In this document: positions 1-64,000 of the stretch, one piece after another
Layout of the letters: each line of letters begins with the position of its first letter
How positions within the stretch are numbered: position 1 is the stretch's first letter
Virus record (IMG/VR): IMGVR_UViG_3300032893_000001
Span: 120,954 to 184,953 of that record
Length of the DNA: 64,000 nt
Source of the DNA: a virus
Strand: one strand, 5' to 3'
The notes under the pieces: model-generated
What the model was told of the DNA's origin: nothing
Database searches by the model: none
The model's input: the letters and a program-made list of their open reading frames with translations, nothing else
Program-made: the position numbers and the translations under genes

Positions 1-284
1 GTTCGTCCACGCTTGCTCTCCTTCATCGGTTTGCTGGTCGCGTAGTCCGGGCCGAGCTGCTTGTTGAACTGCTTCAAGCAGTCCTGGCAGAGCGACATGC
101 TTCCGACCTGCCCGTCCTTGCCCGGTTTGTTCTCGGTCACGATGCACACCGGCTTGTTCGTGCAGCGCTCCATGGTCCCGACGGATGGACCACCGAGCGT
201 CATGAAGTTGGTATCGACCGGCTTCTCGGCCTGGCACTGATTCACGTCAGGCGGCGTGAGCTTCTTCTTCTTCTTCGTTGCCAT
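1..284 (-). CDS. hypothetical protein (runs off window start)
   Basis: ATG at 284 overlaps upstream TGA; reads MATKKKKKLTPPDVNQCQAEK... open to position 1. Confidence 0.7.
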   Translation of the reverse strand, partial: MATKKKKKLTPPDVNQCQAEKPVDTNFMTLGGPSVGTMERCTNKPVCIVTENKPGKDGQVGSMSLCQDCLKQFNKQLGPDYATSKPMKESKRGR

Positions 285-877
285 CACGTCCTCTTCTTGT
301 CGTAGTGCTCGCGCACCAGTTGCTGTTCGGTCTTGCCGAGGACTTCGCAGATCTCCTTGCGAAGACCAGAGCTCATGTCGCACGAAGCGACGTCGACGAT
401 GACTCGAGCGAGAAGCTCGTGGTCTCGATCGCGCCTTCCCAGATCTTCTTCGTGCGCCCGCCTGAGCGAATCGTTGCGATCGTACGCTTCGTCGCGATGC
501 ACCCGAACCTCGCGTACGAGATTCACCAGCTCGGTCACGGCCTCTTCGCACGTTTGGGTCTCGAGCGTGAGATCGTCCGCTGCCTTGAGCGCGCGCCTTC
601 GATCGTCGCGGAGATTCTCGAAGGAGGAGATGAGCAGCATGTGCAGATCCCACAGCGTGTTCGGCGTTCCCACCGGCGTGTCTTCCTGACCAGGAAAGAG
701 CGTCTTGATCAAGCGCTCCCGCATCTCGAGCGCCATCGTTTGCGGGACGTAGCTGAGCTCTAGCTGCTTGACGCGCTGAAGCAGGGCCAGATGTTTGCGG
801 ACGAGCGACGGAAGCATGCTCCCGAACAACCCGTCCTTGTCCTTGTAGCGCTCGAGTGCCTTCTCGTCCCACTCCAT
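284..877 (-). CDS. hypothetical coiled-coil protein
   Basis: 197-aa ORF, GGAGG RBS, coupled to neighbours. Confidence 0.75.
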   Translation of the reverse strand: MEWDEKALERYKDKDGLFGSMLPSLVRKHLALLQRVKQLELSYVPQTMALEMRERLIKTLFPGQEDTPVGTPNTLWDLHMLLISSFENLRDDRRRALKAADDLTLETQTCEEAVTELVNLVREVRVHRDEAYDRNDSLRRAHEEDLGRRDRDHELLARVIVDVASCDMSSGLRKEICEVLGKTEQQLVREHYDKKRT

Positions 878-1147
878 CTAGCCCTCCTTCTCGTCGCCGT
901 TGCTCCACCCAGCGTTCGTGTCGTTGGTCACGTACACCGTGAGGTCCTCGTAATCGACGAACTCGGTGTTCTCGAAGAGCAACTTGTACAGCGCCTTCGA
1001 GACTTCACGATTCGACTTGAGCCCGCTATCCAATGGGAAGAAGTCGAACTCGATGGAGACTCGGAACTGGGTGGGCTCGGGATCGTGCGCGATGATCTTC
1101 GCGCTCTTCTTGCCTCTCGATCCCGCCTTCTTCACGGTCTTCTTCAT
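878..1147 (-). CDS. hypothetical protein
   Basis: 89-aa ORF, RBS, ATGA overlap. Confidence 0.7.
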   Translation of the reverse strand: MKKTVKKAGSRGKKSAKIIAHDPEPTQFRVSIEFDFFPLDSGLKSNREVSKALYKLLFENTEFVDYEDLTVYVTNDTNAGWSNGDEKEG

Positions 1148-1461
1148 GTCTTCTCCTCATCGAGCTTGGGAAAGAATCCGAACGCGCGCAGGTCTGTTCC
1201 TGGCTTGCAGGGCTGCCCCCACTTGGTTCGGTGCGGCAGTTCGGCCGGCAGCTTCTCGGGCATCGTCTCCGACACCGACCAGACCTTGCGCTGGTAGATG
1301 ACGACCACACCCTCCCAGCCGTAATAGACGCCGTCGTCGAGGTAGTCCACGCCGTCATCAACGGAGTCGCCGACCTTGTACTCGTACATGCACGCGCCAA
1401 CCTTTAGCTGCACGCGTACCTTGCCGTCTTCGCTGACGAACTCATCGTACATTCCCATCAC
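1144..1461 (-). CDS. hypothetical protein
   Basis: 105-aa ORF in coupled operon. Confidence 0.7.
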   Translation of the reverse strand: MMGMYDEFVSEDGKVRVQLKVGACMYEYKVGDSVDDGVDYLDDGVYYGWEGVVVIYQRKVWSVSETMPEKLPAELPHRTKWGQPCKPGTDLRAFGFFPKLDEEKT

Positions 1462-1733
1462 TTCTTCTCCTTGAGAGCTGCTCGTTCACGCGGCTGCTCC
1501 TTCTTTTTCTTCATGTACCTTGCGATCGCTCTACGACAAGCAGCGCGACCACCAGTTGGAGTCTTGCTGGTGCCTTTAGCGATCGGAGGTTGACCAACCG
1601 GCTTGACGAACCAACGAGGGTCCTCGAGACCGTAGAACTCGTCGATCACGTACGCATACAGTCCCGACTCCTTGTCGTAGGCGCGCCAGGCAACCGCCTT
1701 GAATCGAATCTCCGCATCGAACTGATTCGCCAT
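1458..1733 (-). CDS. hypothetical protein
   Basis: 91-aa ORF, GGAGG RBS, directly downstream of promoter at 1764-1792. Confidence 0.75.
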   Translation of the reverse strand: MANQFDAEIRFKAVAWRAYDKESGLYAYVIDEFYGLEDPRWFVKPVGQPPIAKGTSKTPTGGRAACRRAIARYMKKKKEQPRERAALKEKK

Positions 1734-1763
1734 CCGTTCCTCCAGGCAAGATACCTACAGCGC

Positions 1764-1792
1764 TCTTATCCCGTTGCCACGCAGATGCTTGC
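1764..1792 (-). promoter_or_regulatory. phage-specific promoter GCAA-N19-ATAAGA
   Basis: ttgc 1789-1792 and tcttat 1764-1769 on + strand, 19-nt spacer; recurs throughout window. Confidence 0.8.
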
Positions 1793-1795
1793 GTC

Positions 1796-1824
1796 GGGGC
1801 TAAGAAGAAGCGCGTTAGCGCTTC
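1796..1824 (-). terminator. hairpin terminator with TTAGCCC tail
   Basis: GAAGCGC-TAAC-GCGCTTC then TTCTTAGCCCC on minus strand. Confidence 0.65.
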
Positions 1825-1973
1825 TCCAGGTATTCGCCGATCTTGTCGAGCATCGCGAACCACGATGCCTCCATCCACATGAGGAAGGAGGGCGCGTACG
1901 TGTTTTTCTTGAAGAGCACCTTCCAGGTGTACCTCGCGTTCAGGCTCTTCTCGAAGTCGGGATCGAGCTTCAT
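1815..1973 (-). CDS. small hypothetical protein (52 aa)
   Basis: MKLDPDFEKSLNARYTWK..., ATGA overlap with upstream gene; below ORF-track cutoff. Confidence 0.6.
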   Translation of the reverse strand: MKLDPDFEKSLNARYTWKVLFKKNTYAPSFLMWMEASWFAMLDKIGEYLEKR

Positions 1974-2551
1974 CCGCTTGCTCCTTCTGCTGACTTCTTC
2001 GCGTCCCAGTCGGCAACTGCTTGGCGCATTGCTTCGATGTCACGCTCGAGGAAGCGAATGGACACCGGACCTGCCGGCATCTCGAGAACGACGTGCTCTG
2101 CGGTCAGATCTCCCTTGCCGCCGAGCCGCTTGAACTCCTGCATCGCGAGCTCTCGCCCCAGGTAGTAGTACGAGCGCTCCGCGAACGTCTTCGACTTGCG
2201 CGCGAGGATGTCGTAGCCGTGGATGAGCGCGACCTGGTGGTGTACGAGTGCGTCGGTCGTGGGTGAGGGCTCGACCTCTCTCGCGGTACTCTTGACGGGA
2301 GGTGCTTCTTCGACGAGATCGAGCTTGAGCACGAGACGCAGCTTCACCGTCCACTCGTGCGCGCAGTGCTCGCAGTACAGACCGTGCTCGAACACCTCGT
2401 TCGCCATCGGGTAGCTCAAGTAGTTCTCGCGGCTGAAGTCCTCCACGACGGTGCCGTCGCACTTCGGGCACTTGCCCTCGAGCGACACGCCCGGCAGGTA
2501 GAACCGCTTCACGTCGACCTCGAAGGTCTCTTCGTTGCTTACGATCTTCAT
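1970..2551 (-). CDS. zinc-ribbon hypothetical protein
   Basis: CPKC...CEHC pairs. Confidence 0.7.
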   Translation of the reverse strand: MKIVSNEETFEVDVKRFYLPGVSLEGKCPKCDGTVVEDFSRENYLSYPMANEVFEHGLYCEHCAHEWTVKLRLVLKLDLVEEAPPVKSTAREVEPSPTTDALVHHQVALIHGYDILARKSKTFAERSYYYLGRELAMQEFKRLGGKGDLTAEHVVLEMPAGPVSIRFLERDIEAMRQAVADWDAKKSAEGASG

Positions 2552-2555
2552 GGCC

Positions 2556-2735
2556 TCACTCCTTCAACAGCTTCTTGAGCTGCTCGATCGTGATGAAATC
2601 AGCTCGCGACCCGCTGCCCCAGCACGAGCCGCAGAGCATCCCCTTGCGGATGACTCCCTCGCCGTCGCACCGCGCGCACTGAAGGCGCACCCGAGCATGC
2701 CGCACGCGAGGCAGGTCGTCGTCACTCACCGCCAT
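2556..2735 (-). CDS. small DnaJ-type zinc-finger protein
   Basis: CARCDGEG and CGSCWGSG (CxxCxGxG x2); start after AAGGAGG. Confidence 0.7.
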   Translation of the reverse strand: MAVSDDDLPRVRHARVRLQCARCDGEGVIRKGMLCGSCWGSGSRADFITIEQLKKLLKE

Positions 2736-2779
2736 CGAAACCTCCTTCCTTTTTTGATTCTTCCATCTCTTTTTCCACC

Positions 2780-2860
2780 CCCGAAGTGATCTTCCTCCCT
2801 CTTCGGGTGCTCTTCGGGTACTTCGGGTAGCCACACCCGAAGACCACCCGAAGATACCCG
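2780..2860. repeat. array of CTTCGGGT direct and inverted repeats
   Basis: cttcgggt at 2801, 2812, 2821; acccgaag at 2835, 2846; partial copies at 2780 and 2856. Confidence 0.8.
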
Positions 2861-2862
2861 CA

Positions 2863-3192
2863 TCACCGCTTCGAACACGTCGCCTCGTGCATGTGCGCCT
2901 TGCCGGCGTGCACCATCCGCCCACACTCGGGGCACGGACCGCAGTCCGGGCACCGCCGCTGCCGTCTCCAGCCCTCTTGGGGAGCGTCCAGGGCGTTGCG
3001 GACGTCGGCGGTCGAAAAGCGCACCCTGGCGCCAAGGAAGGGACCCTGAGTGACCTCCACGATGGCGTTCGGAGCTCCGGTGACGGGGTTGGGCTCCTCG
3101 TGGACGAAGCGGTACCCGTCCGCCCAGGTTTTCAAGGGGGCGCTTCCCCCCGCCCACACGATCTGCACCTCCACCGGTGTCCCCGGCGTCAT
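2863..3192 (-). CDS. hypothetical protein with C-terminal Cys/His cluster
   Basis: MTPGTPVEVQIVW...CPDCGPCPEC. Confidence 0.65.
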   Translation of the reverse strand: MTPGTPVEVQIVWAGGSAPLKTWADGYRFVHEEPNPVTGAPNAIVEVTQGPFLGARVRFSTADVRNALDAPQEGWRRQRRCPDCGPCPECGRMVHAGKAHMHEATCSKR

Positions 3193-3722
3193 CCCGCCGC
3201 TCCTGTCATTCCCGTCAGCAGTGCCCCCAGCCCCTTCGTCGTCAGCTCGAACGTGTCGTCGGAGCACTTGACCAGGTACCCCACGTCCACCGCGGCGATC
3301 ACCACCTCGACGAACTCCTTCAGCAGGGGCATGTCCTTGGGCGGCTCCGCCAAGTTCAGCGTCGAGAGGAACAGCCCGCGCCACAACAGGTTGTCGAAGA
3401 GCACGCACCACATCCGCCGCGCCGTCTTCGTCGCCAGATGGAACGTCAGCGCCTCGGGGTTCGGGTAGTTCTTCCTCACCCGCTCTTCGCAGATGGCGCA
3501 GAGAGACATGTACCGATCTCCCTCCTGCACGATCGCGTGCACTTCCATCCCGCAGCGCAGAAACTCGTTGGACGTCGACTCTTCGAGGCCAGGGTACTCT
3601 CGAAGTTGAACCGCGTACGACTGGCACCCGAGCAGATCGGGCACGAGCCGATCGCCGATGCACCAGAACCCGTTCTTCTCTTTCACCAACAGTCGCCTGA
3701 AGTCTTTCGCCATGTTCGCCAT
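3189..3722 (-). CDS. hypothetical protein
   Basis: 177 aa, AAGGAGG RBS, downstream of promoter. Confidence 0.75.
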   Translation of the reverse strand: MANMAKDFRRLLVKEKNGFWCIGDRLVPDLLGCQSYAVQLREYPGLEESTSNEFLRCGMEVHAIVQEGDRYMSLCAICEERVRKNYPNPEALTFHLATKTARRMWCVLFDNLLWRGLFLSTLNLAEPPKDMPLLKEFVEVVIAAVDVGYLVKCSDDTFELTTKGLGALLTGMTGAAG

Positions 3723-3757
3723 GGATGCCTCCTTGCGCGGCAGATGCCGCTCAGAAT

Positions 3758-3786
3758 TCTTATCCCGGCTTCAGGCCCGCACTTGC
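3758..3786 (-). promoter_or_regulatory. promoter GCAA-N19-ATAAGA
   Basis: tcttat 3758-3763, ttgc 3783-3786; preceded by hairpin + TTTAGCGCCC. Confidence 0.8.
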
Positions 3787-3815
3787 TCTTCGGGCGCTAA
3801 AGAAAAGAGTGACGG

Positions 3816-4058
3816 TCAGTCGCCCTTTTCTTCCTTCTCGGTCCGCTTGCCGACCACGGTCTCTTGGGGATCGACGAAGGTGTCGACGGAAAGAGGTCGA
3901 TCGCAGTGCGGACATCGCGGCCTTCTCTTGAAGGCCAGGATGACCGTGTAGTTCTCCTTGTACTTCCCACCGACGATCAACAAGAGTGCGGTGAGGATGA
4001 CCATGCCACCGACGACGGCGCACATGAAAGCGACCAGCCCAGACCCAATCGAGCTCAC
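3816..4058 (-). CDS. membrane protein with CxxC
   Basis: N-terminal hydrophobic helix, CPHC. Confidence 0.65.
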   Translation of the reverse strand: MSSIGSGLVAFMCAVVGGMVILTALLLIVGGKYKENYTVILAFKRRPRCPHCDRPLSVDTFVDPQETVVGKRTEKEEKGD

Positions 4059-4381
4059 TTCCTCAACCTAGCGCGAGCCTCTTCGGCTTGTACAGCCATC
4101 CACTCGATCCATCTCTTCGCGTCGCACCGTCGAAGAAACGCTTGGACGTGCCATCCACCGTTCCAGGCAGCCAAAGCGTCCTCTCGTGATGCGAAAGGCC
4201 ATGCAGTGAAGTTTGCGACCCAGACTCGTCGCGCTAGCAGCCCCGTGCTGAGCATCGGCACGATGCACGGACCCAGGAAGTAGTCCGTCGGCCCGACGAT
4301 GTTGCCCACGAAGTCCGGAGTGAAGTACGCGAGGTACTGCTGGCCGGGAGAATCTTTGAACTTCTTGTACGTCCACCCCAT
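4055..4381 (-). CDS. hypothetical protein
   Basis: 108-aa ORF, coupled. Confidence 0.6.
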   Translation of the reverse strand: MGWTYKKFKDSPGQQYLAYFTPDFVGNIVGPTDYFLGPCIVPMLSTGLLARRVWVANFTAWPFASREDALAAWNGGWHVQAFLRRCDAKRWIEWMAVQAEEARARLRK

Positions 4382-4412
4382 TGTTCACCTAGCCTTTCTC
4401 CGCCTTGGACGA

Positions 4413-4625
4413 TCAATCCCTTCTCCGCTTCGCCCAGCCGCGTAGAACAGCGCGGAGTCTTTTGGCGCACTGGACTGCTTCTTTCTTGGTCTCGAAGTAC
4501 ACGAGGTCGGTCTCCCATCCCTGACCGTTCTCGTTGGCGTGCTCGGCCACGACAGTGAACGGCAGCGTGCCGCCTGGGTCGTCGTGAACGACGCGGAACT
4601 TTCCCACGACATTCTTCTTTCCCAT
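4413..4625 (-). CDS. hypothetical protein
   Basis: MGKKNVVGKF..., GGAGG RBS. Confidence 0.6.
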   Translation of the reverse strand: MGKKNVVGKFRVVHDDPGGTLPFTVVAEHANENGQGWETDLVYFETKKEAVQCAKRLRAVLRGWAKRRRD

Positions 4626-4644
4626 CTCTCCTCCTATCGAGCCT

Positions 4645-4905
4645 TCACGCAGGCGCTTTGGCATCGTCGCGTGCACGCGCCTTCTTATCGAGAGCGGCGA
4701 CGAGGCAGACGACCGAACAGAAGTCGCTCACGTTCTGAAGGAAGTCGTTTTCGTAGCTGCTCTTGTTGTACACGCCCGTCGAGCGGCAGACGGAGACTTT
4801 GTGCGTGCCATTGGACGGACTGAGCTGAATCCATCCGCGCTCCTTGCACGGATTCTCCACCACCTTGCCGCAGTGGTCGCACTTCCACATGGTCACTTGT
4901 CCCAT
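4645..4905 (-). CDS. zinc-finger hypothetical protein
   Basis: CDHCGK...DFCSVVC. Confidence 0.7.
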   Translation of the reverse strand: MGQVTMWKCDHCGKVVENPCKERGWIQLSPSNGTHKVSVCRSTGVYNKSSYENDFLQNVSDFCSVVCLVAALDKKARARDDAKAPA

Positions 4906-4984
4906 TGCTTTCTCTCCTTCTGATCGGGCACTCCCACTCGTGCGTGGGCACGCGGCAGGGCTTCCCGGCGCCTCTTGTTCTTGC

Positions 4985-5254
4985 TCATTCGCTCTTGATC
5001 TCTCTGCCGCATCGACGGCACCTCAAGTGCGAATGCGTCATTGTTGGTCGTGCGATAGTCATGCTGCCAGGTGCGTTCAGGTAGAACTCCACCTCGTCGT
5101 GGCCCCACTGCTCGCACGCCTCGACGGCAGAGCGATCGACGAACCCGACAATGGTCTTCAAATCTTCACGGCTGGGAAGAGATCGACCGGACTGCACACC
5201 GACTGCCAGGAGACGAGCGAGTAGCTCGTCACGGAATTTCATCTCGTTGGCCAT
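4985..5254 (-). CDS. hypothetical protein
   Basis: C...H...CRRCG; GGAGG RBS. Confidence 0.65.
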   Translation of the reverse strand: MANEMKFRDELLARLLAVGVQSGRSLPSREDLKTIVGFVDRSAVEACEQWGHDEVEFYLNAPGSMTIARPTMTHSHLRCRRCGREIKSE

Positions 5255-5300
5255 GGGACCCTCCTACTTGACCGCGAAGAGCTTGAAGGCGATCTCGAGA

Positions 5301-5681
5301 TCAATCGCACTCGACATCGTCATCCTCCGGCTCGGCGTCTTTGACTTTCTTGTACGGGCGCATCGCCCTGAACACGAACGCGTCGTAGACCTCTGGCCCT
5401 TGCAGAGTCTGCTCGGTGATTTCGATCTCCTCGCTCGCGTTCTCGTACTGGTACTGGCGCCAAGCGTCGATCGCTTGCTCCCACCTGCGATTGGCGAGAT
5501 GGTCGAGGATCTGCTGCTTGACGGGCTCGTCGTGAATGTCGTCGATCCACGCGCGGATGATGGCGCACGCCTGAAGAACGGCGAGGTTCAGCGTGGTGAA
5601 GGCGAAGAAGTCATGCCCGTATTCGTGCACGTACGTCAGGATGAAGACCGACTCGTTGTCGTCCCGATTCTCTTTGTTCAT
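5301..5681 (-). CDS. hypothetical protein
   Basis: 126-aa acidic ORF. Confidence 0.7.
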   Translation of the reverse strand: MNKENRDDNESVFILTYVHEYGHDFFAFTTLNLAVLQACAIIRAWIDDIHDEPVKQQILDHLANRRWEQAIDAWRQYQYENASEEIEITEQTLQGPEVYDAFVFRAMRPYKKVKDAEPEDDDVECD

Positions 5682-5911
5682 GCTCGCACCCTCGCCTTCT
5701 TCTTGTTCAACCTGGCCTCTCGCTGCTGCGCGTAGAGGGCGTTTCGAATGGCGTTGGTCGCCATTGCGCCCAACGTGGTCACGTAGACATGCCTGCTCCG
5801 AAGCGGACGGATCTCGACCCTGTCGATGTCACGATAGATCGTGACGGTCCCCTCGACATCACCGCCGGCGCTGTCGAGCGGCGCCTTCACTCTGAATCTT
5901 GCAACACTCAT
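5678..5911 (-). CDS. hypothetical protein
   Basis: 77 aa, RBS, downstream of promoter 5928-5956. Confidence 0.7.
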   Translation of the reverse strand: MSVARFRVKAPLDSAGGDVEGTVTIYRDIDRVEIRPLRSRHVYVTTLGAMATNAIRNALYAQQREARLNKKKARVRA

Positions 5912-5927
5912 GGAAAGCCTCCTGCGT

Positions 5928-5956
5928 TCTTATCCCCTCTGGAGGTGCTCGCTTGC
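5928..5956 (-). promoter_or_regulatory. promoter GCAA-N19-ATAAGA
   Basis: tcttat 5928-5933, ttgc 5953-5956. Confidence 0.75.
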
Positions 5957-6349
5957 GTTCGGTTCAGGTCGCTGAAGAACACCGAGATCGAGGTTCACCC
6001 AGCCCTTGAAGACGTACTTCCATCCCGTGCCGTACAAGCCATCCGGCGCTTGCTTCGGCGGCCTCGTGAACGTGCAGTCCTTGCCCACCTTCAGGAAGAT
6101 CACGTGACCGCAGGTAGCGCTGTCGAGCGCCTCATTGCGGTACGCGGCCCAGTTGCCACCACGCTCCTTCATCCTCGCGAGTTGCTGCTCGTCGACAGGC
6201 ACGACCCTCATGTCGTCCTCGTGCACGATCAGCTCTCGATCGCGCACGCGGACCTTGTAGAAACATTCGCGGTCGTAGCTCAAGATCTCCCCTTCGGTCG
6301 CGTTGGGGTCGATCTCGACGAGCACGCCGGGTTGCATCGTTTTCTTCAT
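5930..6349 (-). CDS. hypothetical protein
   Basis: 139 aa, GGAGG RBS. Confidence 0.75.
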   Translation of the reverse strand: MKKTMQPGVLVEIDPNATEGEILSYDRECFYKVRVRDRELIVHEDDMRVVPVDEQQLARMKERGGNWAAYRNEALDSATCGHVIFLKVGKDCTFTRPPKQAPDGLYGTGWKYVFKGWVNLDLGVLQRPEPNASEHLQRG

Positions 6350-6368
6350 GTGTAGCCTCCTCTGCTGT

Positions 6369-6430
6369 TCTTATCTCGGCAGAGGGGCTGTCGTTGCCAG
6401 GGCTAAGAAGAAGGCAACGCCTTCTTCTGA
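6369..6430 (-). promoter_or_regulatory. terminator (hairpin + TTAGCCC) abutting promoter GCAA-N19-ATAAGA
   Basis: tcttat 6369-6374, ttgc 6394-6397, gggctaa and aagaaggc/gccttctt hairpin 6400-6429. Confidence 0.8.
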
Positions 6431-6433
6431 CGA

Positions 6434-6637
6434 CTAGCCGTCGTCCTTGTCCACTTGGTCGATCCCAGCGTGCTTGTAGGAGATCGTGTGAACGATCTCC
6501 CCGTTCTGAACGATGTCGATGATGATGCCCTCCTGCGTCACCGTCACGTGGCGCTCGAGGCCCCCATGCTCGGGGATGATGACCTTCACGTCGTTCAGTA
6601 CCGTGATTCGCTCGAGGCCATCAAGGAGTGCTTCCAC
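6434..6637 (-). CDS. hypothetical protein
   Basis: GTG start after AAGGAG; MEALLDGLERIT... Confidence 0.6.
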   Translation of the reverse strand: MEALLDGLERITVLNDVKVIIPEHGGLERHVTVTQEGIIIDIVQNGEIVHTISYKHAGIDQVDKDDG

Positions 6638-6899
6638 CGTCGTTCTCCTTGGTGGCGTCGGGGAAGAGACGCTCACGAGCAAGCTTCGCCTCCTTGTAGA
6701 GCTTTTCGAAGACCTCCCACGGGAGCACCACCCAATCGTCCGAGTCTTCGTCACCAGGGCACTCGTGCGAAGAGACCGCAACCGTCGACTGATCGCGCAC
6801 CTCGACGTAGAGCCCAGGATTGCCTTGGGTGTCGTCGCCGTGCAAGCGAGCGGTGTAGCGCGTGGAAACGGTCGGCACGTACTTTTCCTTCTCAGCCAT
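6621..6899 (-). CDS. hypothetical protein
   Basis: 92 aa with RBS. Confidence 0.7.
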   Translation of the reverse strand: MAEKEKYVPTVSTRYTARLHGDDTQGNPGLYVEVRDQSTVAVSSHECPGDEDSDDWVVLPWEVFEKLYKEAKLARERLFPDATKENDGGSTP

Positions 6900-7095
6900 G
6901 TTCTTCTCCTACTCCCCACGCAAGGGGAGCGCAGTCCCACTCGTATAGCGCATGGAAGGCCGCGATCGCAGGGTCCATCCCGTTCTTCACGGCTCGATCG
7001 AAGACTTCGAGGCACTCCTCTTCCATGTGTTCACGCTTGGCGTAGCGAACGACGACGTCTCGCCACGTTTCACCTTCTCGACGATCGAGCTCCAC
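6892..7095 (-). CDS. hypothetical protein
   Basis: 67 aa with RBS. Confidence 0.65.
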   Translation of the reverse strand: MELDRREGETWRDVVVRYAKREHMEEECLEVFDRAVKNGMDPAIAAFHALYEWDCAPLAWGVGEEHG

Positions 7096-7567
7096 GCTTC
7101 TTCTCCTTCTTCAACGCCAGTCTATCGGAAGCCTTGACTGCCGCATCGATTACCCACTCGCCCGTGGTCATCGACACGATTTCCTCTCTCGTGACGACGC
7201 AGGCCCCACCGCCGAACTCGCCGACGCGAAGCTTGTCGCAGAACTCAGCCCACTGAATCGTGAAGATGTCTCTGCCATTGGGGCGCATCTTGCGGAAGAA
7301 CTGATGCACGATCTCCGCGATGAGCGCAGGATCAGTGCCCTCGTCCGAAACGAACGTCACCGAGTTGCCTTCGAATTTGTAGTCGAAGCCGCTCTCGAAC
7401 TCCTCGACGATCGCATCGCCGAGCGCCGTTAGCCCTTCGAACGCCGACGGCATGACGTCGCCATCGTACGTCGTGTTGATGTACAAGCAGAGCTCCTTCA
7501 GCCACGCAGCTTCGTCTTCGGAAAGAAGATCGAGCTGCGCAGCGAACTGCAAGTAGTTGTTCGCCAT
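7070..7567 (-). CDS. hypothetical protein
   Basis: MANNYLQF..., AAGGAGG RBS. Confidence 0.75.
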   Translation of the reverse strand: MANNYLQFAAQLDLLSEDEAAWLKELCLYINTTYDGDVMPSAFEGLTALGDAIVEEFESGFDYKFEGNSVTFVSDEGTDPALIAEIVHQFFRKMRPNGRDIFTIQWAEFCDKLRVGEFGGGACVVTREEIVSMTTGEWVIDAAVKASDRLALKKEKKRGARSSRR

Positions 7568-7761
7568 CACGCCTCCTTGTGGTCCGGATTCGTCACCTTC
7601 CCGTCGGGGTGGCGGATGCAGAGACGCAACCGCCAATGGTGCCCCTTCGGGTAGATCGAGAGCAACTCTTCTCGCTCTCGTGCTGCCTTCTTGTACGTCG
7701 GGTAGTCCACGTTCACGTAGACCGTCACCCGCCCTTCTTTTCGGTCGACGATGTGGAACAT
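7567..7761 (-). CDS. hypothetical protein
   Basis: MFHIVDRKEG..., coupled. Confidence 0.55.
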   Translation of the reverse strand: MFHIVDRKEGRVTVYVNVDYPTYKKAAREREELLSIYPKGHHWRLRLCIRHPDGKVTNPDHKEA

Positions 7762-8267
7762 TCGAGATCTTTCTTGAGCAGAGGAACGAGACGGACCATC
7801 GCTTCCTTCACGAAGCGCTCGACCATGTACGGGTGCTTCTCCTCGTACAGCGCGTGCGCCTCGTACTCGTCGATCTTCTCCTGCTTGCTTGCCCATTGAT
7901 GAAACGCCTCCACGGAGTCCTCGATGTCGTATTCGAGCTCGAGCAGCTCGGCTTCCTCTTCGACCTCGGCGATGGTGATCTCTCCGTTCTCCATCATCTC
8001 GTGGAGTCTCGTGTGAATCGCCTTCTTCGTAGCCTCGCCGTCGTACTCTCGTCCGGGTGAGAGCTTGTTGACGAAGTAGTCCCAGTGATTCTCGACGTCG
8101 AGTAGGAACTCGCGGAAGTCCTTCTTGCCGTGATGCGCCCAGAGATAAGCGTAGTTGCCGAAGTCGCTGATCGACGAGAAGTAGCCGTCCGAACCAAGCA
8201 CGAAGATTGCCCAACCCGAGCCCTTGATGCTGGGCAACGAGTACCGCCACAGTTTGACGTCAGCCAT
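7725..8267 (-). CDS. hypothetical protein
   Basis: 180 aa; SISDFGNYAYLW motif typical of phage accessory proteins. Confidence 0.75.
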   Translation of the reverse strand: MADVKLWRYSLPSIKGSGWAIFVLGSDGYFSSISDFGNYAYLWAHHGKKDFREFLLDVENHWDYFVNKLSPGREYDGEATKKAIHTRLHEMMENGEITIAEVEEEAELLELEYDIEDSVEAFHQWASKQEKIDEYEAHALYEEKHPYMVERFVKEAMVRLVPLLKKDLECSTSSTEKKGG

Positions 8268-8571
8268 CGTCGCCCTCCCTCGTCGTCGGCATGTTGACCT
8301 TCTTCATGTCCTCGATCGTGGCCGACATCGCGGCCCAGATCGCTCCCTGCACGAAACCGAGCCACCGCATCGCCTTCTCGATACGGTTCTCGTCGACGAG
8401 CTTCTTACCCTCTTCGCACATCCAGAGGGCGTGCTCGAGGATCTCCTCTTCGTCCTGCGCGGTCCTGTCGGCGGGACAGCGCTGCGGCACGAGTTTGTAG
8501 AAGTCCCCCGCGTCGTCGAGGATCATCTTGGTGCAGGCGTCGAACGCTTGTTTCACTTTCTTCGGTGTCAT
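8260..8571 (-). CDS. hypothetical protein
   Basis: HALWMC...EKAMRWLGFVQG motif; AAGGAGG RBS. Confidence 0.75.
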   Translation of the reverse strand: MTPKKVKQAFDACTKMILDDAGDFYKLVPQRCPADRTAQDEEEILEHALWMCEEGKKLVDENRIEKAMRWLGFVQGAIWAAMSATIEDMKKVNMPTTREGDDG

Positions 8572-8590
8572 GGCGCACCTCCTTCAAAGT

Positions 8591-8650
8591 TCTTATCCCA
8601 GGTCGTCGCGGATCGTTGCGGGGCTAAGAAGAAGGCTTGCGCCTTCTTCC
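8591..8650 (-). promoter_or_regulatory. terminator (GAAGAAGGC-GCAA-GCCTTCTTC + TTAGCCC) abutting promoter
   Basis: tcttat 8591-8596, ttgc 8616-8619, hairpin 8628-8649. Confidence 0.8.
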
Positions 8651-8655
8651 CCTCC

Positions 8656-9207
8656 TCACTCCTCGGCGAGGAGCTGGAGGAATTCTTGTCGATGCTCCTT
8701 CGGAACCTTCGACATGCTCTGCTTGAGGTCCATGAAGAGCCGGAAGGCCGTCTTGAACCCGAGGCGGGACGGAGCCTTCAAGCTGCTCGAGGAGTCCAAC
8801 TTGACGAGCTTCTTCGTCTCGCCGTCGAGCTCCTTGAAGACCTTCACCAAACGCGGCTGCACACGGACTGCTTGGGCGCCGTTGATGATACGGTTGTACG
8901 TCGAGCTCGAGATGCCGAAGAGCTTCTGCAACTGCGCCGCGGACGCTCCAGGCTCCGCGGCCATGGCGCGGAAGCGCGCGCACACGTCGTTGCTCGTGCC
9001 TGCTTCGACCTTGAACGAAATGCCGAGCTTCTCGAAGTGCGCCAGCGTCTTGTTCCAACGCTCCTCGTCGATCGTATCTCGGCTCTTGCAGTAGTACGTC
9101 GATGCGAAGCCGAGATCGACGGCGAGTTGCGTCCTGCTGATCTTTGCTTGCGAGCAAGCCTTGACCAACCAATCAGCCATCTGCTTTGTGAACGTAATCG
9201 TCTTCAT
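8656..9207 (-). CDS. helix-turn-helix DNA-binding protein (two XRE-like HTH)
   Basis: ISRTQLAVDLGF and SAAQLQKLFGISSSTYNRIING. Confidence 0.65.
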   Translation of the reverse strand: MKTITFTKQMADWLVKACSQAKISRTQLAVDLGFASTYYCKSRDTIDEERWNKTLAHFEKLGISFKVEAGTSNDVCARFRAMAAEPGASAAQLQKLFGISSSTYNRIINGAQAVRVQPRLVKVFKELDGETKKLVKLDSSSSLKAPSRLGFKTAFRLFMDLKQSMSKVPKEHRQEFLQLLAEE

Positions 9208-10013
9208 GGAGAAACCTCCTCGTAGTTCTTATCCCCTCGAGCAAGCCGTCTTTGCATGGACAGCAGCGTAAGCTCCTCGAGTAGATCGCTCTCCGTCAGG
9301 CAGCCAACGGCCAGGCAACGTGACGGAAGGCACGTCTTTCCCGTCGTGCCGACGATGATCGACATCGAGCTGTTCGAGTGCTTCTGTTGCGCAGTCGCAC
9401 CGATCGCGCGGTACGCCAAGAAGCGCAGTGCCTGAAGAGGGTGCACCGCGCGGTTCTGCACTTGGGTGAACCCAGCCATCGCGCGGCTGATCGGCTTCTC
9501 ATGCCCCTTGATCGAGCTCAGACCGAGACCGCTCTGAATCTTCTCCATGCGACAGAGCAGGCTTCGATCCTTTTCTCGTGATGCGAAGAGCGTGATCGAG
9601 AAGGCGTAGGGAGGAACAGCGGTGTTGAGAGCACCCACGGCCTTCTCGACAGTCTTCGTGGACAGCGTGTTGCAGAAGTCCAGATTGAGCGTGCCGATTG
9701 GCCTCGACGCCCGCTTCAGGTTTCGCACGACGTCAACGACGTCGGCGTTTCGAACGTCCACCTTCGGGAACTGCTGTCGCAGACGCTCGCAGTCCTCCGT
9801 TGAGTACTCCGCGGCAACGATGTGTTGCGACGGAACACCGAGAGACAACAGCAACTCGATGTCTCCGCCTGCTCCACCGAGCACGACGTGCGTCTCCTTC
9901 AAGAATCGACGAAGGCCGACCGCCTGTAGAAATGTCGCGTACGTCAGAAGCCGCGCGACGCGCTTCTCTGGTCGATCTCCGGGGAAGACCCCCTCGGGAT
10001 AGGTTTTGGGCAT
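9204..10013 (-). CDS. putative SAM-dependent methyltransferase-fold protein
   Basis: VVLGGAGGD, IVAAE, NADV, LNLDFC match order of class I MTase motifs; start at 10013 after GGAGG and promoter 10032-10060. Confidence 0.5.
   Translation of the reverse strand: MPKTYPEGVFPGDRPEKRVARLLTYATFLQAVGLRRFLKETHVVLGGAGGDIELLLSLGVPSQHIVAAEYSTEDCERLRQQFPKVDVRNADVVDVVRNLKRASRPIGTLNLDFCNTLSTKTVEKAVGALNTAVPPYAFSITLFASREKDRSLLCRMEKIQSGLGLSSIKGHEKPISRAMAGFTQVQNRAVHPLQALRFLAYRAIGATAQQKHSNSSMSIIVGTTGKTCLPSRCLAVGCLTESDLLEELTLLSMQRRLARGDKNYEEVSP
9227..9255 (-). promoter_or_regulatory. promoter GCAA-N19-ATAAGA
   Basis: tcttat 9227-9232, ttgc 9252-9255, just upstream of HTH gene. Confidence 0.75.
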
Positions 10014-10042
10014 GTACGCCTCCTTCAAGGGTCTTATCCCTC

Positions 10043-10306
10043 TCAGCCGAGGCGTTTTGACAACGTCCTTCCGCACTTCGCACAGAAGATGCGTCCCTTG
10101 TACCTCGCTCGAACTACGTGCGGACAGGCAAGAAGCTTGTCCTCGAGGTCTTTCTTACTTCGCGCGCGCATCGTGACGTAGCTCTCGTACGTCCACGTGG
10201 CCCCGCGCAGAATGACGAAAGGAGAAACGACCTCGACAACCACTCCCCATCGAGCTTCACCCTGCGGCGTTACGAACACGATCGCAGCGTCTCTCTTCAG
10301 ATTCAC
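10043..10306 (-). CDS. hypothetical protein
   Basis: 87 aa, CPH...CAKCG. Confidence 0.6.
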   Translation of the reverse strand: MNLKRDAAIVFVTPQGEARWGVVVEVVSPFVILRGATWTYESYVTMRARSKKDLEDKLLACPHVVRARYKGRIFCAKCGRTLSKRLG

Positions 10307-10318
10307 TTGTCTCCTGAA

Positions 10319-10355
10319 GGCTAAGAAGAAGGGCGCCTCGAGGGCGCCCTGTCTT
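10319..10355 (-). terminator. hairpin terminator with TTAGCC tail
   Basis: AGGGCGCC-CTCGA-GGCGCCCT then TCTTCTTAGCC. Confidence 0.75.
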
Positions 10356-10684
10356 CAGTGATCGTGGTGGTGCCCCTCGTGCTTGTGCGTCTTCTCGCGC
10401 GACATGGCGCGCACCGCGTCTTTGAAGGCAGCGCGCGTGATGCGCCCCTGACGGTAGCGCCGCCAGAGATTCTTCTCCTTCTTGTTGTCGAAGAGCGGCA
10501 TCATGCGCATCTGCTGGAACATCGCCTTCGCCCAGCCCTCGGGAGCCCTTCGCCCCACGTTGGCCGCCTGGATCATTCGGCCCCGAGCACGCGACTTGGT
10601 GCCGTACCGCTCGATTCGGCGCTGCTGCGAGCGCAAGAAGCGCTCCGCGAGAATGGCGCGATAGTCGTCGACGAGCTTACCCAT
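10355..10684 (-). CDS. basic hypothetical protein
   Basis: MGKLVDDY..., AAGGAGGAG RBS, His-rich C-terminus. Confidence 0.7.
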   Translation of the reverse strand: MGKLVDDYRAILAERFLRSQQRRIERYGTKSRARGRMIQAANVGRRAPEGWAKAMFQQMRMMPLFDNKKEKNLWRRYRQGRITRAAFKDAVRAMSREKTHKHEGHHHDH

Positions 10685-11138
10685 TGATCTCCTCCTTGAG
10701 CTCGGGGACATCGACTTCGTCCCCGTTCAGTTGATACAGTTTGATGCCGAGTCGCTCGGCCGTTTCGAAGATCCGCTTGTCGCGGTAGAACTCCTCGAAG
10801 ACGATGATGCGAACACCAGCGTTCACTACCGCCTTGAAGCACGGCCAGCAAGGGCTGGCGGTGACGTAGAGCGTGGAGCCGTTGATGGCCGTGCCATTCT
10901 TGGCAGCTTGTACGAGAGCGTTCACCTCGGCGTGGATGGTACGCACGCAGTGGTTGTTCTCCATCATGCAGCCGACCTCCTCGCAGTGAGGCAAGCCGCG
11001 CACGCTGCCGTTGTAGCCGGTGGAGACGATCGTCTTGTCGAGAACGAGGACGGCGCCCACGCTCTTTCGAGGGCAGGTCGCACGCGTCGCGACCTGACGG
11101 GCTATGTCGAGGAAATACCTGTGCCAGCTTGAGCGCAT
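10677..11138 (-). CDS. dCMP deaminase (ComEB/cytidine deaminase family)
   Basis: W.RYFLDIA..VA.RATC.R..VGAV, GYNG, HAEVNA, PCWPC zinc motifs. Confidence 0.92.
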   Translation of the reverse strand: MRSSWHRYFLDIARQVATRATCPRKSVGAVLVLDKTIVSTGYNGSVRGLPHCEEVGCMMENNHCVRTIHAEVNALVQAAKNGTAINGSTLYVTASPCWPCFKAVVNAGVRIIVFEEFYRDKRIFETAERLGIKLYQLNGDEVDVPELKEEING

Positions 11139-11245
11139 GTACGACTCCTTCCATTGAGGATGTTGCAAATCTGCCAGTAAGAAACGCTGAACTTCTTTGC
11201 GATATGTTTTCGCGGAACGCCCTGTTGAGCGAGTGCTCGAAATCA
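11102..11245 (-). pseudogene. HTH relic resembling the C-terminal domain of HNH homing endonucleases
   Basis: frame after TGA at 11243 reads FRALAQQGVPRKHIAKKFSVSYWQICNILNGRS. Confidence 0.5.
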
Positions 11246-11476
11246 GGGAACCTCCGTCGCTTTCATCTTGGCTGCCTCGGCCAAGAGCTGCTCCTGGAGC
11301 TCTTTCGGCATCAGTGCCTTGAGCGTCATGAGCGTCGAGCTGTCGGGTAGAAACAGGTCGTACGAGTACACCTGCACCTCGCCGCCGCGGCGGTCGAGGT
11401 GCGGTGACGGGGGATGCGTCGAAACGTACGGACGGTCACCTTTTGGATCGACGGTGACGTACACGGTGAGTGTCAT
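11243..11476 (-). CDS. hypothetical protein
   Basis: 77 aa with AAGGAG RBS. Confidence 0.65.
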   Translation of the reverse strand: MTLTVYVTVDPKGDRPYVSTHPPSPHLDRRGGEVQVYSYDLFLPDSSTLMTLKALMPKELQEQLLAEAAKMKATEVP

Positions 11477-11708
11477 TCGGTTGCTCCTTCCTGATGATCG
11501 TGGCTCCCTCGGGCACCGACTCGACGCTCGACAAGCTCACGGCAGAAGGCGAGAGCTCGAGCAGCAACTTCTCTCGGAGCCAACTCAGAACGAGCTGGCG
11601 CCCGCTGTACCACGTGCCGTGCTCCACGATGAAGACGCGTGTAGGTTGTCGCGAGTCGATCGGTTGCCCATCCTTGCGCTCGACTCGCCAGAGATTCTGT
11701 TCGCCCAT
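11436..11708 (-). CDS. hypothetical protein
   Basis: 90 aa with AAGGAG RBS; overlaps tail of upstream ORF. Confidence 0.55.
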   Translation of the reverse strand: MGEQNLWRVERKDGQPIDSRQPTRVFIVEHGTWYSGRQLVLSWLREKLLLELSPSAVSLSSVESVPEGATIIRKEQPNDTHRVRHRRSKR

Positions 11709-12021
11709 TCGTTCGTCGCTCCTTCTCCTTCACGAGCGCCTCGTAGTGGGGGCGCACGAAGAGAGCTTCGAAGCTTACACGATCTGCGATCGCAGCCACT
11801 TCTTGCTCCCAAAGCATCTGCGCCATCTCGCCGTTCGGGGGAGGTCCCCAGAGGTAGAAGGCTTCCGTGTCCGCTACCTCGACGCCGGGGTAGCGACGCT
11901 CGAGCATGCGGATGATGTTGTCGAGATGCCTGTCGTTCAGGTCCCTCAACGCGATGATGCGGCCATCTTTCGTCTGCCAAACCCGCAGCGAAAGCTCGTC
12001 CAGAGCCTGGAAGATGTTCAT
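11473..12021 (-). CDS. hypothetical phage protein
   Basis: WQTKDGRIIALRDLNDRHLDNIIRML motif; GGAGG RBS before ATG 12021. Confidence 0.7.
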   Translation of the reverse strand: MNIFQALDELSLRVWQTKDGRIIALRDLNDRHLDNIIRMLERRYPGVEVADTEAFYLWGPPPNGEMAQMLWEQEVAAIADRVSFEALFVRPHYEALVKEKERRTNGRTESLASRAQGWATDRLATTYTRLHRGARHVVQRAPARSELAPREVAARALAFCRELVERRVGARGSHDHQEGATE

Positions 12022-12036
12022 GAGCCTCCCGAAGAG

Positions 12037-12078
12037 AAAAAAAGTACCCCCCGAAAAGACGCGCTCTTCGGGGGGTAT
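12037..12078 (-). terminator. intrinsic terminator
   Basis: TACCCCCCGAAGAG...CTTTTCGGGGGGTA stem followed by T7. Confidence 0.75.
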
Positions 12079-12169
12079 CCGAGTCAAAAATGCGGCACCC
12101 GAAGACGGTGGTCTTGGGGAGGTCTTCCGACCTTTTTACGCCGGACCGATCCTGGATTCGTTCAACAGC

Positions 12170-12469
12170 CTACGTTTTGCAGTACTTTTCTGCGGCATTT
12201 CGCAGGCGAACTGCGTCTGCCTTCGGAAGCACTTCGACGATCCCACGCCGTGGATGAGATGCGGTCGCGGTGCAGTCTCGCTCTTTGCCCTCGGTGATCG
12301 TGCACACGAGTACGAACCAGTCCGCGTTGCCTCCCTCGTAGACGGCGACTTGTCCGTTGCGCTCGAGGTCGTGGTCGAAATGAGCAAGATTCCAGCTACG
12401 CGCGCAGAGCTCGTCAACCGTTTTGCTGTCCATCCGCTTCCTCCGTGCAGTCTTCGCAGAGCGTGACAC
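12170..12469 (-). CDS. hypothetical protein
   Basis: ORF; true start may be ATG at 12433. Confidence 0.55.
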   Translation of the reverse strand: MSRSAKTARRKRMDSKTVDELCARSWNLAHFDHDLERNGQVAVYEGGNADWFVLVCTITEGKERDCTATASHPRRGIVEVLPKADAVRLRNAAEKYCKT

Positions 12470-13070
12470 CGTCGATCACCTCGGCTGTCATCAGGTTGCA
12501 CAAGCACTTCTCGCAGGTGTTCTTGAACACGACCGCCCTCGTGTAGTCGGGATGCCAACTCTCGATACGCTGCTTCGCAGCCCACTCGTCGAGGAAGTTC
12601 TGAAGGATCTCGTACTCCTTGTCCGAGATGTTATCTCGCGCGTCCTCGTAGTGATTCGAAAGTGCTTGCTCGAGGACGTTGCTCGCGTCGATCTTGAACT
12701 CTTCTGGTGTGCACGCCCAGATGTACGACGGAGCCAAGTCATCGAAGTCTTCGAGGAACTCTTCGACGGACGCGCTGAACGTGTCGTTGAGGGGACAGTA
12801 GACGTACCCGTCGTAGTCCTTCCAATCGACCTTCGTCGCCTTCTCGAAGCGATTCTGCTCCTCGAGCGATTCCCTCTTGCCTCGACAAGATGCGCAGGCG
12901 AGCCACCCGCTGTTGCGCATCTCCTTATTGCAGTCTTCGCAGATACGAACGCAGTGGGTACGCGCGAAGCTCTCGTTCTCGATGCCCTGCACGATTGCTT
13001 TGCATTCTGGACAAGCCCAGCCGATCTGCTCCCCGTCCATCATCACCGGATGCGGGTTGGGTTGCGTCAT
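12414..13070 (-). CDS. Cys-rich hypothetical protein
   Basis: multiple CxxC pairs, 218 aa. Confidence 0.75.
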   Translation of the reverse strand: MTQPNPHPVMMDGEQIGWACPECKAIVQGIENESFARTHCVRICEDCNKEMRNSGWLACASCRGKRESLEEQNRFEKATKVDWKDYDGYVYCPLNDTFSASVEEFLEDFDDLAPSYIWACTPEEFKIDASNVLEQALSNHYEDARDNISDKEYEILQNFLDEWAAKQRIESWHPDYTRAVVFKNTCEKCLCNLMTAEVIDGVTLCEDCTEEADGQQNG

Positions 13071-13717
13071 TTCATTCCTCCCTTCGGGATGTTCTCGTTC
13101 CTCGTGTCGGGCTCTTCTTCGTCGAAGTCATCCTCGACGCTCCTGGATAGAAGCTTGGGTTGATGCGCCTCCAACGGCTTGCCTGGAACGGCGTGCTGAA
13201 GGCGCGCGAGATTCTTCTGCACGCGCTCGTACTCGACAGCCAGGTTCTGAACCTTGCCTGAGTGAAGCGCTCGCATGGTCGCTCCGAGCAGCCCCATCTC
13301 CGGAGAGGCAGCCTCAATGATTTCATCCGAGCATGCGGACATGAACCAAAGCTCGGACTTGTCGAAGGTCGGGGGGTACGCGACGACCGTGTACTTCCCT
13401 TTGGCGTGCGCGTAGCCCATCTCGTAGATGGTCGCGTAGCACGTGGGGTCGTCTACCCAGGCGTAGACCAGATCGGAGTCGTCGATCGCCTTGAGGCAAA
13501 GACGATGCACCTTCACTGGAGCAGCATCGGGGTCTGCCGCCGTCTTGTCGATCTTCTTGAAGTAGGGGCCGGTGTAGCTGTGGATGGTGTAAATGCTTCC
13601 ATCCATGACGGGCCAACCCTGAGACAGGTCGAGCCCCTCGAGGCGTTCCTTCAAACCACGAACGATCAGATGTCGCCAGTCAACGCTGGCTATCTTCCCT
13701 GCCAGATAGATTCTCAA
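13067..13717 (-). CDS. nucleoside 2-deoxyribosyltransferase / nucleotide N-hydrolase family protein
   Basis: IYLAG N-terminus, AIDDSDLVYA, TIYEMGYAHAKGK catalytic Glu motif. Confidence 0.8.
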   Translation of the reverse strand: MRIYLAGKIASVDWRHLIVRGLKERLEGLDLSQGWPVMDGSIYTIHSYTGPYFKKIDKTAADPDAAPVKVHRLCLKAIDDSDLVYAWVDDPTCYATIYEMGYAHAKGKYTVVAYPPTFDKSELWFMSACSDEIIEAASPEMGLLGATMRALHSGKVQNLAVEYERVQKNLARLQHAVPGKPLEAHQPKLLSRSVEDDFDEEEPDTRNENIPKGGMK

Positions 13718-13741
13718 TTTCTTACCTGCTATGCTGAGGGC

Positions 13742-14266
13742 ATGGTTGGACTATGCCGAGTTCGTGGTTGCGTCAAGCCTGCCTGGTGCAAGGCCAAGTG
13801 CAGGAACCACTATATGCTCACGTACAAGAGGCAGTGGCGGAAGGAGAACCGTGAAAAAGAGCACGGGTACAACCGGAGCTACTACGCACGTCATGCCGAA
13901 CAGCGAAGGGCTGACGCCCGGAAGCGTCATAGCGCCAATCGCCAGCGTCTCAATGAGGCATGTCGCGTACGGAACAAAAAGAAGTACCGTGAAGACCCTC
14001 TTCGCTTCCGCGCAGCACACCTGCGTAGCAAGTACGGACTGACCCCCGAAGAGTACAAGCAGATGGTCAAGAAGCAGGGAGACCGCTGCGCCATCTGCAA
14101 GAAGCCCAGCAAGAGCCAAGGAAAACGCCTCGCTATTGACCACTGTCACAGGACGAACAGGGTACGCGCCCTTCTATGTCACCGCTGCAATCTAGCCCTC
14201 GGCCATCTTCAAGACAGTCCCATCATCCTCAAGGCAGCCCTGGCCTATTTGCGGAAACACGCTTGA
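13742..14266 (+). CDS. endonuclease VII-domain (HNH-like) free-standing homing endonuclease
   Basis: YGLTPEEY..M...Q...CAIC, LAIDHCH..RVRALLCHRCNLALG; opposite strand to neighbours. Confidence 0.9.
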   Translation: MVGLCRVRGCVKPAWCKAKCRNHYMLTYKRQWRKENREKEHGYNRSYYARHAEQRRADARKRHSANRQRLNEACRVRNKKKYREDPLRFRAAHLRSKYGLTPEEYKQMVKKQGDRCAICKKPSKSQGKRLAIDHCHRTNRVRALLCHRCNLALGHLQDSPIILKAALAYLRKHA

Positions 14267-14921
14267 CCATGGTGGCGATGGGCTCGTAAGAAACTCGATG
14301 GATCTCGCACGGTCCGTGCTTTTTTAGTGCCTCGATGTGCTCCGGCGTGACGTACCCCGCATGCTTGTCGAAGCCGTAGACGGGCCACTCCTCGTGCTGC
14401 CGGGTCATCCACCAGTCCCGTTCGACCTTCGCCATGATGCTGGCGGCGGAGACCGCAGGCACCTTCGCGTCTGCGCCTGGGACAGCGAAGTGCGGGAAGG
14501 GAATCTTGGCGTTCCCATCGAGAATGACCAAGACCCGTGCCGCATCGAGCTTCATGCCGAGCACGACCTGTCGAACAGCCTCCCAGTACAAGCCGTTCAA
14601 GACAGCGATCTTACCCTCGTTGTCGATGCGCTTGTTACTAGCCATGCGCACGCAGAAGCCCGTGCAGGGCTCTACGAGAAGCTGTCCGTACACCTGCTCG
14701 CGCTTGCTGCGCTCCTTGAACTTCTTCGAGTCCTTCACGCCCGCGCGAGTCCACTCCAGCGGACAAACGAAGGCCCCAACGGCATAGGGTCCGGCGATGG
14801 CGCCGTAGCCGACCTCGTCGGCTCCTATGATCCATTGGGGCCTCTTGTCGTGGATGAACCGCACCGCGCCTGTTGGAAGCCCCCACTGATCGATGAGGGC
14901 CGCGAGGTGCGTCAGGTTCAT
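14229..14921 (-). CDS. rnhB: ribonuclease HII
   Basis: GADEVGYGAIAGP, DSKK, LDG, VSAASIMAKVERD, YGFDKHAGY, HRVSY. Confidence 0.93.
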   Translation of the reverse strand: MNLTHLAALIDQWGLPTGAVRFIHDKRPQWIIGADEVGYGAIAGPYAVGAFVCPLEWTRAGVKDSKKFKERSKREQVYGQLLVEPCTGFCVRMASNKRIDNEGKIAVLNGLYWEAVRQVVLGMKLDAARVLVILDGNAKIPFPHFAVPGADAKVPAVSAASIMAKVERDWWMTRQHEEWPVYGFDKHAGYVTPEHIEALKKHGPCEIHRVSYEPIATMVKRVSANRPGLP

Positions 14922-15160
14922 GCCACCATCGGCGCCGTGATACGGCGGACGCTCGTCGGCCGACGCTCGTCCATCACGTCTGCGCCATCCGGAAGCTCAT
15001 CGTCGAAGAGAGTGAGCATGACGGTGTCGACGGGGACCTCGAGGTACCCCGCGACCACCCTGCGCGCGTTGAACCAGGTCGAAGCCTCGATGAACAGCGG
15101 GGCCTTCGGCTTGACGCCTCCGTCGGAAGCGGTGTGGAAGCTAATGAGTTTGAACAACAT
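14918..15160 (-). CDS. hypothetical protein
   Basis: 80 aa, AAGGAGG RBS. Confidence 0.65.
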   Translation of the reverse strand: MLFKLISFHTASDGGVKPKAPLFIEASTWFNARRVVAGYLEVPVDTVMLTLFDDELPDGADVMDERRPTSVRRITAPMVA

Positions 15161-15219
15161 GGGGACCTCCTTTCCACCATCGGTTACAACAGCTTACGGC
15201 TGTCGTACCGTCAGGTTAG

Positions 15220-15430
15220 ATGAAAACGAAAACGTGCCGGACCTGCAAAAAGCGAAAGTCGACCGAACCCGTCGTGCAGCCAGACTACGGGAGCACTACA
15301 ACCTGACACTAGACGAGTACAACCGACGTGTGGAGGCGCAGAAAGGTCGGTGCGCCATTTGTGGAGAGCTGCTTGAGTGATAGCCCCCAACGAGCACGTC
15401 GTGTTGCCGACTACTTGGAGGGGGCTTTGT
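15220..15430 (+). pseudogene. degenerate endonuclease VII homing endonuclease
   Basis: MKTKTCRTCKKRK in one frame, HYNLTLDEYNRRVEAQKGRCAICG in another, then ..VADYLE; DH/CN core missing. Confidence 0.7.
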
Positions 15431-15432
15431 AG

Positions 15433-16077
15433 TCAAATGCGTTTGCCCCCATGGCGGTAGGCTCGCGTTTTGTTGTACGCCTCTTTCTCCTTGATGGCGC
15501 TCTCGATGTCGATCTTGTGCACCTGGCAGAACGTGAAGACGTAGTTGAGCGCGTCTGCAAGAGAATCGAGGCCCAGCCTCCCCGACTTCTCGAAAGATCG
15601 CAGCGACTGCACTGCGCACCGCGTGAGAATGAAGAGCAAGCGATCGAAGCCGGCGATCTCGGGGGCGTCCTCGGGGATCTTGACGGCTTCGTACCATTTG
15701 TAGAGCTCCTCTGCGACTCCCTCGGTTCCGCAGTGCTGGCAGATCCGGATGACCAGATCGGCGAGCTCGATAGGAATCCCGCAGGGCTTGGCTGAAAGGA
15801 GGGTGAGCTCCTTGTTCTCCTTGAGCTTGGCTAGCTCTTCGGGCGTGACGATCGAGGTGCCTTTGATCGAGCCTGCCAAGTCGCCGTAGGCTTCGAACTT
15901 CACTTCGTAGTAGACCTCGTCCAGCCGCCGGTTGTTGCGGTAGTCCTCGAGAGCCTCGGAGATCTCCGAGACGAAGAGATTGATGGTGTCTGCATTCGAG
16001 CGCTTCGGGCCGTCCTGCCAGCCGGCGGCCTTGGAGATCTGGTGCGAGGTCTGGCAAAGTTCACGGATGTCGATCAT
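15433..16077 (-). CDS. MazG-like NTP pyrophosphohydrolase
   Basis: SEISEALEDYR, IELADLVIRI, IESAIKEKEAYNKTR.YRHGGK. Confidence 0.82.
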   Translation of the reverse strand: MIDIRELCQTSHQISKAAGWQDGPKRSNADTINLFVSEISEALEDYRNNRRLDEVYYEVKFEAYGDLAGSIKGTSIVTPEELAKLKENKELTLLSAKPCGIPIELADLVIRICQHCGTEGVAEELYKWYEAVKIPEDAPEIAGFDRLLFILTRCAVQSLRSFEKSGRLGLDSLADALNYVFTFCQVHKIDIESAIKEKEAYNKTRAYRHGGKRI

Positions 16078-16429
16078 GCGATTTCCTCTTCGAGAGAATC
16101 TTGCGGACCACTTCTGGGGAGAGACCCCGCCAGTAGCCCACGACTTTGAGATCTTCCGCCGAGACGAGCACGGAGGAATCCTCGGGTGTTTGCCGCACGT
16201 GCAGCGTCCCATCCGGCTCGTAGCCCACGACGATGCCGACGGTGAAGACGTAGGGCACCTCGAGCGGCCGACGGCCCTGAACGAGGCAAAGCGGCGGGAA
16301 CTGCTGAAGTAGCGCGTGCTGCGCCGGCGGGAGGCTGTGAAGCCATTCGCGGCACGTACGTGCCTCTTGCGGCGAAGCGACCTTGCTCACCCACTCGCTG
16401 ACCCAGCTCTGATCGATGACGTCGACCAT
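16061..16429 (-). CDS. hypothetical protein
   Basis: 122 aa with RBS. Confidence 0.65.
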   Translation of the reverse strand: MVDVIDQSWVSEWVSKVASPQEARTCREWLHSLPPAQHALLQQFPPLCLVQGRRPLEVPYVFTVGIVVGYEPDGTLHVRQTPEDSSVLVSAEDLKVVGYWRGLSPEVVRKILSKRKSHDRHP

Positions 16430-16431
16430 GG

Positions 16432-16623
16432 CTACACCCCCTCCTTCTCGAGAGCGGCATGCAGCAGCTCTTGAATCGCCATCGAGCGATTGAAGGAGAC
16501 GGAGTTGTGCGTCTGCTGGCGCTTCGCGCTCACGAACGCGTCGACGCGCGTGATCAACGGCTCGGGAAGCCGTAGTGAAATGAGCTTGGTCGTCGCCTTC
16601 GATATCGTCTTGGTCTTCGCCAT
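16432..16623 (-). CDS. ribbon-helix-helix DNA-binding protein
   Basis: ISLRLPEPLITRVDAF...NRSMAIQELL. Confidence 0.75.
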   Translation of the reverse strand: MAKTKTISKATTKLISLRLPEPLITRVDAFVSAKRQQTHNSVSFNRSMAIQELLHAALEKEGV

Positions 16624-16624
16624 G

Positions 16625-16647
16625 TCTCTGTTGTAATACAACAGAGA
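16625..16647. promoter_or_regulatory. perfect 11-1-11 palindrome, putative operator
   Basis: TCTCTGTTGTA-A-TACAACAGAGA immediately upstream of RHH start codon. Confidence 0.7.
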
Positions 16648-16654
16648 GCGAACA

Positions 16655-16963
16655 TCAAGGCGATGTATTCACGTCCTTGCTCTCGTCGGGAGGCAAGAAC
16701 GCGTCGGGCGGAAGCTGCTTGATCTTCTGCGCCGCGTTGACGATGTCCTGCTCGACCTTTTTGATGCGGTCGATGTAATTCGGGCGGGTGGGTGTACCCT
16801 TGCCGGAGAGACGCTGGATCTGCTGAGCAGCCAAGTCCTCGAACGTCACCGCCAGGAAGCTTTGGACGCTCTCCTGCCCCCGCACGTACGCATACGCGTT
16901 GTTGACCGCGACGCGAAGCTGAAGCGACAGATCGTCATTGAGCGGGGTGTTGGCCATGGTCAA
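16655..16963 (-). CDS. hypothetical protein
   Basis: 102 aa, coupled. Confidence 0.65.
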   Translation of the reverse strand: MTMANTPLNDDLSLQLRVAVNNAYAYVRGQESVQSFLAVTFEDLAAQQIQRLSGKGTPTRPNYIDRIKKVEQDIVNAAQKIKQLPPDAFLPPDESKDVNTSP

Positions 16964-17340
16964 CCGTCCAGAGTCTGAAGGTGGAGTTTGCTCTGCGCGT
17001 ACTCCGCGCGTCTCTGCTCGAGCGTATCACTCTTGGAGTCCATGGCGAGAATGAGCGCGTCGGCCTTCGCCAAGGCGTCGGTCACCTTGGCCAGGCGATT
17101 GCGAAGAGCATCGCCGGCGGCGAGCTGCTTGCCAAGATTCTCGATCAGCTTCTGCGCTTCCAATGCGGCTCGCTTGAACTCCTCGATGTACGCCTCTGCG
17201 TTCTTTCGTGCCTGCGCTACTCCCGCCTCCGCGACTTCCGCGCGGCTCTTCATCTCCTCGAGCTCTCGCTTGGTCGTGAGGAGCTCGGAGCGCGCCTCTC
17301 CCAGCTCAATCTGAAGGGATTCGAATTCGGTAGACGTCAT
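16960..17340 (-). CDS. coiled-coil protein
   Basis: heptad-rich 126 aa. Confidence 0.7.
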   Translation of the reverse strand: MTSTEFESLQIELGEARSELLTTKRELEEMKSRAEVAEAGVAQARKNAEAYIEEFKRAALEAQKLIENLGKQLAAGDALRNRLAKVTDALAKADALILAMDSKSDTLEQRRAEYAQSKLHLQTLDG

Positions 17341-17764
17341 AGAACCAGTCTCCTAGCAGTTGGTTGACCGTGTAACGCTCGTTGTTCTCGAGGTCCTTGT
17401 ACATCTCGAGCTCCCGCAAGACTGTCGCCGCAGGTCCGAGATCCATCGTAGCCAGGACATTGACCAGCCCCAGCATGTCCTTCAACGTCATGCGCTCTTG
17501 AGGCGCCAGGGACTCCTTGCCTCGAACGAACTCTTGAAGAGTACGCGTGGCGTCGTAGAGCTCGACGAACCGCCGTCGCGTAGCTCTCAGTGCTCCCTTC
17601 CAGCGTTCTGCCTCGTGCTTCAAACGAGGCGCTGCGACTGCCAGGAGCGCTGCCTCTACTTTCATTTGGGCCTCCTCGCCACCGCTGGGAGGAACATCGA
17701 AGTGTCGGATTTCGATCGTTTCGTTCGTGCCTTCCTCGAACAAGATCACACTAATCTTGCGCAT
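17306..17764 (-). CDS. hypothetical protein
   Basis: MRKISVILF..., GGAGG RBS. Confidence 0.7.
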   Translation of the reverse strand: MRKISVILFEEGTNETIEIRHFDVPPSGGEEAQMKVEAALLAVAAPRLKHEAERWKGALRATRRRFVELYDATRTLQEFVRGKESLAPQERMTLKDMLGLVNVLATMDLGPAATVLRELEMYKDLENNERYTVNQLLGDWFYDVYRIRIPSD

Positions 17765-17936
17765 CTTCCTCCTGTCCGGTTGACACAACGGAGCGCAGCC
17801 GGTACATCTACTTCATCGGTTGTGGAGAGCCTCCTCCACGGTTCGTCTGTTGCTCCTGTGCCTCCTAAGCCCCGGCGTCGTTGGGTAGACGACGACCGGG
17901 GCTTCTTTTTGGGCAGCGCTCTTCTTCCGCGTAGGG

Positions 17937-20900
17937 CTACGTTTTGCTGGGATCGTTCTGCGTAGGAGGAACGAGTCCAAAGCCCGTCGGCACGTTGTTC
18001 GGCGGCTGCTGCTCGATGCTCGAGACGTCGTACTCAAAGTCGGGGGAGGTCGCGCTGCTGATGACGCGGGAGGTCGTCGACTCCTTGCGATCGGTCTTGC
18101 GCACGGGCATGTCGTTGCGAGCGACCGTGCGCATCTGACTGAGCATCGCACCGGCGTACGAGACGCTGTGCATGTCGAGCCCGAAGAAGTCGCTGAAGCG
18201 CCCCTGAAGAAGAATGTCGATGGCTCGGTCGCTGCCCTTCTCCGAGAAGGTCTGAATGAGCGCGTCGACCTGAGTGATCGATGGCACCGAGAACCCGAGC
18301 AGGGCGTATTCGAGCGTTGCTTGCGGCGTGGGAGAGTCCGTCTGAACGAGGATGTACTGAAGCTGCTGAAGCTGCGTGAGCGCCGCATTCACTTGGTCTG
18401 GGGCCGGCGCGGACTCGTTCAGAACGATGTTCGTCAGTCTCTGGAGCTCTTTCGACCAAACCGTTTGGTTCTGAGAAAGGGACGCCCACGTAGCAAGCTG
18501 CTGGGACATCGTCATGAACGCGGCGTACGCCGAGCTGCGAAGGAGCGCGAATGGCGGAAGACTGTTCGTCGAGAGCGCGAAGACCTTCGTCAGAGGCACC
18601 GAGGCGGGCGCGATACTGATCGTGGTCCCATCGACAGAGAGCAGCGGGTAGCTCGCCGTCGGCACATTGTACGTCACCTCGTAGTCCTCGAGGATGTCTC
18701 CGGCGCCGAGCCCCGGAACTGCCACGGGTAGACTGACCCACGAGCTCGTACCAACGGCGGTCGCCGAGCCCGCCCCGAAGAAGAGGGAAGCAGCAACGCC
18801 CGTCAAGGAGATCGCCGAGTTGCCGAGCGTCGACTTCGACGCCACCGTCAACCGCTCCTGCCCCACGTTTCCGGTGAAGAACGTGGCCTGAAGAAGAGGG
18901 CTCTGGGACCCAGGAAGAATCGTGTCGATCTCGAACTCGAAGGGCACTGCCAGCGCCGTCGGGCCGATCGTCTGGACGACGTACGTTCCGTTTTGGATGC
19001 CCGTCGTCACCTGCACGACGTAGCCAGGGCTGACAGCCAGGTTCGGGCCGATTTCGTACGTTGCGGCGCCACCCACCGCCGGCGCGACGCCTGTGGCCGT
19101 GACCGACGTCGACGTGACTAGGGTGATCGTCCACTTCGTGTTGAGGTTCACGCCATCACGGAAGACGAGAACGTCTCCTGGCAGAACTCCCTGCGCCACG
19201 AGGTCGATGCCGGTGACGTTGAGCGTCAGCGTCGTACCGAGCCCAGGCACGACAGTGCCCGTACCGCGTGACTTGTACACGATGATGCGCGCCGGGTCCG
19301 TCGGCTCGCTCCGCATGAGCACGTTGCTGCCGCCGGCGATCGGAACGACCTCCGACGACGCTTGGATGCCCGAGAACGCCTGGTTCAGGTTCGAAGCCAC
19401 CTGACGTGCTGTCGAAGCGCGCGCGTACGCGGTGGCGTCCATGAGCATGCCGAGAACTCCTGCTGCGGGGCTGCCGGCGGAGGGGAGGATCATCTGCGCC
19501 GTGAATGGGCTCGGGCCGACGTAGCTCACCACGACGTACTGGAACCCCGTCTGTCCCTGCGCGGAGCCGACGATGTTCGGGCCGAGCGCCGCAGTGATCT
19601 GCGCGGCCGCGGACGCCGCAGACGTCGACCCTGCGGAGAAGTCCATGGCGTGCGGCGTGCCGTTGACGGTGACGATGAAGTGTCGATTGTCGTCTGTTCC
19701 ACGCACCGTCGTTCCCGCCACGAAGCCGAGCGTGGTGGCCGCAGGACTGGCAGGAATCGTGATACTCGCCGCGCTTCCCTTGTTCGTGTTCGTCGCCGAG
19801 ATGTTCACGTAGTGGCTGCCTGAACCACCTGCGGCCGCGATGTACTGAGAGTTGAGGTACAGCCCCGTGATCGCCGTGTTGATGTCCGCAGCGATCTGCG
19901 CAGCCGTTCTCGCCGGTCCTGCCGTGAGCCCTGCGTACACCGTCGTGCTCACCTTGCTGACCGTGTCGGTCAGAACGAGGATCAGGACGTCGTTCACGCC
20001 GCCGACGATGTTGAACGTCTCTGCGACCGTGCCTGTGGTGGATGCAGCGGTCAGCGCCGTGAAGAGGAAGTTCTCGAGGCCACCTCCCGAGAAAGAAGCG
20101 AGCACCGAGTTGCGGAGATTGATACCAACTGGAGCTCCGCCGTCGACTGCGACGTCGAGAGTAGAGCTCCCCACGATCCCGTACGGCGCGAAGATGTCGG
20201 CCTTGACGATGGCGGGGACAGCAGGGTGAGCTGCATCTGCGAACGCAGGAGCGCTGCCATCGACGAGAAAGATGGGCGCTGGCGTCTTGAAGCTCCCCAT
20301 CTCGCGAAGTGCCGCTCGACTCGTGAGCAGATCGAGGATGTTCAAGCGCAACGTCTCGAGACGATCCGTCGGCGTCATCGGCGTCAGGGACGCCACGATC
20401 GCCGCCACCGTCTGATTCGTACGACTCACGATGCCCTGCGCAGCTACCGCAGGCAGATTGACGGCGGCGTAGTCGTTGAGGGCGTTCTGAAGGTATGCAG
20501 CCTTCGCTTGAATGTCCGTCTGTGCGGAGAGCACGGTAGGCAACAGCGACAAGATCGTGGCCTTCGCCTCCTTCGGCGTCTGCACGACCGTGCCACCCTG
20601 CTTGATGCTCGGTCCGTTCTGCGAAAGGAACGTGTCGAGGTTGGAAGAGAAGCGCTGAAACGCTGGTGTCTTCTCGATGGAAGAGAAGGCGCTCGAACGA
20701 GCCGCCACTGCACTCTGGAGCTCGAATAGTGCAGCGTTCGCGTTAGCCAACGGCGTGATGTTGGTCACAGGCAGCACTCGTCGACCGGTGTTCAAGATGG
20801 CCTGTTCGAGGGCGAGCACGTTCTGGACGTGGATCGTGAGTTCTTCGAGCAGTCGCTGCACGCCGATGGAAATGACGTAGAAGGGCGCAAGCTGGTACAG

Positions 20901-21044
20901 CAGGAAGATGCCCAGCGCTGCCTCTTGAACGTCACTGAAGGTCTGATCGACTCGTCGGACTCCGAGAGAGTCGACGTTGCGTCGAACCGTTGTCTGCGCG
21001 ACCTTCTGTACCGACGCTTGGATCTCGTCGTCCGTGTACGGCAT
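17937..21044 (-). CDS. large virion structural protein (tail/baseplate-associated)
   Basis: 1035 aa, beta-rich G/A/T/S central part with TAAQIAADIN-type motifs seen in sheath/baseplate insert domains. Confidence 0.7.
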   Translation of the reverse strand: MPYTDDEIQASVQKVAQTTVRRNVDSLGVRRVDQTFSDVQEAALGIFLLYQLAPFYVISIGVQRLLEELTIHVQNVLALEQAILNTGRRVLPVTNITPLANANAALFELQSAVAARSSAFSSIEKTPAFQRFSSNLDTFLSQNGPSIKQGGTVVQTPKEAKATILSLLPTVLSAQTDIQAKAAYLQNALNDYAAVNLPAVAAQGIVSRTNQTVAAIVASLTPMTPTDRLETLRLNILDLLTSRAALREMGSFKTPAPIFLVDGSAPAFADAAHPAVPAIVKADIFAPYGIVGSSTLDVAVDGGAPVGINLRNSVLASFSGGGLENFLFTALTAASTTGTVAETFNIVGGVNDVLILVLTDTVSKVSTTVYAGLTAGPARTAAQIAADINTAITGLYLNSQYIAAAGGSGSHYVNISATNTNKGSAASITIPASPAATTLGFVAGTTVRGTDDNRHFIVTVNGTPHAMDFSAGSTSAASAAAQITAALGPNIVGSAQGQTGFQYVVVSYVGPSPFTAQMILPSAGSPAAGVLGMLMDATAYARASTARQVASNLNQAFSGIQASSEVVPIAGGSNVLMRSEPTDPARIIVYKSRGTGTVVPGLGTTLTLNVTGIDLVAQGVLPGDVLVFRDGVNLNTKWTITLVTSTSVTATGVAPAVGGAATYEIGPNLAVSPGYVVQVTTGIQNGTYVVQTIGPTALAVPFEFEIDTILPGSQSPLLQATFFTGNVGQERLTVASKSTLGNSAISLTGVAASLFFGAGSATAVGTSSWVSLPVAVPGLGAGDILEDYEVTYNVPTASYPLLSVDGTTISIAPASVPLTKVFALSTNSLPPFALLRSSAYAAFMTMSQQLATWASLSQNQTVWSKELQRLTNIVLNESAPAPDQVNAALTQLQQLQYILVQTDSPTPQATLEYALLGFSVPSITQVDALIQTFSEKGSDRAIDILLQGRFSDFFGLDMHSVSYAGAMLSQMRTVARNDMPVRKTDRKESTTSRVISSATSPDFEYDVSSIEQQPPNNVPTGFGLVPPTQNDPSKT

Positions 21045-21060
21045 GCCCGTACTGTACCTC

Positions 21061-21108
21061 GGGGCTAAGAAAGAGAGCTAGAGAAGTGGGCGCCCCTGCG
21101 GGCGCCCC
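21061..21108 (-). terminator. hairpin terminator with TTAGCCC tail
   Basis: GGGCGCCC-GCAG-GGGCGCCC then pyrimidine tract ending TTAGCCCC. Confidence 0.7.
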
Positions 21109-21162
21109 GTTGTCATTTGATGCCACAAGGGACGAATGAGAAGGACTGCCATCCTCCATCAT
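21065..21162 (-). ncRNA. candidate small RNA (promoter-terminator unit without a convincing ORF)
   Basis: about 95 nt between promoter 21163-21191 and terminator. Confidence 0.4.
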
Positions 21163-21191
21163 TCTTATCCCTGTGGCACCAAACGATTTGC
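21163..21191 (-). promoter_or_regulatory. promoter GCAA-N19-ATAAGA
   Basis: tcttat 21163-21168, ttgc 21188-21191. Confidence 0.75.
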
Positions 21192-21736
21192 TAGTTGACG
21201 CGGGGCTGCACGATGTTTCGAAGAACTGCCGCCGACTGGCGGAAGAGCTTCGAGAGCTCGCACTCCTTGCGGTCGTGATCGGCGGCCTCGTGCGCCTCCG
21301 CTCCGCGCACCAGATCGTCCGCGATCTGAACGCAGTCGACCGCCGTGAGTCGCTTCGACACGGCTGTCAGCAACTTCGTGAGCTCCTCTTCGAGCTTCTC
21401 GTCCGGAACGGCGTTGCCGCACGCCACGATCATTCCGCGAACGCGCTTCGTCTCCGCGTGTTCGACAGGGCTCGCAGGAGGAGCAACACCGACCGACGCC
21501 GGCGTCGTTGGGATCGGTGCGATACCTAGCGCTCGAAGAAAGTTCAGCGGTGAAGACGGTTGCTCTTGTTGAAGCTCGCCGACCACCACCACACCTCGCT
21601 TTCCGCTCTCCATCATGCGGATGACGTAGCCGTCTTCCGAGAGCTGGTTGAGGGCCTCTTCGAACTTCTTCGTGTAGGTCGTCAGCTTCGTCCCTAGAGG
21701 GACTCCGATGACGCGGAATCGTTTCTTCTCAGCCAT
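21191..21736 (-). CDS. hypothetical protein
   Basis: 181 aa, AAGGAGG RBS. Confidence 0.7.
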   Translation of the reverse strand: MAEKKRFRVIGVPLGTKLTTYTKKFEEALNQLSEDGYVIRMMESGKRGVVVVGELQQEQPSSPLNFLRALGIAPIPTTPASVGVAPPASPVEHAETKRVRGMIVACGNAVPDEKLEEELTKLLTAVSKRLTAVDCVQIADDLVRGAEAHEAADHDRKECELSKLFRQSAAVLRNIVQPRVN

Positions 21737-22181
21737 CGCTGCCTCCTTCGAAATCCTCGACGTAGTGTACCCGTTGTTCCGGCGTCAGATCGGATTCGAA
21801 GACGCCGTAGACATCTTCGACTGACGCCTTCACTTGACCTGTAGCGGGATCGGTTCGGAACTTCCAGCCCCAGAGCTCGCCCTCTTCTCCATAGTACTGG
21901 AGAAAGCTTCCGTCGCGCACGGACGGTGCGAGAAGCGAAAAGAACGCGGCGTAGTGATCCTCGTCCTGCATCTTGCTGTCGGACGGGTACACCCCGCAGA
22001 TGTTGCCCATCTCGTCGTCTGCGTACTCGAAGCCCCAAAGGCGGAGCTCCTCCTCGAGAGACATCGAGGGGCGGTCATCGTCTTTCTCTTTGCGCCATTT
22101 CTGAAAGCGCTCCAGCGCCTCGGCGTGCTTGTCGACCGGAAGAAAGAACTTCAGGTCGGACGCGTAGTAGTGCGAACCCAT
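21729..22181 (-). CDS. hypothetical protein
   Basis: MGSHYYASD..., AAGGAGG RBS; variant promoter GCAA-N19-AAAAGA at 22216-22244. Confidence 0.75.
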   Translation of the reverse strand: MGSHYYASDLKFFLPVDKHAEALERFQKWRKEKDDDRPSMSLEEELRLWGFEYADDEMGNICGVYPSDSKMQDEDHYAAFFSLLAPSVRDGSFLQYYGEEGELWGWKFRTDPATGQVKASVEDVYGVFESDLTPEQRVHYVEDFEGGSDG

Positions 22182-22243
22182 GGATGCCTCCTTTAGGAGC
22201 AAGCGCTCCCGAGGCTCTTTTTCCCTGTCGTACGCACAAGTTG

Positions 22244-22681
22244 CTACTCGAGCGAGACGATATCGCCGGCGTCGAGAAGCGCTGCCAATCCACGCTGCCC
22301 GTTCGTATCAACCTTGATGGACTCGAGATAGTCGGACTCCGTGCGCGGAGGAGGCAGCCGCCGGCGCGTGGGAGGGCGCCCAAGCGTCTGAATGTCTCGT
22401 GCGGTGATCGTGCGCAGGCGCGCACGCACTTCTTCCAGATCGAGCCCCAGAGTTTCGCAGATGCTGATGAAGGAGAACGCCTCGTAGCCGTCGGTTTTAC
22501 GCTGCTGCCAGTGCGGATGTCCGGGAGCTTCGACGAAGAGCCACGTGTACGCCTCGTGCGCGAGCTTGCGGTTCTCGAGTCGTCGACTGTTGCGGTAGAG
22601 AACCCAGTCGTAAGCCGCCCGCCGGACGATCTCCAAAAGGAGTACCCGGCAGTTCACTCCTTCCAGTACGCGATCGTTCAT
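22244..22681 (-). CDS. hypothetical protein
   Basis: A..W.F...FSFISICETLGLD..VR motif. Confidence 0.7.
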   Translation of the reverse strand: MNDRVLEGVNCRVLLLEIVRRAAYDWVLYRNSRRLENRKLAHEAYTWLFVEAPGHPHWQQRKTDGYEAFSFISICETLGLDLEEVRARLRTITARDIQTLGRPPTRRRLPPPRTESDYLESIKVDTNGQRGLAALLDAGDIVSLE

Positions 22682-23562
22682 TGGACGGTGATGGCGAGCG
22701 GGACGCCTTGAATCCCAGGATCGGGGTAGCGCACGATGCTCGTGTTGAAGCGCACCGCTCGCAGATTCGTCGTACCTGGCTTGAATCCACGCAGCGTAAG
22801 CGTTGTCGCCGATGGAATGACGGCTGCGATCGTGGGATCGTCCGTCGACCACTGGACGTCCCCTCCTGCGACGCCGGCGAGGATCTCTCCGTCAGTAGCA
22901 ACCACGGTCGGTGTGGTCACGAAGTCGACGCCGACTTGAATCGTGAAGGGTCCCACCGGATCGAACGTCACGGCGCCGACGACCGGGAAGAGCAGGTCGG
23001 GCAGATTGGCGTTGAGTGCGTCGGGTACGGAGATGACGCGTTGCACGTCCTCGAAGCCTTGGATCGTAACGAGGTACTGACCGTTGCGGATGAGGGGAAC
23101 CTGCAAGTACCCGTGCTCGTCCGTTCGTTCGATCACGCGTTCAGTGAGAACTCCAGCGCCATCGAGCAGCAACGGGTTGAACTGCGCGATGATGTGGCAG
23201 TCGAGATTCTGCGCAGGTCCTCCGGCGACGGTGCGGAAGAAGCCGTAGCACATGCAGAGGCGTGGATCTGTCGACGTCGGCGCTTGGAAGGGCTCCCCGA
23301 CAACAGTGAATGCGTTCGTCGCAGGCGCCTCGAGCACCTGGATGAACTGCGGGTTCTTGATGTTCACCTGCTGCTTGTAGAAGCGCACCTGAAAGGTCGT
23401 GTCGGACGGCAACAAGAACGCGGCGAGCCCATTCGCATCCGTGGTCTGCTGTCCGAAGACCTGCTTGCCGTCTTGGCTGTAGACCTTGACCACGACGCCC
23501 GAGATGGGTGCTGCGAACGGTGTGTTGTCCACAAGGTAGAAATCTACGGACTCGACGCTCAT
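22678..23562 (-). CDS. virion protein with carboxypeptidase-regulatory-like and Ig-like domains
   Basis: PISGVVVKV...TTDANG, TDEHG, VQWSTDDPTIAAV...G.KPGTT. Confidence 0.7.
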   Translation of the reverse strand: MSVESVDFYLVDNTPFAAPISGVVVKVYSQDGKQVFGQQTTDANGLAAFLLPSDTTFQVRFYKQQVNIKNPQFIQVLEAPATNAFTVVGEPFQAPTSTDPRLCMCYGFFRTVAGGPAQNLDCHIIAQFNPLLLDGAGVLTERVIERTDEHGYLQVPLIRNGQYLVTIQGFEDVQRVISVPDALNANLPDLLFPVVGAVTFDPVGPFTIQVGVDFVTTPTVVATDGEILAGVAGGDVQWSTDDPTIAAVIPSATTLTLRGFKPGTTNLRAVRFNTSIVRYPDPGIQGVPLAITVQ

Positions 23563-23798
23563 GACATGCCTCTCGCAGTACGAAGAACGATTCGATCGCC
23601 AGGCTTGGGGATGTAGCTGAGACGAAGAACGACAGAGCTGCCGTCAAGCGTACAGCGCGAGCGCGATCGAAGCCCGACCAACCGCACATCTCGCAGGTAC
23701 TTCGCGAGGTCCTTTCCAGGAACATGGGCCAGCCGGTGAAAGGCGAAGGACTGCCCGTCCGGCTGCCTGTTGGGATAGAAGATGAAGACGTCGCTCAC
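23559..23798 (-). CDS. hypothetical protein
   Basis: 79 aa, ATGA overlaps both sides. Confidence 0.6.
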   Translation of the reverse strand: MSDVFIFYPNRQPDGQSFAFHRLAHVPGKDLAKYLRDVRLVGLRSRSRCTLDGSSVVLRLSYIPKPGDRIVLRTARGMS

Positions 23799-24799
23799 AG
23801 TGATCGTCTCACCGCGAAGTCGATGTTCGGAACCTGCACGACGAAGACATCGTCGCTACCGACGGAGGGGTCGAGCAGATTGAAGGACGTGATCGTCGGG
23901 TCCGTCGGAACGGTCAAGTCTCTCGCGAGCTGCGTTCCTGCAACGGACACGGTCACCTGCGCACCACGGACCAGCAGGAACTCTGCATGACCGTCCGCAT
24001 CCGTGACTACGCGCGCATCCGTCGACGTCATCACACGTCCGTTGATTACGTTACCCTGGAACTTGGAGTAGACGGTCACCTCCCTGTTCTGCACGGCGCG
24101 GCCTTGCACGTCGACGAGGTCGACTGTTCCAAGAACGAGGGAAGAGGGATCGATGCTCCCACCGGTGGTGAGTGTGAACGGCAACGAGAAGTCGCTGACC
24201 GTGTTGTCGATGTCACTCGAGAAGCGTGTCTTGTAGAAGTAGCCCGAACCGCTGTGCCAATCGACGAAGGGGTAGAGCTCCTGCTCGGGGCGAAGAACGA
24301 TGCGAGCGTCTTTGCCGTAGTTCGCCCAAGCGGGGTCCGTCGTCGGAAGTCCGAGCAGCGCGGCAGCATCGGTGGCGAGCACGCGCAGGATGGCCTTGTT
24401 GCCAGCCTCGACGGACTGTACGACGAGCCGCCCATCCATCGTGACGAAGCTGGTCAGCATCCCACGGCTCTGTGCCACGATCTGCGAGGCCGCTTGTGAC
24501 CGAGTGATCGGATTCGAACCGGTGAACGTGACGTCGATATGCGTCGTCTCGTCGATGAGAAAAGAGGCCGTCATGCCGACGACAAAGGCACTCGGACCTG
24601 AAGGAGGGCTAGAAGGAGGGTCACCGACTACGTCGGCGGGCACTCGAGCACCGAGCCACGTAGGAGCAGTGAGCTCCACGTACGGGCCATCGGCACCCGA
24701 GGTGCTCCGCCAGACCTGAAGACGATCGAAGAGCCCGGCCCAGTCCGCCTGAACGGCCCGAAGCTGTAGCTGAACGGCCTGACCTACGATCGTCGTCAT
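23795..24799 (-). CDS. putative virion structural protein
   Basis: 334 aa beta-rich, VTDADGHAEF motif. Confidence 0.65.
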   Translation of the reverse strand: MTTIVGQAVQLQLRAVQADWAGLFDRLQVWRSTSGADGPYVELTAPTWLGARVPADVVGDPPSSPPSGPSAFVVGMTASFLIDETTHIDVTFTGSNPITRSQAASQIVAQSRGMLTSFVTMDGRLVVQSVEAGNKAILRVLATDAAALLGLPTTDPAWANYGKDARIVLRPEQELYPFVDWHSGSGYFYKTRFSSDIDNTVSDFSLPFTLTTGGSIDPSSLVLGTVDLVDVQGRAVQNREVTVYSKFQGNVINGRVMTSTDARVVTDADGHAEFLLVRGAQVTVSVAGTQLARDLTVPTDPTITSFNLLDPSVGSDDVFVVQVPNIDFAVRRSL

Positions 24800-24800
24800 T

Positions 24801-25112
24801 TCAGATCACCTCCTCGACCATACCATCACGACGGAAACGGACCTTGTCCGGCTGCACGCCGAGGCGCGCGGCGACCAGACCGCGAAGCTCGAAGATCTCT
24901 TTCTGGATCTTCTCCTCTTCGCTCTGAATCGCGTCGGCGTCTTTCTTCATGCGCTCCTTGCGAAGCATGAGGTTCTCGGCGCGGAGCGAAACGTTCTCCA
25001 CGCGAAGACGTTCCATCTCCGTCATCGCACCCACGGTGCGCACGTTCGTCGGAGCGGCCGTCTCGACCTTCTCCGGAACAGGAGCCACGCCGTTCTGCTT
25101 GATCTCTTCCAT
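24801..25112 (-). CDS. coiled-coil hypothetical protein
   Basis: 103 aa. Confidence 0.7.
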   Translation of the reverse strand: MEEIKQNGVAPVPEKVETAAPTNVRTVGAMTEMERLRVENVSLRAENLMLRKERMKKDADAIQSEEEKIQKEIFELRGLVAARLGVQPDKVRFRRDGMVEEVI

Positions 25113-25115
25113 GAA

Positions 25116-25328
25116 TCACCCTGCGAGAAAGTTGTCGATCTCGGTGACGGCAAGAGCCGTCACGGCTTGCTGCTGTGCATCGATCAGTTGGCCAAGCCCA
25201 CGCCCTTGTAGCATGCGCGTGAGTTGTGTGACGCGGTCGTTCAACTCCTTCTGTCGCTGCTGCGACCACTGCTGCGTGAGCTGTACGAGTTGGTCGAGGC
25301 GTTGATCTCGCTCTGCTTGCGAAGCCAT
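25116..25328 (-). CDS. hypothetical protein (possibly leaderless)
   Basis: 70 aa; TAGACT 7 nt before ATG. Confidence 0.65.
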   Translation of the reverse strand: MASQAERDQRLDQLVQLTQQWSQQRQKELNDRVTQLTRMLQGRGLGQLIDAQQQAVTALAVTEIDNFLAG

Positions 25329-25343
25329 CGCGAGAAGTCTACC

Positions 25344-25895
25344 TCAACGACGGTACGAAGGAAGCTCCCATGATTCGCGCGGCTGGAACCCCGCGAGTTT
25401 CAGCGAGTCTCGAACCCGACGCAGTTTCCTCGTTTGCTCGGCTCGAATGCATGAGTAGATACGTTCGATTCGTTGCAGTGGCATCCGATGAAAGGGCTCC
25501 GGATAGTCGTCGATGTACTCCCGCTCCTTGATCCGCTCCGATCTTCTTTTGTACGCGTCATTGAAAAAGAGTCCGGCGGCGACCTCGTCGATGCCTGCGT
25601 TGTGAAGAGAGCGTAGCTCGAATGTTCGACGTGCTTTGACCTTCACGAAGTCTCCGGCGTGGTATGACCAATCGTTCGAGACCTTTCGAAGAAGCAGCTT
25701 TGCAAAGAGGTAGCACCCGCGCTCGTCCAAGTTACGCATGTACCCCTCTTGCAACAGGACCTGCGGCGAAACGCAGGAATGGCTCAAGAACCGAACGCGA
25801 CCTCTTTCAGAAACGAAGATCTCGTGCTGTGCCCGCGCGCATTTGACTCGAATGACACGCTCCTCTTTAGGAACTTCTCGATAGCGTCGCTGCAT
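25344..25895 (-). CDS. hypothetical protein
   Basis: 183 aa, GGAGG RBS. Confidence 0.65.
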   Translation of the reverse strand: MQRRYREVPKEERVIRVKCARAQHEIFVSERGRVRFLSHSCVSPQVLLQEGYMRNLDERGCYLFAKLLLRKVSNDWSYHAGDFVKVKARRTFELRSLHNAGIDEVAAGLFFNDAYKRRSERIKEREYIDDYPEPFHRMPLQRIERIYSCIRAEQTRKLRRVRDSLKLAGFQPRESWELPSYRR

Positions 25896-25903
25896 CTGCC
25901 CTC

Positions 25904-25936
25904 CAAAAGAAAAAGGCCCGGCCGAGGCCGAGCCTT
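25904..25936 (-). terminator. intrinsic terminator after sigma gene
   Basis: AAGGCTCGGC/GCCGGGCCTT stem followed by T-rich tract. Confidence 0.7.
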
Positions 25937-25957
25937 GAAGTCTTCCTCTGACGCAGC

Positions 25958-26704
25958 TCAGAGGTACTGCTTGGTCTTCTCTATGATGCTCGACTTGAGC
26001 CGGCTCACCTGAGAGGCGTTCTTACCGATCTTCTTGGCGATGGCCGAAGTCGAAACCACCCGCTTACTCGTGTCGGGGTGGTACACGAGGTCGAAGACCT
26101 GCTTTTCTTCGGGCGTGAGCACGCTCGGAAGAAGGGACAGAACTTCTTGCTCTCTCGATCCGAAACGAGGCATCGGGTCACTCTCGAGTGCAGAGCTCGG
26201 GATGTCTTTGCGAATCGACTTCTGAATCTGTACTACTTTGCGCACGGGGATGCCTACGTACTCGGCGATTTCCTGTGCGGTCGGTGCTCGCCCAAGGTCG
26301 TCCGTCAACGCACCGTGCGCTCGCTGCAAGTTGCCGATCTGGTACGCCGGACTCTCGGGGATGTACGCGCGGTTCTGGTACTTGACCATGTACCGCTTCG
26401 CCTTCTGAATGCGGTGCTGCACGTGCGTGTTGAGCGCAGCGCCTCTCTGCGGGTTGTACGTCTGGAAGGCTTGGATGACGTGGCCGGTGATCTCCGCCTC
26501 CATCGCACTCGGCGTGATGAGCGGAGGAGTCCACTCGCGGACCTTGCTGTTGATCAGCGGCTGGTATGCGTCGAGCAAGGGCTCGAGATGCTCAGGCTTG
26601 CGCCCGCTCTCATTCCACTTGCTCCAGAGATCAAGATCTCGAGCTGCGCGAACTGCTGCCGTCTTCTTCTTCTCTTCGAGCAGCTCGTCAATCGGGTTGG
26701 ACAC
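25958..26704 (-). CDS. RNA polymerase sigma factor (sigma-70 family, group 3 FliA/SigF-like)
   Basis: region 2 (LLDAYQPLI...AFQTYNPQRGAALNTHV), region 3 (LGRAPTAQEIAEYVGI), region 4 HTH (LTPEEKQV...AIAKKIGKNASQVSRL). Confidence 0.88.
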   Translation of the reverse strand: MSNPIDELLEEKKKTAAVRAARDLDLWSKWNESGRKPEHLEPLLDAYQPLINSKVREWTPPLITPSAMEAEITGHVIQAFQTYNPQRGAALNTHVQHRIQKAKRYMVKYQNRAYIPESPAYQIGNLQRAHGALTDDLGRAPTAQEIAEYVGIPVRKVVQIQKSIRKDIPSSALESDPMPRFGSREQEVLSLLPSVLTPEEKQVFDLVYHPDTSKRVVSTSAIAKKIGKNASQVSRLKSSIIEKTKQYL

Positions 26705-26722
26705 AAGAACCTCCTTCGGGCC

Positions 26723-26751
26723 TCTTATCCCGTCCCGACTTCCGTTGTTGC
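26723..26751 (-). promoter_or_regulatory. promoter GCAA-N19-ATAAGA upstream of sigma gene
   Basis: tcttat 26723-26728, ttgc 26748-26751. Confidence 0.8.
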
Positions 26752-27761
26752 TACGCGCGGCCAGCGACGCTGCGAACCTTCTCGAGCAAGGTCTGTGCGT
26801 GCGTCACGTAGTGCCCGCGGCGACCGCCCGAGAAGTTCTGCTCGATCGTAGCCTTCGCTGCGTCGGATGCAGGCCCCATGTTCGTGAATATGCGATGCAG
26901 CAGGTCGTGGTTGTCCGCGACGTTGATCTGCTCGGCGCCGTCGGTGAAGACCTCGTACGCGTCCTTGCGATTGCCGATCCCCGGCTTGCCGTTGAAGGGG
27001 TCCTGTCCCCAGTGGTACCCCTCGGTCGGAACACCCTTCTGCTCGCCGGCGCCCTGCTGGCTGTGCTCGGTCCCCTTCTGCGGGGTCTCGACGTTCTGCT
27101 CGAGCGAACCCTTGGTCTCGATGTCCGCCTTCTCGGCAGCGAGCTTCATGCTGAGCTTCATCGCTGCGAACGGGTTGCTCTTGGCGGCGCGCGCGCCTTC
27201 CATGAGCGCCTGAAAGCCTTCCTCGCCGTACAGCTTCGGCTTCGGAAGGGCCTTGGCGATCGTCGGAGTAGCTTTGGCTGCTGCTCGAGCAGCCGCCGGG
27301 AGCGGCGGAGGAGTGCCTGCGATCTTCTCGTAGGCGGCCTTCATGCGTTCGCTTGCTCTCTTGGTCACGAAACTGCCTCCCATCGGCCGCCCAAGGGGCG
27401 CTTTCTTCATCACGTTGCCTGCCCTCGTGGCGGTCTCCACCGCAGCTCGAGGAAAGATCTCCGGCGTGCCGGGAATGGGCGTCGTCAGAACGCGCTTCAC
27501 GCTCTCCGCCGCGTCTCCAAGCCACCCAGACTCCTTCAGCTTGGGCGTCTTCAGACCGCCAGGGTTGGCGGCCTTCACGTCGTCCTTCGGCGTGTCGTAC
27601 TTGGCCTTCGCCGTCTGCTTGCCCTTTGCAGTACCATACCCCTTCGGGGTCTTGCCGAGCGCATGCGACTGCTGCGTCGCAACCGCGAACGCCGTCGACT
27701 TCTTCATGTCGGGGTTCTTGGCGAGCAGATGCTCAGCGCGCTCGTGAATCCACTCGGGCAT
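26751..27761 (-). CDS. putative internal virion protein
   Basis: K/A-rich 336 aa with several K-x-[AS] sites (LKESG, TKRAS, AYEKIAG). Confidence 0.6.
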   Translation of the reverse strand: MPEWIHERAEHLLAKNPDMKKSTAFAVATQQSHALGKTPKGYGTAKGKQTAKAKYDTPKDDVKAANPGGLKTPKLKESGWLGDAAESVKRVLTTPIPGTPEIFPRAAVETATRAGNVMKKAPLGRPMGGSFVTKRASERMKAAYEKIAGTPPPLPAAARAAAKATPTIAKALPKPKLYGEEGFQALMEGARAAKSNPFAAMKLSMKLAAEKADIETKGSLEQNVETPQKGTEHSQQGAGEQKGVPTEGYHWGQDPFNGKPGIGNRKDAYEVFTDGAEQINVADNHDLLHRIFTNMGPASDAAKATIEQNFSGGRRGHYVTHAQTLLEKVRSVAGRA

Positions 27762-27763
27762 GG

Positions 27764-28564
27764 CTAGATGATTCCCTTCTTCGCCCCTGACGCGGGGAGA
27801 CCGTAGCCTTGGGGCTTAGCGATGTCGGCGATGCTTGGCCCGCCGGGAGCAGTCAGCTTGGGCTGTCCTACCTTGCGAGCAGCCGTGAGGCCAGTCTTCG
27901 GAGAAGCTGGCGTCGTGGGCATGAGAGACGCCGCTTGCTTCTTGCGCACGACGGGTGCCTCGAGAGTCGAGTCGTCGCCGGCGAGCCCGCTTGCCAGAAT
28001 CCAGGGTCCGTAGCTGAGCGGGCCGCTGAACTGCGACGTGACGAAGTCTCCAGGAGCATACGAGACGTACGCGTCGCTCCCCTTCTCCTTCATCGGAACA
28101 GGGCCTTTGCCCAGGCTCTTGCCGTCCTTGTCGACCTCGATGAGAGCGTCGCCTTCGAGCTTCAATCGAGCCGCAGTCTTGCCCTGCCCTTGCTCGTACT
28201 CCTGCATGAACTGGCGCAGCGTCGCCATCTCCGCCGCACGGTCCATGTGGTACCGAAGAAGAGGAGCCACGCCGCCCATCACGGCGCCGGCGGCGGCGGA
28301 CCCAAGTCCTGATCGCAAGCGCCCGAATCGAACCGGCTTGCCACCAACCTCGACAGGCTTGAACGGAAGCTGCCCACGCACGACGTCGCCGATCGCACTC
28401 GCTGCGGGGCCTGCGATCGCACCAAGCGCTCCATACCGAAGCGCCTGACCGATCGTGGGCTTGCTTGCCTCGAGCTGCTGCACACGCTCGTAGGACGCGC
28501 GCGCCTGCTCCGGGGTGATCGCCCCGAGCTTCTCGAGCTCGTCGATGGTGGCGCGAAGGTTCAT
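27764..28564 (-). CDS. putative internal virion protein
   Basis: starts MNLRATIDELEKLGA; Gly/Ala hydrophobic segments. Confidence 0.65.
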   Translation of the reverse strand: MNLRATIDELEKLGAITPEQARASYERVQQLEASKPTIGQALRYGALGAIAGPAASAIGDVVRGQLPFKPVEVGGKPVRFGRLRSGLGSAAAGAVMGGVAPLLRYHMDRAAEMATLRQFMQEYEQGQGKTAARLKLEGDALIEVDKDGKSLGKGPVPMKEKGSDAYVSYAPGDFVTSQFSGPLSYGPWILASGLAGDDSTLEAPVVRKKQAASLMPTTPASPKTGLTAARKVGQPKLTAPGGPSIADIAKPQGYGLPASGAKKGII

Positions 28565-28881
28565 TTCTTGTGGGCCAGAAGCTGCGCGGCGACCGGCGCC
28601 GCAAGGGTACCAAGTCCCCCGAGCTCCAAGCCCGCATGCGCCATCTCCCACTTGTCGGGGTGCTCTTTGCGCGCCTGGTGCTGCAACGTGTCGATCGGCG
28701 GAAGGGCCAAGATGCCGAGGCCGCCGAGATCGTAGGCGTGGCCGTGCTCGGCCAAGTGACGACCGATGGCACTTTCGGGACCGAGAGCTCGGCCGAGCGC
28801 GCCGGCAGCGCTCAGGCCCTCTCCCGCCTGCTTGATCTTCATGAGCTCGTCGACGAATGACTTGTAGACGACGGCGTTCAT
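28561..28881 (-). CDS. putative internal virion protein
   Basis: starts MNAVVYKSFVDELMKIKQAG. Confidence 0.65.
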   Translation of the reverse strand: MNAVVYKSFVDELMKIKQAGEGLSAAGALGRALGPESAIGRHLAEHGHAYDLGGLGILALPPIDTLQHQARKEHPDKWEMAHAGLELGGLGTLAAPVAAQLLAHKK

Positions 28882-29546
28882 CCCATCCTCCCCGGCATCG
28901 CCATCGGCGGTGTCATGTTCATGCCCATTCCGCCCGGCGGGCCACCGACCATGCCAGGAAGAGCGGACGCGCTCGCAGGGGCCATCCCCATCGTGCCGTC
29001 CTTCTCCTTGCTCTTGCCTGCCCGACGACCCGCCTCGAACAACAGCGCACCGGAAGCGGCACCGCCGGCTCCGTGCGCGACTCTCTTGGAGTCGCCGAGA
29101 AGAAGGCCATGCGCGATGTCCTGCGCCGGCTCCATGCGATTGTGCAAGAACCCATGCACCGCGTGCGCACCGTGCTCGAGCGCCTTGTGCCCCACACTCT
29201 TCGCCTTATCTGCAACCGAAGCTGCCTTTGCGCGAAGAGCCGGCACGTCGCTCTTGCGGGCGAGGTCGGGGTACTTCTTGGCGACGTCCTTGTAGACCTC
29301 GGCCTTCTGCTTCGGCGTGCCGTGCTGCTCGACACGGGAGAGGGCGTTGGCTGCATGACGGCGATCATGGATGGGGTAGGCTGCCTCCCCCGTCGCCGAC
29401 TGCGCTGGCGTGAGAGCGAAGTTCTTCGCCTTGATCTTCTCGCGCGATGCCTCGGTGAGCTCCTTGGCAATCTTGCCCATGCCGGTGCCGGCTTGGATCT
29501 GCTTCAGCTCGTCGAAGAAGGAGAACATCGAGATGGGCATGGACAT
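28878..29546 (-). CDS. putative internal virion protein with DUF6582-like domain
   Basis: FFDELKQIQAG leader; R..I...NFA...YPIHD..HA.NAL.RV.Q motif (family name from memory). Confidence 0.6.
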   Translation of the reverse strand: MSMPISMFSFFDELKQIQAGTGMGKIAKELTEASREKIKAKNFALTPAQSATGEAAYPIHDRRHAANALSRVEQHGTPKQKAEVYKDVAKKYPDLARKSDVPALRAKAASVADKAKSVGHKALEHGAHAVHGFLHNRMEPAQDIAHGLLLGDSKRVAHGAGGAASGALLFEAGRRAGKSKEKDGTMGMAPASASALPGMVGGPPGGMGMNMTPPMAMPGRMG

Positions 29547-29554
29547 GATGGACC

Positions 29555-29956
29555 TCAGAAGTTGCCGTGTTCTTCGGGCGTGTTGACTGCTGCCGGCGCC
29601 AGAGAGTAGCGCGCGAAGGCAGGGATCTTGGTGGACATGGCCTCGCGTCCGTCTTCTCGAGACGGAACGATGTCGTTCGGACCAGGCTTGGCTGCGGCAG
29701 GAGTTCCCGTCGGGCCAGATGCACCCGTCGCCGACTGGTAGTCGGAGTTCGAGTACGGCACCACGTTGCCGATCGAGCCATCCGCCTGCTTCGTGTACTT
29801 GTAGAGCGTGCCGTCCTTCTCCTTGCGGAGCATCGTCGACACACGCATCGGGCGCCGCTTCGCACGCGACTTGCCGTGACGTAGCTGCTCTCGAGCAGCA
29901 GCGATCTTCTCGAGTTCGTCGAGAAAAGCTCTCTCCATGACCGCGGCGTAGTCCAT
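29555..29956 (-). CDS. putative internal virion protein
   Basis: MDYAAVMERAFLDELEKIAAA. Confidence 0.65.
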   Translation of the reverse strand: MDYAAVMERAFLDELEKIAAAREQLRHGKSRAKRRPMRVSTMLRKEKDGTLYKYTKQADGSIGNVVPYSNSDYQSATGASGPTGTPAAAKPGPNDIVPSREDGREAMSTKIPAFARYSLAPAAVNTPEEHGNF

Positions 29957-30002
29957 CGGGGCTCCATACGGTTCTACCACCGGGGGACAGGAAGCGGAAG
30001 TT

Positions 30003-33000
30003 TCAGCCCAGGATCGCGCGGGCGAACTGGAGATCGCTGACGAAGTCGCCGACGGCCTGAAAACGCCGTCCGCGGATGTCGAGACGTTGCCGCGCGATGG
30101 CCGTGCGGTTGACCCCGATCACGCTTTCAATGTCGGGCGTAACGAGCCCGAACAGATCGGCGTAGTTGCCGAACGCTCTTGAGTGGAACCCCTCGACGCC
30201 GCGGATGACCTGCGTGCCATCCGCGGTGAACTGAAGGTCCGACGTTCCGAACATGTCGAGCATCGTGGCAACCGGCCGCCAGGTGTACGAACGAACGAAC
30301 TCGTCGACGTCCAGACCGGACTGCTTGATGTACGAGTACGTCAAGACCAAGAAGTCCGTCGCCTGCTCGATCGAAGCTCCTTCTTGCAGTGTGAGCAACG
30401 CAGAGATGTCGGCTCGTGGGTCGTTGCCGCCCTTGGAGTTGCCCGCATCGCCAAGCTGCTCGAGATCGTCGATGTTGATGAGCGTCTTCGACGAGCCGTC
30501 GGGCTGGTTGACGTTGGTCTGGTCGGTGATCGAGCCGATGCCGAAGTAGTAGTTGTAGATCTCCCCGATCTTGCGCGGGTGCCAGACGTCGGCGTACCAA
30601 CCCGGACGGATGTACTCCTCGGGCGGCATCTTCACGTACTCCTGTCGATACTGCGGAACACGCTCCGTGATGCGGTACCCCTTGAAGACGACGACCTTCG
30701 CGCTGTCCCCCACGTAATCGGCAACCGCGCTGCTCACCGCGCCCGCTGCGACAGGAACGTCGACGGGTGCACTCGAGTCGAGGTTGCCTCCAGTGATGCT
30801 CGCGCCGAGGAAGACGGGAAGCTTCTGCGCGGTGTCCGGTGTGGAACCAGGCAGCGGCGGAAGAAGACCTGCGTCTTCGACACGAGAGATGATCCCAAAG
30901 TTCGGACCGACGCCGCCGATGGGCGGCTTGGTCAGCGCCGCCACGAGAGTCTGCCTGTTGGCATCTGCTCCAGTGCGCTTGTTCACCATCTGGTCGTCAA
31001 GCATCGACGGACCAAGGAGCTCCGTGGTCTCGTCGTGTTGCCGAGGGTAGCTGCATTCGATGGTCGTCACGCCCTGCCGTTGATCGACTGCGTGCGTGAC
31101 CTGCGTGAACGCACCGAGGTAGTGCGACCCTAGATACTTGGTCAGCTCCGGCACTTTCTGCTGGTACTGCGAGAGCAACGTACGAACGGTCGAGACGTGC
31201 TCGAGATCGACGTACTTGTCGAGGATGAGTCCGGGGAACCCCACGGCGATCCACGGGTTGAACTTTCCGCGAATGCTCATCTTGCGCGCGGTGAAGCGGT
31301 ACTTGAAGTACAAGAAGTTCGTCGAGCGCTGCGCGAGGCTGACCTTGGCCAAGGTGCTGTCGACTGTTCCCGAACGCACGGCGAGGATGTTCATCTCGCC
31401 CATCTTCTCGAAGACAGGCAGGATGCCCGTGAAGAGCTCGTGATCGAGGATGTCGTTCTCGAAGAGAAGCTGATCGGACTTCTTCTGCCCTTTGACCGTC
31501 TTCACCTTCGGGGCGACGTAGAACGAGTCCATCAGGTCGTCCTCGCCAACAAACTCTTCGTTCGTCTTCAGAAGCAGGCGTGTCGGCTCCTGCGTGAACA
31601 CGCGTGAGTAGGTGATCGTGTCGTAGTTCTCGGGGAACAGAACATTGCAGCGAGGAGGCGGTCCAAACCAGATGTCCGGCCGGATGATGTGGCTGTTGAG
31701 ACGAGCGGGCGTCGCCTTATCTCGACTGACCGTGTTGGTCTCGAGCGCCGCGACCTTCCCGAGCGCCGTCGATGCCTCGTCGAGCTTGCTCGTGATCTCG
31801 TCGACGTTCTTGCCAGAACGACCGGGAGCCCAGTTCTTCTTCAGCTTCGTGATCGCCACGCCGACAGCAGTCGCTGCCGATGAGAAGAGAGGAACCGCGG
31901 CTGGCAGGTTCTTCTGGTTGCTCACCGTCGCAGCTTGCTGAAGAAGCTTGCGCAGACGGTCCATCTGCACCGAGAGGAAGTCGACGGGGTTCTTGTTGAG
32001 AAGAGTCGATTCTTGCCCAGGTGTCGTGCTTTGAGGCTGCGTACCGGTGATCGACGTCTTGATCGTGGTGATCTGCGACTGCCCATCGATCGCCGTCTGG
32101 TAGAGCGGGAAGAGTGCAGGTACGACGCGGATGCTCTTGCGTCCGAGACCGTTCGTCGAACCTCCCGTTCCTGGCACGTAGCGAGGGCACGGCTGCCCGT
32201 ACGACTCGTGGAAAACGGTGCTCATCAGCGAGTTCATCACGTCGCGGATGCTGACCTGCTCCCCGAGGTTTCCAAGAACGCGACCGAAGAGAGCATCCCA
32301 CCCGTCGGAGTTGAGAAGACGAGACGCCGTCGGGTCCTGCGGGTAGACCGTGATCATCTGCGAGATGTGCAGACGAAGCTCGGCCAACGAGAAGAAGATG
32401 TTCTGCCCCTGAACCGTCTTGCCGTAGTAGTACGTCCCGCCAACGGACTCGAGGATGCGAACGATACCACCGAGCAGGCCCGGCAGGTTCGGGTACTGAA
32501 TCGAGCTCTGGTGAAGCAGCGAGGTGATCGCCTCACCGGGGGACGTCAAAAAGTCCGTGAGCAAGTCCGTCGAACCACCGCTGAAGACAGCCTTGACGCC
32601 TGGCCCGAAGATGTCGGTGTTGCTGAACTGGTACGCGTAGTCCCAGTAGTTCGACAAGTCGACGCACTGAAAAACGAGGGAGCGCTGCGTCTGGTTCTTC
32701 GTCCACTGAAACCCGATGATCTCTCCACAGAAGAGCAACTTGTATCGATCGTTCGCCCGATCTCGAGCGAACTCGTCGTCACTCTCTTGATCGACGTCCT
32801 GCCCCGTACGGTCGTTGCGACGTGACTGCGCTTGCTCGTACGTGGTCGGATTTTGCTTCGAGTTGTTCGTCTGCGTGGCGTTCGAAACGAGGGGGCTGTC
32901 GAGCTCGTAGAAGTCGTAGAAGAACAAGTGCACGAGCGTTCGCGGGAGCAGCTTGGTGCCCATCGCAGACGGTGGCACTTGGATCACGCATTGCATCGGG

Positions 33001-33095
33001 CCGTTCGGAACGGCAACCACCTGCGCGGCGATGACAGGAACTTCGATGCCCTCGAGAAAAAGTCGAAGGCGAAGCTTGTGACCTCTACCTGCCAT
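30003..33095 (-). CDS. baseplate hub-like tail protein
   Basis: 1030 aa downstream of tape measure; RLFLEGIEVP, LFCGEI, IRGKFNP.I..GFP, QVTH.V hub-like pattern. Confidence 0.6.
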   Translation of the reverse strand: MAGRGHKLRLRLFLEGIEVPVIAAQVVAVPNGPMQCVIQVPPSAMGTKLLPRTLVHLFFYDFYELDSPLVSNATQTNNSKQNPTTYEQAQSRRNDRTGQDVDQESDDEFARDRANDRYKLLFCGEIIGFQWTKNQTQRSLVFQCVDLSNYWDYAYQFSNTDIFGPGVKAVFSGGSTDLLTDFLTSPGEAITSLLHQSSIQYPNLPGLLGGIVRILESVGGTYYYGKTVQGQNIFFSLAELRLHISQMITVYPQDPTASRLLNSDGWDALFGRVLGNLGEQVSIRDVMNSLMSTVFHESYGQPCPRYVPGTGGSTNGLGRKSIRVVPALFPLYQTAIDGQSQITTIKTSITGTQPQSTTPGQESTLLNKNPVDFLSVQMDRLRKLLQQAATVSNQKNLPAAVPLFSSAATAVGVAITKLKKNWAPGRSGKNVDEITSKLDEASTALGKVAALETNTVSRDKATPARLNSHIIRPDIWFGPPPRCNVLFPENYDTITYSRVFTQEPTRLLLKTNEEFVGEDDLMDSFYVAPKVKTVKGQKKSDQLLFENDILDHELFTGILPVFEKMGEMNILAVRSGTVDSTLAKVSLAQRSTNFLYFKYRFTARKMSIRGKFNPWIAVGFPGLILDKYVDLEHVSTVRTLLSQYQQKVPELTKYLGSHYLGAFTQVTHAVDQRQGVTTIECSYPRQHDETTELLGPSMLDDQMVNKRTGADANRQTLVAALTKPPIGGVGPNFGIISRVEDAGLLPPLPGSTPDTAQKLPVFLGASITGGNLDSSAPVDVPVAAGAVSSAVADYVGDSAKVVVFKGYRITERVPQYRQEYVKMPPEEYIRPGWYADVWHPRKIGEIYNYYFGIGSITDQTNVNQPDGSSKTLINIDDLEQLGDAGNSKGGNDPRADISALLTLQEGASIEQATDFLVLTYSYIKQSGLDVDEFVRSYTWRPVATMLDMFGTSDLQFTADGTQVIRGVEGFHSRAFGNYADLFGLVTPDIESVIGVNRTAIARQRLDIRGRRFQAVGDFVSDLQFARAILG

Positions 33096-33101
33096 GCTTC
33101 C

Positions 33102-35228
33102 TCAGATCTGCGACAGCGGTGTATTCGGGCACGGCACTCCGTAAGTCCCCGGCAGCGACTGCATTCCAAACACGCCGTCGCCCATCACGCCAGGCCCCAT
33201 TGAGGACACAGCAGCCATGTTCGCTCCGCCGCCGAACACGGTGCTCTGCGCACCCGCGACCGCGCCGTAGCCGCCGTAGTTGGTCGAGCCCGCAGGCACG
33301 CCCATCGGAGCGAACCCTTGGGTGCTCTGAAGAGTTCCATCGGGTCCGATGCCTGCCGTGTAGCGGTACACCGAGCTCGTGTTCGGCTGCCCAGGCGCCG
33401 TGTACCCAAGGCCGTACGGAGAACCTGTCGGCAGCCCGTACGGGTTGAAGGTCGACTGCTGGTTGAGCGAGTTGCCGTACTGCGCGTACGCCGGGTTGCC
33501 GTAACTCGCCGCGCCGTAGCCCCCCAAGCCGCCACCGACACCCGGACCGAACGAGCCACCCATCGCGCCGCCGTACGACCCGCCCACGCCGGCGGTGTAC
33601 CCGTAGCTGCGGCTGAAGGCGCCTCGGAAACCGAAGCCCACACCCGCGAGCCCGCCGCCTTGAAGAGAGAGACCCTGATTGGTCAGAATCAGCCCCGCCA
33701 CGCCGCTAGGCGCCGCGCCAAGCCCAGACTGTGCTCCGAACGGGAGCTGGCCTGCGTACGCGCCCGCCACCGCCTGAGCGCCTGCGCCGTTCTGAAAGGG
33801 GATGCCGACGGTACCACCGACACCCACGCCGACACCGAACCCCGCCCCCACGCCAGCGGAGGCACCCGCACCGATTGCACCGCCCGTGAATCCAGCACCT
33901 GCGCCAAGAGGGCGTCCGTACGGACCGTACGACTGCAAGGACGAGCCTGGGGTGTAGGGAACGAGGCCGAAGCCGTAGTAGTTGCCCGGCCCCATCATCG
34001 CGCCGTTGCGGCACGACTGGTTGTTGACGGTGTTGAGAGGAGACGCCGGCGGACTGTTGACGGGGCCGCCGGGCGTGAGCGTTGGATCGTCGACACCAGG
34101 CGCGGTCGAGCCTGGGGTGTACGCCATGTTGGGCAGAACATCTCCGAAGCCACCGTTGACGTACTCGTCCTTGTTGTCGGCGACCTTCGAACGAATCGCG
34201 TTGACGTGCTGCGGAGGAGGCTGCGGTCCCGACAGCGCCGTCTGCGCATCGTTCAAGAACTGCTGCACGTTGAAGAGGAAGCCTTCGATGTCCTGCGACG
34301 GGAACGCAGTGCTGGTCATGCCGCGTTGAAGAACGCTCGTCAGATACGCAGTGCTGAAAAAGCTTCCAGATGCGAAGAGCGCTTGGTTGGCAGCGATCTG
34401 CTGCTCTCTCGTGAGAATCGAGTTGAGCGTCTGCTGCTTTTGAATCTGCTGATCGAGCTGAACTTGTCCGCTCGAGCGAAGCGCTTGAAGAAAGGCTTCT
34501 TGTGCTTGCTGCTCGGGGCTGACCTGATCGGGGTACTTCGGTGTGAGCTGATCCCACGCGTCCATGCTCGTCAGGTCCGCCACGCCGGGAGGAGGCACGG
34601 CACCCGAACGAATCGGGTAGAACGGATCGCCGATGAAGGAGATGTTCGCGTAGTTCGTCACGAACATGCGGAACTGAAGCTGGAGCATCATCGGCATGTC
34701 CGCCGACTCTTGCGTCTGTGCGTTGAGGATGTAACCCTCGATGATCGTGTCCTCGTAGAAGAGGTAGCAGCGCGCTCCCATCTCCACGAGTTTCGTCCCG
34801 CGCAGGTACTTGTCGTAGTTCTCCCACCACTCCGAGCGCCAGTTGAAGTCGAAGCTCTTGAGCAGCACCGCTTGAACATCGATGAAGCGGGGAGCTTCAC
34901 CAAAGAAGAAGATGTAGGGCTCGCCGAACGTCTCCACGATCTGCTGCTTCTCCATGCGTGCTTCGCTCACGCTCTGAAGAAGGAAGTTCGCGTAGTTCTC
35001 GTTCTGACCGGTGCCGTCCATCGCACCCGAATCGAAGAGCGGGATGTTGCTACCGTCCGCACGCACTACGCGGATGATCGCGTAGGTGTCGTCCTTGACC
35101 TCGAGACCACGCGTAGGACGTCGAACGCTGGGATTCGATCCGTTCTTGCGCGCGCTCTTGCCGTTCGCCACTTGCTGGGAGAACGTCCTCTGGAAGTCGT
35201 CGATCTCGAGGGAAACGAACACCGACAT
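33102..35228 (-). CDS. tail/baseplate protein with Gly/Tyr-rich low-complexity C-terminus
   Basis: N-terminal FLLQSVSEARMEKQQIVETFG domain; GAG/GYG-rich tail. Confidence 0.6.
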   Translation of the reverse strand: MSVFVSLEIDDFQRTFSQQVANGKSARKNGSNPSVRRPTRGLEVKDDTYAIIRVVRADGSNIPLFDSGAMDGTGQNENYANFLLQSVSEARMEKQQIVETFGEPYIFFFGEAPRFIDVQAVLLKSFDFNWRSEWWENYDKYLRGTKLVEMGARCYLFYEDTIIEGYILNAQTQESADMPMMLQLQFRMFVTNYANISFIGDPFYPIRSGAVPPPGVADLTSMDAWDQLTPKYPDQVSPEQQAQEAFLQALRSSGQVQLDQQIQKQQTLNSILTREQQIAANQALFASGSFFSTAYLTSVLQRGMTSTAFPSQDIEGFLFNVQQFLNDAQTALSGPQPPPQHVNAIRSKVADNKDEYVNGGFGDVLPNMAYTPGSTAPGVDDPTLTPGGPVNSPPASPLNTVNNQSCRNGAMMGPGNYYGFGLVPYTPGSSLQSYGPYGRPLGAGAGFTGGAIGAGASAGVGAGFGVGVGVGGTVGIPFQNGAGAQAVAGAYAGQLPFGAQSGLGAAPSGVAGLILTNQGLSLQGGGLAGVGFGFRGAFSRSYGYTAGVGGSYGGAMGGSFGPGVGGGLGGYGAASYGNPAYAQYGNSLNQQSTFNPYGLPTGSPYGLGYTAPGQPNTSSVYRYTAGIGPDGTLQSTQGFAPMGVPAGSTNYGGYGAVAGAQSTVFGGGANMAAVSSMGPGVMGDGVFGMQSLPGTYGVPCPNTPLSQI

Positions 35229-35237
35229 GGCTTGTCC

Positions 35238-35546
35238 TCAGACGGCGAGGTTGGTCTTGATGAGGAAGTCGCGCACCGAGCGGGGCGGAGGCACTCCACG
35301 ATACTCCTCCACGCGCTTGATGGAGAAGGCAGCCGCTTTGACAGCCAGAAGGAACGGGTCCTCGGGCACGATCTTGTCACGGTACGTGAACGTGTAGAGC
35401 TTGCCGTTCATCTTGATGGTGACCGGCGTCTCGTTTCGTCCAGGCCCGCACCCCGGAGGCTGCACGAAGATGCTCGTCGGCAGCTTGGTCTGCATGACCT
35501 GCGTCGAGATCAAGGCGAAGGGATCGAAGGAGGCCGGAATGGTCAT
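35238..35546 (-). CDS. hypothetical tail-region protein
   Basis: 102 aa coupled to tape measure. Confidence 0.65.
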   Translation of the reverse strand: MTIPASFDPFALISTQVMQTKLPTSIFVQPPGCGPGRNETPVTIKMNGKLYTFTYRDKIVPEDPFLLAVKAAAFSIKRVEEYRGVPPPRSVRDFLIKTNLAV

Positions 35547-38500
35547 GATTGCGGCGCTTTCTGCGTTCCTTGCTCGGTGTCTTTCGAATCGTTCCCGGTG
35601 TTGTTGGCGACCTGCTGCGTGAAACGAGCGGTGCTCTTGATGGCGGTACCGACCTCGGGATCGCCCATCGTACCGGCGATTCGCGCGAGGTGCTCCTCGA
35701 TCTTAGCAAGCAACGGATCTTGTTCTCGTTGCGACGCCTCCGTCTTCTCTTTGGCTGCTTTCTGTCGAGCTGCTTGCACCTCGCGTCCGGCAGCGCCGCG
35801 GCCCGCCGCAAGGTCCTGGATAGCCTCTGCGTTTCCGGAGGCGAGCATGCTCGAGATGTCCTTGCGCGCCTCTTCGGAGAGATCGCCGACGTTCACGCCG
35901 CTCTTGGCCAGCAACTGATTCGCTGCCAAGGACGGGTCCTTCTTGGCGAGCTCCTGGAACTTCCGCAGGTCTCCACCTCGGAACTGCACTCCTAGGGAGC
36001 TTCCGATCGCGTAGGCGCTTCCGCCCTTCTTGAGCTTCGCCTCGATCTTCGCGCGCTCTGCTGCATCCGAGCGGAGCTCCGAAGCTTGATCGAACTGCCC
36101 CTGCTTCTCGAGTTCGGATGCCAGCTTCCGCTTCTGAGCGACGGACAGGCCACGAATCTGAGACTCGTACGAGCCTTGCTCTGTCGCGAGTTCCTTGAGG
36201 AGCTCGGAATCCGTGGTTTCTCCAACCATGGATTGTCGGTCGATGCTCGAAAGCTTGCCCTGCATCGCCTTGATGATGCCCCCAGCGTCCTTGCCGAGTG
36301 CCGAAGTGATCGCTGCCTCGGTGCCCGCCGACAAGACCAATTTTCCAGACTTGTCCGTGGTCGCGTACCCGCTGAGCGTGAGCGAACGCGCTTGCTGCTG
36401 CGCTCCGCGACTCATCTCGCGAGCGAGAATACGCGTCTTCTCTTCTTGCTGGCCCTTGGCGACGGCTGAGAGCTGCGACGGAGAGCTCTTCACGGCGTCC
36501 ACGGACATACCGCGTCGGCGGGCGATCGCTGCCCACTCTTCTTCTGTCGGCTCTCGCTTCTCCTTCTGAGCCTTCTCGTACAGGTCGAAGGAGTCGGCAG
36601 CCGCTGCCATCTGCTTCAAAGCCTCTCGCTGCTCGGGCGGGAGATCTTCTTTCAGCAACATGTCTTCGATCTTGTCTCGAGACGCCTGGTCGCCTGAGTA
36701 GATGCCGGAGATCAGCGACTTGCCTTCTTGCGAGTTCAAGTACTCGCCCTTGGCTGCTGCCGCACGTCGATCGGTGACGGTCTTCCAGTAGCCCCCGGTG
36801 AGTCCCGTGAGAACCTTGTCGACAACCGACATCCCTTCGGTCTGCTTGTCGATCTTGCGAGCTCCGAGCATACCGAGAAGTCCCTCTGCAAATTCGGGAC
36901 GTCCCCTCTTGGCCGCGGGCATCGCCATCGCCTGCCCATAGGCCAAGTTCTTCTCGTCCATCGTGGCAAAACCACCGCTCAAAGAAGAGAGGGTACTCGG
37001 CGGACCCTTCTCTCCCATCATCTGTCGAGCGATCTTCTGCCGCTCCTCCGGCGTATTGGCCGACCGAATGTTCATCAGTGCGGCCGCGGCGTCCTTGTCA
37101 CCAGCGTTCGCGCGCTGCGCGAGCACCTGGGTCAATTGATCGAGCTTCGCGTTGCCGTGCACGTCCTTGAGAGAAGGATCTCGAAGAGCAGCTTGCGTTG
37201 CGTAGTACGCCCCCTGCGCCATGTTCGTACGTCTTTGGAGATCGTCCGCTCCGCCGACACCACGGAACAACCCGCCGTATCCAGCAGCCTGCATTCGATC
37301 CATGTCCGAGTCGCCGAACGCGAGCTTCGACGCTCCTGAGCTAAACAACCCAGTGAGACCGATTTCGGCTGCACGGCCTACGCCCTCCCTGCGTCCGAAG
37401 AAGTTGTTGACGCCGGCTTGCGCAGACGTCCGTCCAGCGAGAGGAGAAGTACCCGTTCCGTACTTGCTTGCGATCCCCACTCCGGCGCGCGCGCCGCCAC
37501 CGAGCTGCTTCTGAAGACCAGAGCTCCCGGCGCCACGAATCGCATCCGAGTAGGCGTCCATGATCTGCTGGTCGTACTCTTCGACCGCGACGCCCGTCAG
37601 CTTGTTGATGTACGTCTCCACCATCGAGGAGAGGTCGGTGTAGAACTGAGCTCCGGCGCGTTGCAGACTGTTCTGCACCTTGTCTCTGGCTTCTTCGAAT
37701 CGTCGTTTGACGCCTTCGATGCCCTGCGTTCGGCTGAGGGTGGCCTGCCTGCGCTGGAACTCGTCTGCGCGCGCCGATGACCGCTGCTGCTCCCGCAGCC
37801 GGGGCATATCCTTCGCCATCTTCACGGCGTCCTCGAGCTCGTCCATCCCCATTCCGAGCTGCCGGGAGGCGAACATCATCGAGCGATCGTCCATTTGATC
37901 GATGTCGATGCCCTTGCTCGAAGCCCACTGCATCAGCGCCATCGTCGGGAGCATTCCCCCGAACTGCTGAAGAGCTGCACCGCGAAGGCGGCCTTCGTTG
38001 CGGAGGAACCCGGCCTTTCCGATGGAGGACAAGTTCCCACGAGCGCGGCCGCGCGTGGCCCCGATGTTCATGTCACCGGACATCCACTGTTCGACGGATG
38101 CTTGATCGAGCTGCCCATTCTGTCCCGCGACGGACGCCAAGAACATCCGTCCGCGTCCCGAACGCAGAAAACCACCAGCCTGCTCGAGCTGCCGTGTCGC
38201 GAGTGCCTGTCGGCCCTCTGCGCCGGTGAGCCCCGTGGCGTTGTAGATGTCTTCTTCCGACAGCACTCCCGCCTGCATGGCGGTTCCGATCATCCCGGCT
38301 GTGCGGATTCCTGCGAACGCGCCCTGCGCTCCACGGCCGCCGATCGCACGGGAGACCTGAGCTCCGATGTTCGCCGCCGCGGTGAGCTCGCTCGTGGCCA
38401 TGTTGCCGGCCTGAGAGAACTGGCGGATCTCGGTGGCCAATCGACGCTGGTCTCCAGAGTTGAAGATGCCCGATCCCCGCATCGCGACGACGAACTCCTG

Positions 38501-39163
38501 CGCCGCCTGCATGCTGGTTCCCATCTCCTTCGCTACGACCTTCAGTGTATCGACCATCTCGCGGAAGCGCTGAGTGAACTGGCTGACGTCGCGTACGCCG
38601 CCGCCCATTCCCATCCGCCCCATGTTCGACGCGAGCCCTTGGAGCTCTCGAATCCCGAGCATCTCCCCACCAGGCCCCTGCTGCCCCGCCATGTTGAAGA
38701 GCTGCTGGTTGATCCCCCCAAGCTGCCCCGTCGAGAAGCCCTGCCCGTACGGCGTCATGAAGTTGAAGGCGCCGCGCATCTGCTGGTTGAACGCCTGCTG
38801 CTGCTGCGCGCCCGTCCACATCTGGTTCGCCGCGTAGCTGGCGACTGCCATCGGAACCGCCACCCCTGCGGCAACACCAAGACCCGCAACGCCGGCTCCC
38901 ATCAGCCCTGCGCCCCCCATGTAGGCACCCATCCCCGCCTTGAGGCCGAGGCTCATCGGATCGAGCCCGAGCATTCCGATGCCGAGGCTCGCCAAAGGAG
39001 CTCCGACGCTCGCGGCTGCGTTCATCAGCCCGCCCGTAACGCGCTCTGCCTGAACGGGCGGCCCACCCATCCCACCGACCATGCCCGAGAACTGCATGTT
39101 CGAGGCGTACATCGACTGAAACTGCCCAGAAGCGGCAGCAATCTCAGCGGAGTTCAGCGGCAT
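35543..39163 (-). CDS. tape measure protein
   Basis: 1206 aa, helical A/G/Q/M-rich, upstream of baseplate genes. Confidence 0.7.
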   Translation of the reverse strand: MPLNSAEIAAASGQFQSMYASNMQFSGMVGGMGGPPVQAERVTGGLMNAAASVGAPLASLGIGMLGLDPMSLGLKAGMGAYMGGAGLMGAGVAGLGVAAGVAVPMAVASYAANQMWTGAQQQQAFNQQMRGAFNFMTPYGQGFSTGQLGGINQQLFNMAGQQGPGGEMLGIRELQGLASNMGRMGMGGGVRDVSQFTQRFREMVDTLKVVAKEMGTSMQAAQEFVVAMRGSGIFNSGDQRRLATEIRQFSQAGNMATSELTAAANIGAQVSRAIGGRGAQGAFAGIRTAGMIGTAMQAGVLSEEDIYNATGLTGAEGRQALATRQLEQAGGFLRSGRGRMFLASVAGQNGQLDQASVEQWMSGDMNIGATRGRARGNLSSIGKAGFLRNEGRLRGAALQQFGGMLPTMALMQWASSKGIDIDQMDDRSMMFASRQLGMGMDELEDAVKMAKDMPRLREQQRSSARADEFQRRQATLSRTQGIEGVKRRFEEARDKVQNSLQRAGAQFYTDLSSMVETYINKLTGVAVEEYDQQIMDAYSDAIRGAGSSGLQKQLGGGARAGVGIASKYGTGTSPLAGRTSAQAGVNNFFGRREGVGRAAEIGLTGLFSSGASKLAFGDSDMDRMQAAGYGGLFRGVGGADDLQRRTNMAQGAYYATQAALRDPSLKDVHGNAKLDQLTQVLAQRANAGDKDAAAALMNIRSANTPEERQKIARQMMGEKGPPSTLSSLSGGFATMDEKNLAYGQAMAMPAAKRGRPEFAEGLLGMLGARKIDKQTEGMSVVDKVLTGLTGGYWKTVTDRRAAAAKGEYLNSQEGKSLISGIYSGDQASRDKIEDMLLKEDLPPEQREALKQMAAAADSFDLYEKAQKEKREPTEEEWAAIARRRGMSVDAVKSSPSQLSAVAKGQQEEKTRILAREMSRGAQQQARSLTLSGYATTDKSGKLVLSAGTEAAITSALGKDAGGIIKAMQGKLSSIDRQSMVGETTDSELLKELATEQGSYESQIRGLSVAQKRKLASELEKQGQFDQASELRSDAAERAKIEAKLKKGGSAYAIGSSLGVQFRGGDLRKFQELAKKDPSLAANQLLAKSGVNVGDLSEEARKDISSMLASGNAEAIQDLAAGRGAAGREVQAARQKAAKEKTEASQREQDPLLAKIEEHLARIAGTMGDPEVGTAIKSTARFTQQVANNTGNDSKDTEQGTQKAPQS

Positions 39164-39184
39164 GTCCGAAGGCTACCACGAACC

Positions 39185-39232
39185 ACAAAAAAGGGCGCGA
39201 AGGCGGCATAAGAAGAACAAGGAGGCACTACC
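39185..39232 (+). promoter_or_regulatory. promoter (ACAA-N19-ATAAGA) and RBS
   Basis: ATAAGA 39208-39213, AAGGAGG; divergent from tape measure. Confidence 0.7.
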
Positions 39233-39418
39233 ATGGACAAGAACTGCATCAAGAAATACCTGTATCCCGAGGACACCAACGCCGGCCCGCTCAGCGGCTT
39301 CGAAGACTGGCGCTTGTTCTGCCTGCTGGTACAGGAACAAGAAGAAGCGAAGCGCCGCAGGGAGACCCAGACGCGGCTGCTCGCAATGGTGGGCGACGGA
39401 CGGGGGTTCCTGCGCTGA
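39233..39418 (+). CDS. small hypothetical protein
   Basis: 61 aa in promoter-gene-terminator cassette. Confidence 0.7.
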   Translation: MDKNCIKKYLYPEDTNAGPLSGFEDWRLFCLLVQEQEEAKRRRETQTRLLAMVGDGRGFLR

Positions 39419-39424
39419 TCGAGT

Positions 39425-39552
39425 AGAAGAAGGGCACCCCCTTCTTCTTAGCCCAGAGGGCGCAATTTCCAGGGTGAATCGGGCATAAGAACTCTGAGAG
39501 TTCAGCTCTCTTTAGCCCGCGCGCACATTCCGGAGCCGTTGGCGGCATAAGA
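39425..39552 (+). promoter_or_regulatory. terminator-promoter-terminator-promoter tandem (empty cassette)
   Basis: hairpin+TTAGCCC 39425-39454; GCAA 39462/ATAAGA 39485; GAGAG-TTCAG-CTCTC+TTTAGCCC 39496-39518; ATAAGA 39547. Confidence 0.75.
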
Positions 39553-39572
39553 AGAACGAAGGAGGTCTTTCC

Positions 39573-40202
39573 ATGCGCATCTACATTTCGATTCTCATCG
39601 CGAGCCTGTTCCTGGTCGCGTGCGGTACGGACACCACGACGAACAACAAGCAGGGCAGCGGCGATCCCGCCTGCTCTTCGAGCGCGCCGCTCTGCACCGG
39701 CGATCCTGGCCCGCAAGGACCCACGGGTCCTCAAGGCCCTGCGGGTCCTGCCGGCCCGCAAGGACCAAAGGGCGATCCTGGCACCATCGGCGCCACCGGT
39801 CCCCAAGGCCCTCAAGGAGATCCTGGATTGCAAGGTCCTGCGGGACCCGCGGGTCCCCAGGGAGCTCAAGGTGTCCAAGGCGTTCAAGGCCCTGCGGGTC
39901 CCCAAGGCCCCGCCGGCACGTCGATCTCCAAGTCGAAGCTCTACGTCGTGAACTGGCAGAACAACGCCAACACGAACTACCAGCAAGTCGATAAGGGTGA
40001 CATCTACTGCAACAACAACTCGGACGTCCTCATCTCTGGCGGCGTCTACTACAACATGAGCACACCCAACCTCGGCGAGGTCGTCTGCATCCCGATCAAC
40101 CCGACGGATACGACCAAGCAGGCAGGCATGGAGTGCCAGGTGCGCTCCAACACGTCTCCGTACCTCGTTTGGCACATGTGGGCGCTCTGCTCGACACCAT
40201 GA
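39573..40202 (+). CDS. collagen-like lipoprotein
   Basis: signal peptide with lipobox LVAC, then about 24 Gly-X-Y triplets (GPQGPAGPQ). Confidence 0.85.
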
Positions 40203-40213
40203 GGGAGGAAGAC

Positions 40214-41224
40214 ATGGTAACAACCACACCGCCGTCAAGTGCCACACGCAACCTGCGTGCTGTCGTCTTCTCGAACTTCCCCGGACAGCTCTTCGAAAAG
40301 AGTCTCCGGCCGAGGTTCGAGAGGTACGGCATCGACATCGTCAAGGTCGCCAACCTCGACAAGTCGAAGTCGACCAGCGTCGAAGGGGCCGACATCATCG
40401 TCGCGATGATCGAGCTCATGAGCGCCGGGCAACGAAACGCAGCGAAAGACCTGGCCAAGCACACCGGGAAGTACTTCGTCGGCCTTCCAAACAAGGGGGA
40501 CTGGGGAAAGTACCTCTCTCACTTCCCACGCCCGCCGCGCCTGACACCTGTTCCAAACAAGCAGCAAGCGCCGCCGAGCACTCCTCGACCCCTTCCAGAA
40601 GCCCCAGAGCCTCCGGAGCCGTCACTGCAAGACCTGAAGGAGACCCTCGAACTCTACGAGATGGAGACCGAGAAGCTTCAAGAGGCCAAGACGACTCTCG
40701 AGGCTACGCTGAAAGAGCGGGAGACGGCGCTGCTCAATCACGCAGCGAACGTCGAGAAGCTGAGGAAAGAGAACCAGACGCTCGAAGAGCGCCTCGCGGA
40801 GCAGACGCGCATCCGCGGGGAGCTTGAAGTCGGGTTCACCAACCTTCGCAAGCACACCGATGGCCTCGAGAGGCAGCTCGAGGCCGCCAAAAGGGTGAGC
40901 AACGACTCCCCCAATGACTCCTCACCGGCAATGAGGGCAGTGAACACACGCCTGAAGGGCCGTGTGTCCGCTCTCGAGCAGCAACTCAACACGGCAGTTT
41001 CGGAAATGCAGGATGCAAAGATTCGAGCCGATCGACTCGAAGAGCAACTTCGAACTGCCAGTCGCAGCAATACGCAGATCGCTCTGGCCAAGGAGCTGCT
41101 TCTCGACTGGAGCCGCGCCATCAAGATGGTTCAGAGTGGAGACGCTCGCGGATACAAGAAGCTACTGGAGGTCGCTGCCCAGCATGGGCTCGACATCCCA
41201 ACGGTGCTCTCGATCATCCAGTAG
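40214..41224 (+). CDS. DUF2325-like alpha/beta domain plus long coiled coil
   Basis: GADIIVAMIELMS...AKDLAK..GK.F, Pro-rich linker, heptad repeats. Confidence 0.6.
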   Translation: MVTTTPPSSATRNLRAVVFSNFPGQLFEKSLRPRFERYGIDIVKVANLDKSKSTSVEGADIIVAMIELMSAGQRNAAKDLAKHTGKYFVGLPNKGDWGKYLSHFPRPPRLTPVPNKQQAPPSTPRPLPEAPEPPEPSLQDLKETLELYEMETEKLQEAKTTLEATLKERETALLNHAANVEKLRKENQTLEERLAEQTRIRGELEVGFTNLRKHTDGLERQLEAAKRVSNDSPNDSSPAMRAVNTRLKGRVSALEQQLNTAVSEMQDAKIRADRLEEQLRTASRSNTQIALAKELLLDWSRAIKMVQSGDARGYKKLLEVAAQHGLDIPTVLSIIQ

Positions 41225-41272
41225 CTGACGATTCCAGAGGAAAGGAGGGAATAAGAACAACAAGGAGGCACT

Positions 41273-41614
41273 ATGATCTTCATGTTCCTGGGGGTCGCCG
41301 CTGGCGTGAAGCTGGCGTGCACAGCCCTCGATCTTGTTCACACGTCCGCTGACGCTCGGCGCGCCAGTAAGACCGGGGGCAATCTCAAAGCCCTCGGTCC
41401 CGTGATTCCGTACAGACCGCCGGTCCGGCTCTACTCCACTGTGGAGGAGGGTATGTGCGGCGAAGACGAAGGCTCCTTCCCGGAGCACGAACGAGCGCAG
41501 GCTCGACTCCGCGCAGAGGCACGCTTTGCAAGCGTCGCCAAGGACTGGCCTCGTTGCAGCCACTGCGGCGAGCCCGTCATGAACCCGAAGAAGTACTTCG
41601 AGAGGGTCGCATGA
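41273..41614 (+). CDS. hypothetical protein
   Basis: ATAAGA 41251 + AAGGAGG; hydrophobic N-terminus, CSHC. Confidence 0.65.
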   Translation: MIFMFLGVAAGVKLACTALDLVHTSADARRASKTGGNLKALGPVIPYRPPVRLYSTVEEGMCGEDEGSFPEHERAQARLRAEARFASVAKDWPRCSHCGEPVMNPKKYFERVA

Positions 41615-41751
41615 CCCTCGAGAAGGATGTCCTACGCGTCCCGTTCGGGGAGGTCGCGAAGGTCAAAGAGCCCAGCCCCCGGAAAAACAACAACAAGAAA
41701 CGGTATAAGAAGATTGATGGGAGACCTACCCATTCAACCAAGGAGGCAACC

Positions 41752-42006
41752 ATGAGCATCGACACGAACAAGACCATCGACACGAACAAGACCATCGACA
41801 CGAACAAGTCGGAGCAGGCGAAGGCATTCGAGCCGTCGACATTCAGCGAATCGCTCAGCACCCACGTCGGCGAGTTCTCCACCGCGTTCTCGTACGCAGC
41901 AGGCGCCGTCGCCGGTGGTCTCGTGATCGTCGGCATCGCGACGCTCGTGCAGAAGGGTGTCAACGCCGCCTTCGGTGGCGCGGCCGACCCGATCGACACG
42001 GAGTAG
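41752..42006 (+). CDS. small membrane protein with N-terminal IDTNKT repeats
   Basis: AAGGAGG RBS, C-terminal TM helix. Confidence 0.7.
   Translation: MSIDTNKTIDTNKTIDTNKSEQAKAFEPSTFSESLSTHVGEFSTAFSYAAGAVAGGLVIVGIATLVQKGVNAAFGGAADPIDTE
41757..41808 (+). repeat. 18-bp tandem repeat (about 2.9 copies)
   Basis: CATCGACACGAACAAGAC x2 plus 16 nt. Confidence 0.9.
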
Positions 42007-42014
42007 CAGTACCG

Positions 42015-42083
42015 GAAGAAGGAACCCCACGGGGTTCCTTCTTTTTAGCTCCGTGCAAAATACAGGTATTCTCCGAGATAAGA
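42015..42083 (+). promoter_or_regulatory. terminator (GAAGGAACCCC/GGGGTTCCTTC + TTTTTAGCTCC) abutting promoter
   Basis: GCAA 42055-42058, ATAAGA 42078-42083. Confidence 0.8.
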
Positions 42084-42230
42084 ATCGTGGAGGAAGAGAC
42101 TGCTCTTACGTGTGGTGGACCAACCGAGGGCTTGCCCTCTGCATGGACTGCCTCCTTACCACGTAGGAGTAGGGACGCCTCTGAAAAGAACCCTGGCCGG
42201 AAGTCCAAGCCGGGGTTCTTTTCTCTACCC
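42084..42230 (+). ncRNA. candidate structured small RNA carrying an anti-Shine-Dalgarno sequence
   Basis: own promoter and terminator; 13-bp stem 42100-42112/42160-42172; TGCCTCCTTAC 42149-42159. Confidence 0.55.
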
Positions 42231-42237
42231 CTGCTAC

Positions 42238-42266
42238 GCAAGAACGCTACGTAGTAGGGGATAAGA
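42238..42266 (+). promoter_or_regulatory. promoter GCAA-N19-ATAAGA
   Basis: GCAA 42238-42241, ATAAGA 42261-42266. Confidence 0.8.
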
Positions 42267-42287
42267 ACAGTAAGGAGGCATCAAACC

Positions 42288-42479
42288 ATGGGACAATGCG
42301 AACACTGCGGCGGGGACCTAGCTGACGACCAACTCCACGTGCTGAGCGAGTGCTTCACGCACTTGTACGATCGCATCGACAAACTCGAAGAGGAAAACCG
42401 CGGGTTGAAGCAAGCCGTGGAGGCGTACAAGCGCCAACTCAAGAAGATCACCGCGACGGCCCCTCCTTCCGTCGTGTAG
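42288..42479 (+). CDS. small Cys/His + coiled-coil protein
   Basis: CEHCG...H...C then leucine-zipper-like segment. Confidence 0.7.
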   Translation: MGQCEHCGGDLADDQLHVLSECFTHLYDRIDKLEEENRGLKQAVEAYKRQLKKITATAPPSVV

Positions 42480-42549
42480 CGTTGCCCGTCTTTGACGGGT
42501 GACGGCGAGAGACAGCCGGGCTTCCCCCCACTCGGCTGTCTCTCGTTTT

Positions 42550-42843
42550 TTAGCCCCGTGGCACGCGCATATGCTGAACGCCGTTCGGTGTCTCCTGTGC
42601 GGGTGCAGAAGCCGCCTCCTTCTTCTTGCGAATGGGGGAGCGCTTCTCCATCGGCTTCGTCAAGTTGGTCACCGCGGTCGTTACGATCTCCTCGCAGTTC
42701 GCGCAGAGGTCGTCGTAGGACGCGACGGAGTGCCCCCGTACAGTGATCGTGAGCGCGGGGTAGTCGCTCTCAGGAGCCTCCTCGACGTACTCCGTGCGAT
42801 TGCAGCGGCCACACTCGATTGCAACAACGGACTTTCGTGCCAT
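42550..42843 (-). CDS. zinc-binding hypothetical protein
   Basis: MARKSVVAIECGRC...DLCANC. Confidence 0.65.
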   Translation of the reverse strand: MARKSVVAIECGRCNRTEYVEEAPESDYPALTITVRGHSVASYDDLCANCEEIVTTAVTNLTKPMEKRSPIRKKKEAASAPAQETPNGVQHMRVPRG

Positions 42844-42926
42844 CTTCTTCTCCCGGTAGCTTTCCTTCTTGTACCCCTTCAATCGGACCCTGAAAAGAGG
42901 AATAAGAAGAACAAGGAGGCACTACC

Positions 42927-43247
42927 ATGGACACTCAAATCGACAAGGTCTGCAAAGAGAAGCTCACAAGGAACCTGCTCAAGGTCGCGAAGTACAACCA
43001 CGCAGCGTCTTCCTTCTTGCACCAGCAGCGCTACGAGCAGGCGATGCTGCACTTCTCTTGGACGCTGGACGTCATCGATAACGGCGTCGACATCTGCAAG
43101 GCAGGACTGACTAACGGCGTCGACAAGGAGAAGTACGCAGATCACCTCAAGTTGCTGATGGCCCTGCGCAACTCGATCGAGACGACGATGACGTTCATCT
43201 CGGTCGCGATGCACGCCGCCGGCGGCGCGGACCAGCCCGTCAACTAG
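42927..43247 (+). CDS. hypothetical protein
   Basis: promoter TCAA-N19-ATAAGA, AAGGAGG RBS, UUCG terminator + TTTTTTAGCCCC at 43255-43288. Confidence 0.75.
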   Translation: MDTQIDKVCKEKLTRNLLKVAKYNHAASSFLHQQRYEQAMLHFSWTLDVIDNGVDICKAGLTNGVDKEKYADHLKLLMALRNSIETTMTFISVAMHAAGGADQPVN

Positions 43248-43459
43248 GCGGGAGAAGAGGCACCTTCGGGTGCCTCTTTTTTAGCCCCGTCATGGGTCTT
43301 CCACCAAAGGTAGGTCTTGATCGCCGCTCGCTCGAGGTTGTCGAGAGGGCCATCCTTCAGGTGCTCCTGAAACCATGCGTTGAAGGCATCGAGATCTGCA
43401 TCGACTTCTTTCTCGAGTGCCTTGCCATCGTGCAGGTTGTCTGCTTGAACGGAAATCAT
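43244..43459 (-). CDS. hypothetical protein
   Basis: MISVQADNL..., GGAGG RBS. Confidence 0.6.
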   Translation of the reverse strand: MISVQADNLHDGKALEKEVDADLDAFNAWFQEHLKDGPLDNLERAAIKTYLWWKTHDGAKKEAPEGASSPA

Positions 43460-43468
43460 CACGCCTCC

Positions 43469-43876
43469 ATGCTCCACTACGCCAACAAGAAAGACATCGA
43501 GCGGCTCGCCGAGCTCGAGACGTTGTTGTTCCCAGACAACTGCCTCAACGAGCACTCACTCTACGAGGAGCTCGGCACCAGCAGGGCGTTCATCTGGAGA
43601 AGACCTGCCATCGGGTACTGCCTCGTACGATTCGGTCCGGAGATCATCGATCTACTTCGCGTGGGGGTGCACCCGGACTTTCAAGGACGAGGCGTCGGAC
43701 AGAGCATGCTGGAAGAGGTGCTGAAGCACGCGTACATACCCGTCATGCTCACGGTCCGAAGGGATAACACCCGAGCTCGCGGTCTGTACGACAAGCTCGG
43801 GTTCCGAGTGATCGGTATGCTGCCGCAGACGGATGGACTCCTGATGCTTCGACCGCTCACATCCGAGTCGACGTGA
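43469..43876 (+). CDS. GNAT acetyltransferase (RimI-like)
   Basis: VGVHPDFQGRGVGQSML and LTVRRDN..ARGLYDKLGF motifs. Confidence 0.88.
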   Translation: MLHYANKKDIERLAELETLLFPDNCLNEHSLYEELGTSRAFIWRRPAIGYCLVRFGPEIIDLLRVGVHPDFQGRGVGQSMLEEVLKHAYIPVMLTVRRDNTRARGLYDKLGFRVIGMLPQTDGLLMLRPLTSEST

Positions 43877-44066
43877 ACTGCGCGCCGCAGTTGCAGCGGA
43901 GCACCTGCTGGCCCTTCGCTGTCGCCGACGGAACCGCGTTCGCAGCACCGCACTTCGGGCAGCAGATCTTCCGCATGCCTCCCGCCGCACTCTCGTAGAC
44001 GACCTTCGTTCCGTTGGGCAACACCTTGACGTGATCGAGGCTGTCGGTTCGCTGAATAGGCTTCAT
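43857..44066 (-). CDS. zinc-ribbon protein
   Basis: CPKCG...CNCG. Confidence 0.65.
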   Translation of the reverse strand: MKPIQRTDSLDHVKVLPNGTKVVYESAAGGMRKICCPKCGAANAVPSATAKGQQVLRCNCGAQFTSTRM

Positions 44067-44464
44067 GTTGAGGCTCCTCCGAAGATGACCGCTGACTCTT
44101 CGTAGTCTGCCTCGGACTCCTCGACTTGAACAGCCGGACCGTGCACTTTCGCCAGCACGATGAGGGCCTGAATGGCCTCGTACTCCGCGAAGTACTGCAT
44201 GTAGTCGATTCGTTCGTCGACTCCGTCGGAGACCAAGTAAAGCGATCGCCCCGTTGCCACGTCGCTGACGACGCGCATCAGGGTGTAGATACGGCGGTCG
44301 GCCGCGTCGAATCCAGCCGCGAAGACGTCGGTGTTGTTGCCGACGACGTCTTGCAACGCCTCGAGGCGCTGCTCGAACTGGCTAAGACGCAGGCGCAGGT
44401 GAGGGGTCGGACCCACCACGCCGTCCGCGCCGGGACGGCCGTGCCGTCGTCTCTTCTCTGCCAT
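44063..44464 (-). CDS. hypothetical protein
   Basis: 133 aa. Confidence 0.65.
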   Translation of the reverse strand: MAEKRRRHGRPGADGVVGPTPHLRLRLSQFEQRLEALQDVVGNNTDVFAAGFDAADRRIYTLMRVVSDVATGRSLYLVSDGVDERIDYMQYFAEYEAIQALIVLAKVHGPAVQVEESEADYEESAVIFGGAST

Positions 44465-44747
44465 CTTCTTTCTCCTTCAGACTGTCTGGAAGTTGAGCTT
44501 CGTCCCTCTCTCGAAGCTCGAAGCGCAGCAGTCGCTTGTCTTCTTCGGCCTCGAGGGCGGATAGCATCCCCATGATTTCGGAGAGAGCGTCCTGCGAGAG
44601 GAACCGATCTTGGTAAGGCGCCTCCTCGCAGAGGATCTGCTGCTTCGCGCGCCCATCGACCACGAGGTACCTCTCGGACAGAAGTCGTTGAAGCTCGCGG
44701 AGGCCCGCGCGGCGGTGCAGAATGCGGACGTACTTGTCGTGTCTCAT
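44382..44747 (-). CDS. hypothetical protein
   Basis: MRHDKYVRIL..., ATGA overlap. Confidence 0.6.
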   Translation of the reverse strand: MRHDKYVRILHRRAGLRELQRLLSERYLVVDGRAKQQILCEEAPYQDRFLSQDALSEIMGMLSALEAEEDKRLLRFELRERDEAQLPDSLKEKEDGREETTARPSRRGRRGGSDPSPAPAS

Positions 44748-45394
44748 GCGGTCAAGAACGCGTAGAAGCGCCTGAGCAAGTCGGCCCCTGCCGATGTGTC
44801 CGTGATGATGCGGTTGAGCGGATAGATGTGAAGGGCACGCTTGCGACGAACGCGGTTGAGGTACTCTCCACCTTTCTGCTTCGCCTGCTCGAGCATCGCG
44901 ACGGTGCGGATGTCTTCGTAGGCGTGCTTCAGGTAGATGTCCGCATTGTGGTCCAAGTGCGTGTAGTAGTACAGCAATGCTTCTGCCCACCCACGCATGG
45001 TCAAGTTGGCGACGACTTCTCCGATCACCTCCTTGCCCTTCCATGAGCGCTTGCACGCCGAGCAGAAGTGCAGCGCGTTGATGTTCGCCGCTTCGGGAAT
45101 GATCGCGGAGCAGTTGTTGATGCCGAGCTGCTTGCCAGGGCAGATGTAGATCTTCGCGTCGCCGCCGCCGTGCAGCTTCGAACCGCTCTCCCAGAAGGAG
45201 ATGATGCCCGGAGTCGGCTTGGTGAGCGAACGCGCCTTGCCGAAGAAGAGCTCGATCTTGTACTTGGCGTGCTTCCGGTGCTTCAGAAGCTCATCGAGCG
45301 CCTTCTTCTTGAGCTCGATCGCTTCCTGCTCCTCCTTGGTGAACTCCGTAGGAGCGATCTGCGGCTCGACCCACTTCGTCTCGGACGTTGACAT
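44744..45394 (-). CDS. hypothetical protein
   Basis: 216 aa, 4 Cys. Confidence 0.75.
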   Translation of the reverse strand: MSTSETKWVEPQIAPTEFTKEEQEAIELKKKALDELLKHRKHAKYKIELFFGKARSLTKPTPGIISFWESGSKLHGGGDAKIYICPGKQLGINNCSAIIPEAANINALHFCSACKRSWKGKEVIGEVVANLTMRGWAEALLYYYTHLDHNADIYLKHAYEDIRTVAMLEQAKQKGGEYLNRVRRKRALHIYPLNRIITDTSAGADLLRRFYAFLTA

Positions 45395-45403
45395 GGTGCC
45401 TTC

Positions 45404-45856
45404 CTACACGCGCCTCGAGGGACCGGGGATGAACGGATTCGCACCACCGATGGTGTACGCCCCTCTTCCACCGGCAGCGCTTCGACTGCGCCCAGCCCCC
45501 ATCAGGGGAATCTCCATGACTTCCCCACGGGAGCTCTGCGGAGCAGAAGAGAACGAGTTCATGATGTCTTGAAGATGAGCGGAGATCGGCTGATCGTCCA
45601 CACTCTGGAAGATGAGCCTCCAGGCATAGACGATCTTCCCGTTGCGCGGGAAGTAGAACTTGCTGAAGTCGACCGACCATCCCGGCTGCCGTTGCAGCGC
45701 TTGGTGCGCGAAGTGCATGCCGATCAGCCAATCGCCCATGCGTTCGTTGGGAAGTCGACCGAGTACACGAAGCTGCTTCTTGCCCGACGTGACGTCGCGC
45801 GCTTCGTAGCCGAACTTACTGCGCAGGAGCGTCAGCAGCGGGTTCGTGCTGTCCAT
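45404..45856 (-). CDS. hypothetical protein
   Basis: MDSTNPLL... Confidence 0.7.
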   Translation of the reverse strand: MDSTNPLLTLLRSKFGYEARDVTSGKKQLRVLGRLPNERMGDWLIGMHFAHQALQRQPGWSVDFSKFYFPRNGKIVYAWRLIFQSVDDQPISAHLQDIMNSFSSAPQSSRGEVMEIPLMGAGRSRSAAGGRGAYTIGGANPFIPGPSRRV

Positions 45857-46337
45857 GGGAAACCTCTTGAGGAGAAGGAGTGCAGACGACGAATGCCTTG
45901 TGGTCGCCGAAGAAGAGCTCACGGACGGACGAGAAGTAGATCTTCACGTTGCTCGTCGAGTCCTCGAGCAGGTACGTCTCGCCGTTCGCGAGCACGTCCT
46001 CGACGCTCTCGAAGTGCCACGGGAAGATGTACTCACCCGTCTCGAGCTTGCCGTAGGTAACGTCGAAGTCTCCTGTCGTACCGTCGGGCATGACGACGTG
46101 CAGCTTGCTCGGGTGCATGTGCGCCAGATAGCGATTCAGCGCATCGAGGTCGGTCTCACGAACGATCACCAGCTCTTCCTCTTGAAGAGCACGATCGAGC
46201 GCGGCAATGAGCTGCGTCTTGTCGGAGATCGGCACCGGGGGCTCGTCGGGAGTGATCAACCCCCACTTGCGGAACTGCGCCAAGAACTCGGGCGCGACCA
46301 ACCCCGAGCGAATGATGACACGGGTGAGCTCGTGCAT
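45816..46337 (-). CDS. hypothetical protein
   Basis: MHELTRVII..., GGAGG RBS. Confidence 0.7.
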   Translation of the reverse strand: MHELTRVIIRSGLVAPEFLAQFRKWGLITPDEPPVPISDKTQLIAALDRALQEEELVIVRETDLDALNRYLAHMHPSKLHVVMPDGTTGDFDVTYGKLETGEYIFPWHFESVEDVLANGETYLLEDSTSNVKIYFSSVRELFFGDHKAFVVCTPSPQEVSHGQHEPAADAPAQ

Positions 46338-46338
46338 G

Positions 46339-46887
46339 TCAGCCTCCCTGGCCGTACTGCGGCATGGTGATCTTGAAGCTCTTGCGGGTCTCGGACATCG
46401 GGCTGCCTGGCATGTACCCCGTGCAGAGCACCAGAACGTACGCCGGAATGTTCTCGTCGAACAAGAGTGGAACGCCGTAGAGGCTGTCCTCCGAATGCGC
46501 GATGTTGATTCCCGTCGTGTCGTCGTGCCACTGCCAAAGCGTGGTCTTCGGATTGGTGACGAAGGAGATGGGGTACAGCTTCTCGTACGACGCTGCCTGA
46601 AACATCTTGGCGATCGCGAACGCAGCAACCCGCTCTTCGGGGAGCTCCTTGAGCTGAGCGTTGCGAATGATCGTCGAGGGGTAGAGGCTGCTGAAGTCGA
46701 GATCCGCCGGGCGAACCGCCTCCCCTTTTCGAACCACGCGAGCATAGCGAACACGCCCGTTGCCATCGATGTTGATGTACTGCACACGCGGCAACTTCAG
46801 AAGACCGCGGATGACCGCGACGAAACCGTCGATGCCGGTACCCCGCGGGACCTCGATCGTGTCGGACTGCTCTTGGAACTCGCTCAT
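46339..46887 (-). CDS. hypothetical protein
   Basis: 182 aa. Confidence 0.75.
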   Translation of the reverse strand: MSEFQEQSDTIEVPRGTGIDGFVAVIRGLLKLPRVQYINIDGNGRVRYARVVRKGEAVRPADLDFSSLYPSTIIRNAQLKELPEERVAAFAIAKMFQAASYEKLYPISFVTNPKTTLWQWHDDTTGINIAHSEDSLYGVPLLFDENIPAYVLVLCTGYMPGSPMSETRKSFKITMPQYGQGG

Positions 46888-47057
46888 CAGATCTGCTCCG
46901 CTTCGAACGGTTTCTTCTCCGACTCTTCCTGCTCGAGCGCAGAACGAAAGGCCGCCTCCACGAACTGCGTGAGCGTGATGCCGCGTCGGCGAACGAGCTT
47001 CTTGGCTCGCTCGAGCAGCTTCTGGTCGATACGCATATGGATGCGGCCGTTCTTCAT
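46887..47057 (-). CDS. ribbon-helix-helix protein (56 aa)
   Basis: MKNGRIHMRIDQKLLERAKKLVRRRGITLTQFVEAAF; fills gap with start/stop overlaps. Confidence 0.75.
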   Translation of the reverse strand: MKNGRIHMRIDQKLLERAKKLVRRRGITLTQFVEAAFRSALEQEESEKKPFEAEQI

Positions 47058-47311
47058 TCGATTGTCACGAACTTGAGAGAGTCGAGGTAGTCACGCAACC
47101 CTTTCATGGAAGGGAAGCGCTGAGCAAAGAAGTCCACGACCAGGTCGTGTGCCTCATCGAGGACTTCTTCGGTAAGTGGTTTGCCGACGAGCTTGTCCGC
47201 AAGCGCCTTCTCGAGCTCGTTCTTGAGCGGGGTGTTGATACCGATCCACGTCGGCAACCACGTGTAGTTCAGCTCCACCACCCCCGTCTCGGGGGAAACG
47301 ACGAGCCTCAT
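47054..47311 (-). CDS. hypothetical protein
   Basis: 85 aa, coupled. Confidence 0.7.
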   Translation of the reverse strand: MRLVVSPETGVVELNYTWLPTWIGINTPLKNELEKALADKLVGKPLTEEVLDEAHDLVVDFFAQRFPSMKGLRDYLDSLKFVTIE

Positions 47312-47643
47312 CGAACATCGACCTCCATCCCCGGAGGGATGACGAAGAGAACGTCGGTGGCGCGAATGAGCCCGAGGTCGTCTCCGAGATCTTGGAGAAT
47401 CCCAGCGACGGTCTTGCCCTGCTGCGTCTCGAGCGTCTCGCGGAAGAACGCCACGCGCTCTCCGACCTGAACGTCGGGAGGAGTGCGCACGTTCTTGTCG
47501 CGGTAGACTCGACCAGGCCCAACAGCGAGGACCTCACCGGCACGCACGCGCGTCCCGTTCGGCACGATGATGCTCCCTATCATCTCGGGAATCGGCTCGC
47601 ACCGAACGAGCACCCAGTCATTGAGCGGACGAATCGTCGGCAT
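47308..47643 (-). CDS. groES: co-chaperonin GroES-like
   Basis: IRPLNDWVLV, GSIIVP, GEVLAVGPGR, VQVGERV, IRATDVL. Confidence 0.88.
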   Translation of the reverse strand: MPTIRPLNDWVLVRCEPIPEMIGSIIVPNGTRVRAGEVLAVGPGRVYRDKNVRTPPDVQVGERVAFFRETLETQQGKTVAGILQDLGDDLGLIRATDVLFVIPPGMEVDVR

Positions 47644-47980
47644 CGTCTTCCTCTCCCGCCATCACGTCGACCGCATCGCTCTTCGGAAGCGGGTCGACCG
47701 ACTGCCCGTTGCCGATCTTCGCGAGCACGCCCTTCTTCACCCACTCCGCCGCGGGCTTGAGCGAGGCCGCCCAATCGATGCCGTTCGGCGGGAAGTAGAA
47801 CTGGTCGCCGACTTTGACCAGAACGTTGACACGCGGCGTGCCGTTCTCGTCGAAGTACTGCACGGCGTACTGCTCCATCGGAACGACGTTCGCCACCGTG
47901 CGCGGAGAGCCGCGTCCATCAGCCGGCGTGGGGGCCTGACCGACACCGCGCATTCGAGGGTGGTTGGGACCTTGCATCAT
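47618..47980 (-). CDS. hypothetical protein
   Basis: MMQGPNHPRM... Confidence 0.65.
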   Translation of the reverse strand: MMQGPNHPRMRGVGQAPTPADGRGSPRTVANVVPMEQYAVQYFDENGTPRVNVLVKVGDQFYFPPNGIDWAASLKPAAEWVKKGVLAKIGNGQSVDPLPKSDAVDVMAGEEDDADDSSAQ

Positions 47981-48663
47981 GACATCTTCTCCTTCTTCCA
48001 TTGTTCGAACAGCGCCTCGAGGTCGGCGCGGGTGATCCAACCATGCGACTTGTTCCATTCGCGCGGCAGGTAGTAGCGATCGAGCTTGAGCCCGAGGAGG
48101 TCCTCGACTTTGACGACGGCCCACTTCTCCGTGAAGCGAACGGGCATCGTCAACTTGCACTTCTTCTTGCAGTTGAAGACAAACTCGGTGTCGACGGTGC
48201 TCCACAAACCGCAGCACGGGCACTCGAGCTCCGCTGTGCCACCCGTTCCGCGCACTCGAGCGTAGACCTCGTCTCCGAATCCGTTCGCAAGCGCGTCGTG
48301 CCCCGCCACGAAGATGGGCGTAAGCGGCGCCGGCTTCTCCTTGCGCAGATCGATGTGGATCGGGGGGATGTTCATCAAGCGGATGACCGATACCGGGTCT
48401 GAGCGAAGAAGCTCGACGGTCGGATTGTCGAAGACGAACGGCTTCAAACCGCCGCGATCGGTTCGCTCCATGATCAACTTGCTGACCTTGTGCTTGTTCA
48501 ACTCCTCGCTGACCGTTCCCATCATGCGGTTGAACCCGATGCGATCGATCGCATGAAGTTGCTGTGCAGGAAAGGACCCGTCCTCCCAGCGAAGCAAGAT
48601 CTCCCCCGTGCAGGTGTCGCCCTCGTCGTGGCGGTAACGGATGACCATCTCAGGCAGGCTCAT
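47977..48663 (-). CDS. hypothetical protein with zinc ribbon
   Basis: CPCCG...CKKKC. Confidence 0.7.
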   Translation of the reverse strand: MSLPEMVIRYRHDEGDTCTGEILLRWEDGSFPAQQLHAIDRIGFNRMMGTVSEELNKHKVSKLIMERTDRGGLKPFVFDNPTVELLRSDPVSVIRLMNIPPIHIDLRKEKPAPLTPIFVAGHDALANGFGDEVYARVRGTGGTAELECPCCGLWSTVDTEFVFNCKKKCKLTMPVRFTEKWAVVKVEDLLGLKLDRYYLPREWNKSHGWITRADLEALFEQWKKEKMS

Positions 48664-49132
48664 CGAACTCCTCGAGCACCTTCTCGGTGTGCTTGATCGG
48701 AAGCGTTAGGCGGTAGGCGGTAGCGCCGTGGCTGCCCGCTGCGAAGTAGAGACGGCGACCGTCATCGAACTCCACGTGCTCGAGGCAATACCGACGAGTC
48801 CCCTCGATCGAATGCCCGATGACCTTCACGATGCGCTGATCGAGCAGGACCTTGGTCACGCTCTCGATCGTGCAGTCCTGCTCCTCTGGAAGACCCATCC
48901 CGTTGAGCGCCTGGAAGAGCTCCTGGGCTTCCAAGTCTCGCAACGACGGCAACGTACGAACGTCGATGTCGCTTTCGAGCACGCCGGTGGCCGCCGCTTC
49001 ACAGGACGGGCACGTGTACCTGTTGGGCCAGAACGAGCTAGAAGCTCCGACGAGGTGGTTGACCTCGACCGGGTCTCCCATGACTCGGAAGGCGGCGCCG
49101 CAAGATGCGTTCGAGCAGACGACGACGATCAT
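48650..49132 (-). CDS. zinc-ribbon hypothetical protein
   Basis: CSNASC...CPSC. Confidence 0.7.
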   Translation of the reverse strand: MIVVVCSNASCGAAFRVMGDPVEVNHLVGASSSFWPNRYTCPSCEAAATGVLESDIDVRTLPSLRDLEAQELFQALNGMGLPEEQDCTIESVTKVLLDQRIVKVIGHSIEGTRRYCLEHVEFDDGRRLYFAAGSHGATAYRLTLPIKHTEKVLEEFDEPA

Positions 49133-49668
49133 ATCGAGGAGACTCCGTCTTCGTCCGCTTCGGAACCACTGCCGGTCACCTCTCCAGGGTCCATTCCCGC
49201 ACGCGGCACGATGGGGTACCCGAACTCGTTCATCGACACCTGACGACCGCGAGAAGAGACTTGGGGCTGAGGAGGAGGACCGAGCGTTCCACTGACGACG
49301 GGTCCGCCGAACACAGCGGCAGCTTCCGCGTCATCGTCGCCGGCGAAGGAGCGCGCTTCTTCGTTTCCGTAACTCGGACGAGGCATGCCGGTAGGCATGC
49401 CTGATGTAGGAGCAGGAGACACGTACCCGATCGGCGAGGGCTCTTCGACTTCTTCGGGCTCCGGCGCGGGCGCCGCGTAGGAAGGCTCCGGCATCTCTTC
49501 TTGGCGAGGAGCTTCCCAGCGCGTTGCTCGAATGACCTCCAGCGACTCGTTGTTGTCGATCGGAAGCTCGATCATCTTGCCGTTCGGCAAGCGCAGCGAG
49601 ATGGAGTTCTGCATCTCCCCGCTGTTCAGGTCGAGCTTTTGCTGAAGAGAGACAAGTTCTACTTGCAT
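49129..49668 (-). CDS. hypothetical protein, acidic/Pro-rich
   Basis: MQVELVSLQQK... Confidence 0.7.
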   Translation of the reverse strand: MQVELVSLQQKLDLNSGEMQNSISLRLPNGKMIELPIDNNESLEVIRATRWEAPRQEEMPEPSYAAPAPEPEEVEEPSPIGYVSPAPTSGMPTGMPRPSYGNEEARSFAGDDDAEAAAVFGGPVVSGTLGPPPQPQVSSRGRQVSMNEFGYPIVPRAGMDPGEVTGSGSEADEDGVSSI

Positions 49669-49670
49669 GG

Positions 49671-49976
49671 CTACCTCGGTTGAGGCGGCGGGATGTTGGC
49701 TCCCGGCTGCTGATTGAGGGCGCGGTGCGCCATGCTGGTCAGGATGACCAGGTGCTTGCCACCGCGATGCACGTTCACGAGCAGGTGGCAGTGCGCCCAC
49801 TGCTGACCACGAAGCTCGGGGTCGTTCTGGGGCGCAGGGTTCAAGTAGGCCATGCACGCCGGACCACAGAGACGAAGCTGGTCCATGAAGCAGTACAGCC
49901 CCGATCCCTCCTCCGCCGTCTCGCGCTGCTCGAGCATTCCCGTTCCAGGTACGGGCTTAGGCTGATTGCTTTCCAT
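49671..49976 (-). CDS. hypothetical protein
   Basis: CFMD...C...CMA...C. Confidence 0.65.
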   Translation of the reverse strand: MESNQPKPVPGTGMLEQRETAEEGSGLYCFMDQLRLCGPACMAYLNPAPQNDPELRGQQWAHCHLLVNVHRGGKHLVILTSMAHRALNQQPGANIPPPQPR

Positions 49977-50358
49977 CGCGAGCGCGCTCCTTTTCGATGC
50001 TGGCGCGCTCCTCGAGGACAGCGCGCACGATGGCGCGGGCTACCACGGTGAGGTAGCGCGCCAGAATCGTCATCTGCTCCTTCTGGTTCTCCGAAGGCAA
50101 GAACCCCCACTTCAACAGGAAGTGCGCGAAGGGGGTGGCGATCGTCTTGGACATGAGCAACCGCAGGTCGGAGACGAAGTGACCGTAGACTTCGCCAGGG
50201 CCACCTTCCTCGTGCATGAACTGAGAAGAAAGGAGCTCGGACTTGCGACCGCTCCAGCCGCACGCGTTGCAACGCGCGCCCTCGTCGGACAACTCGGAGA
50301 AGTCGACGAGGGGGCTCGCGCACTCGGGGCAGAAGGCAGCTTGTGCAGTTTTGTTCAT
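49957..50358 (-). CDS. zinc-ribbon hypothetical protein
   Basis: CPEC...CNACGW. Confidence 0.7.
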   Translation of the reverse strand: MNKTAQAAFCPECASPLVDFSELSDEGARCNACGWSGRKSELLSSQFMHEEGGPGEVYGHFVSDLRLLMSKTIATPFAHFLLKWGFLPSENQKEQMTILARYLTVVARAIVRAVLEERASIEKERARDGKQSA

Positions 50359-50783
50359 CGTGGAACAGCCGGTTTGAGTTTCGAGGACAGGCGACTGGCC
50401 AACTCCGTGTTGGCCTGCCGCTGAACGACCTTGGTCTTGAGACGACTTCGGAACTTGTTGTCGTGCTGCGCAGTGATCTGAAGAGGCCCTCGTTTGATCT
50501 CCTCTTGGAGCCTCTTGATGACTTCGGCTTCGTCTCGCTTCTTGGCAACCTGCACCCAGGGGAAAGCGAGCTTGAAGAAGTCTGCCCACGCCTCGGGGCC
50601 AGCGTCTTGCTTGAGCATGCCTTGCAGCAACGCTCGGGTCTTCGCAGCCTCGATCTCTTCTTTCTTCAAGATCACTAGGCTGAGAACCGACTCCTGAATC
50701 GACCCATGCTTGGGCATCGAGCGAAGCGTCAACAACAGCAGGTTCGCCCGTGCCCAGCCTTCAGGAGTCTCTAGCCATTTTTT
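50355..50783 (-). CDS. tail assembly chaperone -1 frameshift extension (GT-like)
   Basis: open -1 frame from slippery A AAA AAT at 50777-50783; no own RBS/ATG. Confidence 0.7.
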   Translation of the reverse strand, partial: KKWLETPEGWARANLLLLTLRSMPKHGSIQESVLSLVILKKEEIEAAKTRALLQGMLKQDAGPEAWADFFKLAFPWVQVAKKRDEAEVIKRLQEEIKRGPLQITAQHDNKFRSRLKTKVVQRQANTELASRLSSKLKPAVPR

Positions 50784-51979
50784 ACGCGCTCCGCGACGAA
50801 CAGCTTGCGAACGCGCACGTCGAACCAGAAGTAGTTGGCGCCCAAGCTGGCGATCATCGGCAGCGGGAAGCGCAGAATCTTGGCGAACTTCTTCCAGAAC
50901 TTCTCGTCGTTGAATCCTTTCTCGTCTCGATGATCCGGGAGCGGCAAGCGATTGACCGCGCGCAGCGCGCAGGTGATGCCCATCAGAGCGAACTTGTCGA
51001 GCAGGTAGCGGTCATCGACCTTGAGCGAGTTCGCCTCCTCGATGATGAGGCGCTTGATCGCAAGGTCGTCTTCCGCGGACACCGACTGGAACTCCGGCTC
51101 GAAGACGCCCGGCTGAATCGGCACGATCTGCGAGATCATCCCGTGCGTGATGAGCTCACTCAGATCGAGCGGCCTGAGACGCTCCTCGATGATCGAACGC
51201 TGCTCGTCGTTCTGAATCAGGTTGCGAACCATCCGCTCGTGCAGCGCGTCCATGTCGAGCGCGCTCATCATCGTGTCGATCTCGGTCTTCGAGCTCAGGC
51301 CACTGCCCGCCTTGGCGGCTTCGCCAGCGACACTCGCTTTGGATGCCTCCTCCGCCTCCTTGTCCCCATTGTCGGCAGCGACCTGACCTGCCTTCTTCTG
51401 GAGCTCCTCGAAGGTCTTCAGGCCCTCGACGGTCTCGGGGCTGAGGCCCTTGGGAGGAGCGCCGGGCGCCTGCTTGACCAGCATCTGCGGAGGAATGCGC
51501 TGGTTGCCGCGCATGACGCCGTACTTGCGCGCGAGCTCGGGCTGAGCGGATGCGTACATCGATCCGTAGCCCTGCTGAAACGCGGGGTCCTGCGTGGCCT
51601 CCATCGGAAGCAGGTCCGCAGGCTGGATGCTGAGAGGCCCGTTGGCAGGGGCCGCGCGAGGCGGCGGCGGCGGCGGGGGCATCTGCTCGGGATGCCCGAT
51701 CGGCGGCGCAGCAGGCTCGAAGATACTTGCTTGCCCCTGCTGCGGCGCATGCATGGCGCGGCGTTGCGCGGCCGCTTGCTGCGCCATGGTCTGGCCCTCG
51801 ATGTGCTGCGAATCGAGAAGCGGAATCGGCGGTGTGGGGCCGCCCGCCGGTGGCTCGTTGTACTTCGGCAGCTCTTGCGGCTGCCGGCGTTGCGTCGCAC
51901 CGCGCTGATACGCGGCCGCGCGCGGGTCAGTGACGCGCGGGTCGACGTGAGGAAGCTTGGTCTCATTCTTGTTGGACAT
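50771..51979 (-). CDS. tail assembly chaperone (G-like) with Pro-rich N-terminus
   Basis: C-terminal helical domain ending ..RVKNG at slippery site. Confidence 0.65.
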   Translation of the reverse strand: MSNKNETKLPHVDPRVTDPRAAAYQRGATQRRQPQELPKYNEPPAGGPTPPIPLLDSQHIEGQTMAQQAAAQRRAMHAPQQGQASIFEPAAPPIGHPEQMPPPPPPPRAAPANGPLSIQPADLLPMEATQDPAFQQGYGSMYASAQPELARKYGVMRGNQRIPPQMLVKQAPGAPPKGLSPETVEGLKTFEELQKKAGQVAADNGDKEAEEASKASVAGEAAKAGSGLSSKTEIDTMMSALDMDALHERMVRNLIQNDEQRSIIEERLRPLDLSELITHGMISQIVPIQPGVFEPEFQSVSAEDDLAIKRLIIEEANSLKVDDRYLLDKFALMGITCALRAVNRLPLPDHRDEKGFNDEKFWKKFAKILRFPLPMIASLGANYFWFDVRVRKLFVAERVKNG

Positions 51980-52023
51980 GGAACCTCAGAAGCGTGTGTA
52001 CAACGTGTGTGCAGGATGGACAG

Positions 52024-52051
52024 AAAAAGAGACGACGTCAAGTCGTCTCTT
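52024..52051 (-). terminator. intrinsic terminator
   Basis: AAGAGACGAC-TTGAC-GTCGTCTCTT followed by T tract. Confidence 0.75.
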
Positions 52052-52054
52052 CGA

Positions 52055-52450
52055 TCACTTCTTTCGACGTGCCATCTCGTCGTTGAAGAGCGCGAGAAGG
52101 AGCTCGGAGGTGGTAAGCTTCTCCGGCGCTTCCAGCGCACGCCCGACGGTCAAGCCCCGGTAGCAGAAGGGCACTTCCCACATCTCGGAAGGGAATCCGC
52201 CGACGTAGAGAAGCGGCCCCGGAATCTTCAGGTCGTAGTTGTCCTCGAGGGACATCGACATCAAGAGCTGAGTGATCGGCATGCCCTGAATCAGGTACAT
52301 GTGCGCGCTGTTGTACAGGCGCAGCTTCGGAATGTAGATCCGAACCCACTTGATGTCCCCGTGCGGCGTCGAAGTCACGACTGGCTGAACGTCGAGACCC
52401 ACAGCGCAGCCGACATCCGCCTCCCACCCCTCGAGACGAGCTCGAATCAC
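52055..52450 (-). CDS. hypothetical protein
   Basis: GTG start overlapping upstream stop. Confidence 0.6.
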   Translation of the reverse strand: MIRARLEGWEADVGCAVGLDVQPVVTSTPHGDIKWVRIYIPKLRLYNSAHMYLIQGMPITQLLMSMSLEDNYDLKIPGPLLYVGGFPSEMWEVPFCYRGLTVGRALEAPEKLTTSELLLALFNDEMARRKK

Positions 52451-52701
52451 TCGGTCGGGATTTTGGTGAAGCCGACGGGCGGCTTGGGCTTCGGCGACTC
52501 GGGCGCCTTCGTGATCTGCATCATGTGCCTCTTGCATAGGGGACACCTTCCGTACACGGGGTTGCTGGACTGGAACTGAAGCTTGTCGCCGATCTTCAGA
52601 CCGGCCGAGTGTGCTTCGTCGAAGATGATGCGACCCTTACAGTCCTCGAACGTGCAGCGCGCTTCGAACTGCGCGAAGATCGGGTTCTTGGCAACTTTCA
52701 C
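52447..52701 (-). CDS. zinc-ribbon protein
   Basis: CTFEDC...CPLC; AAGGAGG RBS. Confidence 0.65.
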   Translation of the reverse strand: MKVAKNPIFAQFEARCTFEDCKGRIIFDEAHSAGLKIGDKLQFQSSNPVYGRCPLCKRHMMQITKAPESPKPKPPVGFTKIPTE

Positions 52702-53033
52702 GGGGGCACCTCCTTGACGTCTTTCTTCTGACGCTTCTCTGCGAGCTCGATGAGGGAGCGCATCAACTCGGACTTCGGAATGTCTCCACTCTCGGCAGGT
52801 CCGAGCTGAAGACGTCCTTCGATCAACGCCAACCGGATCGTTTCGCTCGCGAGCGTGAGCATCATCTTCAGCTCTCGCTCGAGACGCGTGAAGGCACGCG
52901 TTGCAATCTCGTGGCAACCGCCGCAAACGAAGACTCCTTGAAAGAGCTTCGCTGCGTCGTGCTTCACCGGCGTCTTGCAGTTCATGCAAGGCAGCGGGGC
53001 TAGGGGGTCGAGTCTTCCTGCGTTGCTCTCCAT
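52698..53033 (-). CDS. zinc-finger protein
   Basis: CMNC...CGGC. Confidence 0.65.
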   Translation of the reverse strand: MESNAGRLDPLAPLPCMNCKTPVKHDAAKLFQGVFVCGGCHEIATRAFTRLERELKMMLTLASETIRLALIEGRLQLGPAESGDIPKSELMRSLIELAEKRQKKDVKEVPP

Positions 53034-53233
53034 GTGACCTCGTCGTCGATAGCGATGATGCGAATGATACGGGTAGGCAACGTCAGGCACGCGCCACTCA
53101 CATTCACTAGCACCATGTCGTTGGCGCGGAGAAGCTGCGGACCGAGAACCTTGAAGACCTCGCTGCGCTCCATGTCCGGAAACGAGTAGCGGCCTCCGGT
53201 CTTCGTTTCGATTCCCACGGTGCAGAGCGCCAC
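53000..53233 (-). CDS. hypothetical protein
   Basis: 77 aa, GGAGG RBS. Confidence 0.6.
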   Translation of the reverse strand: MALCTVGIETKTGGRYSFPDMERSEVFKVLGPQLLRANDMVLVNVSGACLTLPTRIIRIIAIDDEVTWRATQEDSTP

Positions 53234-53234
53234 G

Positions 53235-53594
53235 TCAGCCTCCGTACAACGCAGGCTCGCCGCGCACGATCTCGCTCTCGGTGACGAAGAGCTGCCCGGC
53301 TTCGTTCAGCGTCCACCACTGAGGGCCGGACTCCAGTGCCATGGGCCACCACACTTCGAGCTCGCCTACGACCTTGCCCGGAACCGCGCGTCCGATAGAG
53401 GCCAAGAACTCGCAGAAGTTGCCTTCTTCTCCGACGCCCAGCGTGTCCTCCCCGACAACCAACGAGAGCCCGGACTCCTTCTTCACGAGCTGCGTCTGGA
53501 CGTCGTACTTCAACGCCAGCTCGTAAAGGGTGTTGATCACGGGCATCTCGGGTGTCACGAGCAACGCGCCGTCGACCGCAAGGAACTTCTTCAT
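53235..53594 (-). CDS. hypothetical protein
   Basis: MKKFLAVDG..., TGATG overlap. Confidence 0.65.
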   Translation of the reverse strand: MKKFLAVDGALLVTPEMPVINTLYELALKYDVQTQLVKKESGLSLVVGEDTLGVGEEGNFCEFLASIGRAVPGKVVGELEVWWPMALESGPQWWTLNEAGQLFVTESEIVRGEPALYGG

Positions 53595-53986
53595 CACCCA
53601 CCCGGAAAGTACAAAGCGAGGGGCGTCCAACCGACCACCGCGGCAGGATCGGGAGTGACCAAGACGTTGGTCGGCTTCTTCGCGCTCGCCGCGAGAACTG
53701 CGTTCACGTCAGAGAGGGAGATCGGACGGTTGATTTGCTGAATGAGCTGACGAAGCTCGGGAGGCCAGACTTCAGGGAACTTGGCCGTGGGGGGCAATGC
53801 TTGCTCGAGCTCCTGCCACTGCACCCAGAGCAAGTAGCGCGTCACCCCGTTGGTCTTCTCGATCTCGACCAAGAACTGCTCGAGCTGTCGTCGCTGGTCG
53901 TCGGATGTCGTGCCTGCGCGCGCGAGAGCGACCAGCGCCTGGTACTGCTCGATGGTCAACGTGAAGTTCGAGGGGACGTCCGCCAT
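53594..53986 (-). CDS. hypothetical protein
   Basis: 130 aa, AGGAG RBS. Confidence 0.7.
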   Translation of the reverse strand: MADVPSNFTLTIEQYQALVALARAGTTSDDQRRQLEQFLVEIEKTNGVTRYLLWVQWQELEQALPPTAKFPEVWPPELRQLIQQINRPISLSDVNAVLAASAKKPTNVLVTPDPAAVVGWTPLALYFPGG

Positions 53987-53995
53987 GTTCTTCTC

Positions 53996-54295
53996 CTAGG
54001 CCCCGCGCTGCGAAAGAACGCTGTAGATGATCTGTCGAGAGAGGCCGCACATTCGTCGATGTCCCATCCACGTGCTGGGCGGGCGCAGCGTCGAAGTATG
54101 TCCCAGCAGCTCCTCGTTGGTAAAGAGGTGTCGCCACTCGCCCCCGCCCTTGTAGCTCCAGCTCACCACGACTTGAATGCCCTCGTCGACAAGGGACACG
54201 GTCACGTTGTCGGAGTAGGTCGACCGGCGAATGGTCGGTATCCATCCCTCGAGGGAGGAAAGCAGCGGCCTCAATTCTCTTGCGACCGGATTCAT
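53996..54295 (-). CDS. hypothetical protein
   Basis: 99 aa; TAGAAT 9 nt upstream. Confidence 0.6.
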   Translation of the reverse strand: MNPVARELRPLLSSLEGWIPTIRRSTYSDNVTVSLVDEGIQVVVSWSYKGGGEWRHLFTNEELLGHTSTLRPPSTWMGHRRMCGLSRQIIYSVLSQRGA

Positions 54296-54315
54296 CTTCA
54301 GGACATTCTACACCG

Positions 54316-54759
54316 ATGCGTAGAACTATCGACCTCAGCGATCAGGCCATCAACGAAGAGCTTCTTCGTGTATGCGACCTTCTCGTCGATCAGTTGCGGC
54401 GCACAACGCACACGGGCGTCGAGCTCGCTTTCGCCATGACGTGGGTCGGCAGCGAAGTCACCGACGACCGCGGGGTTCCGATCAACGACCGCGTCTTCCT
54501 GCAACTTCCGAATAACCGAGAAGCGTGGGACGACCTGCTCTCGCAGCTCGTATCGAAGACGCAGGCGTTCGCACTTCTGCTGATCGACCGCCACGTCGAG
54601 GGCCTCAAGGTGCTGTACGAATCCCCGATGGGCACCCGAACCTGGAGGCTAAAAAAAGAGAGGCACGGCGACCTGGAAGTGCTGAGCAGACCCGTCGTCA
54701 CCGACAACGTCGAGACAACGGGCCTGCTCTGGAGCACTAGCGATCGACCGGCTTCATGA
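54316..54759 (+). CDS. hypothetical protein
   Basis: MRRTIDLS..., divergent from 54295 gene. Confidence 0.65.
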   Translation: MRRTIDLSDQAINEELLRVCDLLVDQLRRTTHTGVELAFAMTWVGSEVTDDRGVPINDRVFLQLPNNREAWDDLLSQLVSKTQAFALLLIDRHVEGLKVLYESPMGTRTWRLKKERHGDLEVLSRPVVTDNVETTGLLWSTSDRPAS

Positions 54760-55531
54760 AGGGCGGACGTGCCCGCGCGAAGGAAGCGCGCTCACGCTCC
54801 GACACCTCCTCCGCCGGAGTGACCATCTGGAAGGCAGAAGGGATGTTCGTTGCGGGAGCTGACGCTGCCTCTGGAGAGGTCTGTTCGACCGGCTCCTCGG
54901 AGACGACGAGTGCCTGAACGATGACGCCGTTGTTGACCGGCGTACGCGTCGACGGAAGGTGCTTGAGCATGACGCCCATTCCGCGCTGGGCTTCTTGCGT
55001 CACCAGCGCAGCCACTTGACTGAGGCTGTTGATGACGCCCTGCACCTCACTCGTATCGACGTTCTCATCGACATTCTTCGCTTTGTCGAAGCACTCGATC
55101 ACGTTCTTGTGCAAGGAGACGACCGAGTGCAAGTACTCGACCGTCGCCTTCCCGTCAGGACCAAAGAGCTCCTCGGCGTACGCCGTGCGGAGCTCTGTGT
55201 CCACCTCTTCTGCAAGCGAGGACACCGCCCAAGAGGAAGGCGGCGAAGTGGGGTCACCCGCCGCGCCGCTCTTCTTCTTCGACTTCTTACCCTTCTTCCC
55301 ACCCGACGCAGCAACCTGAGAGTGCTCCACACCGGGCCAGAATGCCTCGGGCAGCGCCTCAGACCCCTTGCGGAAGTACCTGGCAACGAACATGTATGCT
55401 CGGTCCTGCGTTTCCTTGTTCCAGCGAGTACCCGCGCGTCCGAGTGCCTTTCTTGCGTTGGCCTCGGTGTTGTACTTCCCAGCGGACAGGCGCTCGAGGA
55501 ACTTCTGAGGGGTAACAGGGCTGGTCGGCAT
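54737..55531 (-). CDS. hypothetical protein; N-terminal domain paralogous to upstream small protein
   Basis: VTPQKFLERLSAGKYNTEANARKALGR. Confidence 0.7.
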   Translation of the reverse strand: MPTSPVTPQKFLERLSAGKYNTEANARKALGRAGTRWNKETQDRAYMFVARYFRKGSEALPEAFWPGVEHSQVAASGGKKGKKSKKKSGAAGDPTSPPSSWAVSSLAEEVDTELRTAYAEELFGPDGKATVEYLHSVVSLHKNVIECFDKAKNVDENVDTSEVQGVINSLSQVAALVTQEAQRGMGVMLKHLPSTRTPVNNGVIVQALVVSEEPVEQTSPEAASAPATNIPSAFQMVTPAEEVSERERASFARARPPFMKPVDR

Positions 55532-55535
55532 GGGA

Positions 55536-55724
55536 TCAGCCCTTCTTGCCGGGCTTCTTGCTCGCGCCGAAGTGACGCTCGGCCGCCTTGACCGCCGCCG
55601 CCTTGTCCGCCGCGCTCATCTTCTGGACGCGACCGAGCGCGCGCTTGGCGCCGGTGAGGCTGACGTACGCGCCGCTCTTCAGCTTCTTCTTGTACACGTC
55701 CAGGGTGACCATCTCGTAGCTCAT
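55536..55724 (-). CDS. small basic (K/A-rich) protein
   Basis: VTLDVYKKKLKSGAYVSLTGAKRALGR. Confidence 0.7.
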   Translation of the reverse strand: MSYEMVTLDVYKKKLKSGAYVSLTGAKRALGRVQKMSAADKAAAVKAAERHFGASKKPGKKG

Positions 55725-55734
55725 GTTCTTTCCT

Positions 55735-56076
55735 TCACTTTCTGCGATAGCCGTCGTCGTTGCGACGACGTCCTCGGTCCCCACGATCACCACGATCGTG
55801 AGGCCGTGACTCGTTGCGCGGCGGAGGAGGAAGCTTTCGAACCTCCTCTTCAGCCATCTCCGCACCCGCGCGAATGGCGGAGACCAGCTCTTCGATCTTT
55901 CTCGTAGGGATGCCGAAGAAGCGCTCCCCGATGTGGAGCTGAAGATCGATGAACTCCCGCTTGGAACCGTCCTCGAAGGTTGTCGTACGGTGCACGACTT
56001 CGACGGTGCCCGCCCAACGTCGATCTCCTTCCGCGAACGGTAGCGACTTGAGGACAATCCTTTCGTGAGAGTTCAT
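55735..56076 (-). CDS. hypothetical protein (possible PC4/PUR-like nucleic-acid-binding fold)
   Basis: beta strands + FIDLQL...IPTRKIEELVSAI helix, RGDR tail; AGGAG RBS. Confidence 0.55.
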   Translation of the reverse strand: MNSHERIVLKSLPFAEGDRRWAGTVEVVHRTTTFEDGSKREFIDLQLHIGERFFGIPTRKIEELVSAIRAGAEMAEEEVRKLPPPPRNESRPHDRGDRGDRGRRRNDDGYRRK

Positions 56077-56242
56077 GGACGCGAAAACTCCTATCTGCTG
56101 ACAGCAGCCATTGCCGCGGCCTGACATGCCGCGGTCTTCTTCTTGTCCCCGGTTCAGGCGCTCTTCCGGATGTAAAGCATCTTCTCGTTCTTGTCTACCG
56201 TCTTGATGCTCTTCTTTTGAAGAAGGTCGCACCCTGACGCCG

Positions 56243-56971
56243 TTACGTCTGTTCGAGCTCCTGGATGTCCGCGAGGTACTCCTGAGCGACCACCGCGCTG
56301 AAGTCGGTGATGAGCTTACGCTTGTCGTCCGGAATCACGGGGAGCGCGTTGTAGTCGACGTTGAGGTGTCCGAACTCCTTGAAGAGCGCGACCTCGTTGT
56401 CGATGTACCCTTGCAAAGGGGCGGTGAAGTACCCCTGCGCCTTGAGGGCCTTGACGAAGTTGACGGGATCGCCGGAGAGCACCGCGCTCCAGCATTGATT
56501 GAATCGCTTGCGCAGCATCCCGAGATAGTCCGTCATACCCAGTACGAGGCTCGACCATTCGTCGATGGTGCCATCGGCGTTGAGCACCTGGAACGCGCGG
56601 AAGCGGCAAGCAGGGTGCTCCGGGTAGAACCAGACAGTCGACGTGCCATCCGAGTGCGTCTCGGTGATGCGCGCTTCGGCGCCGGGCTTGGACGCTGCGA
56701 CGTACGCAGCGGCCACCGCGTTCGAGAAGACTTCCCAGCACGCGAAGTAGCAGTAGTCCCTTCCGTCGCCGTCGGTGCTCTTGGAGTTGCCGAAGTTGTA
56801 CGTGTGGATGTACCGCCATCGTCCTGTCTCGAGGGCGGACTGCGCCATCAGCACGAGGAGCTGCTCTTTCGTGGCAGGAAGCGTGAAGAGGTTGACCCAG
56901 CTCTGCGCCAGTCCTTGAAGAAACTGAAGGGGCGTCACCGGGGTCAGTCGATCGGAAACCTTGATGCTCAT
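56243..56971 (-). CDS. endolysin, glucosaminidase (GH73/FlgJ-like)
   Basis: AQSALETG, NFGN.K, FRAF, GYFTA...Y motifs. Confidence 0.8.
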   Translation of the reverse strand: MSIKVSDRLTPVTPLQFLQGLAQSWVNLFTLPATKEQLLVLMAQSALETGRWRYIHTYNFGNSKSTDGDGRDYCYFACWEVFSNAVAAAYVAASKPGAEARITETHSDGTSTVWFYPEHPACRFRAFQVLNADGTIDEWSSLVLGMTDYLGMLRKRFNQCWSAVLSGDPVNFVKALKAQGYFTAPLQGYIDNEVALFKEFGHLNVDYNALPVIPDDKRKLITDFSAVVAQEYLADIQELEQT

Positions 56972-56973
56972 GG

Positions 56974-57192
56974 CTACTTCTCCGAGAAGAGGTGAACGCA
57001 CTGGACCACGACCAGCGCGATGATTTGAAAGACGAGCAGAACGAGCAGCACGTGGCGCGTGCTCGAGCTCTCTGGCGCTACGAAGATCGCAGGAACGGTA
57101 CCGCCGATTCCGATACCGAATCCGTAGAAAGTGCCCAGGAAAAGTCCTCGGGCAGTTCCATCGCGGTGCGCGTGTCGAGCGTCATGGCGCAT
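56974..57192 (-). CDS. two-TM membrane protein, holin candidate
   Basis: two hydrophobic segments, immediately upstream of endolysin, GGGAGG RBS. Confidence 0.5.
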   Translation of the reverse strand: MRHDARHAHRDGTARGLFLGTFYGFGIGIGGTVPAIFVAPESSSTRHVLLVLLVFQIIALVVVQCVHLFSEK

Positions 57193-57565
57193 GCAGAAGA
57201 GCCTCCCACTCAGACGGATCGGCTGGAGAGAAGAGGGTGCGCAGAGGGCCTGAGAGGTAAGAAGGAAGAGGCTTGGGAACCTTGAGCTCTCGCACGTTCC
57301 TCGCGTCGTACCAAAGCTCGTAGCGACCAGATGGAAAGCTCTCCTCCACGCGCAGGATGGGGGACGACCCAAGAATCCGGCCGTCCATGACCAACCAAAC
57401 GACGTCGTCTTGCGCGGGCATCAGGTCGAGGACGTCGAGTTCCTGCACGGGAAGCCAGACTTCTTCCTCCATCCGCCATCGGTAGAAGTAGAACCAGCTC
57501 TTCATGCCCCGATGGTTGATGGGATCGGGGTCGGACCCCCGGATGTTGTAGACCCAGTGCCGCAT
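57182..57565 (-). CDS. hypothetical protein
   Basis: MRHWVYNIRG..., GGAGG RBS. Confidence 0.65.
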   Translation of the reverse strand: MRHWVYNIRGSDPDPINHRGMKSWFYFYRWRMEEEVWLPVQELDVLDLMPAQDDVVWLVMDGRILGSSPILRVEESFPSGRYELWYDARNVRELKVPKPLPSYLSGPLRTLFSPADPSEWEALLHAP

Positions 57566-57628
57566 GTGCTCCTCCACTGTAGCAATATCTTCGCGTTTCT
57601 TGTGCCAGCAGTCGAGGCGAACTTGCGC

Positions 57629-57656
57629 GCAAGAACAAGGCACACCTGGAATAAGA
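57629..57656 (+). promoter_or_regulatory. promoter GCAA-N18-ATAAGA
   Basis: GCAA 57629-57632, ATAAGA 57651-57656, then AAGGAGG and ATG 57692. Confidence 0.65.
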
Positions 57657-57691
57657 GTCCCGGAGTGCTCTGCGCTCCACAAGGAGGCAAC

Positions 57692-58141
57692 ATGAACCAT
57701 CGACGCAAGAAGAAGAGGGGTACAGCAGCCTGGCTTTTTCTCATCCAGCCGGATCTTCTACCCGGCTCCTTCCGCATTCAGCCACTCCGGCCAGACCCGC
57801 GGTTGCTGCCGAACGTCATCCTCGAGGGAATCTGCAAGGCAGTGAACAGCGCCAAAGCGCTCGTCGAAAAGCAGCGGGAGGCGGGAGCGGAGATCGCTGG
57901 AGTCGGAGCTCTGGCCACGACCGTGGCGCATATGCTCGACGTCGTTCTCGGCGGGCTCGTTCCCGTAGAAGTGATCACGATGGAGGAGATGTTCGCGCGT
58001 GCCCAGCGCGGGGACTTCGGACTTCGCGTGCTGCAAGAAACAGAAGTTCAGAAGACCAACCACCGGCTCGCCAAGATTCAAAACGTGAGGAGGCTCCATG
58101 GCTGCGAAGAAACGAAAGCTTCGGCTGCTGCTGGACTGTGA
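57692..58141 (+). CDS. hypothetical protein
   Basis: MNHRRKKKRG..., AAGGAGG RBS. Confidence 0.7.
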   Translation: MNHRRKKKRGTAAWLFLIQPDLLPGSFRIQPLRPDPRLLPNVILEGICKAVNSAKALVEKQREAGAEIAGVGALATTVAHMLDVVLGGLVPVEVITMEEMFARAQRGDFGLRVLQETEVQKTNHRLAKIQNVRRLHGCEETKASAAAGL

Positions 58142-58677
58142 TGGCATCTTGGCCGACTTTGTCGGCGGCATTCTCAACGAGCTGCGAGAGAACGAGCTCG
58201 TCGACCTGCGCCCAGAAGACTTTCCGAACTGGGAGATCTTCAGGCAACTCGACGAGTACGGACCAGGCATCCGTGAGTTCGCGGGAGTGGTTGCGCGCAG
58301 ACCAGGGTTCTGCTTGAACCTGCCTGTCTATGCAGGAGCGAAAGAAGGAGTGCAGAAGCTCCTCGATGCAGGTGTCGAGCTATTCATCGTCACCTCACCG
58401 CTCATCGGCAGCGAGACGTGGGCGCACGAACGCGACCTCTGGCTCGCGAAGAACTTCGGCATTCCGTCCAGCCGAGTCGTCCACACGCAATCGAAGCACA
58501 TCGTCCAAGGCGACGTCTTCGTCGATGACAAGGCACACGCACGTCATCGACTGGCTCGACCACCACACGAGTGGTGCAGCCTTTCTCTGGGACACTCCGC
58601 ACAACAAGCGGGATGGAAAGGACCTGCGACGCATCTCGTCGTGGCCGGAGCTTCACGAGATCTTGCGAATCAAGTAG
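58098..58677 (+). pseudogene. 5'(3')-deoxyribonucleotidase (HAD/NT5C family), frameshifted near 58535
   Basis: LLDCDGILADF, IVTSP, WL..NF, GDVFVDDK in frame 1; VIDW...FLWDTPHN...RISSW continues in +1 frame. Confidence 0.8.
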
Positions 58678-58730
58678 AAGAAGAGAGCGGCGGCTGCACA
58701 ACGGCCGCCGCTCTCGCTATACTTCCTGCT

Positions 58731-59027
58731 ATGCACGAACGCGCGTTCTGGCTGAACTTCGACTCCGACACGCTCCAGCAGCTCAACAGGCTGGTCGCGG
58801 TTCTGCGCAAGAACGACCTTCGCAAAAGGCGACGTCCCATCTCGAGAGAGAAGGCGATCGTCGCCGTGGTCCGTCTCTTTTTTCTAGCCCACGCATCGTC
58901 TTTGGACGCTGCATTCCTCGAGGTGCTCAACGATGAGCAACAGCAACAACAGCGGAAGCATCGGGGCCTGGGACCCGCAGGGCGCCCTCCCCTCCCCTCA
59001 AGACGAGCTCCGAAAGGCGCTCCCTGA
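58731..59027 (+). CDS. hypothetical protein, possible RHH-like
   Basis: TATACT-N7-ATG; FWLNFDSDTLQQLNRL...ISREKAI. Confidence 0.55.
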   Translation: MHERAFWLNFDSDTLQQLNRLVAVLRKNDLRKRRRPISREKAIVAVVRLFFLAHASSLDAAFLEVLNDEQQQQQRKHRGLGPAGRPPLPSRRAPKGAP

Positions 59028-59430
59028 GCCCATCGCGTTTCCGAAGTTCCCGACGTTTCAGGAGCTCGCTCGGCAAGATGCGCTGATGCAGCTCGCACCT
59101 GCTCAGAAGATCTCTCGTGGCGTCTTCGAGGAGCTGCTTTCCGGACGTCCGGAACCCATTCTTCAAAGCGCTGCTGAGAGCCCCGATCGATACGATGAGC
59201 AGGCGCTCTCACTCCTACGTGCGCTCTACAACAACTCGGCGCGGTTCTCCGACTTCACGCCCGAAGAGAAAGACCTCATCAACCGCGCGACCATGGAGTT
59301 CTTCTCCGCAACGCCGGCGGCGAAGACTCCTCCTGCTACTCAACCTCGTGCGGTGCAACCACCGGCTGGCTCTGCGATCATCGCGGAGCCTGTCGAAGGT
59401 CCTGTCGTCGACTCTTTCTGGTGGACGTGA
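58933..59430 (+). CDS. hypothetical protein
   Basis: 165 aa, GAGG RBS, coupled to phosphatase. Confidence 0.7.
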   Translation: MSNSNNSGSIGAWDPQGALPSPQDELRKALPEPIAFPKFPTFQELARQDALMQLAPAQKISRGVFEELLSGRPEPILQSAAESPDRYDEQALSLLRALYNNSARFSDFTPEEKDLINRATMEFFSATPAAKTPPATQPRAVQPPAGSAIIAEPVEGPVVDSFWWT

Positions 59431-59903
59431 TGCACCTCAAAGAACACGCAAGCCCCATCACCGAAGCGATCTGGATGGGAGGGCACCCGCCGATCGGCCC
59501 CGGACTCTACAAGCACGGGATCGACTCTCTTGTGCTCGCCGCCAAAGAGTTCCAACCGGGAGCGCAGAGCTTCCCAGACATCGCCGTGCTGCACGCGCCG
59601 ATGGACGACGACTTCAAGGGCATGCCGCCGGGAGACAAAGAACGCGCGATCAATGCCGCGATGTGGACTGCGCGACAAGTGCGTCGCGGCAAGACCGTCC
59701 TCGTCACCTGCTGGCAGGGGCGCAATCGGTCAGGCGTCATCACTGCGCTCGCGCTGATGCTGCTCAAAAAGATGAGCCCGGACCAAGCTGTTCACCTGAT
59801 CCGGGCTGCTCGAGGGCCGCTCGCGATGAGCAACCCTCACTTCAAGCGGCTTCTGCTCACCACGTATGCGGCGATGCAGCACCCGCCCGAGAAGACGCGC
59901 TAG
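59430..59903 (+). CDS. dual-specificity protein phosphatase
   Basis: PMDD acid loop and VLVTCWQGRNRSG (CX5R) active site. Confidence 0.9.
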   Translation: MHLKEHASPITEAIWMGGHPPIGPGLYKHGIDSLVLAAKEFQPGAQSFPDIAVLHAPMDDDFKGMPPGDKERAINAAMWTARQVRRGKTVLVTCWQGRNRSGVITALALMLLKKMSPDQAVHLIRAARGPLAMSNPHFKRLLLTTYAAMQHPPEKTR

Positions 59904-60601
59904 ACCGTCGCGTCGAACTCGTAGTAGATCGCGTAGTTGTGCGTGCCGTTCGGTGCGTCGTGCGGCGTGTACGCGCCGTACGGAGCCGCCGACCCCGCAG
60001 CAATGAGAGCTCCTGCGGTGCCTGCCACCGCTCCGTCTTCGAACTCGTGGAGCAGGAAAAGGGCGGTCGTGCGCGCCTTCGGCGTCCGCGAGAGGCCGAT
60101 GTTGTTTCCGTAGAGACCGAACGCGAGCGTGCCGCTCGTGTCGAGCTGCGCCGGCAGAACGATCGCGAGCACCTGCGCGAAGTACTTCGCCGTGTGCTGC
60201 GTCGTGCCGCCATTGCCCGCGAGCGCGATCGTGTCGGTGATGTAGACGCCCTGGGCATCGTAGCCCTGGATCGTGGCCGAGCCCGCGTAGTGCGCGCCCG
60301 CACCGAGTGCGCAGGAGATCGGACGCGGTGCGAACTTCGCCGCGCCGACGCTTCCGTTGAGGTCGGTGCCCTTGTAGGTCACCGCGGATGCGACGGTCGC
60401 GATGCTCGTCTTGATGAGGTTGGTCGCTGCCGCCGGCGGTGCAGACCACTCCTCGACTGCAATCGCAGCCAACGGAGCGAGCTCCTTGGCGAGATCTGCA
60501 CGGAGCTTGCCGACTTCGCCGCCGACTCCGTCCAGACGATTCTTGACGATATGCGGCTTTCCCGCCGTGGGCTTCGTGAACAGTCCCGAACCGAGGCTCA
60601 T
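59900..60601 (-). CDS. putative virion structural protein
   Basis: 233 aa A/G/T-rich, in tube/sheath operon. Confidence 0.6.
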   Translation of the reverse strand: MSLGSGLFTKPTAGKPHIVKNRLDGVGGEVGKLRADLAKELAPLAAIAVEEWSAPPAAATNLIKTSIATVASAVTYKGTDLNGSVGAAKFAPRPISCALGAGAHYAGSATIQGYDAQGVYITDTIALAGNGGTTQHTAKYFAQVLAIVLPAQLDTSGTLAFGLYGNNIGLSRTPKARTTALFLLHEFEDGAVAGTAGALIAAGSAAPYGAYTPHDAPNGTHNYAIYYEFDATV

Positions 60602-60613
60602 GTCTTCTTCTCC

Positions 60614-61408
60614 TTATCGAATGAAAGGCGTCCCGAGTTGGGGCTGCCCATACTGGTTGATGCCGTGCGCGAGTTGCGGAGCGCCGTAGGTGGTCTCGCC
60701 CCAGTCCGCTGGACCCTGCTCGCGGGAGAGGTAGCCGAGCACCGGCTTCGAGGCCAGGTAGGCGGTGCCGCCAAGAAGACCCGCACCTACGAGACCACCA
60801 GCGAGAGCGCCACGACCAACAGTCTTAGCTCCAGCAACGGCCTTCTGAGCAACGGGCGCAGCAACGTCGCGTGCCTTCTGAAGACCACCAACGATCTTCT
60901 GTCCCATCGGAGACGCGGCCGCGGCTTGCGCTGCGCGCACGGGAGCCTGCAACGCGTGCCCAACCTGCTGAAAGGGCTTCGCCAGGTTGGGAGACTTCGA
61001 AAGAAGTCCCGCCATCCCGCTCATGATTCCTGCCTCTTTCTCCATCTGCGCCAGCTCCGCACCGAGAGCGGAGGCTACGCGGACCATACCCGCGTCCATC
61101 CCGATCGGCACTGGGTACGGCAGGTACCCGAGGTCCGCACCCGGCGGTGCGAACACTGGCGCTTGCGCATGCTGCGCATTACCGATCGTGGAGGCCATCT
61201 GCTGAAGCTGCAAAGCGCGGAAGGCATCGTTCATGGCGATCGCCTGCTGCCTCTGCTCGCTCATCTCACCACCGACGTGCTGCGCCATACGCATGGCGAG
61301 CATCGCGAAGAGCAAACGCTGCGCGAACGGCGAGATCCCGGCTTCCTTCTCTTGGAAGTCGACATCGGTGCCGTAGTGGCGCATCAGCTCTTCGTTCGGA
61401 CGGGTCAT
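60614..61408 (-). CDS. putative internal virion protein
   Basis: DFQEKEAG and ELAQMEKEAG motifs, Gly/Ala hydrophobic C-terminal segment. Confidence 0.6.
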   Translation of the reverse strand: MTRPNEELMRHYGTDVDFQEKEAGISPFAQRLLFAMLAMRMAQHVGGEMSEQRQQAIAMNDAFRALQLQQMASTIGNAQHAQAPVFAPPGADLGYLPYPVPIGMDAGMVRVASALGAELAQMEKEAGIMSGMAGLLSKSPNLAKPFQQVGHALQAPVRAAQAAAASPMGQKIVGGLQKARDVAAPVAQKAVAGAKTVGRGALAGGLVGAGLLGGTAYLASKPVLGYLSREQGPADWGETTYGAPQLAHGINQYGQPQLGTPFIR

Positions 61409-61653
61409 TTCTTTTCGGTAGCGGTCACTGCGTAGCTCGGGAAGGGATCGGGAACGAGTTCGGGGGAGAGATCGGGAGAGGGGGCAACCAACGCCGCGAG
61501 GCGCGCCGCACGTCTCTTCGCCTCTTCTTGCTCCCTCTTCATCTCGATGACCTCGGGGGAGAGCATCAACGAACCAGAGATGCGACGACGAGGCGGCCTC
61601 GAGGGAACCTCCGTCGCTGCGGGCGGCGCGCTGGACGTTTTGGGCTGAGTCAT
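61405..61653 (-). CDS. hypothetical protein
   Basis: 82 aa, coupled. Confidence 0.55.
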   Translation of the reverse strand: MTQPKTSSAPPAATEVPSRPPRRRISGSLMLSPEVIEMKREQEEAKRRAARLAALVAPSPDLSPELVPDPFPSYAVTATEKK

Positions 61654-61937
61654 GGTTTGCTTCTCCGGTTTTGAGTTCCCTCGATCACACCAAGCGACCT
61701 ACTGATGTCCCGCCATTGTCTGCTTTGGTCAGCGATGAAGTCCTTCAACTCCCTGTCGTGCTTGTTCAGATCTTCCTCGAGGTCGTCGCAGTCTCTGCGC
61801 AACTCGTGAATGTCATCCGTGGTCTTCTGCTTGAACGTGTGCCAGGCACCCGCGGTTCTCCAGAGGAATAGAGCGGCTGCCCCGATGCCGGTGACCGCGG
61901 AGATCGCCATGGTGATCAGAGCGGTGTTGACGTCCAC
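61650..61937 (-). CDS. single-TM coiled-coil protein (holin-like)
   Basis: N-terminal TM then coiled coil; GGAGG RBS. Confidence 0.6.
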   Translation of the reverse strand: MDVNTALITMAISAVTGIGAAALFLWRTAGAWHTFKQKTTDDIHELRRDCDDLEEDLNKHDRELKDFIADQSRQWRDISRSLGVIEGTQNRRSKP

Positions 61938-61973
61938 GAGAGAGCCTCCAGGAAAAGATGGGAGTGTCCATGA

Positions 61974-62357
61974 TCAGCCTAGCAGGAGTACACGGACCGT
62001 GACGGCCGTGGTGTACACGATGCTGAGCGACGTCAGCCCCGAGACGGGGTTGGCGGAGCCCAGCATCAGGAAACCACCCGGCGCCACTTCTTGCTGCCCT
62101 GGCGCGCCCCCGCCGTTCCACTGAAGGCTCACGGGAGCCGCCAGGGGGTCGGGGTCCACCTTGATGAGTGCCGCTTTGACTCCCGGCGCTCCGATGTTGC
62201 CGAAGGGGACGACCTTGGTGCCCGCCCCCGTCAGCTTCATCACCGACCAGTTGAACTGGTCGTACTGCGCGGAGAAGACAACGCCCACGAGCTCCGGCGG
62301 GACGCTGGCGTCCGGCGGAAAGCTGAGCGAGCCCTGGAAGGAGAACGGCGTCCCCAT
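61974..62357 (-). CDS. putative virion structural protein
   Basis: 127 aa beta-rich, follows tube gene. Confidence 0.65.
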   Translation of the reverse strand: MGTPFSFQGSLSFPPDASVPPELVGVVFSAQYDQFNWSVMKLTGAGTKVVPFGNIGAPGVKAALIKVDPDPLAAPVSLQWNGGGAPGQQEVAPGGFLMLGSANPVSGLTSLSIVYTTAVTVRVLLLG

Positions 62358-62369
62358 CTTGTTCTCCTA

Positions 62370-63125
62370 TCAGCCCGGCAAGCCGGGGAAGGTCATGTTC
62401 GCGCCGCCGGCGTTCGACGACGTGGTCGTGCTGATGAGCGTGAGCGCCGCCACCGACACGGGCACCGCGCGCTCGAATTGGACCGCGACGTTCTCTTGGA
62501 TGAGCACGCCCTGCGAGTCGGTCGCCCAGACGTGGTTCGGGATGTAGCACGCCTCGAAGAAGGCCGCGCCGAGCGTCGCGAGGTTGATGTCGCGGATGTA
62601 CATCAACAGGCCGATCGGCTGCGCGAACAGATCCGAGGCCAGGTTGATGAAGATGTTCTCGTATCCCGGCGGGATGACGACGTCGTGCGGGTTCGACATC
62701 GTCGCAGCGCCCGCGTTCGGAAAGAGCGCCGGAACGATCGTCGGAGGAACGAGGTCCTGGTAGTAGGCGTACAGGATGCGCAGAAGCGACACGCCGTGGT
62801 AGTAGATGCGGCCGAGGCCGATCTGCCCGACGGTGCGCCCCGCGATGAAGTACGACCGCTCCGAGCCGATCTCGAAGATGCGGCTGAAGTTGCGGGTGTG
62901 CGAGAGGTTGAAGTTCTGCACGATGCCCACCGGCAGAACGACCTGGTTCGCCGCCTGTCCGTTGCCGGAGACGGCGAGTGCCAGGCCCGCTGCACCGCCG
63001 ATGTTCGCGAGACGGGGCGGACCCGCCGCGAGCATCGTGAAGCCGGCCGTCGCGTAGCGACCATCAACCAGTCCCGCCTGGACGTAGTTGCTGTACGGCG
63101 ACCAATCGCTGAAGTTGCCTGCCAT
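62370..63125 (-). CDS. tail tube protein
   Basis: directly after sheath; VGIVQNFNLS...RIFEIGS, IQENVAVQFER tube-like pattern. Confidence 0.75.
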   Translation of the reverse strand: MAGNFSDWSPYSNYVQAGLVDGRYATAGFTMLAAGPPRLANIGGAAGLALAVSGNGQAANQVVLPVGIVQNFNLSHTRNFSRIFEIGSERSYFIAGRTVGQIGLGRIYYHGVSLLRILYAYYQDLVPPTIVPALFPNAGAATMSNPHDVVIPPGYENIFINLASDLFAQPIGLLMYIRDINLATLGAAFFEACYIPNHVWATDSQGVLIQENVAVQFERAVPVSVAALTLISTTTSSNAGGANMTFPGLPG

Positions 63126-63153
63126 CGACTTACTCCTTCACCTTGTCACCGGC

Positions 63154-64000
63154 TCAGATGGTGAGCGTCAAACGAATGTAGTTGCAGGGGTACGGAACAT
63201 CGAGCGTGATGTCCACGAGCACCGTGTCCGGTGCCGTGTCGTCCTGCACGATGTTGTTGATCTTCGCCCCGATGAGGACGCCCGCTTCCTTGAGGAAGCT
63301 CGACAGACCCTCGAGCACGTGGCCGAGCGAGTCGAGGAAGCCCTGCGTGATGTTGAACCGCCCGATGAAGTTCTTCAGGCCACGGCGGTAGAACTTGGCG
63401 CAGAAGTCGACGATCTTCGTGATCGAGTCCGTGCGGGTCTCGATCGAGCTCATGTCGGTGGTCAGCGCCATGCGCGAGGTGAGCGGCGCGCCGTCGACCT
63501 CTTGAATGACGATGTAGTTTCCGCCAGCCGCCATGCGGTTCATCTGGCTCTCGCTGAAGAAGTCGTTCGACCCCACGACGCCGGTGAAGCCGGTCATCGG
63601 GAAGTTGGTGAACGACTGCTGCGGCGGCTGCTGGCCGATCATGCCGGCGATCGCCGCCGCCATGAAGAAGCCCTCGATGAGCTGCTCGATGCCGTTGAGC
63701 ACGGCCTTGCACTTGTCCGGCACGATCTGCCAGAAGCGGCGATCGAGGTACGTCTGCGCGAGCGCAGCGTACGTGTCGGCGATGCCATCCTTGTCGGGCG
63801 AGCCGTCGGTGAGCGTGAGCGCCGCGCCGCGGATGCGGATCGCGAACGGCTCTTCGATGAGCGGCGTCGACATCGGCGTCGTCGCGTAGAAGCCGTCCGA
63901 GTTCTGCTGCGGCGAGAACGTCTCGTTGACGGTGACGACCGAGCCGGAGATCGCGGAGATGTTGTAGTTGTTCGTGTCCGCCGCGATGTTCAAGAAGAGA
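63154..64000 (-). CDS. tail sheath protein (C-terminal part)
   Basis: AAAIAG, SFTN...GF, ALTTD, C-terminal VDITLDVPYPCNYIRLTL sheath signature; starts beyond window. Confidence 0.85.
   Translation of the reverse strand, partial: LFLNIAADTNNYNISAISGSVVTVNETFSPQQNSDGFYATTPMSTPLIEEPFAIRIRGAALTLTDGSPDKDGIADTYAALAQTYLDRRFWQIVPDKCKAVLNGIEQLIEGFFMAAAIAGMIGQQPPQQSFTNFPMTGFTGVVGSNDFFSESQMNRMAAGGNYIVIQEVDGAPLTSRMALTTDMSSIETRTDSITKIVDFCAKFYRRGLKNFIGRFNITQGFLDSLGHVLEGLSSFLKEAGVLIGAKINNIVQDDTAPDTVLVDITLDVPYPCNYIRLTLTI

Follow-up and report, generated by a model that had tools for sequence, protein, structure and literature searches.

A candidate phage-specific promoter class in a 185-kb uncultured phage genome and the phage sigma factor that probably reads it

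The 185-kb genome of an uncultured phage (IMG/VR record IMGVR_UViG_3300032893_000001) carries about 20–30 copies of a bipartite motif of the general form GCAA-N16-GGnATAAG(A), which are, with little doubt, transcription promoters of a class of the phage's own. Their most likely reader is the sigma-70-family factor encoded by the same phage, a link that we regard as probable from the distribution of the motif. For the system as a whole, we cautiously favor a reading in which the phage sigma and a phage polymerase act together on these promoters, with positive feedback on the sigma gene itself; the two may be injected as a holoenzyme. Coordinates below refer to the analyzed window, a stretch of 64,000 nt covering positions 120,954–184,953 of the record, unless given as genome positions.

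A bipartite motif with promoter geometry

The first-pass annotation had listed 11 exact copies of GCAA-N19-ATAAGA in the window, all of which were found as listed, eight on the minus strand (1764, 3758, 5928, 6369, 8591, 9227, 21163, 26723) and three on the plus strand (39462, 42055, 42238), as against a mean of 0.01 in dinucleotide-preserving shuffles. There are no further exact copies in the whole 184,953-bp genome. The fuller consensus comprises a -35-like GCAA, 16 nt, GG, any base and ATAAG(A)(A); in sigma-70 numbering, position -14 is G, -11 is A and -7 is G in place of T, the spacer being 18 nt long. A weight-matrix scan of the whole genome recovers 29 sites of at least 12 bits, as compared to 0–4 in five Markov-simulated genomes. 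The ATAAGA hexamer occurs 21 times in the 185 kb, with 19 occurrences inside the window, 18 of which are promoter-like; the one at 4683 looks like a chance occurrence. The word ATAAG occurs 34 times, versus a median of 52 for 5-mers of equal composition, which is no unusual depletion; no avoidance of it can be claimed.

As had been proposed, every site is co-directed with its downstream gene. Many are located directly 3′ of hairpin terminators and just 5′ of Shine-Dalgarno sequences. Among the 22 ATAAG-type sites, 12 have a start codon 17–22 nt past ATAAG with AAGGAGG in between, a ribosome-binding site of the kind earlier ascribed to most copies. The -35/-10 layout with its 18-nt spacer, the placement after terminators and before Shine-Dalgarno sequences, and the retention of the boxes while the spacers diverge in relatives all uphold the identification of these elements as promoters. 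The fixed short distance between the motif and the ribosome-binding site would also suit a 5′-leader RNA signal, for processing or for enhanced translation, or the site of a DNA-binding regulator. We consider such a non-promoter role highly improbable, given the two boxes with a spacer fixed in length and free in sequence, the position directly 3′ of terminators, the presence of the motif before the ORF-less units at 21163 and 42055, and the lack of any match to RNA families.

Promoter copies and the units they head

On the minus strand, exact copies at 1764–1792 (GGGATAAGA), 3758–3786, 5928–5956, 6369–6397 (GAGATAAGA), 8591–8619 and 9227–9255 precede, respectively, the genes at 1458–1733 (91 aa, no Pfam match), 3189–3722 (177 aa), 5678–5911 (77 aa), 5930–6349 (139 aa), 8260–8571 (103 aa) and 8656–9207 (183 aa, weak HTH match). 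The seven near matches noted earlier also prove real, each having a degenerate or shifted -35 box as specified here (for 22216, the listed departure is in the -10 box). Two are on the minus strand, namely 10032–10060 (-35 box TCAA, GGGATAAGA), upstream of gene 9204–10013 (269 aa), and 22216–22244, a weak GCAA-N19-AAAAGA variant (15.9 bits) upstream of gene 21729–22181.

On the plus strand, a near match at 39185–39213 (ACAA, GGCATAAGA) heads gene 39233–39418 (61 aa) and is followed by a tandem pair formed by the exact copy at 39462–39490 (GGCATAAGA) and a near match at 39524–39552 (39523/4; CACA, GGCATAAGA), with a short hairpin and TTTAGCCC between the two and gene 39573–40202, coding for a collagen-repeat protein, downstream. 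Beyond these are the near match at 41682–41710 (GAAA, GGTATAAGA), with an ATG at 41752 behind AAGGAGG, the exact copy at 42238–42266 before gene 42288–42479 (63 aa), and the near match at 42879–42907 (TCAA, GGAATAAGA) before gene 42927–43247. The last near match, at 57628–57656 (57628/9; GCAA at N18, GGAATAAGA), precedes gene 57692–58141 and then a gene for an NT5C nucleotidase-like protein. While all sites of the first-pass list stand, the list had missed two: 41228–41256 on the plus strand (ACGA, GGAATAAGA, 19.6 bits), upstream of ORF 41273–41614, and 57598–57626 on the minus strand, a weak divergent variant (GCAA ... GGCACAAGA, 16.9 bits) upstream of gene 57182–57565.

The terminators associated with these units are exemplified by a minus-strand hairpin followed by TTCTTC and TTAGCCCC at 1796–1827, just 5′ of the 1764 promoter. 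Similar elements are located at about 3793–3833, 6399–6428, 8620–8651 and 10317–10356 on the minus strand and at about 39425–39454, 42014–42051 and 43251–43288 on the plus strand. The exact promoter at 21163–21191 (minus) is followed after about 100 nt by a hairpin-TTAGCCCC terminator (about 21061–21107, minus) and then by a 1035-aa gene; since the terminator precedes that gene, the site is predicted to drive a short RNA or leader and not to serve the 1035-aa gene. The boxes of this promoter are kept in L035, L038 and L039. Likewise, the exact copy at 42055–42083 (plus) is followed by about 140 nt with no ORF linked to a ribosome-binding site and then by a hairpin/T-tract, marking it as a predicted short RNA unit terminated before the 42238 promoter.

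The genes served are early, accessory and replication genes together with the sigma gene, but not virion genes. The earlier view of a regulon of accessory rather than structural genes is thus right in excluding virion genes but too narrow, as the set extends past the window to replication operons: two weight-matrix sites precede a helicase operon and a DnaB-primase-PolA operon.

The phage sigma factor

The presumptive reader is a 248-aa sigma-70-family factor with regions 2, 3 and 4 (25958–26704, minus), with an exact promoter copy (26723–26751, minus) 19 nt 5′ of its GTG start. It shares with group-3 sigmas its size, the presence of a well-conserved region 3 and the absence of region 1.1. A Pfam search did not detect its region 2, and the conserved WW dyad of region 2.3 is missing; hence, its -10 chemistry is not readable from homology. 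No second sigma was detected in this genome.

The FliA likeness noted initially for the downstream box, in keeping with a group-3-like sigma, is weak. The top NCBIfam match is nominally FliA/WhiG but scores 37 bits versus a cut-off of 189.6, with nearly equal scores for SigB/F/G, and among solved structures the best match is SigA (1e-15), with FliA reaching only 6e-8; accordingly, we reject membership in the FliA family. The promoters themselves recall FliA/sigma-28 promoters (TAAA-N15-GCCGATAA) in having two boxes and a GATAA core in the downstream one, but the -35 box of the latter is unrelated to GCAA.

The sigma gene sits in a virion-type block syntenic with that of Salmonella phage Arash (OQ632216), whose gp10 is the closest characterized counterpart of this sigma, with 31% identity. 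The N-terminus of the sigma (IDELLEEKKKTAA) resembles the leaders of adjoining virion-block proteins, and its DEL-x-K-x-A signature recurs in neighboring and head-module proteins, being found within the first 40 residues of seven proteins as against 0.18 expected. This N-terminal extension is absent from the sigmas of Arash and Vibrio phage D69.

Conservation of the motif and its probable reader

Relatives with sigmas 83%, 68% and 54% identical retain the boxes before both the sigma gene and the 21163 unit, but with diverged spacers. In eight further IMG/VR relatives, a full GCAA-N16-GGnATAAG site heads a small operon ending in sigma; in three, it lies immediately 5′ of the sigma gene. A promoter copy before the sigma gene or its operon thus recurs across the family, Arash included, which fits the autoregulation suggested from the window alone.

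The top intergenic motif of Arash is TGGTATAAG, with 31 of 41 GGTATAA copies being intergenic and one copy positioned 4 nt 5′ of gp9-gp10 (sigma); it has CA at the same upstream distance as in our phage. The Arash paper lists proteins and describes no promoters (PMC10585845). In Vibrio phage D69 the top motif is TGTTATAAG (17 of 19 copies intergenic), with no copy at its sigma gene. A core of G at -14, ATAAG and G rather than T at -7 is common to our phage and these two distant relatives: (G)nATAA is followed by G in 23/32, 31/41 and 19/28 sites of the respective sets and by T in only 1–2. Differences include T at -12 in Arash, as opposed to mostly G in this phage, and a second sigma in both Arash (gp196) and D69, which this phage lacks.

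These patterns bear on whether the motif could be an early promoter for a host holoenzyme, with either a housekeeping or an alternative sigma, while the phage sigma, as one early product, would direct another class. Phage sigma genes are classically under host-read early promoters, the phage sigma profile is nearest to SigA, and TGGTATAAG of Arash resembles the extended -10 element TGnTATAAT. The promoters of our phage also share with extended -10 sigma-70 promoters the -14 G, the -11 A, TAA at -10 to -8, an 18-nt spacer to a -35-like box and a sigma with region 3. Moreover, a second, host-like candidate class, GGTAnnnT, precedes the RNA polymerase gene and some virion genes, with some copies 6–7 nt 5′ of an ATG; in principle, the phage sigma could read this class instead of the ATAAG sites. 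Nevertheless, we judge reading by the host holoenzyme to be quite improbable. The near-universal T at -7 is replaced by G almost without exception, arguing against a housekeeping sigma; -12 is mostly not T in this phage; and the -35 box is GCAA rather than TTGACA. The same core in phages of Salmonella, Vibrio and a high-GC host points to a phage-borne reader, and a sigma packed in the virion, as in Arash, would be expected to work at the earliest-used promoters. Sigma-70-consensus promoters numbered 0 and 1 in the promoter-rich stretches versus 1.6 and 1.1 expected. The link between motif and phage sigma is indirect but reasonable, resting on a core that is the top intergenic motif in phages which have this sigma in common and infect three unrelated hosts. 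To this extent, the proposal of a phage-sigma regulon survives, with the amendment that 21163 and 42055 would yield short terminated RNAs.

The phage RNA polymerase as a probable partner of the sigma

The first-pass annotation presupposed the host core RNA polymerase and missed that of the phage: outside the window (genome 27207–33593) the phage encodes a 2128-aa fused β-β′ RNA polymerase with Rpb2 domains preceding Rpb1 domains. By its domain content, this is predicted to be a complete catalytic core in the form of a single-chain bacterial-type enzyme; no alpha or omega subunit was detected in the genome. The enzyme is homologous to that of Arash (32% identity over 1500 residues), which is split into two genes (gp206/gp216), and the two phages also have capsid, portal, terminase and DNA polymerase in common. 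In Arash, gp10 was detected in virions by mass spectrometry with the β (gp206) and β′ (gp216) subunits, all three being abundant virion proteins (PMC10585845). As the phage encodes its own fused polymerase, an all-phage enzyme is the probable reader of the sites, and we lean, by a modest degree, toward the phage β-β′ rather than the host core as the partner of the sigma.

A complex model of the sigma with β′ residues 1010–1420 scores 0.68, as against 0.34 for the best control; 58 of 80 solved complexes attain this mark, but only 2 of 110 mismatched pairs do so. The runs have at least 43% of their contacts in common, with a partner pLDDT of at least 69. The modeled interface, β′ 1206–1246 with sigma 35–78, is the textbook clamp-helix/region-2 contact and, therefore, the pass may reflect likeness to solved holoenzymes. 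The interface is of the universal type and a bacterial β′ would probably give the same prediction; none of the computed results discriminates phage from host core.

Phage sigmas such as SPO1 gp28 and T4 gp55 redirect the host core RNA polymerase, and to our knowledge this is the only experimentally established mode for such factors. By this precedent, the phage sigma would appropriate the host core, while the phage β-β′ would use another specificity factor or promoter class. The canonical core-binding region 2 kept in the sigma and the lack of encoded alpha and omega subunits are compatible with this, as is a 2021 survey in which sigma-encoding phages formed a group separate from those having a polymerase of their own (PMC7824862). 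We hold such appropriation to be unlikely, since the phage has its own complete catalytic core and the Arash virion holds sigma together with β and β′. Further, a sigma expressed only from its own promoter cannot self-start on the host core unless another promoter feeds it, and no sigma-70-like one was found nearby. SPO1 (gp28, gp33/34) and T4 (gp55) do offer a parallel in that a phage sigma defines the promoters, specific to the phage, of one temporal gene class. However, neither encodes a polymerase, and initial transcription of their sigma genes falls to the host holoenzyme, whereas this phage has its own core and a sigma gene carrying a sigma-class promoter.

If sigma and phage polymerase do cooperate, their delivery in the virion is a tentative extension of the model, packaging being known only for Arash with its 31% identical sigma. 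By that analogy, the holoenzyme would be packaged in the particle and injected, and the incoming enzyme would switch on the sigma gene along with early, accessory and replication units, establishing positive feedback; injection would thereby solve the bootstrapping of a sigma gene behind its own promoter. Transcripts from the promoters are expected to start about 5–7 nt past ATAAG, at the AAGGAGG ribosome-binding site; most units end in hairpin-TTAGCCC terminators.

Virion RNA polymerases furnish a precedent in that a phage polymerase, packaged in the case of Arash, could read early genes independently of the host, but the N4 enzyme is a single-subunit T7-type polymerase using hairpin promoters. 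The multisubunit virion and non-virion polymerases of phiKZ and AR9 also descend from β and β′. According to PMC7598289 and PMC7824862, all characterized phage multisubunit polymerases work without sigma, raising the prospect that the β-β′ of this phage recognizes the motif alone or through a specificity subunit unrelated to sigma-70, in the manner of the phiKZ and AR9 non-virion enzymes. This is very unlikely in our estimate: the -35/-10 geometry, 18-nt spacer, -14 G and -11 A follow a sigma-70-family layout, the encoded sigma has a well-conserved region 3 and a promoter before its own gene, and Arash packages its sigma with the polymerase. Moreover, while the phiKZ and AR9 polymerases consist of 4–5 polypeptides and have no sigma (PMC7824862), the phage studied here has one fused, much more bacterial-like chain alongside a sigma-70-family factor.

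Predicted promoter sites and their consensus

The window is the final 64 kb (120954-184953) of a 184,953-bp record (GC ~61%) that IMG/VR rates as complete. The first 160 nt of the genome and the last 160 (184794-184953, window 63841-64000) are identical at 159 of 160 positions, and we therefore consider the assembly to be closed and complete; the record is labeled linear with no end repeats despite this match. Querying phage records for near-identical sequence with a 20-kb part of the window gave no match.

The 11 exact GCAA-N19-ATAAGA sites listed in the first-pass annotation were reproduced in place (shuffle mean 0.01), its seven near matches are all real, and two further sites at 41228 and 57598 can be added, while the rest of the genome holds no further exact copy. 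The ATAAGA hexamer occurs 21 times in the 185 kb, with 19 copies inside the window and one 1.7 kb before it, and about three of the 21 lie outside a promoter-like context. Alignment of the sites yields the consensus gCAA-N16-GG(g)ATAAGAA, typically with 18 nt between GCAA and (G/n)ATAAG and with N18-N20 variants. The spacer sequence shows no conservation, being free both within the genome and between orthologous sites, such that the arrangement is that of a sigma-70-type promoter, i.e., two boxes separated by 16-19 nt of free sequence. The core word GGnATAAG marks 22 sites genome-wide, of which 12 have a start codon 17-22 nt 3′ of ATAAG with AAGGAGG in between. A weight matrix built from these 22 sites recovers 29 sites at a cut-off of 12 bits, as compared to 0-4 in five simulated genomes, the extras being intergenic variants with ACAAGA, AGAAGA or AAAAGA. 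As had been proposed, every site points in the local gene direction. We infer that these elements, hereinafter class-1 sites, function as promoters; the alternative that the motif is not a promoter at all is barely credible. Avoidance of ATAAG outside promoters was considered as a further argument and dropped, because the word is not specially depleted: it has 34 copies against a median of 52 for 5-mers of the same composition and a higher-order Markov expectation of 20.

The A at −11 is kept in the class-1 sites, but the −10 hexamer TAnnnT is not: of 32 sites, 23 have G at −7 and one has T. In housekeeping promoters, a T at −7 is near-universal. Moreover, a scan for sigma-70-consensus promoters in two promoter-rich stretches found 0 and 1, at or below chance. 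The class is best regarded as a variant both of the sigma-70-type promoter and of the known strategies for phage transcription.

Transcription units, terminators and predicted short RNAs

Within the window, the units served are mostly small ORFs without a family match, alongside an HTH protein, a collagen-repeat protein, a coiled-coil protein and an NT5C-like nucleotidase. The collagen triple-helix repeat protein (39573-40202, plus strand; Pfam 4e-15) lies behind a class-1 promoter among small early-type genes. Two operons outside the window, one for a helicase and one for DnaB-primase-PolA, have GGAATAAGG and GGTATAAGG sites in front of them; therefore, the class covers early, accessory and replication genes, and not virion genes. 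The earlier proposal of a regulon for accessory rather than structural genes thus stands as far as the virion genes are concerned, but has to be widened to admit the replication operons.

Many sites lie directly 3′ of an element made up of a GC-rich hairpin, a T-rich stretch and a conserved TTAGCCC(C) tail. Such elements are found at 1796-1827, 3793-3833, 6399-6428, 8620-8651, 10317-10356 and 21061-21107 on the minus strand, at 39425-39454, 42014-42051, 42510-42557 and 43251-43288 on the plus strand, and outside the window at genome positions 38633, 63134, 95095 and 120742. As they also close operons elsewhere in the genome, we interpret them as terminators rather than as part of the promoter; between the TTAGCCC tail and GCAA there are 1 to 7 nt, depending on the site. 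Intrinsic terminators do not usually have a fixed sequence 3′ of the T-tract, and the tail may act as a signal, either to the phage polymerase or in RNA processing.

Downstream of two exact sites, at 21163 (minus) and 42055 (plus), come about 100-140 nt that lack an RBS-linked ORF, and a terminator lies ahead of any gene (units 21050-21162, minus, and 42084-42223, plus); both sites are predicted to drive short RNAs or leaders. The layout at 21163 is kept in three related loci (L035, L038 and L039), and its unit starts with an SD-like/anti-SD hairpin (GGAGGAU...GUCCUUC); the overall fold of this leader is no better than that of shuffled sequences (z = −1.4), and an Rfam scan of the whole window recovered no family.

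The phage sigma factor and the predicted promoter at its gene

The phage encodes a 248-aa sigma factor (25958-26704, minus strand) that was earlier described as group-3-like, the downstream promoter box having been likened to the FliA −10. Its membership in the sigma-70 family and its group-3-like size are borne out: Pfam detects Sigma70_r4, the −35-binding helix-turn-helix (26.8 bits versus a cut-off of 24.1; residues 195-243), and Sigma70_r3 (35.5 bits versus 25.3), with region 3 being present in nearly all of 80 homologues. Pfam does not detect Sigma70_r2, whereas a profile of the family can be aligned with SigA regions 2.2-2.4, beginning at position 68; the tryptophan (WW) dyad of region 2.3 is absent. 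An assignment to FliA fails, with the FliA/WhiG model (TIGR02479) scoring 37.1 bits versus a cut-off of 189.6, almost equal to the score of the SigB/F/G profile. A profile of 30 homologues has its best solved-structure matches in SigA (9.5e-16), the FliA structure 6pmi reaching an E-value of only 6.5e-8. Related loci were recovered by an alignment-based scan, a single-sequence search with the sigma having given no match.

The sigma N-terminus, IDELLEEKKKTAA, bears a DEL-x-K-x-A signature, which in the form (F/I)xDEL-x-K-x-A is common to the sigma and its upstream neighbors (together 25958-29956, minus strand) and to two head-module proteins (genome 12650-13003 and 40688-41665). By a motif-level check, it occurs within the first 40 residues of seven proteins as against 0.18 expected. 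It is kept in metagenomic sigma homologues and absent from the sigmas of the distant relatives Salmonella phage Arash and Vibrio phage D69. This signature may be a capsid-targeting or protease signal.

The previously reported promoter copy in front of the sigma gene is an exact match at 26723-26751, separated from the start codon by 19 nt, and is kept in L035, L038 and L039. In relatives whose sigmas are 83%, 68% and 54% identical, GCAA (ACAG in L038) and G(G/A)GATAAGA are retained with a changed spacer. Another related locus (L036) and eight IMG/VR relatives have the full site at the head of a 3-4-gene operon ending in the sigma gene, while three more relatives have it immediately 5′ of the sigma. 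In Arash, the only plus-strand intergenic copy in the region lies 4 nt before gp9-gp10, gp10 being the sigma; D69 has no copy at its sigma gene. Given the recurrence of these copies across relatives, the link between the promoter class and the sigma gene is an old and conserved design. With this promoter class upstream, the sigma may well be positively autoregulated through a putative recognition of the promoter at its gene.

Conservation of the promoter class among relatives

The nearest named relatives are the Vibrio phages D69, D181 and D148 and Salmonella phage Arash, with genomes of ~180-187 kb, all of which have homologous RNA polymerase (RNAP) and sigma proteins. Arash additionally has the capsid, portal, terminase and DNA polymerase confirmed as common with this phage, and in both of these genomes the sigma gene (the two products being 31% identical) is embedded among virion genes that form a block. 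Arash and D69 also encode a second, longer sigma of the gp196 type (OQ632216 120656-121693 and D69 133190-133969, respectively), which does not figure in the list of virion proteins for Arash; a tblastn search with gp196 of Arash gave no homologue in the present genome. The tetranucleotide TTAA has 0 copies in its 184,953 bp versus ~9 expected from trinucleotide frequencies, the counts in Arash and D69 being 462 and 887; this absence may reflect restriction-site avoidance.

Unbiased k-mer enrichment in intergenic regions was used to compare promoters. The top intergenic word is GGTATAAG in Arash, where 31 of 41 copies of GGTATAA are intergenic with the consensus tCCA-N-AA ... TGGTATAAGtAAagTGTAaa, and GTTATAAG in D69, with 17 of 19 copies intergenic. 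D69 displays a further intergenic motif, CTAAAATATAG / GAACTAAAT-N15-CTAATATAG. Both phages share with this one the G at −14 and ATAAG at −11 to −7, and Arash also has CA at the upstream distance of GCAA. As in this phage, the base after (G)nATAA is predominantly G in Arash (31/41) and D69 (19/28), with T in just 1-2 cases. Such a substitution of G for T(−7), seen in phages whose three hosts are unrelated, suggests that the reader is carried by the phage. Given the G(−7), we regard a host holoenzyme reading the motif, with the phage sigma reserved for another class, as rather improbable.

A phage-encoded polymerase and the probable reader of class-1 promoters

Outside the window, a 2128-aa ORF (27207-33593 of the whole genome, minus strand) fuses RNAP beta (Rpb2) and then beta′ (Rpb1) domains, with Pfam matches to Rpb2_6 (1e-60), Rpb2_3, Rpb1_1, Rpb1_2 (6e-30) and Rpb1_5. 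Thus, the phage encodes a polymerase gene, as a virion-delivered polymerase system of the N4 or phiKZ kind would call for. In contrast to this single ORF, the Arash RNAP is split into two genes, that of D69 matches in several pieces, and those of D181 and D148 have homing-endonuclease insertions. Alpha and omega subunits were not detected in the genome, nor was a second sigma by TIGR02937 or Sigma70_r2.

A complex model of the sigma with beta′ residues 1010-1420 scored 0.68 versus 0.34 for the best control and thereby passed; among solved complexes, 58 of 80 attain that mark, as do 2 of 110 mismatched pairs. At least 43% of contacts were common to the runs, with a partner pLDDT of at least 69. 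The contacts join beta′ 1206-1246 (clamp helices) to sigma 35-78. The clamp-helix/region-2 pairing is the textbook sigma-core interface. As modeled, this shows that both proteins keep that interface, which falls short of demonstrating binding and is compatible with host core as the partner. The phage sigma acting on host core, to which the missing alpha and omega would also be congenial, is in our view unlikely, the phage having a polymerase of its own.

Phage transcription is usually divided into two forms, a phage sigma on host core or a sigma-less polymerase of the phage's own. A 2021 jumbo-phage survey likewise recovered sigma-encoding and RNAP-encoding phages as separate groups (PMC7824862). 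The present clade has both parts, sigma and RNAP, plus a conserved consensus with G and not T at −7, a key position at which it departs from the bacterial one. Recognition of the motif by the phage polymerase without a sigma would conform to the second form; we hold it to be very improbable.

Purified Arash virions were shown to contain the sigma (gp10) along with both polymerase subunits, beta (gp206) and beta′ (gp216), beta being the most abundant protein found (PMC10585845). By analogy only, the sigma and polymerase of this phage might be present in its virion. If a sigma gene depends on the promoter class that its product reads, the first sigma has to come from elsewhere, and a packaged holoenzyme would supply it. 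Because of this need and the packaging of all three proteins in Arash, we favor, and infer as the reader of class-1 sites, the phage sigma together with the phage beta-beta′. We tentatively posit, at somewhat short of an even chance, that a capsid-packaged sigma and single-chain beta-beta′ are injected as a holoenzyme that fires extended −10 promoters of the G(−7) type and remakes the sigma by feedback: the injected enzyme would start the program and the sigma promoter would amplify it.

If true, a virion RNA polymerase that depends on a sigma would be seen here for the first time, and it would be common to a widespread clade of ~185-200-kb phages extending from soil metagenomes to Salmonella and Vibrio phages; searches of the open-access literature yielded no account of a phage-encoded RNAP that uses a sigma, or of the promoters of this clade. 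Such a compact bacterial-type holoenzyme of two polypeptides with defined promoters and terminators would be directly testable in the cultured relatives Arash and D69, useful for understanding how sigma reads the −10 element and how small a multisubunit RNAP can be, and could serve as an orthogonal expression system. The sites also supply an operon map that can be used at once to annotate the many soil phages of a large group that is otherwise dark.

A candidate second promoter class

A separate GGTACAGT box belongs to the 1035-aa gene that follows 21163 and lies 6 nt from its ATG. More generally, (T/C)GnGGTAnnnT, combining a TAnnnT −10 with an upstream GG, precedes several virion genes as well as the RNAP gene; four such boxes are placed 6-7 nt ahead of the ATG. 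Minus-strand boxes lie at 21051-21058, 25336-25343 and ~39169-39180, and others outside the window at genome positions 33611, 25793 and 99335. The 6-7-nt spacing holds for the 1035-aa gene, a 70-aa gene (25116-25328) and a 1206-aa gene, while the box is 17 nt before the RNAP gene. Genome-wide counts of GGTAnnnT show no over-representation (88 versus 138 for the reversed control). These sites look like a candidate host-like or housekeeping-type, partly leaderless class for virion genes, which, if real, suggests an N4-like division of labor.

Follow-up and report, generated by a model that had tools for sequence, protein, structure and literature searches.

A sigma factor closing a virion operon and a K-x-A word in head proteins suggest a packaged RNA polymerase holoenzyme in an uncultured wetland phage

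It is an open question by what means the multisubunit RNA polymerases carried in virions locate early promoters; in the jumbo-phage enzymes reviewed so far, no sigma factor is recognisable. A sigma-70-family gene lying at the end of a virion operon in an uncultured wetland phage (genome of 184,953 bp) gives this question another form: could a phage carry its own sigma in the particle? We analysed a 64,000-nt part of this genome, the window; coordinates of the prohead protease, the RNA polymerase and a 1273-aa repeat protein are in genome numbering and all others in window numbering (Table 1). A sequence-only reading had proposed that the sigma shares a DEL-x-K-x-A leader with the proteins encoded before it, that this leader is a capsid-loading and maturation signal cut after K-x-A, and that the sigma is thereby loaded into the head.

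The six ORFs ending in sigma, with the peptides quoted from them, were all confirmed on the minus strand. They form a single run with intergenic gaps of -4 to 46 nt, and since an intrinsic terminator directly after sigma closes this run, sigma is the last gene of the operon, as had been proposed. The order of the upstream large virion-type genes is kept in nearly all related loci; the 708-aa product matches Arash gp6 (E 1e-8) and the 1030-aa product weakly matches Arash gp8 (E 0.002), both detected in Arash particles (PMC10585845). A single-sequence search of viral contigs found no relatives, and an alignment-based search yielded 15 loci. As judged by sequence, the phage is a member of the Arash/Vibrio D69 group with a phage-G-related head module.

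Table 1. Features of the operon, the sigma gene and associated phage functions (window coordinates unless marked genome)
Feature	Coordinates	Strand	Remarks
Virion operon	39163-25958	-	sigma is the final gene
Upstream operon part, three large virion-type genes (1030, 708, 1206 aa)	30003..39163	-	without K-x-A enrichment
Probable internal head protein, 133 aa, exact DEL-x-K-x-A leader (K17)	29555..29956	-	best match of relatives-trained profile; site kept in 4/4 orthologs
222-aa protein, DEL leader, first K-x-A at K25, then small DUF6582-like domain	28878..29546	-	phrog_16160 E 6e-7
106-aa protein, DEL leader, K-x-A at K17 (two residues later than in DEL-x-K-x-A)	28561..28881	-	L013 ortholog keeps K-x-A at 17
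266-aa modular protein, ATG start, DEL-x-K-x-G leader, internal K-x-A at 129 and 209	27764..28564	-	
336-aa K/A-rich protein, conserved 75-aa N-terminal domain then K-x-A at K63, without DEL leader	26751..27761	-	site kept in 4/5 orthologs
GCAA-N19-ATAAGA promoter-like element, 19 nt before sigma start	26723..26751	-	same element directly before sigma in 7/18 related loci
Sigma-70-family factor, 248 aa, compact, group-3-like (regions 2, 3, 4)	25958..26704	-	GTG start, strong GGAGG
16-codon sigma leader, acidic amphipathic helix ending K14-T15-A16 (codons 26665-26657)	26657..26704	-	putative cut after A16
Intrinsic terminator after sigma	25913..25936	-	10-bp stem and T run
264-aa protein outside the operon, K-x-A at K21 and K124	60614..61408	-	K124 site kept in 3/3 orthologs
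Putative gp21/assemblin-type prohead protease	genome 15093-16832		fold search
Fused beta-beta' RNA polymerase, one 2128-aa chain, outside the window	genome 27207-33593		catalytic motif intact

The sigma product scored above the Pfam cut-off for Sigma70_r3 (PF04539) and r4 (PF04545), with no Pfam match to PF04542 for region 2, and its predicted structure (pLDDT 88.5) aligns with sigma subunits over 220-290 columns (Foldseek E 6e-9). It is the single genome match to profile A1 and the sole sigma found, no second sigma gene being detected in the phage genome. The sequence-only reading had overlooked that the phage also encodes a fused beta-beta' polymerase, present in all 7 near-complete relatives, where the match is single or intein-split according to the relative; no alpha-subunit gene was found in the phage genome. 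In predicted complexes, the sigma-clamp pair scored 0.70 against 0.01 for the best control; the threshold used is passed by 58 of 80 solved pairs and by 2 of 110 mismatched ones, the runs agreed in at least 66% of contacts and partner pLDDT was at least 73, and a pair may pass through likeness to solved holoenzymes. Sigma residues 35-78 dock on the beta' clamp segment in this prediction, while the leader lies outside the modelled interface. The phage's own fused polymerase is a likelier partner of this sigma than the host core.

Support for packaging comes from Salmonella phage Arash (OQ632216), whose orthologous sigma gp10 was detected in purified particles with 24 unique peptides and 467 spectra, beta being most abundant (PMC10585845); for the ortholog, this agrees with the proposed loading of sigma into the head. 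Spectra per residue were 2.0 for sigma versus 2.0 for beta' and 2.3 for beta, and the second Arash sigma-like gene, gp196, is absent from the particle list. The preparation, from one sucrose gradient, contained 116 proteins including ribonucleotide reductase and primase, and its authors allow for carry-over (PMC10585845). Arash and Vibrio phages D69/D148/D181 share with our phage orthologous sigma (31%), polymerase (31-32%), capsid, portal and protease; gene order around sigma, K-x-A-rich head genes and the GGTATAAG promoter core are likewise common to the Arash/D69 group. In contrast, sigma in this group has no leader, the variable DEL-leader cluster before it is missing, and in Arash the polymerase is split into two genes. 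The Arash paper mentions no protease, motif or promoter (PMC10585845). In Yersinia phage YerA41, a sigma, gp019, was also detected in particles together with polymerase subunits; the gene is late-expressed and lies among structural genes, and injection was suggested by the authors (PMC7354516). YerA41 is nevertheless more distant (polymerase 25% over 46%), its polymerase genes are early, no leader or cleavage is described, and its sigma was not among the tblastn matches listed for ours. By analogy, our phage probably packs sigma and RNA polymerase as a virion-carried holoenzyme.

Scanning of the phage proteome and its relatives showed that K-x-A marks head proteins. Head genes hold 107 occurrences where 49.8 were expected (p 1.5e-12); tail, replication and early genes of the phage show no such surplus, nor is there one for KA, K-x-x-A or R-x-A. 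Four further genomes gave the same head-gene excess of about twice the expectation (p 1e-10 to 7e-16), and an excess was also observed in Arash gp220-225 and phage G gp19. K-x-A occurs within the first 35 residues of 14 of 18 head proteins versus 24 of 163 others, and the residue that follows is Ser or Ala at 42% of head sites. Sites in the 1273-aa repeat protein (genome 63148-66969) were left out as a repeat artefact.

The candidate enzyme was named by fold search alone, sequence searches against Pfam, PHROG and PDB having left it without a name. Its domain best matches T4 gp21 (VIA Z 7.9, rmsd 3.3, 136 of 165 aligned), followed by herpes proteases; a Z falling below 8 counts against the strength of this assignment. 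T4 gp21 was also the top Foldseek match, with moderate scores (probability 0.91, E 0.04), and H117-H118 and S174, candidate catalytic residues, are invariant in 62 close homologs. The protein matches phage G gp19 at 27%, and gp19 has been called a head maturation protease (PMC12484599). K-x-A sites flank the domain, K30 in 5/5 and K314 in 4/5 orthologs. Known prohead-protease sites, as in T4 and phiKZ, end in Glu, whereas the word shared here ends in Ala. In some respects the systems of T4 (gp21 and CTS internal proteins), phiKZ (gp175) and SPN3US (gp245) resemble what is seen here: a gp21-fold protease clan, a three-residue motif over many head proteins and short N-terminal leaders, which in SPN3US are propeptides of 20 and 24 residues, with A-x-E as the gp245 site (PMC10052503). 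A short N-terminal leader is indeed common to unrelated proteins of our phage, more loosely in sigma, but neither a Glu-ending cut site nor the T4 CTS sequence was found, the capsid protein is akin to gp27 of phage G (20%) rather than of the T4 gp23 or phiKZ type, and the known cargo of these phages includes no sigma. We found nothing relevant in the literature on a prohead-protease K-x-A motif, of which an earlier description may exist; K-x-A would be a specificity without a description that we could find. Cutting at K-x-A is, from these sequence patterns, slightly favoured.

In the operon itself, DEL occurs within the first 17 residues of 5 of 6 gene products versus 4 of 230 others (Fisher p 1.3e-7, a test picked after the motif was seen). 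The shared leader therefore stands as a DEL start beyond chance but not as strict DEL-x-K-x-A, which among the six occurs only in the 133-aa protein. KESG in the fifth ORF, taken earlier for a motif copy, is not K-x-A, and both copies proposed in the 264-aa protein were verified, the second being conserved. The K-x-A total of the five pre-sigma ORFs equals composition (14 vs 13.9 expected), so that only position and conservation carry the signal, and the raw count was dropped as evidence. The L014 ortholog of the 222-aa protein carries exact DEL-x-K-x-A, modules of the 266-aa protein are shuffled and fused in relatives with K-x-A at the junctions, and the 336-aa protein matched no named family. 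As a lead only, an Atlas search linked the 222-aa protein to viral clusters bearing DUF6582 (score 0.86).

Among 75 sigma homologs, 56 carry K-x-A at a distance of 13-15 residues ahead of a conserved Trp (shuffled sequences gave a mean of 8.4 and a maximum of 21); the sites fall in three registers and use 12 different middle residues. When a profile was built from the leaders of relatives, sigma came 15th among 236 proteins, and no more than 19% of the N-termini of sigma homologs exceeded its shuffled 95th percentile; sigma therefore shares the idea of an acidic helix followed by K-x-A, not the exact register. The Arash and D69 orthologs lack the leader and start about where the predicted cut product would, and an 11-member clade has lost K-x-A, with neighbour genes of one member keeping theirs. 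Because of these two groups, the leader cannot be a loading signal required family-wide. The proposed signal thus retains its maturation side, with head-protein K-x-A, a gp21-fold protease and a K-x-A in sigma of most relatives, and loses obligatory loading across the family: that the leader is required for loading is unlikely, and it would rather help or be a remnant. In the sigma model, K14-A16 lies inside one long helix (residues 4-32) that a protease would need to unwind, which counts against cutting.

The GCAA-N19-ATAAGA element described earlier proved real and spacer-specific; the window holds 11 exact copies where 0.01 would be expected, one of them before sigma. Of the operon starts, 14 of the 72 non-structural ones have its core upstream and none of the 21 structural ones does; in Arash, GGTATAAG ranks first among the words upstream of non-structural genes. 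No sigma-70 consensus promoter was found in 22000-40000. In favour of packaging, the 3.5 kb upstream of sigma contain no such promoter in several related loci; in Arash one lies 304 nt upstream of the gene. The core co-occurs with the sigma family, which makes sigma the candidate factor for initiation at this promoter.

From the computed genes, operon, motif statistics, promoter, folds and co-occurrence, we infer the following course. Late in infection, the virion operon would make variable internal head proteins and sigma, which would be built into the prohead together with the fused polymerase. The prohead protease would cut head-internal proteins after K-x-A and, in most relatives, also remove the 16 residues of the sigma leader, so that the remaining core resembles the Arash sigma, which naturally has none. 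After ejection, the holoenzyme would read GCAA-N19-ATAAGA promoters before small non-structural and replication genes as well as that of the sigma gene, giving an early boost of sigma. We favour this complete reading by a modest measure; a milder version, in which a sigma-70 holoenzyme is injected and K-x-A serves as a maturation code, we place a shade above even. Further points count against the complete reading. Sigma's own promoter offers an expression route without packaging, and the loading of the polymerase lacks an account, since this protein has no N-terminal K-x-A and no K-x-A excess; a polymerase leader was rejected, its sites being internal.

The same observations can be read otherwise. 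A leader of acidic helix and K-x-A that is itself a capsid-targeting signal, as portable as the T4 CTS, and so loads sigma into the head would fit the repeated occurrence of this leader over many loci, both at N-termini and within shuffled, fused proteins, the concentration of K-x-A near head-protein N-termini and the predicted exclusion of the leader from the polymerase interface. This is nevertheless doubtful: the leaderless Arash sigma is still in particles, the loss of K-x-A is specific to sigma in a clade whose neighbours keep it, and sigma leaders fit the DEL register poorly. Still less probable is an ordinary non-virion early or middle factor, whose gene would first be read by host holoenzyme or by the virion polymerase alone, with K-x-A as a late trim or destruction site or a relic, and Arash detection as carry-over. 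The gene's own promoter and strong ribosome site, directly upstream here and in 7 of 18 loci and farther upstream in Arash, and the impure Arash preparation, agree with it; it is opposed by an Arash sigma level close to that of the polymerase subunits with the second sigma absent, by the position at the operon end, kept from Arash to these phages, and by a promoter that is not of sigma-70 consensus.

That nothing is cleaved, K-x-A being a helix-packing or scaffold-binding word of core proteins, seems improbable. Many sites do fall in predicted helices, several sites in the polymerase, like a conserved one in the portal, are located in folded cores, and Arash coverage is 100% for some K-x-A-rich proteins, e.g. 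gp223 and gp242; yet these coverage figures appear inflated (100% from 2 unique peptides), K-x-A flanks the protease domain and recurs through scaffold-like proteins, and its three-residue form, with a free middle and a small next residue, mirrors the SPN3US A-x-E site (PMC10052503). We give a similarly low chance to a pro-sigma, in which the acidic helix would keep late sigma inactive and address it to the head until cutting after K-x-A activates it: some orthologs have no leader, and the leader would also be present on sigma expressed early from its own promoter. If true, such activation would parallel, in a phage, the pro-sigma processing of sporulation, with a capsid protease doing the cutting.

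Sigma in particles was already reported, as an observation, for Arash and YerA41; of a K-x-A protease code we found no description. With this word, head-internal proteins could be predicted for a large family of phages, most of them uncultured, in which the protease has 1,665 homologs. It extends to Bacillus phage G, which has homologous portal gp14, protease gp19 and capsid gp27 and a K-x-A excess in gp19, gp7 and gp21, although its capsid protein lacks K-x-A and no polymerase or sigma appeared among the tblastn matches listed. The virion polymerases of phiKZ, AR9 and SPN3US are likewise multisubunit-type enzymes, head-carried for early transcription as is proposed here; they consist of five polypeptides, lack a recognisable sigma and are accompanied by another enzyme that is not part of the virion (PMC7598289, PMC13282480). 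Our phage differs in its one fused chain, present in one copy, and its clear sigma-70-family factor. If the reading holds, this is a compact candidate holoenzyme (fused beta-beta' and sigma, no alpha gene) with a predicted promoter, directly testable in the cultured member Arash. Besides that promoter, a late-type element, G[GC]TAnnnT, precedes 11 of 21 structural versus 5 of 72 other starts and, being defined on the same sequences, serves as a lead only.

The sequence-only reading had placed a sigma factor at the end of an operon of proteins with a common DEL-x-K-x-A leader. The six ORFs and the peptides quoted for them were found at the positions it gave, at the end of a minus-strand run with short gaps (window 39163 to 25958), and a terminator directly follows the sigma gene. 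The leader itself was borne out in part: DEL occurs near the start of 5 of the 6 operon genes versus 4 of 230 others, whereas the exact form is present once and the rest are variants. K-x-A was no more frequent in the five ORFs before sigma than composition predicts. In relatives, the leader cluster is likewise flanked by the corresponding large virion gene on one side and sigma on the other. Its modules occur there in shuffled order and as fusions, with a helix-plus-K-x-A word at starts and internal junctions. Many relatives (L014, L016, L019, L020, L022, L026, L028-L030) carry non-structural genes, often preceded by an early-type promoter of their own, inserted between cluster and sigma, about 1.5-2 kb upstream of the latter. 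A short ORF in the gap from the sigma terminator to the next virion gene fell below our coding threshold; judged by size and place, it has a counterpart in L013, L077 and L078.

The record (184,953 bp, GC 61%, 236 genes by our own calls) was judged complete, the window being its last 64 kb, and the phage sequence is present in wetland metagenomes; three of these match it well, and two of the three may be the source of the record. Terminase and portal genes also lie outside the window. The closest cultured phages are Salmonella phage Arash and Vibrio phages D69, D148 and D181, with ~30% identity in capsid, sigma, polymerase and protease.

Coordinates of the features discussed
Feature	Coordinates	Strand	Remarks
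Sigma gene	window 25958-26704	-	compact product, sigma-70 family
Fused beta-beta' RNA polymerase	genome 27207-33593	-	single chain, 2128 aa; outside window; catalytic motif at residue 1408
Major capsid gene	genome 10923-12044		outside window
Candidate prohead protease gene	genome 15093-16832		head gene; homologous to phage G gp19
Head-region protein	genome 6657-9191	-	844 aa; 10 K-x-A sites
Short ORF after sigma	window 25344-25895		183 aa
Perfect GCAA-N19-ATAAGA copy	window 21163-21191		with strong ribosome site
Virion-type gene	window 17937-21044		1035 aa
G[GC]TAnnnT element (example)	window 39163-39180		sigma-70-like
Arash gp196	L008:5657-6694		Sigma70_r2 E 6e-10
Phage G head region	L009:6287-22468		gp7, gp19, gp21 K-x-A-rich

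No second sigma was detected in the genome. In 56 of 75 sigma homologs, the first conserved Trp is preceded by K-x-A at a distance of 13 to 15 residues; shuffled sequences gave a mean of 8.4 and at most 21. The count rises to 63 when Ser or Gly is permitted at the third place, and 15/15 further sigma loci from viral contigs also have the motif. The middle residue takes 12 different identities, and presence or absence changes six times on the sigma tree, one clade accounting for 11 of the 19 exceptions; in one member of this clade the neighbour proteins retain their K-x-A. Since its register shifts and its flanks are variable, the motif behaves, at sequence level, like a short linear signal. 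Arash and Vibrio sigmas begin about where the predicted cut product would, so the leader is unnecessary for the sigma fold.

In the head region (18 minus-strand genes, delimited by position after the counts had been seen), K-x-A was observed 107 times versus 49.8 expected. No excess occurred in tail, replication or early genes of this phage, nor for the control words KA, K-x-x-A and R-x-A. Because this set was defined post hoc, the test was repeated on four other genomes with homology labels, and the excess was again confined to head genes (91 vs 41.5, 101 vs 40.3, 67 vs 28.0 and 95 vs 45.6 expected). It was also seen in Arash gp220-225 and phage G gp19, the latter named as head maturation protease (PMC12484599). 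The model of the candidate protease matched T4 gp21 best, followed by herpes proteases, and its protease domain is flanked by conserved K-x-A sites. Ser or Ala directly follows 42% of head sites. SPN3US gp245 cuts after A-x-E, prefers Ser next and removes leaders down to 20 residues (PMC10052503); by analogy, we infer that K-x-A is a putative cut site, with cleavage after Ala.

The fused polymerase was found in 7/7 near-complete relatives tested, and no alpha gene in this phage. In several relatives its frame is longer (2493-3259 aa), probably owing to inteins. A predicted complex of sigma with polymerase residues 1025-1300 scored 0.70 versus 0.01 for the best control, the mark for this score being reached by 58/80 solved and 2/110 mismatched pairs; contacts agreed to 66% or more, partner pLDDT was 73 or higher, and sigma region 2 lay on the clamp segment, with the leader outside the predicted interface. 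As a textbook pair, the model may pass by likeness and may be compatible with host-core binding too.

The element GCAA-N19-ATAAGA occurs in 11 exact copies in the window (0.01 expected) and is spacer-specific; its core precedes 14/72 non-structural versus 0/21 structural operon starts. It is kept in four relatives, there also ahead of replication genes, and among words upstream of non-structural genes in Arash, GGTATAAG ranks first. A core common to this phage and a Salmonella phage fits reading by a phage-encoded factor. One copy lies 19 nt upstream of the sigma start, as in 7/18 loci; several other sigma loci have none within 3.5 kb upstream. The perfect copy at 119 nt from the 1035-aa gene points towards it, and a short ORF may have been missed there. 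G[GC]TAnnnT precedes 11/21 structural versus 5/72 other operon starts, counted on the sequences from which it was derived; its place suggests that host polymerase reads the late genes.

According to reviews, jumbo-phage polymerases have no recognisable sigma homologs (PMC7598289, PMC13282480). In Arash particles, beta is the most detected protein, and beta' and the sigma ortholog gp10 are also listed, gp10 with 24 unique peptides and 467 spectra (PMC10585845). From these data, gp10 equals beta' per residue and has the highest unique-peptide density among 34 proteins compared. The second sigma-like gene of Arash, gp196, whose annotated start looks too early, is missing from the list of particle proteins and lacks a homolog in this phage. 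In Yersinia phage YerA41, a late sigma is found in particles together with polymerase subunits (PMC7354516). Sigma in particles already has these two precedents, in which packaging itself is still only suggested.

Taken together, we lean towards a sigma that would be made late, as the last gene of the virion operon, packed along with the phage's own polymerase and trimmed at K-x-A, and that would then act immediately on early promoters, its own included. Packaging is the likelier part, whereas cleavage, argued by analogy, stands slightly above even and a leader needed as loading signal is doubtful. An ordinary non-virion sigma is less likely but possible. In its favour, the Arash preparation came from just one sucrose gradient, contained 116 proteins, and its authors allow carry-over (PMC10585845); against it stand a gp10 level like that of the polymerase subunits and the absence of gp196. 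The proposed packaged-sigma system would work like head loading and maturation in T4 and phiKZ but belongs to neither of these systems. The literature searched, incomplete for phage G work, held no description of a K-x-A code or of a fused polymerase plus sigma holoenzyme.

Many prohead protease homologs (P0126, P0136, P0143 and others) contain inteins with homing endonucleases. The phage G capsid protein has no K-x-A; the K-x-A-rich proteins of its head region suggest a possible extension of the code to the Donellivirus lineage. In the 844-aa head-region protein, a conserved K-x-A at K24 is immediately followed by a ferritin-like domain (Pfam E 9e-15), which makes the protein a candidate packaged ferritin/Dps-like protein.

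Follow-up and report, generated by a model that had tools for sequence, protein, structure and literature searches.

The window analysed here, a stretch of 64,000 nucleotides, makes up the final 64 kb of a 184,953-bp IMG/VR virus record (G000) from an uncultured soil/wetland phage, which has a G+C content of ~61% and encodes a fused beta-beta' RNA polymerase. The window carries a plus-strand island of small cassettes, with the tape-measure gene (35543-39163, minus strand) on one side and a convergent gene (42550-42882, minus strand) on the other. In this island, an 84-aa gene (41752-42006, plus strand) is closed by a terminator, T1 (42016-42047, plus strand), with 13-nt arms that are 100% complementary and are followed by TTTAGCTC. 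Downstream of T1 come, from 5' to 3', a promoter (P1), ~95 nt, a second terminator (T2), another promoter (P2), the sequence GTAAGGAGGCA and the ATG at 42288 of a 63-aa gene (42288-42479, plus strand). The unit that runs from P1 to T2 is called RNA1 hereafter. The 63-aa gene has a GC3 of 0.78, and its product is a hydrophilic protein with a Cys-x2-Cys motif and a coiled coil, for which Pfam gave coiled-coil matches only, all below threshold. The terminator region that follows this gene (42478-42556) showed sub-threshold Rfam matches to 6C (33.1 bits vs 47) and ctRNA_pGA1 (27.6 vs 45), which are probably hairpin noise. An empty cassette was also observed in the island, at 39462-39518, and is made of a promoter, 5 nt, a GAGAG/CUCUC mini-hairpin, TTTAGCCC and the next promoter.

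P1 (42055-42084, plus strand) reads GCAA-N18-GAGATAAGAA, an exact match to the class motif GCAA-N18-GATAAGAA, and P2 (42238-42267, plus strand), which belongs to the next cassette, is again an exact motif, GCAA-N18-GGGATAAGAA. The first-pass annotation had called P1 a perfect promoter; this holds, but the promoter is perfect for the phage's own class and lacks the sigma-70 consensus, and a generic promoter scan did not call it. In the window, GATAAGAA occurs 9 times against 0.5 expected. Over the whole 185-kb genome the two-part motif has 11 near-exact sites, all of them in the window and all co-oriented with the local genes. The first 121 kb hold no near-exact GCAA-N18-GATAAGA copy; since all 11 lie in the last 64 kb, the promoter class marks one arm of the genome. 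In 20 related phages, 55 copies of the motif were counted, compared to 0 for the reversed control. A sigma-70-family protein with Sigma70_r3 and r4 domains is encoded in the window (25958-26704) and has a copy of GCAA-N18-GATAAGAA upstream, and we infer that the promoter class is probably read by a holoenzyme containing such a phage-encoded factor.

The distances downstream of the -10 8-mer give an indication of where transcription may start. In relatives, leaderless cassettes of this promoter class have their ATG 5-6 nt past the 8-mer, and a purine-rich G(A/G)AGG is found 4-7 nt past it in all cassettes, at 4 nt in RNA1. Because of these leaderless ATGs and of the fixed position of G(A/G)AGG, the start of RNA1 is placed at ~42089. 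By the same reasoning the messages of the coding cassettes would begin almost directly with the Shine-Dalgarno (SD) sequence, and the P2 transcript probably starts at ~42272. The loci L081-L083 (in G013, G014 and G015) present tandem promoters 191 nt apart around a leaderless gene of ~62 aa, whose ATG lies 5 nt past the 8-mer and whose product contains the conserved motif RYExLVASLF; the gene that follows is leaderless as well, and these genes are the best clue to the transcript starts of the class. A further element, (C/T)TTAGCCC, was observed right after terminator hairpins at 1797, 6400, 8621 and 21062 on the minus strand and at 39447, 39511, 42549 and 43280 on the plus strand, up to ~10 nt 5' of the next GCAA box where one is present (coordinates confirmed for 1797, 6400, 8621 and 39447). 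With a loose pattern allowing one mismatch it shows no overall enrichment (20 vs 19 expected), therefore only its position is notable, and it could be a part of the terminator or an upstream promoter element.

The predicted RNA1 transcript covers ~138 nt (42089-42226, plus strand) and starts with 5'-GGAGGAAG; we infer its two ends from the promoter class and from the intrinsic terminator T2 (42183-42226, plus strand). The arms of T2 (42183-42197 and 42209-42223) are 15 nt long and 93% complementary, and they form a 15-bp stem followed by UUCUUUUCUCU (hairpin 42183-42223, then TTCTTTTCTCT). In both the MFE and the centroid folds the 5' end of the RNA, GGAGG (42089-42093), pairs with CCUCU (42178-42182) in a closing helix. 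A 13-bp stem, found by the repeat finder and by folding, joins 42100-42112 to 42160-42172 with two G-U pairs, and the predicted fold places an apical hairpin, GAGGG-CUUG-CCCUC (42126-42139), inside it. The folding is strand-specific, with a z score of −2.86 on the plus strand compared to −0.75 on the minus strand against shuffled controls. Promoter, terminator, 13-bp stem with its two G-U pairs, inner hairpin and an 11-nt match to the RBS of the next gene had all been listed in the first-pass annotation, and all were recovered in place by direct reading of the sequence, the repeat finder and folding.

A search of a protein collection with the 63-aa neighbour returned one cluster at 70% identity (P0002), which led to contig L196, from a 138-kb ENA assembly. 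This contig has the same island and keeps T1 and the 63-aa neighbour, and its RNA unit (3362-3495) occupies the corresponding position, downstream of the terminator that closes the homologue of the upstream gene. Between G000 and L196 the promoter of RNA1 is identical at 4/4 positions of the -35 box and 8/8 of the -10 8-mer, and at only 6/18 (33%) of its spacer; of the four bases that separate the 8-mer from the start of the RNA, one is identical. The RNA1 body is identical at 72/94 positions (77%) and the T2 terminator at 37/44 (84%), while the adjacent protein gene is 78% identical and the P2 spacer 8/18 (44%). RNA1 is therefore conserved like a gene, with the spacers, at 33-44%, near saturation.

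The changes between the two sequences respect the fold. Both arms of the closing helix and the stem of the apical hairpin are invariant in L196, where CU replaces UU in the hairpin loop. The 13-bp stem of L196 has a G-C pair where G000 has U-A, an A-U where G000 has G-U, and one base fewer in each arm, and T2 shows an A-U to G-C double change. Overall, pairing is kept in G000 as well as in L196 for 95.7% of the structure cells, and two of the changes are compensatory double changes. The covariation check on the homologous loci that the first-pass annotation had suggested was carried out on these two distinct sequences and was not significant, 122/500 shuffles doing as well; since there are only two distinct sequences, the compensation is a matter of consistency and not of proof. 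Further contigs with the L196-type RNA are identical to L196. In a contig of a variant strain of G000 from a soil run (X4) none of the listed changes falls in 42054-42163, but 2 of its 7 differences are unlisted, possibly near the contig ends, and the contig was therefore given no weight. The phage is present at wetland or soil sites (runs X1-X4), and no RNA run was listed among the sequencing runs that contain it.

The region does not behave as a coding sequence. All frames between 42087 and 42264 have a GC3 of 0.49-0.63, compared to 0.73-0.89 in ten neighbouring genes, and the alignment of RNA1 with L196 contains four 1-nt indels (columns 18, 34, 60 and 77), so that every reading frame is broken between the homologues. 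The products of the 55/57-codon frame in the two phages have only 15 residues in common, and no translated similarity to the RNA1 region was found in 14 genomes. The unit is thus delimited, non-coding, structured and under purifying selection, and the description of it as a promoter-driven small RNA is borne out by L196, which keeps the unit, the promoter boxes, the terminator and the compensated stems, with indels that break every frame. RNA1 is in all likelihood a real gene.

The distribution of RNA1 is narrow. By blastn it had no match in 50,697 phage records; protein searches of IMG/VR for related loci with the 63-aa, 84-aa and tape-measure proteins returned none, nor did an exact 23-mer search in IMG/VR, and a degenerate RNA1 pattern gave two AT-rich chance matches only in JGI metagenomes. 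Related phages were collected through the fused RNA polymerase (69 loci, 35-66% identity). When the locus was compared by blastn with 20 of these polymerase relatives, only the promoter-RBS part was matched, and the covariance model built on the two homologues (R2) found no RNA1 in 40 of them; on the G000 genome, R2 recovered the RNA1 site only, with no paralogue. The layout ATAAGA-N4-34-TGCCTCC had 4 matches in the 40 relatives compared to 1 in the control, and is therefore not a general one. In a permissive Rfam scan no family (6C, RsaE, C4 and all others) reached threshold on RNA1; the matches that touch it concern the terminator only (NsiR1, 20.6 bits vs 39) or lie on the minus strand at the terminator (sodF sRNA, 31.4 vs 46; Leu_leader, 15.7 vs 50). 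RNA1 is a new phage RNA family with two known members.

We then considered the pyrimidine-rich box of RNA1, UGCCUCCUUAC (42149-42159, plus strand; TGCCTCCTTAC in DNA), which is the exact complement of 42270-42280 (plus strand), the RBS GTAAGGAGGCA of gene 42288 and its proposed target. The window contains ten copies of the shorter sequence AAGGAGGCA, where 0.48 would be expected; nine of them are RBSs, located at the genes at which the first-pass annotation had placed them, and the tenth is the antisense copy in RNA1. These RBSs are concentrated in the island of both phages, with 5 in G000 and 4 in L196, and GGAGGCA makes up only 11/75 of the GGAGG-type RBSs genome-wide. A census of orphan GGAGGCA sites was noisy, the gene calling being crude. 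Counted over the two strands of the whole genome, AAGGAGG has 33 non-RBS copies, so that its complement is expected in ~1% of 94-nt stretches. When the RNA1 core was shuffled, 0.5% of the shuffles matched as many RBSs by at least 7 nt, and in 3% one of 122 RBSs was matched over 11 nt.

The core of the box, UGCCUCCU, is identical at 8/8 positions in G000 and L196. The whole box, which reads UGCCUCCUCAC in L196, is identical at 10/11, which is no better than the 77% of the RNA body (P ~0.24, binomial estimate); GUGGACC, the GAGGG/CCCUC hairpin, GUAGGGA and GCCUCUG are conserved as strongly. The one change affects the ninth base, U in G000 and C in L196, so that 8 nt instead of 9 match AAGGAGGCA, with the RBSs unchanged alongside it. 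The 11-nt match to the RBS of the neighbour is found in G000 only and is not kept in L196. In the G000 fold UGCC is paired with GGUG (unpaired probability 0.06-0.09) and UCCUUAC lies in a 1x7 internal loop (0.66-0.98), while the L196 fold leaves AUGCC unpaired and pairs UCC. Of the anti-SD stretch, which the first-pass annotation expected to be conserved and accessible, UGCCUCCU is conserved in the two distinct sequences; 7 of the 11 nt are unpaired in G000, and a different half is unpaired in L196. That UGCCUCCU is kept while its intramolecular partner differs argues against a purely intramolecular conservation, and is what a functional box would show.

The energetics of a pairing with mRNA were then calculated. 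Opening the box costs 5-5.7 kcal/mol (5.6 for the 11-mer in G000), compared to duplex energies of −13.6 kcal/mol for the 8-mer, −14.5 for the 9-mer and −18.5 for the 11-mer. When RNA1 was folded as a dimer with the predicted first 70 nt of each promoter-led message, the net gain was small, only −1.6 to −6.8 kcal/mol. For the 42288 message the gain is −3.5 kcal/mol, compared to −0.9 ± 1.1 kcal/mol for shuffled targets, of which the best reached −5.1. A genome-wide duplex scan with the 27-nt region gave 1040 sites and no discrimination.

These data can be brought together in a tentative mechanism. The phage-class promoter GCAA-N18-GATAAGAA would start the RNA at ~42089, and the transcript would end at the intrinsic terminator near 42226. 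RNA1 is predicted to fold as a closed rod, composed of the GGAGG/CCUCU closing helix, the 13-bp stem and a small apical domain and followed by the terminator hairpin, with the box UGCCUCCU(UAC), half unpaired, where the stem meets the apical domain. The exposed half of the box would nucleate pairing with the SD sequence (A)AGGAGGCA, which is predicted to form the very 5' end of messages of the same promoter class, namely those of the genes at 39233, 41273, 41752, 42288 and 42927 in the island and at 3722, 21736, 22181 and 57692 elsewhere. Such a pairing would act in trans, and would lower the translation of the target messages or alter their stability. We regard this anti-SD mechanism as the best single hypothesis for RNA1, one that is predicted from complementarity and conservation and that we advance tentatively. 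The full statement, that the accessory island has in RNA1 a true gene for a non-coding RNA, predicted to pair through its box with SD-led messages, is likewise put forward as possible, its probability falling somewhat short of even.

RNA1 may also be functional and structured without the box being an mRNA seed. It would then bind or titrate a protein, such as a regulator of translation, a factor associated with the ribosome or a nuclease specific for the 3' tail of the 16S rRNA, or act on the transcription machinery, and the likeness to an anti-SD sequence would be incidental or would serve protein recognition. Taken alone this is rather unlikely, and nearly as likely as the anti-SD mechanism. 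It fits with the several other blocks that are as conserved as the box, with a box that is half buried in both homologues and has weak net pairing energies, and with the lack of joint change between the box and the RBSs. Against it, no protein-binding motif could be tied to RNA1: the GGA triplets lie mostly in stems and the GGA of the terminator loop is lost in L196. On the basis of the sequence and the fold, these same features led us to reject RNA1 as a CsrA/RsmA sponge. In addition, unrelated ORF-less cassettes of the clade also carry CU-rich boxes, an indication that the sequence itself matters.

A role of RNA1 in cis, or as a partner specific to the 63-aa gene, is improbable. The first-pass annotation had proposed a cis-acting or type I antitoxin element for the gene at 42288; under such a reading, read-through from P1 would fold the anti-SD onto the SD, or RNA1 would be a type I-like antitoxin. 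The perfect 11-nt complementarity to the adjacent RBS, 110 nt downstream on the same strand, and the fact that the RNA and the 63-aa gene remain neighbours in L196 are in favour of such a pair. But a strong terminator and the separate promoter P2 stand between them, and the P2 transcript start at ~42272, if correctly placed, removes the GU of the 11-mer. The match extends over 11 nt only, and its restriction to G000 speaks against a role in cis or as an antitoxin. Downstream of the RNA, L196 has an insertion that comprises a promoter, a leader of ~210 nt and an 82-aa gene with AAGGAGGAA, and the 63-aa gene follows, coupled through an overlapping TGATG without AAGGAGGCA. The 63-aa protein, hydrophilic, with the Cys-x2-Cys motif and a coiled-coil character, is not a membrane toxin and is therefore unlike a type I toxin. 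The antitoxin reading is unlikely and largely excluded.

It is equally improbable that RNA1 is a decayed or emptied cassette, which lost its ORF and is transcribed without function, the anti-SD having arisen by chance or as an inverted remnant of a promoter-RBS module. The island does contain a truly empty cassette (39462-39518) and a promoter-RBS module (39208-39239), and the GGAGG of RNA1 is located exactly at the SD position of the coding cassettes. A functionless remnant is at odds with an RNA body that is far more conserved than the neutral spacers, with compensated changes that maintain the stems and with strand-specific folding.

The weakest alternative, a protein-coding region, is highly improbable and largely excluded on both strands: on the plus strand the 55-codon GTG frame (42087-42254) starts with GTG or ATG 2 nt past the 8-mer in the two homologues and is open in each, but the candidate frames have a GC3 of 0.50-0.59, are shifted by the four indels, with products that share so few residues, and continue past the terminator into P2; on the minus strand, the SD GTAAGGAGGCA with a 12-codon ORF from 42144 (AAGGAGGCA-GTCC-ATG, a normal SD-to-start spacing) loses its ATG in L196, has no promoter motif in that direction, is closed to entry by the terminator and folds no better than shuffled sequence.

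Other ORF-less cassettes of the clade were compared with RNA1, and none has detectable homology to it. A first family, type A, is a 150-nt promoter-led RNA that adjoins the tape-measure gene in six phages (G012-G017; L182-L187, ~1501-1656 in each) and has no counterpart in the window. Its model, R1, contains 18 pairs with compensatory changes, 0/500 shuffles being as good, and its apical part carries a conserved CCUCCUUCUUGG box, C(C)UCCUUCUUGG; we know of no described family like it. On the window R1 did not match RNA1, its best match (E = 0.1) lying elsewhere, and R2 had no match in the type-A phages. The two RNAs are alike in their promoter class, in their location in an island by the tape-measure gene, in a long-range closing helix that begins with 5'-G(A/G)AGG, in an internal CU-rich box and in a 3' hairpin. 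This resemblance is either an analogy or a homology too old to detect.

A common ORF-less promoter-to-terminator cassette is also found in the same island of G006 (37846-38010) and G008 (~10320-10460), the records behind L037 and L009. It presents GCCUCCCCUUC / CCUCCUCCUUCUUG, a CCUUCUUG loop and CCUCC / CCUUCUUG boxes, and lies upstream of a conserved gene of ~90 aa that seemingly has a TTGACA-type promoter. In the window itself there is a second ORF-less unit (21191-21061, minus strand) that is preceded by an exact promoter. The GGAGGA at its 5' end pairs with UCCUUC, and a GC hairpin and TTAGCCCC follow, 17 nt before the ATG of a 1035-aa gene at 21044. This unit may be a leader or an attenuator rather than a free RNA. 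Between RNA1 (42143-42157) and the 5'-terminal 15 nt of this RNA, running from 21157 downward, a duplex of 13 bp with one bulge was calculated at −4.2 kcal/mol, within the range of shuffled controls. In G001 a non-coding stretch of the island carries TTGCCTCC but shows no alignment with RNA1 (z = 0.8).

That promoter-led RNAs with SD-complementary boxes recur in the clade raises the prior that the box matters, without indicating what it does. One may imagine that these phages combine SD-first messages (5'-(A)AGGAGG...), made from promoters specific to a phage sigma factor, with several unrelated small RNAs, RNA1, the type-A family and the G006/G008 cassette, that would display copies of the 16S rRNA 3' tail and would together time or cap the translation of the island, or act as decoys for factors that recognise the anti-SD tail. 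As a general scheme we consider this distinctly unlikely.

Few regulatory RNAs have been described for large uncultured phages, and the clade of RNA1 has its own fused RNA polymerase and sigma factor. If the box pairs with the 5'-terminal SD of the island messages, RNA1 would be a simple self-contained switch on the accessory genes. If the box is not a seed, RNA1 is still a new conserved phage RNA.

Among phage RNAs, the nearest in layout is the c4 antisense RNA of phages P1 and P7 (immI operon), which is processed from the transcript of its own target and pairs through two short boxes. Like c4, RNA1 is a phage RNA located 5' of, and on the same strand as, genes whose RBS region shows a short complementarity to it. 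Unlike c4, it is provided with a promoter and a terminator of its own; the match to the RBS of the neighbour is lost in L196, and RNA1 has no Rfam match. Base-pairing sRNAs are also encoded by prophages, as is the case of DicF. The anti-sRNAs of EHEC phages (PMC4104026) and SprY (PMC8501977) are of this type, and further prophage sRNAs are reported in PMC10732415. RNA1 is comparable to DicF, the EHEC anti-sRNAs and SprY as a small RNA of a phage accessory region, with a regulatory role that is predicted. Those RNAs have defined host mRNA or sRNA targets, whereas the best matches of RNA1 are the messages of the phage's own island, and there is no homology between them. In searches of the openly accessible literature, no lytic-type large phage was described as encoding a mimic of the 16S tail.

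The closest kind by predicted function is that of the trans-acting sRNAs with a C/U-rich seed that occlude SD sequences, such as staphylococcal RsaE and Bacillus RoxS. Mycobacterial 6C is also a trans-acting sRNA whose C/U-rich seed occludes SD sequences (PMC6486639). As in these sRNAs, RNA1 is a non-coding unit of ~100-150 nt that runs from its own promoter to its own terminator, and it has a pyrimidine-rich box complementary to G-rich RBSs, with many potential targets that share one motif. It differs from them in that it has no sequence or structure homology to them, is encoded by a phage under a phage-specific class of promoter, and holds its box half paired in an internal loop and not in an apical hairpin loop. 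As far as sequence comparison can indicate, RNA1 would belong, by its predicted function, to this C/U-rich-seed, SD-occluding kind of sRNA.
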